Of a stretch of DNA of 33,333 nt, positions 1 to 33,333 are shown in pieces (position 1 is the stretch's first letter; the number at the start of each line of letters is the position of its first letter). The notes under the pieces were generated by a model, which was not told where the DNA came from, made no database searches, and was given only the letters and a program-made list of their open reading frames with translations. Position numbers and translations under genes: made by a program. Location of the stretch: NCBI GenBank assembly GCA_031389635.1, contig JANMST010000520.1, positions 1 through 33,333 of the forward strand, given 5' to 3'. The stretch is from Acidimicrobiia bacterium. Lineage in GTDB: Bacteria; Actinomycetota; Acidimicrobiia; Spongiisociales; ZC4RG35.

Positions 1-260
1 GCAAAAGTTATTTCCGAAATTGCTTTGTCTTGATTCGAAATTTCTAGTTCTCTCATCTCATTTGGTGTTCGATATTGCAGTACTTTTCTTGGCCTGTTAT
101 TGAGGTTGTTTTCGATTTCTTTGAGTCTTTCTGTGCTTACCTTATTGAAGTCCGTTCCTTTGGGCAGAAACCTTCTTATCAATCCGTTTGTATTTTCGTT
201 TGTACCTCTTTCCCATGAGGAATATGGATGCGCAAAGTAAATATCCATTCCCGTTATTTT
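1..260 (-). mobile_element. IS30-family transposase, C-terminal fragment (no N-terminus, no stop before window edge)
   Basis: Frame from 260 down to 3 reads KITGMDIYFAHPYSSWERGTNENTNGLIRRFLPKGTDFNK...LNNRPRKVLQYRTPNE, the IS30 C-terminal motifs. Markedly AT-rich compared with the rest of the window. Not in the ORF track. Confidence 0.9.
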
Positions 261-606
261 GGTCATTGCTGTTGGCTTGAGTAGTGACAGTGGTGCTAGA
301 CCCGTTGCCGTTGCCGCCGGCTTGCGTGGTGACCGTTGTTGGGGGGCCCCCACTCTGACCGTTGCCGCCGGCTTGCGTCGTGACCGTTGTTGGGGAGCCC
401 CCACTCTGACCGTTGCCGCCGGCTTGCGTCGTGACCGTTGTTGGGGAGCCCCCGCCCTGACTGTCGCCGCTGCCCGGGTTCGTGATCGTGGTGGGAGGGC
501 CCCCGCCCTGACCGTTGCCGCTGTCTTGGCCTGGGACGGCCAGGGCGGGCAAGGAAAGGCCAAGACAGAGGAGGATCGTCAATGCAAGTACGAACCGGCG
601 CGACAT
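261..606 (-). CDS. Secreted Gly/Thr/Asn-rich repeat protein, 3' end interrupted by IS30 sequence (track ORF runs on to a stop at 142 inside IS DNA)
   Basis: ATG at 606 after an AGGGGAG SD-like sequence. Signal peptide MSRRFVLALTILLCLGLSLPALA, then 17-aa repeats PTTVTTQAGGNGQSGGS. Junction position is approximate. Confidence 0.7.
308..460. repeat. 51-bp coding tandem repeat, 3 near-identical units plus degenerate flanking units
   Basis: ccgttgccgccggcttgcgt recurs at 308, 359 and 410 (period 51 nt = 17 codons). Confidence 0.9.
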
Positions 607-687
607 GGCTCCCCTTACATCGGCAATAGCCGCCCAGAAGCTGAGCGGGGGCGTCAAGAAAGCTGCCAATAAGCCGATGGTCATAGC

Positions 688-2061
688 ATGCGAAGTGGCG
701 CTTCGAATCAGCTTTTTTCGCCCAAACTGGGTTCCTTTGCCCGTGTCGCTGGCTTGCTGGCTGTTTTGTTCGCCATCATCGTGTTTGCGGACTCAGATCA
801 AGCCGAACGAATCGCTGCTGGCTCATTGGAGCTAGCGGCAACAGAGCGATCTCTCACATCGGCTGACTTGATCCGGGGCAATGTCGGAATCGGAGTTGTG
901 CTGGCAAGCGCCGAAGCGACCGGCGTCGACACTCCTGACCGGTGGCCAGCGGCCATCTCACTCGCGGAACGAGCTCACTCACAATTGCTTGAACAGCTAT
1001 CAGATCTGCATGACCCATATCTCACCACCCAGGGTGGGGTCATAGAAGATCACCTGCGCGAGATCGATGCCCTCCTCGAGTCGGGCGAAATCGACTTGGC
1101 CGATCAAATGGCGCGATCGCAGCTGGTGCCCTCGCTCGACGCCATCACCGCGAGTTTGCTAACGATTCGGGATGTCGTCGGTTCGCGTATCGAAGCCGAA
1201 CGCAGTTCGGCCGGGAACCTCGCACAAGCCACCAGCATCACCATTGCCGTACTCGGTCCGCTCCTCGCGGTCCTCGCGTATCGGGCGATCTCGCAGCGCC
1301 GCCAAACCGAGCGTGATCTCGAAGAAGCGCTCGCGTCCGAGCGCCGGTTGGTCGCGGCCAAGGATCAGATCATCACCAACCTGTCTCATGAACTTCGAAC
1401 ACCACTAACGAGCATCTACGGATTTGCATCGCTGCTGGTCGAGGGCTTGTCGCAAGCATCCGGTGCAACGGGCTCCGGGCCCCATCGAGCCAACGCCCAG
1501 ATCATCCTTTCGGAATCGGCCGCTCTCTCTCGGATGGTCGACGATCTTCTGACGTCTATCCGGGGCGACGAGGTGGGCATCAAGATCAAGCTGGTGGCGC
1601 TTTCGACCGGCGCAGAAATGGAAAAGGTGCTGCATCCCTTCGAGCAGGAGGGAGCCGAGATAAAGCAACACATCGAGGAGGCGCAGATTTGGGTCGACGG
1701 CATCCGCTTTCGCCAAGTGGTCCGCAACCTGGTTGCCAATGCTCGCCGACACGGCGGGCCCCGTATCGCGGTCGTCGGCCGAATTGTCGAAGACGATTAT
1801 GAGCTCGCCGTAGTTGACGACGGTCCCGGGGTGCCCGAAGCGCTCAGGATGCGCATGTTCGAGCGATTCGTCCATCGAGGGTCTGAACCTCTCGTCGCCG
1901 GAAGCCTGGGGCTTGGGCTCTCCATCGCCCGAGCTCTGACCGAACTCATGGGTGGCAGACTGCGCTACGAGCGAAGCGACGGCCTCACGAAGTTTCTACT
2001 GACGTTCCCATTGTCGGCCCAACTTCAGGAGCCTGCGATGATCGAGGCGCTGGCGTCCTAG
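688..2061 (+). CDS. Membrane-bound sensor histidine kinase (HisKA + HATPase_c)
   Basis: Two hydrophobic segments; H-box LSHELRTPLT, N-box NLVANA, G1 DDGPG, G2 GLGLSI. Start uncertain. Confidence 0.9.
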   Translation: MRSGASNQLFSPKLGSFARVAGLLAVLFAIIVFADSDQAERIAAGSLELAATERSLTSADLIRGNVGIGVVLASAEATGVDTPDRWPAAISLAERAHSQLLEQLSDLHDPYLTTQGGVIEDHLREIDALLESGEIDLADQMARSQLVPSLDAITASLLTIRDVVGSRIEAERSSAGNLAQATSITIAVLGPLLAVLAYRAISQRRQTERDLEEALASERRLVAAKDQIITNLSHELRTPLTSIYGFASLLVEGLSQASGATGSGPHRANAQIILSESAALSRMVDDLLTSIRGDEVGIKIKLVALSTGAEMEKVLHPFEQEGAEIKQHIEEAQIWVDGIRFRQVVRNLVANARRHGGPRIAVVGRIVEDDYELAVVDDGPGVPEALRMRMFERFVHRGSEPLVAGSLGLGLSIARALTELMGGRLRYERSDGLTKFLLTFPLSAQLQEPAMIEALAS

Positions 2062-2076
2062 GAAGACCTCGACGGC

Positions 2077-2592
2077 CTAGGGGTTCCGGGTGATCGACGC
2101 CAGGGCCGTCTCGACCTCGTCCGGTTCTATCGGCGGGTAGAAAACCATCGTGTACAAGTCACATCGCTCCTGACCGTCACCGTCGAACCATCCGGCCACC
2201 CAGACACCGTCTTCGAACGGGCCGACCACGGCTCGCTGACCGGCAATCTCGATCTCGCCTTTCTCTCCCGGCCATTCCCGGGGTGGCAGTGCTCCCCTGA
2301 TCAGGGCCACCGTCAGGTCCCCTTCCCCGTCGACCCAAAAGACCGACCGGGTACCCCCCAGAGCGGTGAATTCGTCTTCTTCGATCGCAGCCAGGTCCGC
2401 GCTCTCGCCGGCCACCCTGGTTGGAAGTTCCGGCACCTGATAGGGAATCTGGGGGCATTCGACGAGAGGTTCCAAGGTCGTCGTCGACTCGGGCGGAGCC
2501 GTTGTTATCGAGACAAGGCTGGTAGTCGACTCGGGGCTGGCTGAACAAGCACCGACGAGCAGCAGCGGTACCGCGACACGGAGGAAACGCAT
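2077..2592 (-). CDS. Hypothetical lipoprotein
   Basis: MRFLRVAVPLLLVGA-C lipobox and Ser/Thr-rich linker. ATG at 2592 lies 6 nt from a TATCGT -10 box. Confidence 0.75.
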   Translation of the reverse strand: MRFLRVAVPLLLVGACSASPESTTSLVSITTAPPESTTTLEPLVECPQIPYQVPELPTRVAGESADLAAIEEDEFTALGGTRSVFWVDGEGDLTVALIRGALPPREWPGEKGEIEIAGQRAVVGPFEDGVWVAGWFDGDGQERCDLYTMVFYPPIEPDEVETALASITRNP

Positions 2593-2598
2593 CCGGCC

Positions 2599-2604
2599 AC
2601 GATA
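2599..2604 (-). promoter_or_regulatory. Putative -10 box (TATCGT) of leaderless lipoprotein gene
   Basis: TANNNT 6 nt upstream of ATG 2592; no SD. Confidence 0.55.
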
Positions 2605-2607
2605 AGT

Positions 2608-2656
2608 ACCTCCAACCTCCAACCTCCAACCTCGAACTTCGAACTTCGAACTTCGA
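2608..2656. repeat. Heptamer tandem array A: (ACCTCCA)3 ACCTCGA (ACTTCGA)3
   Basis: Seven in-phase 7-bp units read directly. Confidence 0.95.
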
Positions 2657-2664
2657 ACCGCCGT

Positions 2665-2670
2665 TAGGGT
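2665..2670 (+). promoter_or_regulatory. Putative -10 box (TAGGGT) of leaderless M20 gene
   Basis: TANNNT 6 nt upstream of ATG 2677; no SD. Confidence 0.6.
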
Positions 2671-2676
2671 CCGGCC

Positions 2677-3825
2677 ATGGACCCGAAGTCAAGCGCTCGT
2701 GCAACCATCGAAAGCCATGCCGGGGAACTGCGCGACATCAGTCGATGGATGTTTCACAACCCCGAGGTCGCCTTTCAGGAACACCAGACCTCGGCCAAGC
2801 TGGCCCAATATCTCTCCAGTCAGGGTTTCAAAGTCGAGTATCCCGCCTACGGGCTCGAGACCGCCTTTGTCGCCCGGACCGGATCAACCGGACCCGAGGT
2901 CGTGATCTGCGCCGAGTACGACGCCCTGCCCGGGGTAGGCCAGGCCTGCGGACACAACATCATCGCCACCTCCGCCCTCGGAGCCGGCCTCGGCCTCAAA
3001 GACCTCGCCGAGTCGCTGGGCATCAGAGTCACCGTGCTTGGCACTCCCGCCGAGGAGTTGTACGGGGGCAAGGTCGACCTGATCAACGCCGGGGCCTTCT
3101 CCGACGCCTCACTGGCGATGATGGTGCATCCATCGACCCACGACGTGGTCGACCCGACCGTGATCTCCGTGGTCCATCTCGATGTCTCGTTCCGCGGCAA
3201 ATCGGCACATGCGTCATCGTTTCCATTCTCCGGGATCAACGCACTCGATGCCTTCGTCCAGGCTTACGTGAACGTCTCCACCCTGCGCCAGCAACTGGAG
3301 ACGACCGACAAGGTGCACGGGATCATCACACATGGAGGTGACGCCGCCAACATCATCCCGGACTTCACCAGGTCGACCTGGTATGTGCGAGCGCCACATC
3401 AGGAGCGACTGGACGTCCTTCTCCCTCGCATCATCGCCTGTTTTGAAGCGGCGGCCACCGCCACAGGATGCACAATGAAATTCGAGTCGGTCGGTCACCC
3501 CTTCGAGAACATGCGCCACAACCCGGTGCTGGTCGATCTCTACGGAGCAAATTCCGCCGCCATCGGCCGGCCGATGTTGCGGGGCGGCGACCTTCCTCCT
3601 CACCTCTCAGGATCGACCGACATGGGGAATGTGTCGAAAGTGGTGCCCGCGATCCATCCGATGATCAGCATCGACAGCCTGCCGGCCAGCAACCACCAGC
3701 CGGAATTCGCCGCTCACACCATCACCCCGGCCGGGGAGAAGGCCATCGTCGACGGTGCCATAGGAATGGCCTGGACAGTGATCGATGTAGCGATCGGAGA
3801 TCGCTGGGGAGAGCTTGCCGGCTAG
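2677..3825 (+). CDS. M20-family amidohydrolase (M20D / AbgB-PM20D2-like)
   Basis: Motifs EYDALP, CGHN, GTPAEE, GKSAHA, GINALDA, GSTDMGNVS. Confidence 0.9.
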   Translation: MDPKSSARATIESHAGELRDISRWMFHNPEVAFQEHQTSAKLAQYLSSQGFKVEYPAYGLETAFVARTGSTGPEVVICAEYDALPGVGQACGHNIIATSALGAGLGLKDLAESLGIRVTVLGTPAEELYGGKVDLINAGAFSDASLAMMVHPSTHDVVDPTVISVVHLDVSFRGKSAHASSFPFSGINALDAFVQAYVNVSTLRQQLETTDKVHGIITHGGDAANIIPDFTRSTWYVRAPHQERLDVLLPRIIACFEAAATATGCTMKFESVGHPFENMRHNPVLVDLYGANSAAIGRPMLRGGDLPPHLSGSTDMGNVSKVVPAIHPMISIDSLPASNHQPEFAAHTITPAGEKAIVDGAIGMAWTVIDVAIGDRWGELAG

Positions 3826-3837
3826 ACGCCGTCAAGC

Positions 3838-3915
3838 GGTTTGAGGTTTGAAGTTTGAGGCTTGAGGCTTGCGAGGTGAGGCAACCTCGAACTTCGGACC
3901 TCAAACCTCGAACCT
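3838..3915. repeat. Inverted heptamer arrays B between convergent genes (hairpin/terminator-like)
   Basis: Left arm GGTTTGA GGTTTGA AGTTTGA GGCTTGA GGCTTGC; right arm ACCTCGA ACTTCGG ACCTCAA ACCTCGA in the complementary orientation. Confidence 0.9.
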
Positions 3916-3918
3916 TCG

Positions 3919-5487
3919 TCAGCCGCCAATCGCGTAGAACTTTCCGTCTCTTACTCCCACATATATCCGACCGTTCCATACCGCCGGGGTCGACTCGATG
4001 CATGACTCCGAGAGCTGCAGGGTCCATTGAAGAATCGGCTGGCGCGGATCAGCGATGGAGTACGACCGCATCTCGCCGGTGCAACTCGCCACCAGCAGCT
4101 CTTCTCCAACGACCACCGGCGACGACCACGAATGCCATCCGATCTCTTCTCTGAACACGACCTCACCCGTCTCTTGATCGACCGCGAGAAGCTCGCCCGG
4201 ATTGGTCGAGGCATAAAGGACCCCGTCGCCGAGGGCCGGGGTGGCCCAGAAGCCTCCAAAGTCGGTGCCGCCAGGTACCTGGACCCCCCATACAAAGGGA
4301 TCCTCGGCGGACGGGTCGAGCTTGATCAGCTGACCAAGGTCGCGTGAGCGCTGGTTCTTGCGCTCCTCCTCGACGGCGGCGTAGATGTTGCCTTCGTGGT
4401 CGGAGATCAAGGTTGCATCGGTGTCATCCCCGACCCAATAGTCGAAGACCAACGGGGCATTGCCGTTCTCGATGTCGGAGATGTCGAAACCGGCCACTCG
4501 GCCGCCGGAATTGGAGAAATAGGCCGTCTCCCCGTGGACCATCACCGAGCTCTCGATCGAGACGTTGCGACCTACCAGCCCGAGGAGTTCCTGGGTCCAG
4601 CCGGGAGTCTGGAAGAGGATTTCCGGTGCTATTGCCACCAGTCCATCGCCGCCCATCGACCGGTTGAGCTTTACCGCAAAGAACCACGAGTTCTCACCAC
4701 CTTCGTACATCACGTCGTCAACGATCACCGGGTTGCCGTCCCAATCGTCGTTCCAGATGCCGTCGACCGCCGTCGCCTCGAGACCCCATAGCTCGATCGG
4801 CTCTGGCCGGTCGAGCGCAACGATTCGCAACCGGTTGTCGCGGGAACCGAAGTAGAGCAACGGATAGCCGTCGGGGTCGAGGGTCACCGAGCCCTTGATG
4901 ATGTCCCCTACCGGAAACGAAGGGCGAAGTTCGGCTCCGCTCTCGGCGTCGAGAAAGTGAACGGCTTTGTCGTAAGCGCCAAAGATGACCTCGGTGATTC
5001 CGTCCGGTCGCTCCCACACCACGGGTTGTCCGGTCCATCCTGATCCGCACCAGACACTCGATACTCCTGCGACCGAAGAGGAACCGCACATGCCTCCTTC
5101 CGGCGGATAGGACCACAACACCCGGGGATTCTCGGGAAGCGGCCCGCTCCCGTAGAACGTACGGGTGGGATTCCCCCGGAACATCGTCAGACCCACTGTC
5201 GATCCCCACGGCTCACCCACCGTAAAACCGGGCACGGTGCCGGGCTCCCGAGCCGGCAATGTGGTGGTGGTCGTCGTCGCAACTGTCGTGGTTGGGGCTC
5301 TCGTGGTAGTCGTCGGAGCGACTGTGGTGGTGGTGGCCTCGACGGCCAACCGCGCTGACTCGGACGATTCCTTCATCACCGCGTAGCTCACCGCCCCCAC
5401 CATCGACCCGAACAGGACCACGATCACGGCGGCGGCTCGCATCCGGGACGGAGCGGCCGCCGGATCCGGTGGTCGGTCGGGCGTCAC
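3919..5487 (-). CDS. Membrane-anchored PQQ-like (BamB-type) beta-propeller repeat protein
   Basis: N-terminal hydrophobic helix and Thr-rich linker; FRGNPTRT; repeated Trp-containing blades (WSSPVVVG, ESTPAVWNGRIYVG). GTG at 5487 overlaps the upstream TGA (GTGA). Confidence 0.8.
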   Translation of the reverse strand: MTPDRPPDPAAAPSRMRAAAVIVVLFGSMVGAVSYAVMKESSESARLAVEATTTTVAPTTTTRAPTTTVATTTTTTLPAREPGTVPGFTVGEPWGSTVGLTMFRGNPTRTFYGSGPLPENPRVLWSYPPEGGMCGSSSVAGVSSVWCGSGWTGQPVVWERPDGITEVIFGAYDKAVHFLDAESGAELRPSFPVGDIIKGSVTLDPDGYPLLYFGSRDNRLRIVALDRPEPIELWGLEATAVDGIWNDDWDGNPVIVDDVMYEGGENSWFFAVKLNRSMGGDGLVAIAPEILFQTPGWTQELLGLVGRNVSIESSVMVHGETAYFSNSGGRVAGFDISDIENGNAPLVFDYWVGDDTDATLISDHEGNIYAAVEEERKNQRSRDLGQLIKLDPSAEDPFVWGVQVPGGTDFGGFWATPALGDGVLYASTNPGELLAVDQETGEVVFREEIGWHSWSSPVVVGEELLVASCTGEMRSYSIADPRQPILQWTLQLSESCIESTPAVWNGRIYVGVRDGKFYAIGG

Positions 5488-6572
5488 GGCGCCCCGCAAG
5501 GAGGATCGTCGGTCAGCACCGGGTGCCCGGAACTCTCAATCACGGCCGGGATCAGACAACCGGTGATCTCACCTTCTGGAGAGATCACCACCCTTGCAAC
5601 TCCCGTGGCGGCGCTCGCCGGCGACAACTCGGGCCATACGAAGTTGCCGAGGCTCCAGAAGACCGGTCGGTCCTCGACGGTCTCGAACGGTTGCAACCGG
5701 TGGGGATGGTGACCGAAGACCGCGTCGGCGCCGGCAGCAATCATTGCCTCCGCCCTTTCCACGTCCTCGTCCCTGGGAGTCGCGTCCAGTTCCACCCCCC
5801 AGTGGACTGACACCACAACGAAGTCTGCCACAGAGGCGGCAGCTTCGACTGTCGACACCATGGACTCGATGGTGTCTCCGTCCGCCATCCCGGCTTGCTC
5901 GCCGGTTGCAATCCAACCGTCGTGAGGTCGGATGCCGCCGAAGCCGACGACCGCAATCCGCCAGCCGTTGATATGGAAAAGTGCAGGGATGGCGGCGACC
6001 GGGGCGGTCCGACCGGCTCCAACGGGCACCACCCCGATGGTCGACAGGTTCTGCATGCCGTCGAGCAGGGCTTCCTTGCCATAGTCCTGGGAGTGATTGT
6101 TGCCGAGATTGGCAACTTCAACTCCCGCCGCCGCCATCTCGGTCAACCCGTCGGCACACTGAAAGACAAACTCTTTGTCCTCGGCCGCCCCGAGAGCGGA
6201 TGGCGAGCACTCGAGGTTGACCAGCGTGAGGTCGTCGTCAAGGAACAAGCCATCGAGACCGCTCCAGGCCCATTCGTAGCCGTGGCTAGCCAGGGCGGGA
6301 ATGTAGGAAGGGTCGAGGTTGACATCGCCGGTCCCCTGGACGGTGACCCACCCCCTGGGCGGAACCGTGATGGCGGTAGACGTTGTGGTCGGCGCAGCCG
6401 TAGTGGTAGGTGGAGGGTTCGAGGTTGGAGGTGCGAGGTTCGAGGTTCGAGGTTGAGCCCCTGCCGGGGCGGAAGTCGGGGCTCCGGCGGATTGGCCGGC
6501 GCAAGCAAATGCAGCGGTGCCGAGTGCAAGCCCGCCCACAAGCACAACAACTACGCGCAAAGGGGAGGACAC
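5484..6572 (-). CDS. CapA (PGA_cap) family metallophosphoesterase-fold lipoprotein
   Basis: GDV, NLE, LGNNHSQDYG, HWG, GHHPH, SLGNF motifs; lipobox-like AFA-C; TACCCT -10 box 7 nt upstream of the GTG. Confidence 0.88.
   Translation of the reverse strand: MSSPLRVVVVLVGGLALGTAAFACAGQSAGAPTSAPAGAQPRTSNLAPPTSNPPPTTTAAPTTTSTAITVPPRGWVTVQGTGDVNLDPSYIPALASHGYEWAWSGLDGLFLDDDLTLVNLECSPSALGAAEDKEFVFQCADGLTEMAAAGVEVANLGNNHSQDYGKEALLDGMQNLSTIGVVPVGAGRTAPVAAIPALFHINGWRIAVVGFGGIRPHDGWIATGEQAGMADGDTIESMVSTVEAAASVADFVVVSVHWGVELDATPRDEDVERAEAMIAAGADAVFGHHPHRLQPFETVEDRPVFWSLGNFVWPELSPASAATGVARVVISPEGEITGCLIPAVIESSGHPVLTDDPPCGAP
6416..6457. repeat. Heptamer array C inside the CapA-family CDS linker
   Basis: GGTTCGA GGTTGGA GGTGCGA GGTTCGA GGTTCGA GGTTGAG, encoding QPRTSNLAPPTSN on the minus strand. 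Confidence 0.85.
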
Positions 6573-6627
6573 CCCGAAAAGGGTAGGAGCGACCCGAACG
6601 GTATTACCGCAACTTCGACCCGATCAG

Positions 6628-6702
6628 GCCTCGAACTTCATACCTCGAACCCCAAACCCTCCGGAACCACCACTCACCACGTACCACACAAAACGCACCA
6701 CG
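6628..6702. repeat. Composite heptamer array D (ACCTCGA family followed by CACCACG family)
   Basis: GCCTCGA ACTTCAT ACCTCGA ACCCCAA, then CACCACT CACCACG TACCACA CAAAACG CACCACG. Confidence 0.75.
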
Positions 6703-6710
6703 GTTCGGGC

Positions 6711-7469
6711 CTACAAAATCTGCGCCAGGAACTGCTTGGTTCTGTCCTCGGTCGGAGCAGTGAAGAAATGCTCCGGGGTCCCTACCTCGACTATCTGCCC
6801 ATCGGCCATGAAGACCACACGGTCGGCGACGGCCCGGGCAAAACCCATCTCATGGGTGACAACGATCATCGTCATCCCCGATGTGGCGAGTTCCTCCATC
6901 GACTCGAGGACTTCCTTGATCATCTCCGGATCAAGGGCCGAGGTCGGCTCATCGAACAACATAACCTTCGGTTGCATCGCCAGCGAACGAGCGATCGCCA
7001 CCCGCTGCTGCTGACCACCGGACAGCTGACCGGGAAACTTGTGGGCCTGCTCGGGAATCCGGACCTGCTCCAGCATGGACATCCCCAGGTCCTCGGCCCT
7101 GTCCCGGGGCATCCGCCGCACCTGCCGGGGAGCAAGGGTGACATTGTCGAGAACGGTCAGATGAGGAAAGAGGTTGAACTGCTGGAAGACCATGCCGGTC
7201 TCGCGACGTACTTCCTGAATCCGGCGCAGATCATCGCTAAGTTCGATCCCATCGACTACTACGCGCCCCCGGTCGTGCTTTTCCAGGCGATTCACACAGC
7301 GGATGAGCGTGCTCTTGCCCGAACCGGAGGGACCTATGACGACCACAACCTCCTTCCGGGCGACCACCAGGTTGATGTCCTTCAAAGCCTGGAAGGTCCC
7401 GAAGAACTTGTCGACGTTCTCCATCAGAATCATGGGGCCATCGACCGACGTCGGCATTGGGACTGTCAC
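6711..7469 (-). CDS. aapP: Amino-acid ABC transporter ATP-binding protein (AapP/BztD/GlnQ-like)
   Basis: Walker [38 protein letters not shown] at 7469 overlaps the upstream TGA; ATG 7457 is an alternative start. Confidence 0.92.
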
Positions 7470-8692
7470 CTTTCTCCGATCCCCAGCCGACGCTCGAGTC
7501 GCCTGGCCTCTCGCGACATGGTGTAGCAGCCCGCCCAAAAAGCAAGCGCGACGAATGGCAACGTGATCCGGGCCAGACCCTGAGCGTTGAAGGCCGGCTG
7601 CGTGTTGGCGAATCCGGACGCGGCGAGGATGTCTGGAAAGCCCACAACGGCGACCAGGGTCGTGTCCTTGAACAAGCTGATGAATTGCCCGACCATCGCC
7701 GGGATCGTGGCACGCAATGCCTGGGGCATCACAATCGAACGAGTTGTCTGGAAGGCGCTGAGACCGAGCGAGGCGGCTGCCTCCGTCTGTCCCGGCGGAA
7801 CCGCATGGAACCCTCCACGGACGACTTCAGCGATGTAGGCCGCTTCGAAGAGGGTGATAGCGATCAGCACCCTTGTAACACCCGAAGGGCGAAGCTCCAG
7901 GGGGAGGAAGAACCCCAGGGCGAACACACCCAGAAGGAGCAACGTTATGAGTGGCACTCCCCTGATCAACTCGATGTAGGTGACCGAGAGTCCTTTGACG
8001 ATAGGCAGAGAGGAGCGCCGGCCCAGGGCCAGCAGGATCCCGAGCGGGAAGGCGAACATGACACCGGCCATGGTCAGAAAAAGGTTCAACTGCAGGCCAC
8101 CCCATTGGTCCCACCCGATGCCCGATGTGGTCAGCGTCAGATACGCAGCGATCGGGAGCAAAAGAGCCAGCAACCACATCCACCTACGAGCACCGGACGG
8201 AACAGCCCGGCCGAGCCGGTTGGCGACCACTCCCACAAGCAACGCGCTGGCGACTGCGGTGGCCGGGCCTGGCGTTTGGGTCAGACCCAAACAGACCGCC
8301 ACGACCAGCCCCAGGGGCCAGAAGCGACGAGAGATCTGGACGAGGCTGCTGGCCGGGGTGAGCGGCAGACCGGCCTCACGGGCTCGGGCGGCAGTGCCCG
8401 ACCACACCAGGCCCGCCACCAGTCCGGTCATCGCTGCAATCACCGAAGCGCTGGCGGCCACTCGCCACAGCTGATCCCGGGGAAAGCCGCCCACAACGAA
8501 AAGCGCGAGATTTACCCGAAGAATCGTGAAGTCCGCGGCCGCGACGAAGCGGATCAGAGCGACCAAGGCGACAGCCAGCATCGTCCCCAGGACCAAGGTA
8601 AGGAAGCCATTGATGGGTGTGGAAAGAAGGTTCTTCCTGATCCAGTGGAGGGCCCCGGGGCGGGCTCGTGCGGGCATCGTCGCCGTCGCCAT
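7466..8692 (-). CDS. aapM: Amino-acid ABC transporter permease (AapM/BztC-like)
   Basis: [43 protein letters not shown] 8692 in a TGATG overlap. Confidence 0.9.
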
Positions 8693-9858
8693 CAGCGGGA
8701 CACCAGCCGGTAGCGTCGGCTGTAGACATTCACGACTGCGGAGATGACGAGACTGAAGGTGAGGTAGCACCCCATCAAGATGAGAATCGTCTGCGGAGCC
8801 GGTTGGCCGTTGCCTATCGCCTGATAGGCGATCAACGTCACGTCGGCGAACCCGACGGCGATCGCCAGAGAGGTGTTCTTGACGTAGTTGAGGTACTGGT
8901 TGATTGTAGGGGGTAGGGCGATTCTCAAGGCCTGCGGTAGAACGACAAACCGAAGCCTCTGTGTGTTCGAGAGGGCAAGGGCGTTGGCCGCTTCGGTTTG
9001 GCCTTTGGAAACCGCCTGGATCGAACCGCGGACAATCTCGGCGACATGACTGGCGGTATAGAGGACCAGCGCACCCAGGACCGCGAAGAACGCACCCAGA
9101 CCTCCGAACCCGCCGGTGATCACCCGTCCGTCAAGCACCGGAAGCGAAATGGTTAGGGGACGATCGAGAGCGATGTACGCGATCACCGCTACGACCATGA
9201 TGAAGCCCAGGGTCCAGAGCCAGCGATGGTGCGGCTGTCCGGTTCGGGCTTGCACCCGGGTTCGCGACCACCAAATCACAACACCCGAAACAACGGACAA
9301 AGCGAGGATCAGTTGATAGGTCGAGGCCCTCGCTCCGGACGAGATCCCGGGCACGTGGATCTCGAGGTTGCTGATCACCAACCACCCGAACGGGGTTATC
9401 GGACTGCGGGCAGCAGGGAGGCGGAGGATCACCGCCTGAAACGCAAAAACGATGAGCAACAAGGGCGGGAGATTCCGAACGGTCTCTACAAAGAGAGCGG
9501 AGGCCTTGGCCACCAGCCAGTTGGAGGAAAGCCGCCCTATTCCGACCAGCACACCAATGATCGTCAGCAAGGGAAGACCGACAACCGCCAGGGCCAGCGT
9601 GTTGCGAACCCCGTTGAGCAACGCCTCGCGGACCGACGACCCGGGGCTGAGATCAGATCCGGCGATCCGAACCCCGAAAGGCTGGCTGAGGAAGTCGAAG
9701 TCGGTGCGGATCCCGAGACGCCGGAGGTTGTTGCTGAGGTTGAACCAAAGGATGTAGAGGACAAGCCCGGCAACGACCACGGCGACGAGTTGCGCGACGA
9801 CGCGCAAGACCCGTATGTCACGCCAGAACGAAGGCCGAGCTTGGGGTTGGGTCGTGAT
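8692..9858 (-). CDS. aapQ: Amino-acid ABC transporter permease (AapQ/BztB-like); probable ATC start at 9858 (TTG 9807 is the first canonical codon)
   Basis: VRNLPPLL, AEIVRGSI, GQTEAA, KNTSLAIAVG. In-frame extension ITTQPQARPSFWRDIRV follows a GAGGGG SD. Confidence 0.88.
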   Translation of the reverse strand: MTTQPQARPSFWRDIRVLRVVAQLVAVVVAGLVLYILWFNLSNNLRRLGIRTDFDFLSQPFGVRIAGSDLSPGSSVREALLNGVRNTLALAVVGLPLLTIIGVLVGIGRLSSNWLVAKASALFVETVRNLPPLLLIVFAFQAVILRLPAARSPITPFGWLVISNLEIHVPGISSGARASTYQLILALSVVSGVVIWWSRTRVQARTGQPHHRWLWTLGFIMVVAVIAYIALDRPLTISLPVLDGRVITGGFGGLGAFFAVLGALVLYTASHVAEIVRGSIQAVSKGQTEAANALALSNTQRLRFVVLPQALRIALPPTINQYLNYVKNTSLAIAVGFADVTLIAYQAIGNGQPAPQTILILMGCYLTFSLVISAVVNVYSRRYRLVSR

Positions 9859-9869
9859 GTCTGCCCCTC

Positions 9870-9979
9870 AGTTTGAGGTTCGAAGTTAGAGGTTCGAGGC
9901 AGGAAGCCTGAGTTCGAACACCTCAGACCTCAAACCTCGAACCTCCTCATTCAAACCTCAAACTTCGAACCTCAAACCT
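9870..9979. repeat. Inverted heptamer arrays E between aapJ and aapQ
   Basis: AGTTTGA GGTTCGA AGTTAGA GGTTCGA, then two opposite-orientation blocks: ACCTCAG ACCTCAA ACCTCGA and ACCTCAA ACTTCGA ACCTCAA. Confidence 0.9.
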
Positions 9980-9984
9980 TCCTC

Positions 9985-11136
9985 CTACCGATACGGCGGT
10001 GCGTACTGGAGTCCCCCGTTGGTCCACAAGTCGTTGACACCACGGCTCAAACCTAGGGCCGTGTCGGGTCCGACGTTGCGATCGAAGATCTCGCCGTAGT
10101 TCCCGACCGCAGCGATCACGTTGGCTGCCCATCCTGCCTCGAGCCCAAGGCCAGAGTCGAAGATACTTGGCCCGTCATCTCCTGTGATTTCGAGGCCAAG
10201 CAGACGACGGATCTCGGCATTCTCGGTATCGGCGAACGAGTCGATGTTGCCCGACTCAATTCCCAATTCCTCGGCCAGGATCGTGGCGTAAACGACCCAG
10301 TTGATCACCTGCGCCCACTGCGAATCCCCGTCACGGATTGCCGGGCCGAGCGGTTCCTTCGAGAACGTCTCTTCGAGTATCACGACCGCCTCCGGGCCGC
10401 CTTCGGCTTCGGGGAAAGCCGAGCGGACACCGGCCAGCTGGGACTTGTCCGAGGTCCACCCGTCGCATTGGCCAGCCACGAACGCAGCCTGGAGGACCTC
10501 GTTGTCCTCGAAGGTCAAGGGTTCGTAGGGGATGTCCGCAAAGCGGGTCGCCAGGTTCAGTTCGGTGGTGGTCCCCGAAAGGACACAGATGGCAGTGTTG
10601 GCCAGGTCCTCAAGGGTCGTGAACCCCGAGTCCGACCTCACCATCATCCCCTGCCCGTCGTAGAACGTCGTATGCAGGAAGGTGGCGCCCTCACCACCGT
10701 CGCGACTTGACGTGAAGGTCGTGTTCCTGATCAGGACATCGATCTCACCGGACTGCAGCGCCGTGAACCGCTGCTGGGCGGTAAGCGGGACGTACTCGAC
10801 CGCCTCAGGGTCGCCCAGCACAGCGGCTGCGACCGCTTTGCAGAAGTCGATGTCGAATCCGGACAAAGTGCCATCCGGGTTGCGGAAGCCAAAGCCCGGG
10901 ACCGACTCATTGACTCCACACAACAGGCTTCCCCTGGCCTGGACCGCCCCGAGCAGCTCACCGCTTGGAGCCGGCGGCTGGGTTTCGGTGGTTTCGGTGC
11001 CGGGATCGGCAGTAGTGGCCGATCCGGAGTCGGTGGTGACGGTTCCCCCGGTCGTAGTGGTGGTATCGGCGGCCTGCGTGCAGGCTGACAGCGCAAGAAG
11101 AAGCGCCGTGGCTAACAAGAGGAACGGCTTCCTCAT
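9985..11136 (-). CDS. aapJ: Amino-acid ABC transporter substrate-binding lipoprotein (AapJ/BztA-like)
   Basis: Lipobox LSA-C; GFDIDFCKAVAAA, RFTALQSGEIDVL, FYDGQG, SKEPLGP, VGNYGEIFDRN, GGLQYAPP; GGAGG SD. Confidence 0.93.
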   Translation of the reverse strand: MRKPFLLLATALLLALSACTQAADTTTTTGGTVTTDSGSATTADPGTETTETQPPAPSGELLGAVQARGSLLCGVNESVPGFGFRNPDGTLSGFDIDFCKAVAAAVLGDPEAVEYVPLTAQQRFTALQSGEIDVLIRNTTFTSSRDGGEGATFLHTTFYDGQGMMVRSDSGFTTLEDLANTAICVLSGTTTELNLATRFADIPYEPLTFEDNEVLQAAFVAGQCDGWTSDKSQLAGVRSAFPEAEGGPEAVVILEETFSKEPLGPAIRDGDSQWAQVINWVVYATILAEELGIESGNIDSFADTENAEIRRLLGLEITGDDGPSIFDSGLGLEAGWAANVIAAVGNYGEIFDRNVGPDTALGLSRGVNDLWTNGGLQYAPPYR

Positions 11137-11253
11137 ATGACCTCCCTAGGTTTCTCCCTTGGTGGGGAGGCAATCGACCCTAGCGCCGAGGCGTGCAAGA
11201 TGACTAGCGCGAACCAGGAATGGGCCTGATTCCGTAACACGCGGAGGCCGCTT

Positions 11254-11889
11254 GTGACATTCTTAAAAGGACACCTCCAAACGGGTCGAACGGAACAATC
11301 CTTGGATAACACAGACGCTGTGCTGCTAACGGCTGCGTCCAATGGGGACGCTGACTCGTTTGCCGTTTTCTTTCGACGTCACGTGTCCCCGGTGACCCTG
11401 TACGGGCTCAGGCGATGCTCCGACCCCGACGATGTCGCCGACCTGGTGGCCGAGACTTTTCTTGTGGCCCTACAGGCATCCGGCCGTTACGTACCGGAGA
11501 CCGACACCGCCTTGCCCTGGCTGTTCGGAATCGCACGGAGGGTTCTGGCCAAACAGCGCAGGCGGCTGGCGGGCACCCGGCGCCTGCTCGTGAAAGCGAC
11601 CAACGCTCACCTCTTATTCACATCGTCTGAGGAGGATGCAGTGGCGGCTGCCATCGACGCCGCCCGCCAGGCTCCTCTTCTCGAAGCGGGTCTGGCGGCA
11701 CTCAGTACGAGCGAGCGCGAAGTTCTCGAACTCGTCGCCTACGACGGCCTGACGCCGTCAGAGGTGGCGGCGATGCTGAACCTCAGCCCCAACGCGGCCC
11801 GCCTTCGCCTCTCCCGGGCCCGGCGCCATCTGCGACAGGTACTCGATCCTGCCCCAGGGGTGGAGAAGGAGGCCCGCCATGCGTTCTAA
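11254..11889 (+). CDS. ECF-type RNA polymerase sigma-70 factor
   Basis: Region 2 DVADLVAETF...WLFGIAR; region 4 LSTSEREVLEL...EVAAMLN...RLRLSRAR. Start may be TTG 11302. Confidence 0.9.
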   Translation: MTFLKGHLQTGRTEQSLDNTDAVLLTAASNGDADSFAVFFRRHVSPVTLYGLRRCSDPDDVADLVAETFLVALQASGRYVPETDTALPWLFGIARRVLAKQRRRLAGTRRLLVKATNAHLLFTSSEEDAVAAAIDAARQAPLLEAGLAALSTSEREVLELVAYDGLTPSEVAAMLNLSPNAARLRLSRARRHLRQVLDPAPGVEKEARHAF

Positions 11890-12310
11890 CGACCGTTTCC
11901 GTCGCCCACGGGATCCTGATCTAAAGGACTACTGGGACCGCCTCGAGAAAAGGTTGCGCGCTCAGATGGTGGAGTCGCCTCCTCGCAAGGTTCGCTTCCC
12001 GTCCGTGACCCGGGTGATCCGCACGATGGCTCGCCCTGCCTTGCACGGCAGCATGGCGATGGTCATGGTCGCGGTAGTGATTCTGACCGGAAAAGCTGCC
12101 CCCACCGACCTGGACCTCCCGAGTCAGTTGTCGGTGGCCTCCACAGCAGCCGGCCCGATCTGGGTGGAGGTCGCCGAGATCCACGACCCCACCCCCCAGC
12201 GATCCAAGGTAGTGGTCAATCGCCGACCACCCCGCTTCGTCACGCTGGTCACGAACGAGCCGCGGCCATCGGCTCCAGTGCCCGAGACGAACAGCCCGGC
12301 AACGGTCTAG
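11879..12310 (+). CDS. Hypothetical single-pass membrane protein, candidate anti-sigma factor
   Basis: Overlaps the sigma gene end, AAGGAGG SD, one hydrophobic stretch (MAMVMVAVVIL). Confidence 0.55.
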   Translation: MRSNDRFRRPRDPDLKDYWDRLEKRLRAQMVESPPRKVRFPSVTRVIRTMARPALHGSMAMVMVAVVILTGKAAPTDLDLPSQLSVASTAAGPIWVEVAEIHDPTPQRSKVVVNRRPPRFVTLVTNEPRPSAPVPETNSPATV

Positions 12311-12345
12311 CGGCAGTCGGGGACCCAGGGTCGATTTCCGGGCGT

Positions 12346-14205
12346 CTACTCGCCGAGGAGAAGCGCCACGCGGCCGACCAATGAATCGACGTCGAGCCCG
12401 AGTTCCTGCAGAAGGTCATCCACAGTTCCGGCCGCAAGGAATCGGTCCGGGATCCCCATCACTGAGACCTTCGACGACAAGTCGGTGCCGGACAGGTGCT
12501 CAAGCACGGCGCTTCCGAAACCTCCCGAGACGACGTTGTCCTCGAGAGTCACAACCCGGCGATAGCTCGACACAAACTCCTCCAGCCGGGGATCGAGGGG
12601 TTTTACCCATCGAGCGTTGACAACGCCGCAAGAGATGTCGCGCGCAGCCAGGTTGGAAGCGACCTTTTGGGCGATCTCGACCATTCGGCCGACCGCCAGG
12701 ATGAGCACATCCTCCCCTTCCCTGACCTCCTCCCAAACACCGACCGGGATCGGGGTCGCCGGCAGCGATGGGAGCGACGAAGCAGAGGCCTTGGGGAATC
12801 GGATTGCGATCGGGCCGTTGTGGGCGACCGCAGTCTCGATCATTCCTGCCAGCTCGTGAGCGTCGGCCGGTGCCCCCACGACCATGTTGGGGATCATTCT
12901 TAGATAGGAGAGGTCGAACACTCCGTGATGGGAAGGGCCATCGGGTCCGGTGATGCCCGCTCGGTCGATCAAGAACACCACCGGCAGATCGTGAAGGGAG
13001 ACATCGGTGATGATCTGGTCGAACGCCCGCTGCAGAAAACTCGAATAGATGGCGACCACCGGCTTCTTTCCGGCCATCGCCACGCCCGCCGCCAGGGTCA
13101 CGGTGTGCTGCTCAGCAATGCCGGTGTCGAGCACCCGCTCGGGCATCTCGTCGGCCATCTCCTGGAGCCCGGTCGAGGAGACCATTGCCGCCGAGATCGC
13201 CATGACGTCGGGATTGCGTCGGGCGATGTCGAGCACCGACCGACCGGCGATATCCGTGAGTTTGGTTTCCGCCTTGAGGGCTCGACCGGTGGCAATGTCG
13301 AAACTGCCGGGGCTATGGAGCTTGTCGATCTCGTCGGCGATCGCCGGGCCGTAGCCCAGTCCCTTCTCGGTTATGACATGGACGATGACCGGCTCCCCGT
13401 ACTCACGGGCCTGGGCCAGGGTTGTTTCCAGAAGCTTCAGGTCATGCCCGTCGATCCGGCCGGAGTATTTCAGACCGAGCGTGTCTAACACGGTCGACGG
13501 CTCGAGAATCTGCTTGAAGGCTTCCTTGAACCGGCTGGCCATCTCGTCGGCGGTTTCGCCCACCACGGGCAGGCCTCTCAGCATCCGACCAAAGGTGCGC
13601 TTGGTCCACTCGTAGCGTGGGTCGAGGCGGTAGTGCGAAAGATTGGCGAGGGCGGCCAAACCTCCGACCGTCGGGGCATAGGAACGCCCGTTGTCGTTGA
13701 CGACGATCACGAGATTGGTGGGCCTGGCCACGGCAATGTGGTTCAAGGCCTCATAGGCCATGCCGCCGGTGAGAGCCCCGTCCCCGATCACGGCAACGGT
13801 CCAATAGTCGGGATGGGTGAGGGCATGCCCGAGTGCATATGACAGGGAAGTCGAGGCGTGGCTGTTCTCGACGAAGTCGTGGGGACTCTCCGCCCGGCTC
13901 GGATAGCCGGACATCCCTCCGTATTTGCGAAGGCTGGAAAAACCATCCATGCGACCCGTGACCAACTTGTGAACGTAAGCCTGGTGCCCGACGTCCCAGA
14001 TGATCCGGTCGTGGGGGCTGTCGAAGGAGCGGTGCAGGGCGATGGTCAGCTCGACCACGCCGAGGTTGGGGCTGAGATGGCCACCGGAACGGGAGATCTG
14101 ATCCACCAGGAACTGGCGGATCTCCTGACAAAGCTCAGCCAGCTCCTCCTCATCCAATTGCCGCAGATCGGAGGGTCGCCGGATACGGGCGAGAAGAGAG
14201 GTCAC
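12346..14205 (-). CDS. dxs: 1-deoxy-D-xylulose-5-phosphate synthase
   Basis: GGHLSPNLGVVELTIALH, WDVGHQAYVHK, GDGALTGGMAYEALN, GIAEQH, DRAGITGPDGPSH. Confidence 0.97.
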   Translation of the reverse strand: MTSLLARIRRPSDLRQLDEEELAELCQEIRQFLVDQISRSGGHLSPNLGVVELTIALHRSFDSPHDRIIWDVGHQAYVHKLVTGRMDGFSSLRKYGGMSGYPSRAESPHDFVENSHASTSLSYALGHALTHPDYWTVAVIGDGALTGGMAYEALNHIAVARPTNLVIVVNDNGRSYAPTVGGLAALANLSHYRLDPRYEWTKRTFGRMLRGLPVVGETADEMASRFKEAFKQILEPSTVLDTLGLKYSGRIDGHDLKLLETTLAQAREYGEPVIVHVITEKGLGYGPAIADEIDKLHSPGSFDIATGRALKAETKLTDIAGRSVLDIARRNPDVMAISAAMVSSTGLQEMADEMPERVLDTGIAEQHTVTLAAGVAMAGKKPVVAIYSSFLQRAFDQIITDVSLHDLPVVFLIDRAGITGPDGPSHHGVFDLSYLRMIPNMVVGAPADAHELAGMIETAVAHNGPIAIRFPKASASSLPSLPATPIPVGVWEEVREGEDVLILAVGRMVEIAQKVASNLAARDISCGVVNARWVKPLDPRLEEFVSSYRRVVTLEDNVVSGGFGSAVLEHLSGTDLSSKVSVMGIPDRFLAAGTVDDLLQELGLDVDSLVGRVALLLGE

Positions 14206-14259
14206 GAGAACGACAGGCTACCGGGAGTCCGTTGTGAAGTCAGCCGGTCGAAAGGACCA

Positions 14260-14388
14260 GCCACAGGCCACAGGCCACAGGCCTCAAGCGGCGTCGCACG
14301 TCTCACGTCTCACGTGCCACGGCTATGAGTCTTGGTGCCCGAGGCTGAAGCTGTCCGCCGTGAGGCGTGAGACGTGGGACTTGAGACG
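14260..14388. repeat. Composite inverted heptamer arrays F (GCCACAG and CGTCTCA families)
   Basis: (GCCACAG)3 GCCTCAA; CGTCGCA (CGTCTCA)2 CGTGCCA; inverted arm TGAGGCG TGAGACG TGGGACT TGAGACG. Confidence 0.9.
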
Positions 14389-14391
14389 ATC

Positions 14392-16125
14392 TCATCCAGG
14401 CGACGGCGGACCTTCAGTCGTGGGATTCTCCGTTTGCGGGATCCGCAGGCGGAAGGTCGAGCCCTGGCCCAGTTCGCTTTCTACCTGGACCGATCCTCCG
14501 TGGCGCTCGACCACGTGGCGGACGATGGCGAGGCCCAGGCCGGTGCCACCTGTGGCCCGTGCCCGAGCGGTGTCGACCCGGTAGAACCGCTCGAAGATTC
14601 GCGGCAACTCCCGACTGGGGATCCCTTCACCCGAGTCGACGACCTCCACCAGAACATCCCCGTTGTCACTCCTGAGCCTGACGTCGATTGCGCCGCCTTC
14701 AGGAGTGTGGCGGACGGCATTGTCGAGCAGGTTGCGGATCGCCAGCCCGAGGTCCCTCCTGCTTCCAGACACCGATACCGCCGATGACGATGCCGTCAGT
14801 GTGAGCCCCGCCGATTCGGCGGCCGGCCTGAGCCGGTTCACCTCCTCCTCGGCCACCTGATCGAGCCGCACCAACTCGTGGTCCGGCTCCGAAGCCTCGA
14901 GCCGCGACAGATCGAGGAGGTCACCGACAAGCTTGGCAAGCTGCCTCGCCAGACGCTCGATTTGCTCGCCGAAGCGCTGGGCCGAGCCAGGATCACGGGC
15001 CAGGGCCATTTGCAGTGCCTCGGCCGAAGCCAGGATGGCTGCCACCGGTGTTTTCAACTCGTGTGAGGCCGACGAAACGAAGTCACGCCGCATGGCGTCG
15101 AGCCGGCTCGTATCAGTGATGTCGGAGATGGCAAGAAGAACGCGCCGATCCTGCGGGAACGGGCTGGCGGCGGCCTGCAAGATTCGCGTCGGGTTTCCGT
15201 GATCGAAGAGACCCTCGGTCCTGGTTCCCCCGGTCCTCGCCTCTCTGACGAGAGTCTGCAACCCGTGAGGAGTGAGGCCCCCGAGAACGTCCGAGATCCG
15301 GATCATGTCGGCCGCGGCGGGGTTCGAGTAAAGGATCTGGTCATCCTCGTCGATCACCACAACCGCCTGACGCACGGCTCCCAGCACCTGATCCAGCAGG
15401 TGTGCCTGCCCCTCGCTGAGTTCGATCCGGTGGCCGAGCTCGGCCGCCATGTGGTTCAGAGCAACGGCCATGCGATCGAGCTCCTTCGTATCCACTCTCG
15501 GCACTCTCGCCGCCAGGTTGCCCCCGGCGACCGACTCGGCAGCGTTCGTCATCTCCTTCAGGGGTCGGGCAATTCTTCGTGAGATCAGCCAGACAAGCAT
15601 GACTCCAATGAGCCCGGCCAACCCCGCCCCCGTGATCACCGCCACTCTGATCTGTCCAAGTCGGTCGGCTACCGAGGCCTCGGGAAGCGCCAGGCGGACG
15701 ATTCGACCTTCGCTAGGCGGGAGGGCGACGTACAACAGGGCCTCGTCGATCGTTGAGCTCTGACGGCGGGCCACCCCCACCTCCCCGGCCAGGGCCGCCA
15801 CCACCTCCGGTCGCTGCGAATGGTTCTCCATCGCGGAGACGTCCTCGACGGAATCGGCCAAAACCTGCCCGTCCAACCTGATCACGGTCACCCGACTCCC
15901 GGACCGGCTCGCCAGGTCGTCGACAACTGCTTCCAGGTTGTCCTCGCCCCGTATCGCCACTTCGACCACCGAGGCCTGCTGGACAAGGGACGATGTCAAC
16001 TCATCCAGGAACTGCCTGCGGACCGAGCTATCGACCAGAACGCCGAACAGCCCGATGATCACAACGAAGGCCAGCGTGTAGACGGCGAGGAGTTTTACCG
16101 ATAGGCCCCGCCTGGTTTCACTCAT
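14392..16125 (-). CDS. Phosphate-regulon sensor histidine kinase (PhoR/SenX3-like; extracellular domain, HAMP, PAS-like)
   Basis: MENHSQRPEV extracellular motif, HAMP, RRDFVSSASHELKTP, IFERFYRVD.ARARATGGTGLGLAIV. ATG 16125 overlaps the regulator end. Confidence 0.9.
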   Translation of the reverse strand: MSETRRGLSVKLLAVYTLAFVVIIGLFGVLVDSSVRRQFLDELTSSLVQQASVVEVAIRGEDNLEAVVDDLASRSGSRVTVIRLDGQVLADSVEDVSAMENHSQRPEVVAALAGEVGVARRQSSTIDEALLYVALPPSEGRIVRLALPEASVADRLGQIRVAVITGAGLAGLIGVMLVWLISRRIARPLKEMTNAAESVAGGNLAARVPRVDTKELDRMAVALNHMAAELGHRIELSEGQAHLLDQVLGAVRQAVVVIDEDDQILYSNPAAADMIRISDVLGGLTPHGLQTLVREARTGGTRTEGLFDHGNPTRILQAAASPFPQDRRVLLAISDITDTSRLDAMRRDFVSSASHELKTPVAAILASAEALQMALARDPGSAQRFGEQIERLARQLAKLVGDLLDLSRLEASEPDHELVRLDQVAEEEVNRLRPAAESAGLTLTASSSAVSVSGSRRDLGLAIRNLLDNAVRHTPEGGAIDVRLRSDNGDVLVEVVDSGEGIPSRELPRIFERFYRVDTARARATGGTGLGLAIVRHVVERHGGSVQVESELGQGSTFRLRIPQTENPTTEGPPSPG

Positions 16126-16837
16126 CGACGAATTTGTACCCCAAACCCCGCACAGTAACGATATGCCTCGGCCGGGCTGGGTCTGCCTCCAGCTTCTGAC
16201 GGAGCCGCTTGATGTGAACATCGAGGGTCTTGGTGGCCCCGAAATAGTCGGGACCCCAGACCTCGTCGATCAAAGTCTCTCTGGTGGCGAGCCGTCCTCT
16301 CCGGCGCATCAGCGACTCCAGGAGGTCGAACTCCTTGGGTCGAACCGGGACCGACTCACCGGCGACTCTCACCTCGTGGGCGTCGACGTCGAGTTCGACC
16401 GCGCCGCCGCGGAGGACCTCGTTGCTCCCCGATAGCGCACCTGATTTGGCCGCCCGTCGAAGTTGGGCCCGGACCCGGGCGACCAACTCTCTCATGGAGA
16501 AGGGTTTTGTCATGTAGTCGTCGGCGCCCAGTTCGAGGCCCGCCACCTTGTCGGCCTCTCCCTCTTTGGCAGTGAGCATGATGATCGGCACGTCGGACTC
16601 CCGTCGTAACTGGCGGCAGACATCCAGGCCCGACATCCCGGGGAGCATCACGTCCAGAATCACCACCGATGGGTTGAGCCGGCGAGCCGCCTCCAGGCCC
16701 TCCCGGCCGCCCTGAGCGGACGCCACCTGGAAGCCTTCGAGCTCGAGGGCATAGCTAACCGCTTCGACGATGGCCGATTCGTCCTCGACCACCAGGACCC
16801 GTGGCCTGTGGTCAGGGGACGTCGCCGTTGCGATCAC
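16118..16837 (-). CDS. regX3: OmpR-family response regulator, RegX3/PhoP-like
   Basis: VLVVEDE, ILDVMLPG, GLELGADDY.TKPFS, VWGPDYFGATKTLDVHIKRLR. Start uncertain (GTG 16837 or ATG 16858). Confidence 0.88.
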   Translation of the reverse strand: MIATATSPDHRPRVLVVEDESAIVEAVSYALELEGFQVASAQGGREGLEAARRLNPSVVILDVMLPGMSGLDVCRQLRRESDVPIIMLTAKEGEADKVAGLELGADDYMTKPFSMRELVARVRAQLRRAAKSGALSGSNEVLRGGAVELDVDAHEVRVAGESVPVRPKEFDLLESLMRRRGRLATRETLIDEVWGPDYFGATKTLDVHIKRLRQKLEADPARPRHIVTVRGLGYKFVDE

Positions 16838-17513
16838 TGGCTGCCATCCCTTCTTCATTGAACTCCATCATCTCACCGGTGAGGAGAAAAGCTGTCTGCT
16901 CGGCAATATCGACCACCTGGTCGCCGATTCGCTCCAGGGCCCGGCTGACGATCATCATCCGGGTCGCCCACTCGAGCATGCCCGCGTCGGGACCACAGTC
17001 GACCACTTCTTTGTACATGTTTCGATTGAGACGGTCGATCGGCTCGTCCATCGCTGGCAACAGCCGCGCCTCGTCGAGATCGCGGCGGACCAGCGCTTCC
17101 ACCCCAGTGCGGATCATCGGCCTCACGAGATCGCCCATCTCCCTGATCTGAGCGACAATTCGCTCGGAACGGGGCAGCCCGTAAGTGACCTGGGCGATCT
17201 TGGCGATGTTGACGCACTGATCGCCCATCCGTTCGAGGGTCGTATTGAGGTGCAGGATCACCGACATCATCCGGAGGTCGCTCGCCATTGGTTGCTGGCG
17301 AGCCATGAGAGTCATCCAACGGTCGTGGACCTCTAAATACGTGCGATCGATCCGAGCATCGAGCTGCACCACGCGGGCGGCCAGCTCCATGTCCGGGATG
17401 CAGACCGAGTCGACTGCCATGCCCACCATCTGCTCGGCCTGATCAGCGACGCCCAAAAGCGTCTGTTCGAGATCGACCATCTCCTGGTGGAAGCCGGAGC
17501 GCATGTCGTTCAT
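16812..17513 (-). CDS. phoU: Phosphate signalling complex protein PhoU
   Basis: [23 protein letters not shown]; follows pstB with an ATGA overlap. Confidence 0.95.
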
Positions 17514-18343
17514 CCGAATCGTCCCGTTATGTAGTCCTCCGTCATCTGCTGGCGGGGTTTGGTGAATATGTCTTCGGTGCGACCGTATTCCACCAGGTAC
17601 CCGGCTCGATCCTCGTCCATGTTGAAGAAGGCGGTGAAGTCCGAGGCCCGGGCCGCCTGCTGCATGTTGTGGGTGACGATGATGATGGTGTATCGGCTCT
17701 TGAGTTCCTGGATGAGCTCTTCGATCCTGAGGGTGGCGACTGGATCGAGCGCCGAGGTCGGCTCATCCATCAGGACGATCTCGGGCTTGACGGCAATCGC
17801 CCTGGCAATGCAAAGCCTCTGCTGCTGGCCGCCGGAAAGCGAATAACCGCTCTCGCGGAGCTTGCCCTTGACCTCGTCCCAAAGAGCAGCCTGCCGGAGA
17901 GCTCCCTCCACTAGGTCGTCCATCTTGCCCTTGAACCCGTTGACCTTGGCTCCCCAGGCAACGTTGTCGTAGATGCTCTTGGGGAACGGGTTCGGTTTCT
18001 GGAAGACCATTCCCACCTTGCGGCGTACTTCGACGGGATCGATCCCGGGTCCGTAAATGTCGACACCGTCGAAGCGAACCTCACCTTCCACCCGTGCCCC
18101 CGGAATCAGGTCGTTCATGCGGTTGAACGCACGGAGAACAGTGCTCTTTCCGCAACCGGAGGGTCCGATCAAGGCGGTGATCTTGTTGGTTACACAGTCG
18201 AGATTGATGTCCTTGACCGCGCGGAACGCCTTGTAGTACACACCCATCCCCCGAGCCTCGACCGCGATCGGCGGCGGGGTGGAAACGGGAGGGGACTGCA
18301 CGGTAGCTATATCGACCATGGGGACATTCTCCACTAACTCCAT
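17510..18343 (-). CDS. pstB: Phosphate ABC transporter ATP-binding protein
   Basis: [47 protein letters not shown]. Confidence 0.97.
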
Positions 18344-19735
18344 CTAGTAGCTCCTCTGGAATCTATTGCGCAGGATGATCGCGGTGGCGTTGAGGGCCAG
18401 GAGGAGAACCAGCAGCACCACGATGGCGGCGGCGGCGATGTGTTGGAATTCGGGCTGGGGACGCGAGGTCCACTGGTAGATCTGGATGGGGAGCGTCGTG
18501 AATTTGGAGAAGGGTCCCGTGGGATCGACGGTAATAAAGGTCGAGGCCCCTACCACCACGAGTGGTGCGGTCTCGCCAAATGCCCGGGCCATCGCCAGGA
18601 TCGTGCCGGTCAGGATTCCCGGCGCGGCATTGGGGATGACGTGAGTCCTGATGGTCTGCCACTTGGTGGCGCCAAGAGCCAGCCCCGCCCTCCTCAATGA
18701 CTGTGGTACAGCCCGGATCGCCTCCTGCGAACTGATGATTACGACGGGCAACACCAGCAAGCCAAGTGTCAGCCCCGCCGACACGATGGTACGCCCGTTG
18801 GCGACTCCCCCTGCTTCGCCGGCTCCGAAGGCCGAGCCGCTGGTGAGACTCTCCAGGACCCGGACGAATATGGCCAGGCCGAGCATTCCGTAGATGATCG
18901 ACGGGACCCCTGCCAGGTTGTTGATGTTGGTGCGGATCAATCGGTTGATCCGGTTGTCCGTGGCGTACTCCTCGAGAAAAACCGCAGCCGCAACCCCGAC
19001 CGGAAACGCGAACAAGATCGTGAAGCCCAGGACCCACAAGGAGCCGAAGATGGCAGTTCGAATCCCGGCCAGTTCCGGCTCCGGATTCTGCGGGGACCGA
19101 ACGAACGAAGCGGAGACCCAGGAGCGAAACTCAAGCTCGGCGTTCGGAAAGTCTGCAGCGACCTCAGCCTCGATGGAGGCACGATCGAACATTGACTCCG
19201 TGAAACTCCAGGTGGCGACGACATTCGGTTCGACCACTCTTTCAAGAACGAGTTGATAGATGCTCGCTTGATCCCGGGCCGGCAACGTGCAACCCGGGGT
19301 GGCGTCGGGACCGGCGCACAACGCATCCCAGCTGTCTTGAGGCTCGAACACGAGGCGGTCCTCGAAGAAACGCTGGTCTCGCTCGAGGCGGCGTCCGGCG
19401 TTGCGGGAGACGTGCTCCAACAGAATCGAAACGAGCGAATCGGCCTCAAGGTCCGCCAGTGCGGTCTCCGGGGGAAGACCGAGACCGGCGATCAACTCTT
19501 CCGGCGGGATCGTGCTCTCCAGGGCGGTGAGGCCGAACGATTGGTTCACCACCGTGTACAGGAGTGTCAGCAACGAGAGCACCGCCACCACAAGTGATGC
19601 CAGGAACAGAAGGCGAAATAGGACGCCTCGGCGGCTCCGTTTCCGATCGAGCTTGACCGCAGCTTCCCCCTGCGGGAACTGTTGCGACACGACCGTCGAA
19701 GCGGCTCGCGCCTCTGCTTCTGCGACAGGGCTCAT
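18344..19735 (-). CDS. pstA: Phosphate ABC transporter permease PstA with a long extracytoplasmic insertion
   Basis: [35 protein letters not shown]. Confidence 0.93.
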
Positions 19736-20703
19736 TCGTATACCTCGCGGAATCGACGAACGACCCTCTGGCTGAAGAGATTGAGCAGGAACGTGATCAC
19801 GAAGAGCGTGAGACCGATGGCGAAGAGACTGTTGTAGTCGATGGATCCATAGCTCAGATCTCCGCCCGAGATCCTCACGATGTGACCCGTCATCGTCTCA
19901 CCAGCCTTGAAGGGGTTGAGAATGAAGTTGAAGAGGCTGTCCTCGCCAAGGTTGAAGTTCTTGGGACCGGCCCCGGCCGCAATCGCCACCACCATGGTCT
20001 CGCCGATCGCTCTCGAAATCGCAACCACGAAAGCGGCGGAGATGCCCGAGAGGGCGGCGGGGAGAACCACCCTTACCGCGGTTTCGAACTTTGTGGCCCC
20101 CAAGGCGAGGGAAGCTTCCCGCAGAGAACGCGGCACCGCCGCCAGCGCATCCTCGGACAGCGAGGAGACCAGCGGGATAATCAGGATCCCGATCACAATG
20201 CCAGCCGAGGCGTCGTTAAAGATCTCGACGGTGCCTTGTCCGAAGATTGTCCTGAGCAACGGCGTCATGAACGTCAATGCGAAGTAGCCGAACACGACCG
20301 TAGGAATGCCGGCCAGGACCTCGAGCACCGGTTTGAAGAAGTTGCGAACTCTGGCCGACGCGTACTCGGAGAGATAGATCGCCGCCGCCAAGCCGAGCGG
20401 AAGCGCCACCAGCATGGCAATGACGCTCGTGATGAGGGTAGCGAGGACCAGGGGAACGATCCCGAACTTCCCGATTCCAGGTTGCCACTCGGTCCCGGTA
20501 AGGAACTCCACCCATGACACCTGAGGGTCGCCAAAGAAGAGCCAGGCCTCGGATCCAAGTTCGAAGACGATGCCGAGAGTGACCAGGATTGAAATCGCCC
20601 CGGCCAGAAAGAGCAGACCTTGGATCAGCGCCTCGACCGGTCGCGAACGGCGGCGGAGGTCATGGCCGGTGGTGGTCACGGTGGGAGTGGCTTCGGTGGC
20701 CAT
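19732..20703 (-). CDS. pstC: Phosphate ABC transporter permease PstC
   Basis: [30 protein letters not shown]. Confidence 0.95.
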
Positions 20704-20729
20704 TTGGGGGAGTGTCCGATCCTAGGAGC

Positions 20730-20760
20730 AACGGTGGGGCCGAGATACGGCCCCACCGTT
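20730..20760 (-). terminator. Intercistronic stem-loop after pstS (attenuating or mRNA-stabilising)
   Basis: Perfect 13-bp stem AACGGTGGGGCCG / CGGCCCCACCGTT with a 5-nt loop. Confidence 0.75.
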
Positions 20761-20770
20761 TGCTTCGATC

Positions 20771-21817
20771 TCAGATGCCTGTCGCTGTAAGCCAGGCATC
20801 GATGGCGGACTGGAGGTCTGCCGCAGGGGCAGGGAAGTACCCGACCTCGGTGATGACATCGTTCACTACATCGAGGTAGTAGGCGATGAAAGACGCCACT
20901 TGGGGCTTTTCGGCCATGATGGCGGCGTCGCTGTAGATGAAGAGTGGACGTGCCAGCGGGTAGGTGCCGTTGCCGACGTTGTCGCCAGAGGCCTCGACTC
21001 CATCCACGCTCACCAGGGTGAGGCCGGCCGCGTTCTCGGAGTAGTAGGCGTAGCCGAAGTAGCCGATGGAGCAGGCACTGGCGAGGTCGCCTTCCGTGCA
21101 AGTATCGCCTTCGACCCCCTGGACCAGCACGTTGTCATCCTCAGAAAGCTGGAGACCGCTGGTCGCCAGGAGCGGTTCCGGATCGTCGTCGAACACGGAC
21201 TCGACGAAGTAGTCGAAGGTGCCCGAGTCGGTGCCGGGCGAGAACCGGGCGATCGGATGAGCCGGAAACGCGGGGTCGACATCGGCCCAGGTCGATGCGG
21301 TCGAGAACGCCAAGGCCAACTGCTCCAGGCTCAGGTTCTCAACGAAGTAGTTGTTCGGGCTGACGACTATTGCCAGTGCGTCGGTGCCGACCCTGAACTC
21401 GATCGGAGTGCGCCCGATTGCTTCGCACAGAGCGATCTCTTCCTCGTCGATCGGGCGACTGGCGTTCGAAATATCGGTCTCCCCTGCCTCGCAGAATCTT
21501 TCAAAGCCAGCTCCCGTTCCGACCGAATCAATGGTGATCTGGTCGCCGTACCCGTCGTCCTCGAACTGGGCCGCGACGGCTTCGGTCAGCGGGAAGACGG
21601 TCGAACTGCCGGCAGTGACGATGTCGCCGGTCACCTCGAGCGGATCGACGAGAGGCAAACCTTCCTCGGTAATTGCCCCGGTGGTTGTGGTTTCTCCGGC
21701 TGCCGCGGTCGTAGTAGTGGCTCCGCCCGCCGTCGTAGTGGTTTCTGAGTCACTGCCGCAGGCAGCTATTACAAGGGCCAGGGCCGCCAGCGAGGCCCCC
21801 AGCTTCAGTCGGTTCAT
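20771..21817 (-). CDS. pstS: Phosphate ABC transporter substrate-binding lipoprotein
   Basis: Lipobox IAA-C; GSSTVFP, GTGAGF, SGTFDYF, YPLARPLFIY; AAGGAGA SD before ATG 21817. Confidence 0.95.
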   Translation of the reverse strand: MNRLKLGASLAALALVIAACGSDSETTTTAGGATTTTAAAGETTTTGAITEEGLPLVDPLEVTGDIVTAGSSTVFPLTEAVAAQFEDDGYGDQITIDSVGTGAGFERFCEAGETDISNASRPIDEEEIALCEAIGRTPIEFRVGTDALAIVVSPNNYFVENLSLEQLALAFSTASTWADVDPAFPAHPIARFSPGTDSGTFDYFVESVFDDDPEPLLATSGLQLSEDDNVLVQGVEGDTCTEGDLASACSIGYFGYAYYSENAAGLTLVSVDGVEASGDNVGNGTYPLARPLFIYSDAAIMAEKPQVASFIAYYLDVVNDVITEVGYFPAPAADLQSAIDAWLTATGI

Positions 21818-21884
21818 GTTGTTTCGATCTCCTTCTCGGGAGGCACCGCTCATAGAGAGCGGACCCGGTTTCTTGCCAGGCAAG

Positions 21885-21942
21885 GTGAACCTAAGGAGTC
21901 CCGTTAACCGACAACCTGCCTCAAAGTGAACGGCAGGTAAAC
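21885..21942 (-). promoter_or_regulatory. Candidate PHO box upstream of pstS
   Basis: Minus strand GTTTAC-ctgcc-GTTCAC (11-nt period), plus GTTAAC and GTTCACC closer to the gene; resembles actinobacterial PhoP GTTCACC direct-repeat units. Confidence 0.65.
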
Positions 21943-21961
21943 GTTGTCCGCAGGTCGGCCG

Positions 21962-22600
21962 TCATGACAGGACCGGCACCAACTCTGCCAGGAGGCCCCG
22001 GACCCGGCCTTCCAGGTCGTCGCGGATCCTCCGGACAACCTCGATGGGCTGGCCGGAGGGATCGTCCAGTTCCCAATCGACGTAGCGCTTGCCCGGAAAG
22101 ACCGGACAGGCGTCGCCACAACCCATGGTCACCACCACATCGGCGGCCCTGACGATTTCGTCGGCCCAGGGTTGGGGTATCTCACCGCTGATGTCGATGC
22201 CCTTCTCGGCCATGGCCTCGACCGCGACCTTGTTGACCTCGTCGGCCGGTTCCGAGCCCCCGGAGAACACCTCGACTTGATCGCCGGCGAGGTGGCGCAT
22301 CCATCCGGCCGCCATCTGCGATCGGCCGGCGTTGTGGACGCACAGGAACAGGACGCTCGGGTTGAGATCAGTGTTTTCGCCATCAAGCCGAACCAGGGCC
22401 CTCAACCGATCCCTGGCGAAGCGCTCGGCCAGAAGCGGAATCCACATAGTCGACTTGGCCCGATCCGTCAGCGTGTCCACCGAGTCGGACAAGAAGCGCT
22501 CGATGGTCTCTACGTTCAATTGGCCCTCGAATTGATGGCGAAGCCGAACGGCGGCCTGCATAATGAGGAATCTTTCTTCGGTGGTGAGGGTCGTGGTCAT
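21962..22600 (-). CDS. arsC: LMW-PTP-fold arsenate reductase with N-terminal helical dimerisation extension
   Basis: CVHNAGRSQM P-loop, MGCGDACP resolving cysteines, WELDDP; N-terminal IPLLAERFARDRL; AAGGAG SD. Confidence 0.88.
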   Translation of the reverse strand: MTTTLTTEERFLIMQAAVRLRHQFEGQLNVETIERFLSDSVDTLTDRAKSTMWIPLLAERFARDRLRALVRLDGENTDLNPSVLFLCVHNAGRSQMAAGWMRHLAGDQVEVFSGGSEPADEVNKVAVEAMAEKGIDISGEIPQPWADEIVRAADVVVTMGCGDACPVFPGKRYVDWELDDPSGQPIEVVRRIRDDLEGRVRGLLAELVPVLS

Positions 22601-22604
22601 CTCA

Positions 22605-23270
22605 CTATTGCTCCTTCTCGGTTGAGACTGCCAGGCGGTCGATGCGACGGTCAATGTCGTTGAAGGCGGTTCGGAACGAGGTCAGGCCCCGGCCCGCGAC
22701 CGGATCGGGCACCGACCAATGGAGGGCCGGAACCTCGAACGGTGGTCCGGCCTCCCGGGCACGGTCGCAGACCGACACCACCAGGTCGAACTCCGGGTCC
22801 AGTCCCTCGTAGCCCTTGGGACGGAAGCCCGCCAGGTCCAGACCCCGCTCCAATGCGACCTGAATAGCCCGCGGATCCACACGGTTAGCAGGATGGGTGC
22901 CGGCGCTTTCGGCGCCAAGGCCCGTCCGCCGACGCCAGGCGGCGGCGGCGTATTGCGATCGGGCCGAGTTGTGACTGCACACAAACAACACCGAGCGGAG
23001 CACGAGCCGTCGAGTCGACATCAGTCCGTCCAGGCGTTCGGGATTGAGAGATATGTAGCGACGCCGCCGGTCGCCTTCCGAGACACGCCGTTCGATCAGC
23101 CCTGCTTCATCCAGGACTCCGAGGTGGTGGGCCACGAGGTTGCCTGGCTGCGCGGCCGACTCTGCCAGCTCCTGAAAGGTGCGGTCGCCCGACTCGAGTT
23201 CGGCAACGATGCCCAACCGGATCGGATCCCCCAGGGCGGCGTGGACGCGGGCCCGTTCGTTCAGATCCAT
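22605..23270 (-). CDS. ArsR-type HTH fused to an ArsC/LMW-PTP-like domain
   Basis: ALGDPIRLGI...HHLGVL.EAGLI HTH; VLFVCSHNSARSQ, VCD, WSVPDP. Confidence 0.88.
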   Translation of the reverse strand: MDLNERARVHAALGDPIRLGIVAELESGDRTFQELAESAAQPGNLVAHHLGVLDEAGLIERRVSEGDRRRRYISLNPERLDGLMSTRRLVLRSVLFVCSHNSARSQYAAAAWRRRTGLGAESAGTHPANRVDPRAIQVALERGLDLAGFRPKGYEGLDPEFDLVVSVCDRAREAGPPFEVPALHWSVPDPVAGRGLTSFRTAFNDIDRRIDRLAVSTEKEQ

Positions 23271-23271
23271 C

Positions 23272-23289
23272 ACTCAGAGAATAATGAGT
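23272..23289. promoter_or_regulatory. Inverted repeat ACTCA-N8-TGAGT enclosing the -10 box (TATTCT) of the HTH-ArsC gene; candidate operator
   Basis: actca gagaataa tgagt; the -10 box at 23278-23283 is 7 nt from ATG 23270. Confidence 0.5.
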
Positions 23290-23356
23290 CAGTATTCCTT
23301 GAGCAACTCTGTGGCACTCTTCCTATCGCCCAGGGGCGAACCGTCACAAGAACGGG

Positions 23357-25399
23357 TCAGATGTGCGCTCGAGCTCTCGCCAGGGCCAGACCCTGCAGAG
23401 TGTCGTGGGCGTTGACGCCACGTTCGGTCGGTAACCGGTGCCACTGACCGTCACCGACGAGCTCCCAGGCGAGCTCGTCGTCGGCCATCAGCACATCGAT
23501 GATCTCGTCGAGGCGGAACTGAAGGTCGGCGTCTTCCACCGGTACCAGCGCCTCCACACGGTGGTCGAGGTTGCGCGGCATTAAGTCGGCCGAGCCGATC
23601 AGATAGGTGCGGGTCCGGGCTCGCGACCCGAATCGGAAGATCCGGGAGTGCTCCAGGTAGCGGCCCACGATCGACCGGACCCTGATGTTCGAGGACATGC
23701 CGGGCACCTCTGGGATCAGACAGCAGATTCCGCGCACGATCAGGTCGATCTTGGTCCCTGCCTCGGAGGCCGCGTAGAGGGCATCGATCATTCCCGGGTC
23801 AGCCAACGAGTTCATCTTGAGAGTGATCGAGCCGTCCGGCATCGACGCTTCGTGTTCAATCAACTCGACGAGGCGACGGCGAATGCCGTCGGGTGACACC
23901 GCCAGCTTCCGATAGTTGCGCTGACGGCTGTACCCGGTGAGGAAATTGAAGAGGTCCGAGAGATCCGCCCCGATCTCGGCGTCGCTTGTGAACAGACCGA
24001 GATCCTCGTAGAGGCGAGCGGTCGTTTCGTTGTAGTTGCCGGTGGCGATATGGCCGTATCTGCGGATCGTCTCGCCCTCATCCCTGACGACGAGCGAGAT
24101 CTTGGTGTGGGTTTTGAGACCCGCCACTCCGTATACGACGTGGACTCCGGCGTCTTCCAACCGCTGGGCCCACTCGATGTTGCGCTCCTCGTCGAAACGC
24201 GCCCTCAACTCGACCAAGGCGACCACCTGTTTGCCCTCATTGGCGGCGTGGATCAGCGACTGCATCATCGAACTGTCTCGACTGGTCCTGTACAGCGTCT
24301 GTTTGATAGCCAGCACTCGCGGATCCCGGGCGGCGGTGGCTATGAAGGCTTCGGTGGAGGCGGTGAAGGAGTCGTAGGGGTGCTGAACCAACAGAGCGGA
24401 GTCGCCGATCACCCGGAAGAAATCGGGGTAGACCCCGCCTATCGGAGCAAGGCGCGATGGGATGACACCGTTGAAGGGCTCGTACTTGAGATCGTCGCGC
24501 GGAAGCGACGTGAGGGTGAAGAGGCCACCCAGGTCGAGCGGACCCTCGACTCTGTAGACCTGGTCTTCGGTGGCACCCATTTCCCGGAGCAGCAAGTCAA
24601 GGAGATCCGCGGAGAAGTCCGGCGCAACCTCGAGCCGCACGACCTTGCCGAAACGGCGCCTCGTGAGCTCGCTCTCCATGGTGAGCAGGAGATCGCCGCT
24701 TTCGTCCTCGTCGTCGATCTCGATGTCCGCGTTGCGTGTCACCCGGAACGGGTGGTTGGCCACGATCTCCATCCCCGGAAATAACTCGCCGAGATGAGCG
24801 GCGATGAGCTGCTCGAGGGGGACGAAGCGCTCACCGTCGGGCAGGACCACGAACCGGGGAAGGATCGGCGGGACCTTGACCCGGGCGAACCTGGTCACCT
24901 TCGACTCGGGATGCCGAACAACCACAGCCAGGTTCAAAGAGAGGTTCGAGATATAGGGAAACGGATGGGAAGGGTCGACCGCCAGAGGTGTCACCACCGG
25001 ATAGACCCGCTCCCGAAACTGGAGGTCCATGTAATGGCGGTCCTCTTCGTCGAGGTCGCCGTAGTCGGAGAAACCTATTCCGGCCGCAGCTAGTCGAGGG
25101 GCGATGTCGGTTATGAAGACCTTGCCGGCCCGTTCGTAGTGCCCCTGAGCGACCGTCCGGACAGCCTCGAGGGTCTCATTAGGTGTCAGTCCATCGGGTG
25201 TCGGAGTTCTGATTCCGCGAACCACCAATTCATGCAGGCCCGACACCCGGACTTGATAAAACTCGTCGAGGTTCGAGGACCATATCGCCAGGAATTTGGC
25301 CCGTTCCAGCAGGGGCACCGAGGGGTTTTCGGCAAGCGCCATCACCCTGGAGTTGAAATCCAGCCAGGAAAGCTCACGGTTGAGGTATCGATCGGTCAC
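23357..25399 (-). CDS. ppk1: Polyphosphate kinase 1
   Basis: NRELSWLDFN, SNLDEF, TPLAVDPSHPFP, ARFDEERNI, KTHTK, TGNYN, GRYLEHSR, SADLMPRNL. GTG 25399 is the likely start. Confidence 0.97.
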   Translation of the reverse strand: MTDRYLNRELSWLDFNSRVMALAENPSVPLLERAKFLAIWSSNLDEFYQVRVSGLHELVVRGIRTPTPDGLTPNETLEAVRTVAQGHYERAGKVFITDIAPRLAAAGIGFSDYGDLDEEDRHYMDLQFRERVYPVVTPLAVDPSHPFPYISNLSLNLAVVVRHPESKVTRFARVKVPPILPRFVVLPDGERFVPLEQLIAAHLGELFPGMEIVANHPFRVTRNADIEIDDEDESGDLLLTMESELTRRRFGKVVRLEVAPDFSADLLDLLLREMGATEDQVYRVEGPLDLGGLFTLTSLPRDDLKYEPFNGVIPSRLAPIGGVYPDFFRVIGDSALLVQHPYDSFTASTEAFIATAARDPRVLAIKQTLYRTSRDSSMMQSLIHAANEGKQVVALVELRARFDEERNIEWAQRLEDAGVHVVYGVAGLKTHTKISLVVRDEGETIRRYGHIATGNYNETTARLYEDLGLFTSDAEIGADLSDLFNFLTGYSRQRNYRKLAVSPDGIRRRLVELIEHEASMPDGSITLKMNSLADPGMIDALYAASEAGTKIDLIVRGICCLIPEVPGMSSNIRVRSIVGRYLEHSRIFRFGSRARTRTYLIGSADLMPRNLDHRVEALVPVEDADLQFRLDEIIDVLMADDELAWELVGDGQWHRLPTERGVNAHDTLQGLALARARAHI

Positions 25400-25529
25400 A
25401 GCAATTCGACCATTCTGATCGGCTTCGGTAGCCAACGAGTGAACAAAAAGCCACCAAAACGTGGTTTGGCCGGGCGTCACCCTGAAATCCAGACGCCGAA
25501 AGCCCGTCGCCAGACGACACACACGGTGG

Positions 25530-26129
25530 CTACGGCGTCAGTCCGCCCTGCAAGAACGACCTCAACTCTGCCCTGATTTCCGGCAGTCGGGTCGGGGCCA
25601 TGATGACCGATCGGGCGAAGGACATGATCGTGTCCTGAATCAGGCGGCCCGCCAGATCAGGGGCGATAGGCCGAAACCTTCCGGCTGCGACCGCGCTCTG
25701 GTAGGTCCCCATCATTGCCGCGGACAGATCGGTGTGGGCAAGTCGGATCCGATCCTGGGCACTACTCCCCAACCTCGCGACTTCGCGATGAAGGATCACC
25801 CCGAGAACCGGATCGGTGGCTACGAACTCCACCACGAGTTCGGCCAGATCCAGCAGGAGCACATCCGGGCTCTTTCGTCGGTCCATTCGACCCACGAACT
25901 CTGCAATGACCCCGGGAAGAGCATCCTCCACCAGCGAAGCGATCAGGTCGTCGCGGTCGCGGAAGTACTCGTAGAGAGTGGTTCGCCCGATGCCAGCGAC
26001 CGCGGCCAGATCTCCGAGATTGAGGTCGCCGTTTCCGGTCTCGGCCAGAAGCGTCCGGGCAGCTTCGAGAATCTGGCGCCGGGTGAGGACCTTGTGCTCT
26101 TCGATCGATCCAGCGCGAATCCGGGGCAT
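25530..26129 (-). CDS. TetR/AcrR-family transcriptional regulator
   Basis: ILEAARTLL...DLAAVAGIGRTTLYEYF HTH. Confidence 0.9.
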   Translation of the reverse strand: MPRIRAGSIEEHKVLTRRQILEAARTLLAETGNGDLNLGDLAAVAGIGRTTLYEYFRDRDDLIASLVEDALPGVIAEFVGRMDRRKSPDVLLLDLAELVVEFVATDPVLGVILHREVARLGSSAQDRIRLAHTDLSAAMMGTYQSAVAAGRFRPIAPDLAGRLIQDTIMSFARSVIMAPTRLPEIRAELRSFLQGGLTP

Positions 26130-26165
26130 CGGATCCCAGGCTACCCAAACCCCGGCGGCACGTAT

Positions 26166-27224
26166 CTATAGACCGGGTTCCCGATAGAGAAGGGCACCCC
26201 AATGGGAGCCGGCTCCAAACGCGGTGAAACAGACCAGGTGGCCGGGCCGCACCCTCCCCGCCGCCCTGAGCTCGTGATAGAGAATCGGAAGGGTTGCCGA
26301 TGTTGTGTTGCCGTAGGAAGCGATGTTGGAGGGAACCACCTCCGGGGTCAACCCGAGCTCGCGCCGAACTCCTTCCAGGATTCTCTCGTTGGCCTGATGT
26401 GCGACGACGATGTCGATGTCGTCAACCTCGACCCCGGCCTGTTTGCAGACGGCCCTGACGGCTTCAGGCATCAGGCGTACCGCTTGCCGATAGAGACCGC
26501 CACCGTCCATGACGGGCCAATGCAGACCCCTGTCGATCTGACCGTGATCTGCGTACGGCTGATTGCGGAACCCGAGCCCCGGGACAACGATGAGGTCGAA
26601 CTGGGTTCCGTCGGTGAACAGTTGCGAGGCCAGGACCCCGCTCGATGCGCCGGTCCCTTTTCGGACGATCATCGCTCCGGCTCCGTCGCCAAAGAGGACG
26701 GTCCAGTTTCGGTGTCGATTGTTGATCTCCCTCTGGGCGAAATCAGCCGGGATCAGCGACCCGTCCGGATTGCGAGGACCCCAGGGGAAGAAACCGGCGT
26801 GAACTTCAGCACCAACGACGAGGACAGTGTTGGCGCGGCTGGAGGAGATCAAAGCGTCAGCGAGGTCGAGGCCATAGAGAAAGCCGGAGCACTGTTGACG
26901 AAGGTCAAAGGCGGGGATGTGGCCGAGGCCCAAACCGTGCTGGACCAGGGCACCAATGCCAGGGGCGACGAAATCGGGGGTCATCGTGGCGGTGACCAGG
27001 GCATCAACCTGATTGGGGAGGAGGCCGGCGTCTTCGATCGCCGCCCGTCCGGCGATCACCGCGAGATCGGATGAACCCACTCCGGGATCGACCAGGCGAC
27101 GCTCGTGAACCCCGGTCCGGGATGAGATCCAGCGATCGTCGGTGTCCATGATCCGGCTTAGGTCGTCGTTGCTGACGACCGTGTCCGGTACCGACATGCC
27201 CGTCCCGGTGATAACGGCCCTCAT
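26166..27224 (-). CDS. fabH: Beta-ketoacyl-ACP synthase III (FabH family)
   Basis: WISSRTGV, QCSGF, LFGDGAGA, HQAN, GNT, AFGAG (Cys-His-Asn triad). Confidence 0.9.
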   Translation of the reverse strand: MRAVITGTGMSVPDTVVSNDDLSRIMDTDDRWISSRTGVHERRLVDPGVGSSDLAVIAGRAAIEDAGLLPNQVDALVTATMTPDFVAPGIGALVQHGLGLGHIPAFDLRQQCSGFLYGLDLADALISSSRANTVLVVGAEVHAGFFPWGPRNPDGSLIPADFAQREINNRHRNWTVLFGDGAGAMIVRKGTGASSGVLASQLFTDGTQFDLIVVPGLGFRNQPYADHGQIDRGLHWPVMDGGGLYRQAVRLMPEAVRAVCKQAGVEVDDIDIVVAHQANERILEGVRRELGLTPEVVPSNIASYGNTTSATLPILYHELRAAGRVRPGHLVCFTAFGAGSHWGALLYREPGL

Positions 27225-27281
27225 GCCGGGAGCCCGGCCCTTGGCTGAAGGTTCGGGCGCGGTCGTGCTACACACACAATT

Positions 27282-28301
27282 GTGAGTTCCCTTCCATGGT
27301 GGGGGCGGCGCCTGATCACAGTGCCCATCGTCCTCATCGCCTGGGCATTATCGGTGCTTCTGTCACCCGTACTGTTCGTAGCCGCCGTTCTTGTGGATGG
27401 GTGGAGAACGGTCCGCTCCCGGGCAACGCCGATGGCATGGCGCATGGTGGCGATTCTCATCACGTATCTATCCGGGGAGTTCTTCGCCGTCGTGGGTGCC
27501 TTCCTTTTGTGGGTTCGCTCCGGGTTCGGGACCAATCGGGCACGCCTGGTGCGACTGAGCTACAAGCTCCAGTTGGGTTGGGGCAACCTGCTTTGGGAGT
27601 CCGTCCGGGTGATCTTCCGGTTGCGAATCGAGATCGACGGATTGGAGGTCGCCCAACCAGGACCGATCCTCATCCTGGCTCGCCATGCCTCGATCATCGA
27701 CAACGTCCTGCCCTTCCAGCTCTTCTCACGAGCTCACGGGATGACTCTCAGATATGTGATCAAGAAGGAACTCTTGATGGATCCGGCCCTGGACATCGCC
27801 GGAAGCTGGTTGCCCAACCACTTTGTGGATCGTCAGGCAACGGACCCCGAAGTCGAGATCAAGGCGTTGCGCCGCCTGGGGTCGGGCTTGACCGAGAACG
27901 ATGGTCTCCTGATATTCCCCGAAGGAACCAGGTTTACGAAGGAGAAGCAGGAGCGAGCCCTGGCCAGCCTGCAAAAACGGAATCCACGTTTCCATCGCCA
28001 TGTCGCCGGTCTCCGCCATCTCATGCCGCCCCACCCCGGGGGGGCGCTGGCTTTGCTGGAAGCCTCGTCGGCCGACGTCGTCTTGGTCGCACATCACGGG
28101 TTCGACGGATTCGCCCAGGTCAAAGACATCTGGGCAGGGGGCATGGTCGGGAAAGTTGTGACGGTGAGACTGACGAGGGTCCCGTTCAGCCAGATCCCCG
28201 AAGGGCGCGGGCACCGAACCGAATGGCTCTTCAAGGTCTGGCAGGAAATGGACGACTGGATCTCGAGTCTGGATCAGCAGGCCGTGCCCACTGATGGTTG
28301 A
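27282..28301 (+). CDS. 1-acyl-sn-glycerol-3-phosphate acyltransferase (PlsC-like)
   Basis: HX4D motif RHASIID, FVDR, IFPEGTRF; N-terminal hydrophobic segments. Confidence 0.85.
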   Translation: MSSLPWWGRRLITVPIVLIAWALSVLLSPVLFVAAVLVDGWRTVRSRATPMAWRMVAILITYLSGEFFAVVGAFLLWVRSGFGTNRARLVRLSYKLQLGWGNLLWESVRVIFRLRIEIDGLEVAQPGPILILARHASIIDNVLPFQLFSRAHGMTLRYVIKKELLMDPALDIAGSWLPNHFVDRQATDPEVEIKALRRLGSGLTENDGLLIFPEGTRFTKEKQERALASLQKRNPRFHRHVAGLRHLMPPHPGGALALLEASSADVVLVAHHGFDGFAQVKDIWAGGMVGKVVTVRLTRVPFSQIPEGRGHRTEWLFKVWQEMDDWISSLDQQAVPTDG

Positions 28302-29085
28302 CGTCTTCATAACAGCGGCATCCACGATCGCCGTGTTGATGCTCGCTACCTGGCTCGTGAGCGGCGTCGTCAGGAATGCCTCGATCGTTGACCTCGTCTG
28401 GGGTCTCGGGTTCGTCCTGGTGGCATGGGCGGTCTTTCTTCGACACTCCCTCGAAACCGAAATCGGTAACCCCGGGCGGGTGCTCGTGCCGGTCATGCTG
28501 ACGACCGTCTGGGGCTTGCGCCTTTCGGGGTACCTCGGCTGGCGCAACATAGGGAAGGGAGAGGACTACCGCTACCGGGCGATGCGTGAGAAGCACGAAC
28601 GCAGATTCTTCTGGGTCAGCCTCGGCACCGTCTTCGGCCTGCAGGGAGTGCTGATGTGGATAGTTTCGCTTCCTGTGCAGGCCGCCGTCGCTCGGCCCAG
28701 CGCTTCGGATGTCTTTGGGTGGTTATTGATTCTCGGAGTGGGCTTTTGGGTGGTCGGATTCGCTTTCGAGACCGTCGGCGATATCCAGCTGGCCCGCTTC
28801 AAAGCCAACCCCGCCAACAGGGGGAAAGTCATGGACCGGGGGCTGTGGCGGTACACACGTCATCCCAACTACTTCGGCGACTTCTGTATTTGGTGGGGGA
28901 TGTACTTGATCGCTTTCGAAGCCGGTCATTGGTGGACGATCGTGGGACCGGCGGTGATGACCGCCTTGCTCATGAAGTACTCGGGCGCGGGTTTGCTGGA
29001 GAAGACCATCGTCAACCGCCGGCCCGGCTACGAGGAGTACGTCAAGAAGACCAACACTTTCTTTCCTGGTCCGCCCAAGCCATAG
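28294..29085 (+). CDS. DUF1295 / steroid 5-alpha-reductase-like membrane protein
   Basis: SIVDLVWG, WGLRLS, GEDYRY, GLWRYTRHPNYFG, YEEYVKKTN.FFP. Confidence 0.88.
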   Translation: MVDVFITAASTIAVLMLATWLVSGVVRNASIVDLVWGLGFVLVAWAVFLRHSLETEIGNPGRVLVPVMLTTVWGLRLSGYLGWRNIGKGEDYRYRAMREKHERRFFWVSLGTVFGLQGVLMWIVSLPVQAAVARPSASDVFGWLLILGVGFWVVGFAFETVGDIQLARFKANPANRGKVMDRGLWRYTRHPNYFGDFCIWWGMYLIAFEAGHWWTIVGPAVMTALLMKYSGAGLLEKTIVNRRPGYEEYVKKTNTFFPGPPKP

Positions 29086-29170
29086 GTTCGAGGTTCGAGG
29101 TTCGAGGTCGGGACGTGAGACGTGGGACGTGAGACGTGAGACGCCGCCTTGAGACTGGGGGCCTGAGGCT
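29085..29170. repeat. Composite heptamer array G (GGTTCGA family running into ACGTGAG family)
   Basis: (GGTTCGA)3 GGTCGGG ACGTGAG ACGTGGG (ACGTGAG)2, then a degenerate ttgagac/ctgaggc tail. Confidence 0.92.
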
Positions 29171-29202
29171 TCCACCGCCCGCGGAGTAGTACCTTTCGGG
29201 CT

Positions 29203-30174
29203 GTGTTCATGGACGCTGCGCTCTATCGGGATGGCAAGCGGCTGCCGGAGCCCTTCGTCCTCGACGGAGCCCGGCATCATTGTGACGACCCCAACACCTT
29301 CGCCTGGATCGGGCTGTACGAGCCGACGGTGGAGGAGTTGGAGGCGGTCACGAAAGAGTTCGACCTTCACGAACTGGCGGTGGAGGACGCTCTCCACGCT
29401 CATCAGCGGCCCAAGCTCGACGTCTACGAGGACACCCTCTTCGTCGTTTTGAAGCCGGCCCGCTATGTCGACCCCGTCGAGGTGGTCGAGCTGGGCGAGA
29501 TCCTTCTTTTCGTCGACGACCGCTTCGTCGTTGCAGTCCGGCATGGCGAGGCCTCCAAGCTGGTGGCCGTTCGCAAGGCCCTCGAGGATCAGCCGGAAGA
29601 GCTGCGCAACGGATCCAGTGCCGTCCTCCTGGCAATCCTGGACCGTGTGGTCGACGACTATGTGGCGGTGCTGGATGGTCTGGAGGGCGACATTCGGGAA
29701 CTGGAGGACGAGGTCTTCTCAGAAACAGGCACAACTCCCACCCACCGGATCTACAGGCTGAAGCGAGAGGTTCTTCAGTTTCACCAGGCCACCGCTCCCC
29801 TGGTGGAACCGATCCTGTTGCTGGCCAATCGGCGGTTTCCGGCCATCAACCCGGAGCTGCGCAAGTACTTCAACGATGTCCACGACCACCTAGTTCGTGT
29901 AGTTGACAAGATCACCGCCTTCCGCGACCTGCTGACATCGATCCTCGAAGCCAACCTCACCCAGGTCAGCGTTCGTCAAAACAACGACATGCGCAAGATC
30001 TCGGCCTGGGTGGCCATCGCCGCAGTGCCGACCGCGCTGGCAGGAATCTGGGGGATGAACTTCGACCACATGCCCGAACTCGAGCGGACCTGGGGCTACC
30101 CCTTCGCCCTCACTTTGATGATCGTCGTCTGTGGGACCCTGTATCGAAAGTTCAAGAAGTCCGGTTGGCTATGA
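29203..30174 (+). CDS. corA: Magnesium/cobalt transporter CorA
   Basis: HELAVEDA.HQRPK, NNDMRKIS, GMN motif (GIWGMNF.HMPEL); TACCTT -10 box 7 nt before the GTG. Confidence 0.95.
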   Translation: MFMDAALYRDGKRLPEPFVLDGARHHCDDPNTFAWIGLYEPTVEELEAVTKEFDLHELAVEDALHAHQRPKLDVYEDTLFVVLKPARYVDPVEVVELGEILLFVDDRFVVAVRHGEASKLVAVRKALEDQPEELRNGSSAVLLAILDRVVDDYVAVLDGLEGDIRELEDEVFSETGTTPTHRIYRLKREVLQFHQATAPLVEPILLLANRRFPAINPELRKYFNDVHDHLVRVVDKITAFRDLLTSILEANLTQVSVRQNNDMRKISAWVAIAAVPTALAGIWGMNFDHMPELERTWGYPFALTLMIVVCGTLYRKFKKSGWL

Positions 30175-30187
30175 CGGGTAGGAACAG

Positions 30188-31513
30188 ATGAACAAACAAG
30201 CCGAATACGTGCTCCGCACTGTGGAAGAACGAGGGATTCGCTTCATAAGGCTCTGGTTCACCGACGTGCAGGGCTTCCTCAAGTCGGTCTCAATCAGCCC
30301 GGCCGAATTGGAAGTCGCCTTCGAGGAGGGGATGACCTTCGACGGATCCGCCATCGACGGCTACGCCCGGGTCCAGGAGGCGGACATGCTGGCGCGCCCG
30401 GATCCGTCAACGTTCCAGATCCTCCCTTGGCGACCCGACGAGCAGGTAGCGCGGATGTTCTGTGACATCGTTTCCCCCGATGGCGCTCCGTTCGAAGGCG
30501 ACCCCCGGGGAGTGCTCAAGCGCAACCTGGAAGCGGCGGCCGAACTCGGCTTCACTTTCTACGTCGCCCCGGAACTGGAGTTCTTCTATTTCGCCGACTC
30601 CGGCCCGAAGCCCAAGGTGCTCGACCGCGGCGGCTATTTCGACCTGACCCCGCTCGATTCGGCCCAGGAGTACCGACGCAAGACCATCAACGCTCTCGAA
30701 TTGATGGGAATCCCCGTCGAGCACTCGCATCACGAAGTGGCTCCCAGCCAGCACGAGATCATCGTCCGCTACACGGATGCCCTCACGATGGCCGACAACA
30801 TCATGACTTTCCGGCTCACGGTCAAGGAGGTGGCGTTGGAGCACGGCATCTACGCAACTTTCATGCCCAAGCCCCTCGAAGCTCACGACGGTTCCGGGAT
30901 GCATCTGCACCTCTCCTTGTTCGAAGGGGACCGCAATGCGTTTGCCGAACCCGGATCCAGCAACGGGTTGTCCCAGGTTGGCCAGCAGTTCGTAGCAGGA
31001 CTTCTGACCCACGCCGCCGAGATCACTGCCATCACCAACCAGTGGGTTAACTCGTACAAGCGGTTGGTTTCAGGATTCGATGCTCCCATCTGGATCTCGT
31101 GGGCGAGGAACAACCAGTCGGCGCTTGTGCGGGTGCCGCGGGCTAAAAGAGGCAAGGCCTCGAGCGTCCGGGTCGAATACCGCTCGCCCGATGCAGCCGC
31201 CAACCCTTACCTGGCGTTGTCGGTAGTTCTTGCTGCGGGTCTGGCCGGGATCAAGAACGGCTACGAGCTGCCGCCTGAGGTGGTGGACAACGTGCACGAG
31301 TTGACCCCGGCCGAGCGTCAGGCTGCCGGAATCGCCCGACTTCCCGAGACCATGGCTGAGGCGCTGGAAATAATGGAGCGATCGGAACTGGTCGCCGAGG
31401 CTCTTGGAGAGCACGTCTTCTCGTGGTTTCTCCGCAACAAGCGGAAAGAGTGGGATCGCTACCAGCACCACGTCAGCCGCTTCGAACTCGACACCTACCT
31501 ACCGGTTCTCTGA
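30188..31513 (+). CDS. glnA2: Glutamine synthetase-like protein, actinobacterial GlnA2 type
   Basis: VLRTVEERGIRFIRLWFTDV, FDGSAI, HHEVAPSQHEI, ATFMPKP, GSGMHLH, NSYKRL, RVEYRSPD. Confidence 0.85.
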   Translation: MNKQAEYVLRTVEERGIRFIRLWFTDVQGFLKSVSISPAELEVAFEEGMTFDGSAIDGYARVQEADMLARPDPSTFQILPWRPDEQVARMFCDIVSPDGAPFEGDPRGVLKRNLEAAAELGFTFYVAPELEFFYFADSGPKPKVLDRGGYFDLTPLDSAQEYRRKTINALELMGIPVEHSHHEVAPSQHEIIVRYTDALTMADNIMTFRLTVKEVALEHGIYATFMPKPLEAHDGSGMHLHLSLFEGDRNAFAEPGSSNGLSQVGQQFVAGLLTHAAEITAITNQWVNSYKRLVSGFDAPIWISWARNNQSALVRVPRAKRGKASSVRVEYRSPDAAANPYLALSVVLAAGLAGIKNGYELPPEVVDNVHELTPAERQAAGIARLPETMAEALEIMERSELVAEALGEHVFSWFLRNKRKEWDRYQHHVSRFELDTYLPVL

Positions 31514-31531
31514 CCTCAGGGGTCCTCGACG

Positions 31532-32161
31532 ATGGAGATGGCAGTCTTTCCCGCCGACCACTCGGATGAACTGGGCTCGGTGCTGCGGGCGATGGGAGCC
31601 ACGATTCTCCCGATGGCCGAGATCAGCCCTGAGCTGCCGGATGAAGCCGGGGCCCTGATCGTCGAGCTCGGTGAGGAACCTCTCAGGCGGCTCCGCCACC
31701 TGGAGACCCTCGCCAGTGAATCGGCTGTTCCGGTTCTGGTTGTCCTCACACCCGACCAACTCCCGTTGCTCGACACCGCCGTCGGAGTCACCGACTTCGT
31801 CCTGATCCCGCTCACACGTGCCGAGCTGCGGCTCAGGTTGCGGCGGTTGACCCGGGCCGCCGGCACGGACGAGATCCATCACTTCAAGGACCTCGAGCTG
31901 AACCTGCTCACCTATCAGGCAACACTGAGCGGACGCCCCCTCGACCTGACCTACATGGAATACGAATTGCTTCGCTTTTTCATGGAGCGCCAGGGCCGGG
32001 TCTGGACCCGTGAGCAATTGCTGTCGAAGGTGTGGGGCTATGAGTACTACGGGGGCGCTCGCACGGTCGACGTTCATGTCCGTCGGCTCCGGGCCAAGCT
32101 GGGTGAGGAACGAGCCTCGTGGATAACGACGGTGCGATCGGTGGGCTACCGGTTTGGGTGA
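31532..32161 (+). CDS. glnR: GlnR-like orphan OmpR-family regulator with atypical receiver domain
   Basis: C-terminus GRPLDLTY.EYELL...VWGYEYYGGARTVDVHVRRLRAKLG; degenerate receiver; adjacent to glnA2. Confidence 0.75.
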   Translation: MEMAVFPADHSDELGSVLRAMGATILPMAEISPELPDEAGALIVELGEEPLRRLRHLETLASESAVPVLVVLTPDQLPLLDTAVGVTDFVLIPLTRAELRLRLRRLTRAAGTDEIHHFKDLELNLLTYQATLSGRPLDLTYMEYELLRFFMERQGRVWTREQLLSKVWGYEYYGGARTVDVHVRRLRAKLGEERASWITTVRSVGYRFG

Positions 32162-32199
32162 GAGGCTCCGCCGGTTTGAACGGACCGCCACGAGAACGC

Positions 32200-33333
32200 C
32201 TAACCGAACGAGATACCTTGCGCCAAGGGCAGATCGTCTCCCCAGTTGATGGTCGTTGTCTGTCTCCGCATGTAGAGCTTCCACGAGTCTGAGCCTGCCT
32301 CGCGTCCGCCGCCCGTCTCTTTCTCACCGCCGAAAGCACCACCGATCTCCGCCCCCGAGGTGCCGATGTTGACGTTGGCGATCCCGCAATCGGAGCCCAG
32401 GGTCGAGAGGAAGCGCTCGGCCGAGCGGAGCGACTCGGTGAAGATTGCCGACGAAAGCCCCTGGGGAACACCGTTGTGCACCGCGATTGCTTCGTCGAGA
32501 TCGGCGACCTCCATCACATAGAGAACGGGAGCGAAGGTCTCCTCCTGGACGATCGGAGCATCCGAACTGATCCGAACGATCGCCGGCTGCACGAAGTTGC
32601 CCGGTCGCTCGATCACGCCGCCTCCGTAGACAACAGCTCCACCCTGGTCCCGGGCGGTGGCGAGGGCGGACATCATGTCCTTGACCGCGCCCGGCGTCAC
32701 GAGCGGGCCCATCAACGTTCCGCTCTCGAGCGGATCACCGATCGGAACCTGGTGGTAGGCATCGATGAGGCGATCGACCAGTTTGTCGGCAATGGCCTCG
32801 TGGACGATGAGCCGCCGGAGCGAGGTGCACCGTTGCCCGGCGGTTCCCACGGCCGCGAAGAGCACGGCCCTGACCGCCAATTCGAGGTTGGCGTCGTCCA
32901 TCACGATGATGGCGTTGTTGCCACCGAGCTCGAGAATCGAACGACCGAACCGGCTCGCCACTGCCTCGGCCACCTTTTTGCCGACGCCGGTGGAACCGGT
33001 GGCAGAGATAAGCGGCAGACGACGATCCCGCAACATTCGATCGCCGACCACTGACCCACGCCCGACCACAAGGTTGAAAACACCCTCGAATCCGGAGCCC
33101 GCCATCACATTCTCGGCGATCCGGGTGACGGCGACGGCGGTCAGAGGGGTCTCGGACGAGGGCTTCCAGACAACGCTGTCGCCACACACCGCCGCTATGG
33201 CGGCGTTCCACGACCACACCGCCACGGGAAAGTTGAAAGCGGATATCACACCCACGGGACCGAGCGGATGCCACTGTTCGTACATCCTGTGGAGAGGGCG
33301 CTCGGAAACCATCGACAACCCGTAGAGCTGGCG
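32200..33333 (-). CDS. Aldehyde dehydrogenase family 7 (Pcd/AmaB/antiquitin-like), 5' end outside the window
   Basis: RQLYGL...[50 protein letters not shown]. Confidence 0.92.

Follow-up and report, generated by a model that had tools for sequence, protein, structure and literature searches.

What makes tandem arrays whose period is fixed at seven bases while their unit is free to vary, and what holds them in the DNA between genes? The window, by which we mean the whole 33,333-nt stretch analysed here, raises this question at seven loci, and the 3.7-Mb genome to which it belongs, that of an uncultured sediment actinobacterium (G000), raises it about 460 times, with 461 seven-base tandem arrays lying mostly in non-coding DNA. 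With a cut-off of at least 3 copies and a score of at least 40, the genome has 338 arrays of period 7 compared to 15 with period 6 and 2 with period 8. When perfect self-matches of 14 nt are counted, lag 7 gives 1757 per Mb for intergenic and 98 per Mb for coding DNA, and every lag but 7 and 14 gives at most 65 per Mb. By crude gene calls made within this analysis, 314 of the 461 arrays lie wholly outside called genes, genes cover on average 0.24 of a period-7 array compared to 0.91 for period 6 and 0.92 for period 9, the median array lies 16 nt behind the upstream stop codon, and arrays occupy 34/359 divergent, 53/274 convergent and 154/895 tandem gaps of at least 40 bp. Period 7 is therefore enriched over other periods and the arrays are placed non-randomly relative to genes, the opposite of both outcomes that had been named beforehand as counting against a preliminary description of this DNA.

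Tandem Repeats Finder returned 10 rows of period 7 and 4 of period 14 on the window, all at the seven loci of the preliminary description, and inspection of the sequences showed these to be genuine period-7 arrays; no Rfam family matched the window at gathering score (0 matches). Six loci are intergenic, as had been claimed. The exception, and the only array assigned to a strand, is GGTTCGA x5.6 at 6416..6454 (- strand), which lies inside the ORF 5484..6572 (-) and encodes part of a Pro/Thr/Ser-rich linker joining a lipoprotein signal peptide to a PGA_cap domain. Signal peptide and domain alike are conserved in G001, G003, G004 and G005, and in the G001 counterpart the linker is made of a different heptamer. 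The direct array at 2608..2659, between the divergent ORFs 2077..2622 (-) and 2677..3825 (+), runs for 7.4 units from ACCTCCA through ACCTCGA to ACTTCGA and folds only weakly (-8.9 kcal/mol); its site bears a shorter array of the same family in G001 and no array in G002 or G005. At 29084..29143 two direct arrays lie end to end, AGGTTCG x3.6 (29084-29108) and GACGTGA x4.6 (29112-29143), the first overlapping the TAG stop codon of a DUF1295 gene and both lying upstream of a CorA gene; this locus forms no hairpin (z +0.4). In the gap that separates the start of 5484..6572 (-) from the stop of the ABC ATPase gene 6711..7538 (-), a degenerate composite at 6628..6701 passes from ACCTCGA-like to ACCACGN-like units, and its stretch 6668-6701 was recorded as a row of period 14. 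ACCACG-type arrays occur at this site in G001 and G002.

The remaining three loci have inverted arms. At 3838..3915, between convergent genes for an M20 peptidase (+) and a PQQ beta-propeller protein (-), GGTTTGA x4.9 (3838-3871) faces AACCTCG x4.7 (3883-3915) across an 11-nt loop, and the hairpin reaches -47.1 kcal/mol on the + strand and -37.2 kcal/mol on the - strand (z -7.0 and -6.1 against shuffles); in G001 the same site is occupied by an inverted pair from a different family, GGTACGT / ACGTACC, and in G002 it has no array. The pair at 9870..9979, which separates a solute-binding-protein gene from the first permease gene (both - strand), consists of AGTTAGAGGTTCGA x2 (9870-9897) and ACCTCAA x8.6 (9920-9979) and folds at -66 kcal/mol (z -8.1 against shuffles), with the same family at this site in G001, G002 and G003 and an ATCCGCG-type inverted pair in G004. 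The composite at 14260..14388, between DXS and histidine-kinase genes (both -) and ending 3 nt from the kinase stop codon, carries GCCACAG x3.4, CGTCTCA x3.4, a 43-nt loop and the inverted partner CGTGAGA x4.3 (rows 14260-14283, 14292-14315 and 14359-14388); it folds at -48.6 kcal/mol (z -4.2 against shuffles), and its site has an AGACGCC / TGGCGTC inverted pair in G002 and GATGGAG-type units in G001. Inverted arms, claimed for three loci, are thus real at 3838, 9870 and 14260 and fold far better than shuffles, and the end-to-end joining of different families, also described for three loci, is seen at 14260, 29085 and 6628.

That the arrays are an artefact of assembly or binning is a thought invited by the 549-contig metagenome assembly, in which 30 of the 311 loci lie less than 100 bp from a contig end against about 3% expected. 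This excess indicates that the repeats disturb assembly, but the same arrays recur on independent contigs that come from four runs in two studies, and arrays are present in five other genomes of the genus, one of them with contigs up to 311 kb, so that an artefact is almost certainly not the explanation.

The arrays are built from 65 canonical units genome-wide, of which about twelve related 7-bp units dominate, with CTGGCGT the commonest family. The proposed common skeleton R-Y-Y-W-C-R-N held in part: it fits 271/461 arrays compared to 10.8% of random intergenic heptamers, but it misses CTGGCGT. The claim that the period is conserved while the unit is free was upheld more broadly, by the 65 units within the genome, by unit swaps at sister-species sites and by unrelated units in the distant genome G036. 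Three sister species (G000, G001 and G002) carry about 8-12 arrays per 100 kb, compared to 0 arrays in 47 kb sampled of G004 from the same genus and 0-3 arrays per 100 kb in most other genera sampled in the family. G036, from another family, has many arrays whose units are unrelated, which marks an independent burst. Unit families are common to hundreds of loci and to sister species, and orthologous sites are shared by arrays far above chance (odds ratios 11 and 50), about half of them with a different unit.

How individual arrays change is visible at a few sites. At 9950/9953, in the 9870 locus, contigs from the runs X1 and X2 are each longer by one 7-nt unit, their other differences from the window amounting to 0 and 3 letters; this is the only polymorphic array of about four bridged by contigs, the others being unchanged. 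In-place growth is seen where G002 has a seed of about 1.6 units and G000 has 3.7. We propose that the arrays belong with the heptanucleotide simple-sequence repeats described in Xanthomonas, cyanobacteria and Geobacter, and that they may well have been born and resized by slippage favouring a 7-nt step, an account that we hold as the best one, tentatively and at a little below an even chance. On this account about a dozen related units would give rise mostly to ~30-nt modules of four units in non-coding DNA close behind genes. Selection would remove arrays from reading frames and divergent promoter regions, disordered protein linkers could tolerate them, three units being equal to seven codons, and stems built of repeats would persist because their complementarity survives any slip. 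Three observations sit awkwardly with slippage: a few units recur at many unlinked loci, in a set that differs between sister species; arrays share orthologous sites above chance; and repair and polymerase genes gave no lineage-specific cause. Neither kind of gene tracks load, MutS being found in 1/41 genomes and NucS in 35/41, and two DnaE-type polymerases being near-uniform across high- and low-load genomes. The host itself has four WhiB genes and NucS, no MutS was found in it, and its best DXS relative is labelled Acidimicrobiia.

The form of the arrays bears on whether slippage is sufficient. Array lengths peak at 30-31 nt, or four units and 2-3 nt, and drop steeply beyond 34 nt with no steady decay. 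One end phase is used by 39/62 arrays of the CTGGCGT family and by 35/49 of the CGTGGTG family, and the same end-phase form is found in G002 (14/22 arrays). Since slippage from random seeds predicts uniform phases, the fixed end phase counts against slippage alone. The preliminary description had set the arrays apart from simple slippage, and here the evidence divides: slippage does operate, as the one-unit contig difference and the growth from a 1.6-unit seed indicate, but alone it accounts neither for the fixed end phase and the mode at 30-31 nt nor for the excess of inverted pairs. The first two of these suggest that a further constraint is at work, which could be a reader of about four heptads or a copying process whose ends are defined.

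The copying alternative is a dedicated process that would write or copy modules of ~30 nt, their ends defined, into hot spots behind genes, through templated synthesis or as a non-canonical mobile element, with the unit families as template variants. Fixed end phase and length in the same canonical form in two species would follow from such a process, as would the recurrence of the same units at many unlinked loci without common flanks. It would also suit the C210 site, where a whole hairpin is present or absent between species, the clustering of different families in one locus with nested A B .. B' A' patterns, and the patchy, lineage-specific bursts, with unrelated units in G036. The machine itself did not appear: the Y1 transposase (RAYT-type, PF01797) was found in 0/5 genomes, G000 at 96.7% completeness included, and reverse transcriptase does not track load, being found in G000 and not in the heptamer-rich G001 and G002. 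The earlier suggestion of a dedicated generating process thus yielded no generating enzyme among the handful of enzyme families searched. Furthermore, doublet loops range from -4 to 128 nt with no homology between loci, the flanks of arrays are not conserved, which gives no sign of a larger element, and show no target-site pattern, and in-place growth and the one-unit change require no such machine. We consider a writing process improbable.

A reader of heptads is the other form that the constraint could take. The modules may be putative binding platforms for a protein that moves along DNA in 7-bp steps and requires about four heptads in a row, modelled by analogy on the ribbon-helix-helix ParB/omega protein at the heptad parS of pSM19035 or on a nucleoid protein, in which case module length and ends would be set by selection for occupancy, with slippage only as noise. 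The modal length of four units plus 2-3 nt, the per-family end phases that are fixed and common to G002, the skeleton shared by 271/461 arrays and the retention of sites between species while the unit changes are all consistent with this, and arrays occur in both orientations and as inverted pairs, as in omega operators. According to the parts of PMC9499535 available, the pSM19035 parS needs at least four contiguous heptads, and its operators, like the arrays here, are contiguous 7-bp units set direct or inverted. They differ in being plasmid sites at few promoters and not hundreds of chromosomal loci, and their protein family, Omega_Repress (PF07764), was found above cut-off in 0/41 genomes, the heptamer-rich ones included, a search of low power given that 14 control genomes also gave 0. 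In Geobacter metallireducens, elements of four tandem heptamers are described at 49 loci, and elements of five at 15 sites, in the excerpts of PMC2700814; these elements share the module of about four heptads with the arrays here and differ, as far as those excerpts go, in having a single consensus each, in lying also within genes and in being aligned as longer elements. Against the platform reading, at least twelve families with different cores coexist, the commonest (CTGGCGT) being off the skeleton, and unit swaps at one site demand several readers or a reader of shape. We regard binding platforms as unlikely.

A dedicated system on the chromosome that gauges DNA in steps of 7 bp, with the modules as its output or target and not the debris of slippage, is an unlikely but coherent possibility. 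A reader or writer of about four heptads, which we would likewise not expect to exist, would then set the fixed ends and the 30-nt length, and that such a system keeps modules at the same intergenic sites while the sequence turns over, having arisen or been lost repeatedly, is a similarly long shot. If true, a single unrecognised mechanism would lie behind the repeats of Xanthomonas, Geobacter and this actinobacterial genus.

Inverted pairs call for separate consideration. Same-family inverted pairs occur at 73/311 loci, where they form long hairpins with a median fold of about -65 kcal/mol, and multi-array loci hold these 73 compared to about 10 separated same-family direct pairs. Among folded loci 149/308 have z < -3 compared to 21/100 control intergenic regions, and loci with one array resemble control intergenic DNA in their folding (median z -1.55 vs -1.42). 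Inverted pairs could then be the functional form, acting, by analogy to REP of enterobacteria, as terminators that lack a U-tract or as barriers to 3' exonucleases at transcript ends and between cistrons, with single arrays as their decayed halves. The short distance behind upstream stop codons would suit such a role, as would the convergent 3838 site, which has a hairpin in both G000 and G001 though of different families, and no canonical terminator is present in the window's intergenic regions, arrays included. But hairpin stability has no sense-strand bias (37 vs 38 loci), hairpin-forming loci are equally frequent in divergent (15/34), convergent (24/53) and tandem (75/154) gaps, and 197/311 loci consist of a single array. 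A U-tract, taken as at least 5 T in the 10-nt tail on the sense strand, follows only 4/38 paired tandem loci and 10/116 other tandem loci. Arms are no more complementary within a locus (0.854) than across same-family loci (0.835, p 0.13), and solute-binding-protein genes are not enriched upstream (1/19 vs 195/3044 of all genes). A role as RNA hairpins, which had been offered earlier, or as terminators found no positive result in the tests of strand bias, U-tract or upstream-gene enrichment, and we judge it rather doubtful. Intrinsic (Rho-independent) terminators in particular were rejected, U-tracts being rare and no consensus terminator being present at the window's arrays.

Returning to heptanucleotide repeats as the preferred reading, the arrays are a new, many-family case of a known class, closest to that of Xanthomonas and without G-quadruplex potential. 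The preliminary description had called them uncharacterised, yet publications on an excess of heptamers in bacteria go back to 2007. Mrázek, Guo and Shah (2007), as summarised in PMC4679880 and PMC4692102, found heptamers to be the commonest long simple-sequence repeats, with period 7 dominant among 5-11-nt units in scattered lineages and Actinobacteria among the rich genomes, and proposed a slippage step set by the polymerase. The features of that class, namely at least 3 tandem copies, an excess of period 7, intergenic bias and copy-number variation (in one array), are all found here, and we add fixed end phases, a modal module and family swaps at orthologous sites, none of which figure in those summaries. 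In Xanthomonas, Rehm et al. (2015, PMC4692102) describe about 185 arrays of GGGAATC, with about 4 units each and 70-75 inverted pairs among them, that lie on average 28 nt behind the upstream ORF, are about 90% intergenic and are under-represented in divergent gaps. Common to that genus and to the genome studied here are hundreds of arrays, a mode of about four units, an intergenic bias, a position nearer the upstream ORF, many inverted pairs, and sister-species sites that differ in length and sequence; Xanthomonas differs in having one family, whereas at least twelve coexist here in an actinobacterial host. The Nostoc counterpart unit is given in the same source as GGGGAYT, with inverted pairs said to be few. 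The G-rich Xanthomonas/Nostoc subtype, which has a G-tract in every unit, does not include the arrays here: only 36/461 have a GGG or CCC run in the unit, so G-quadruplexes cannot be the common denominator.

The likeness to the cyanobacterial STRR repeats that had been noted earlier, and to other intergenic heptamers, is borne out. STRR of Calothrix and Nostoc, compared by description only, likewise have several families per genome and are mostly intergenic, but their hosts are filamentous cyanobacteria and not actinobacteria. REP/BIME/REPIN elements of enterobacteria and pseudomonads resemble the arrays in their 20-40-nt modules, their hundreds of copies behind genes, their species-specific families and their frequent inverted doublets forming hairpins. 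Membership of that class was rejected: tandem heptads are not imperfect palindromes, the doublet spacers are not conserved, and RAYT was found in 0/5 genomes. In Beggiatoaceae, intergenic direct repeats of TAACTGA in 2-6 copies at about 170 loci, in patchy lineages, are described in the excerpts of PMC4679880; these have one unit, almost no inverted copies and a position just upstream of start codons, whereas the arrays here lie nearer the upstream stop codon.

The genus offers a clean natural contrast for the decades-old question of why the non-coding DNA of bacteria favours repeats with a step of seven. Its many unit families rule out explanations by a single sequence, such as G-quadruplexes, and the fixed phase and four-unit mode are figures also met in Xanthomonas and Geobacter, which makes them a concrete and testable handle: they would reflect either a slippage threshold near 30 nt or something that reads about four heptads. 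On the practical side, the arrays break short-read assemblies and would be good strain markers for this uncultured group.

Tandem Repeats Finder returned ten period-7 rows and four period-14 rows in the window, and every one of them falls on the seven loci (2608, 3838, 6416, 6628, 9870, 14260 and 29085) at which the preliminary description had placed heptamer arrays. Its account of their architecture also held: inverted arms occur at three loci (3838, 9870 and 14260), where an array meets a reverse-complement partner between a few and 43 nt away, and different families run end to end at three (14260, 29085 and 6628). As RNA, the loci with inverted arms fold at -47 (3838), -66 (9870) and -49 kcal/mol (14260), with z-scores against dinucleotide shuffles of -7.0, -8.1 and -4.2, respectively; the fold of the direct arrays at 29084-29143 does not rise above the shuffles (z +0.4). 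The proposal that most units align as R-Y-Y-W-C-R-N survives in part. The pattern fits 271 of 461 arrays in the genome, compared with 10.8% of random intergenic heptamers, a test that is not fully independent because the pattern was derived from arrays in the same genome, but the largest family does not fit it; many of the non-fitting units are only one change off. Elsewhere in the window, an ordinary phosphate cluster occupies 16118-25522 on the minus strand (polyphosphate kinase, two ArsR/LMW-phosphatase genes, pstS-like, pstC, pstA, pstB, phoU, a response regulator and a histidine kinase) and has no heptamer array between its genes. A 51-bp tandem repeat at 308-528 (4.3 copies, 87% matches) overlaps the minus-strand ORFs 3..563 and 142..684 and, its unit being 17 codons long, may be a coding repeat.

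As contig C353, the window belongs to a metagenome-assembled genome (G000) of 3.70 Mb, 549 contigs and 63% G+C. We take the host to be an actinobacterium, probably of the class Acidimicrobiia, judging by four WhiB genes (among 14 control genomes WhiB occurs in Corynebacterium only), the presence of NucS with MutS not found, and the DXS protein of the window, whose closest relative (68% identity) lies in a genome labelled Acidimicrobiia. Candidatus Dormibacterota, to which weaker DXS hits had pointed, was rejected in favour of Actinomycetota. Contigs near-identical to the window are present in runs labelled freshwater-sediment and sediment metagenomes, one of which may be the sample of origin.

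Our data show that the excess of period 7 extends over the whole of this genome. Among its 2398 repeat rows, a strict cut (3 copies or more, score 40 or more) leaves 338 arrays of period 7, against 15 of period 6, 2 of period 8, 7 of period 9 and 17 of period 12, and lowering the score limit to 30 with the copy number unchanged gives 461 period-7 arrays in 311 loci. The same result is obtained free of alignment, as perfect 14-nt self-matches at lag 7 number 1757 per Mb in intergenic and 98 per Mb in coding DNA, and no lag except 7 and 14 exceeds 65 per Mb. For 30 of the 311 loci a contig end is no more than 100 bp away, where about 3% would be expected, which indicates that the arrays are among the causes of the fragmentation of the assembly; since they break it, their true number is probably higher.

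The placement of the arrays is equally far from random. By our own gene calls, which are crude (based on codon usage and the longest start, they over-extend gene starts and miss some genes), genes cover 85% of the genome but hold 24% of the period-7 array bases, whereas about 90% of arrays of periods 6, 9 and 12 lie inside genes. Among gaps of at least 40 bp, arrays are present in 53 of the 274 between convergent genes, in 154 of the 895 between genes in tandem and in 34 of the 359 between divergent genes. In tandem gaps the array starts a median of 16 nt behind the upstream stop codon, and 87 loci are nearer to that stop compared to 67 nearer to the next start; at tandem loci with a single array, the sense strand is the A+C-rich one in 60 cases and the G+T-rich one in 36. 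From this distribution we infer selection against arrays in reading frames and promoters. The preliminary description had named a lack of period-7 enrichment and a random placement relative to genes as the findings that would overturn it, and the genome-wide counts go the other way on both, because period 7 is far in excess and the arrays are non-randomly placed. A minority of arrays do lie in reading frames, which survive them because three units equal seven codons. The array at 6416 codes for a portion of the linker that joins a conserved lipoprotein signal peptide to a PGA_cap domain, and in G001, a member of the same genus, this linker is made from another heptamer; other in-frame arrays sit within low-complexity stretches and are translated as ETPDARRQTPDARRQ, EPQTSNL and the like.

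The 461 arrays resolve into 65 canonical units, about a dozen of which supply most of them: CTGGCGT (62 arrays), GAGGCTT (51), GCGTGGT (49), GAGGTTT (41), CGAGGTT (33) and GAGACGT (25) are the commonest. All main families have one strand rich in G+T. Array length is not distributed geometrically but peaks at 30-31 nt (98 of 607 period-7 rows) and falls to 5 rows at 35 nt, so that the typical array is four units and the first 2-3 letters of a fifth. On the G+T-rich strand a single end phase accounts for 39 of 62 arrays of the CTGGCGT family, 35 of 49 of the CGTGGTG family and 16 of 25 of the CGTGAGA family, as checked by two boundary methods, and array starts are likewise concentrated in phase. 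In the genus member G002, a family shared with G000 has the canonical end in 14 of 22 arrays and the canonical start in 9 of 22. Stop codons do not anchor the fixed phase, since a sense stop is found within 6 nt of just 11 of the 144 canonical starts. Conserved sequence was not found in the array flanks in G000, which argues against a larger mobile element. The only flank family seen is a C-rich, doubly palindromic element of about 70 nt (fold -49.6 kcal/mol), distinct from the arrays and dispersed through the genome, with 58 BLAST hits in G000, at C114:3540-3640 and some 45 other places and none in the window. It looks REP- or MITE-like; for 8 of the 58 copies a heptamer locus is no more than 60 bp away, which matches the expectation for any intergenic element, ARAGORN found no tRNA in a set of eight copies, and the counterpart of the 3838 site in the genus member G003 carries a similar sequence.

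Two or more arrays are present at 114 of the 311 loci. At 73 of these, an array faces the reverse complement of its own family, compared to about 10 with separated same-family direct pairs, and nested A B .. B' A' arrangements are present among the paired loci. The loops of the inverted pairs range from -4 to 128 nt (median 36), and no relationship was found between the loops of different loci. A fold z-score below -3 is reached by 149 of the 308 folded loci and by 21 of 100 array-free intergenic controls.

How widely the arrays are shared was judged from tallies over 41 relatives, which take in an unpublished genome, G038, on which alone no claim hangs, and from DNA samples of only 20-500 kb; the relatives, being kin, are not independent. 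G000 has 70 occurrences of a three-unit GAGGYTY-family pattern; three of the five other genus members have 9, 9 and 2, and 35 genomes from other genera of the family and order have none. In the sampled DNA the array density is 12.5 per 100 kb in G000, 11 in G001 and about 8 in G002, and the genus member G004 has none in 47 kb. In other genera of the family we counted 3 arrays in 100 kb (G007), 3 in 94 kb (G011), 1 in 80 kb (G014), 2 in 180 kb (G024) and none in 51 (G008), 62 (G010), 57 (G015) or 80 kb (G017); in other families of the order there was 1 in 84 kb (G029), 1 in 100 kb (G035) and 10 in 80 kb of contig C1 of G036. This last is an independent burst of quite different, unrelated units (TCGGTCC in 8.4 copies, AGACGTC in 14 and others). 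Period 7 also predominates in G002, with 34 arrays scoring at least 40 and at most 4 of any other period.

The period is thus shared among relatives, and the unit is not. When read directly, the sister-species sequences at the window loci usually contain heptamer arrays too, often of another family. At the 3838 site a GGTTTGA/AACCTCG pair in G000 is matched by a GGTACGT/ACGTACC pair in G001 and by no array in G002; at 14260, CGTCTCA/CGTGAGA in G000 corresponds to AGACGCC/TGGCGTC in G002; and at 9870, G004 has an ATCCGCG-type pair. The inverted arrays at these G001-G004 sites were recognized by reading the sequences. Among 119 intergenic sites orthologous between G002 and G000, 10 have arrays in both, 4 in G002 only, 19 in G000 only and 86 in neither (odds ratio 11, Fisher p 9e-5), and the 28 sites compared with G001, a set that includes the window's own region, divide in the same order as 5, 2, 1 and 20 (odds ratio 50, p 0.001), conserved gap length being a possible confounder of both ratios. 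About half of the shared sites have different units in the two species.

Within a site, arrays also change in size. Contigs of two sequencing runs match window positions 9832-10300 and 8665-10287 with 0 and 3 other letters different, and both have one extra 7-nt unit in the 8.6-copy array of the 9870 locus; the arrays at 3838 and 6416 are spanned by contigs without change, which leaves the copy-number polymorphism resting on one array. One orthologous site has about 1.6 units in G002 and 3.7 in G000, which reads as growth in place, and at another G002 lacks the entire 69-nt hairpin seen in G000. Slippage, then, does resize arrays, and it is the most economical source of the 7-nt period. Slippage alone does not account for the preference for four units, the fixed phases, the surplus of inverted pairs or the way sites are retained, and these keep a reader or writer of about four heptads as a candidate.

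None of the function tests supports a specific role. Hairpin stability has no sense-strand bias (37 and 38 tandem loci), and hairpin-forming loci are equally common in divergent (15 of 34), convergent (24 of 53) and tandem gaps (75 of 154). U-tracts are rare behind paired tandem loci (4 of 38), a consensus scan did not find a canonical terminator at the window's arrays, and Rfam recognized 0 families over the window. Arm complementarity is 0.854 within a locus and 0.835 between loci of the same family (p 0.13), which suggests that the arms do not co-evolve within a locus. REP elements classically sit behind solute-binding-protein genes; such genes are not enriched upstream of the arrays (1 of 19 vs 195 of 3044). 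As only 36 of the 461 arrays could form G-quadruplexes, these are excluded as the common cause.

The arrays of G000 are members of a known but unexplained class of heptamer repeats. As summarized in PMC4679880 and PMC4692102, Mrázek et al. (2007) found heptanucleotides to be the commonest long simple-sequence repeats in scattered lineages, including Actinobacteria, and proposed a slippage step set by the DNA polymerase. The closest match is with Xanthomonas, for which PMC4692102 describes some 185 arrays, most often of four units, with 70-75 inverted pairs among them. Of the arrays, about 90% are intergenic, at a mean distance of 28 nt from the preceding ORF and 160 nt from the following one, with 16% in convergent and 7-8% in divergent gaps; the same sites differ in length and sequence between two species, and no function was found. 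Four-heptamer elements are described at 49 loci of Geobacter metallireducens in PMC2700814. We found no paper that links heptamer repeats with names beginning in Acidimicrobi or Dormibacter. What sets the G000 arrays apart is the whole library of unit families that coexist in one genome and the exclusion of G-quadruplexes as the common cause, to which the data add the fixed end phases and the family swaps at conserved sites.

The search for machinery covered the Y1 transposase, reverse transcriptase, MutS/NucS, DnaE-type polymerase and the omega repressor. The ribbon-helix-helix ParB of pSM19035 requires at least four contiguous heptads, as stated in PMC9499535; the omega repressor family is over the cut-off in 0 of 41 genomes. 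A search of five genomes for Y1 (RAYT) transposase came back empty, and reverse transcriptase does not track array density, since G000 and G008 have it and neither G001 nor G002 does. MutS (MutS_V) occurs in 1 and NucS in 35 of the 41 genomes, most of which have two matches to DNA_pol3_alpha. These traits are common to the whole order and thus do not set the rich genomes apart: a near-absence of MutS together with NucS and two DnaE-type polymerases is an actinobacterial repair profile, found in heptamer-rich and heptamer-poor genomes alike. Two in-frame arrays of G000 (C258:7039-7136) lie near the 5' end of an ORF with the second DnaE-type polymerase domain; they could be an insertion that is tolerated there, or the start could have been called too far upstream.
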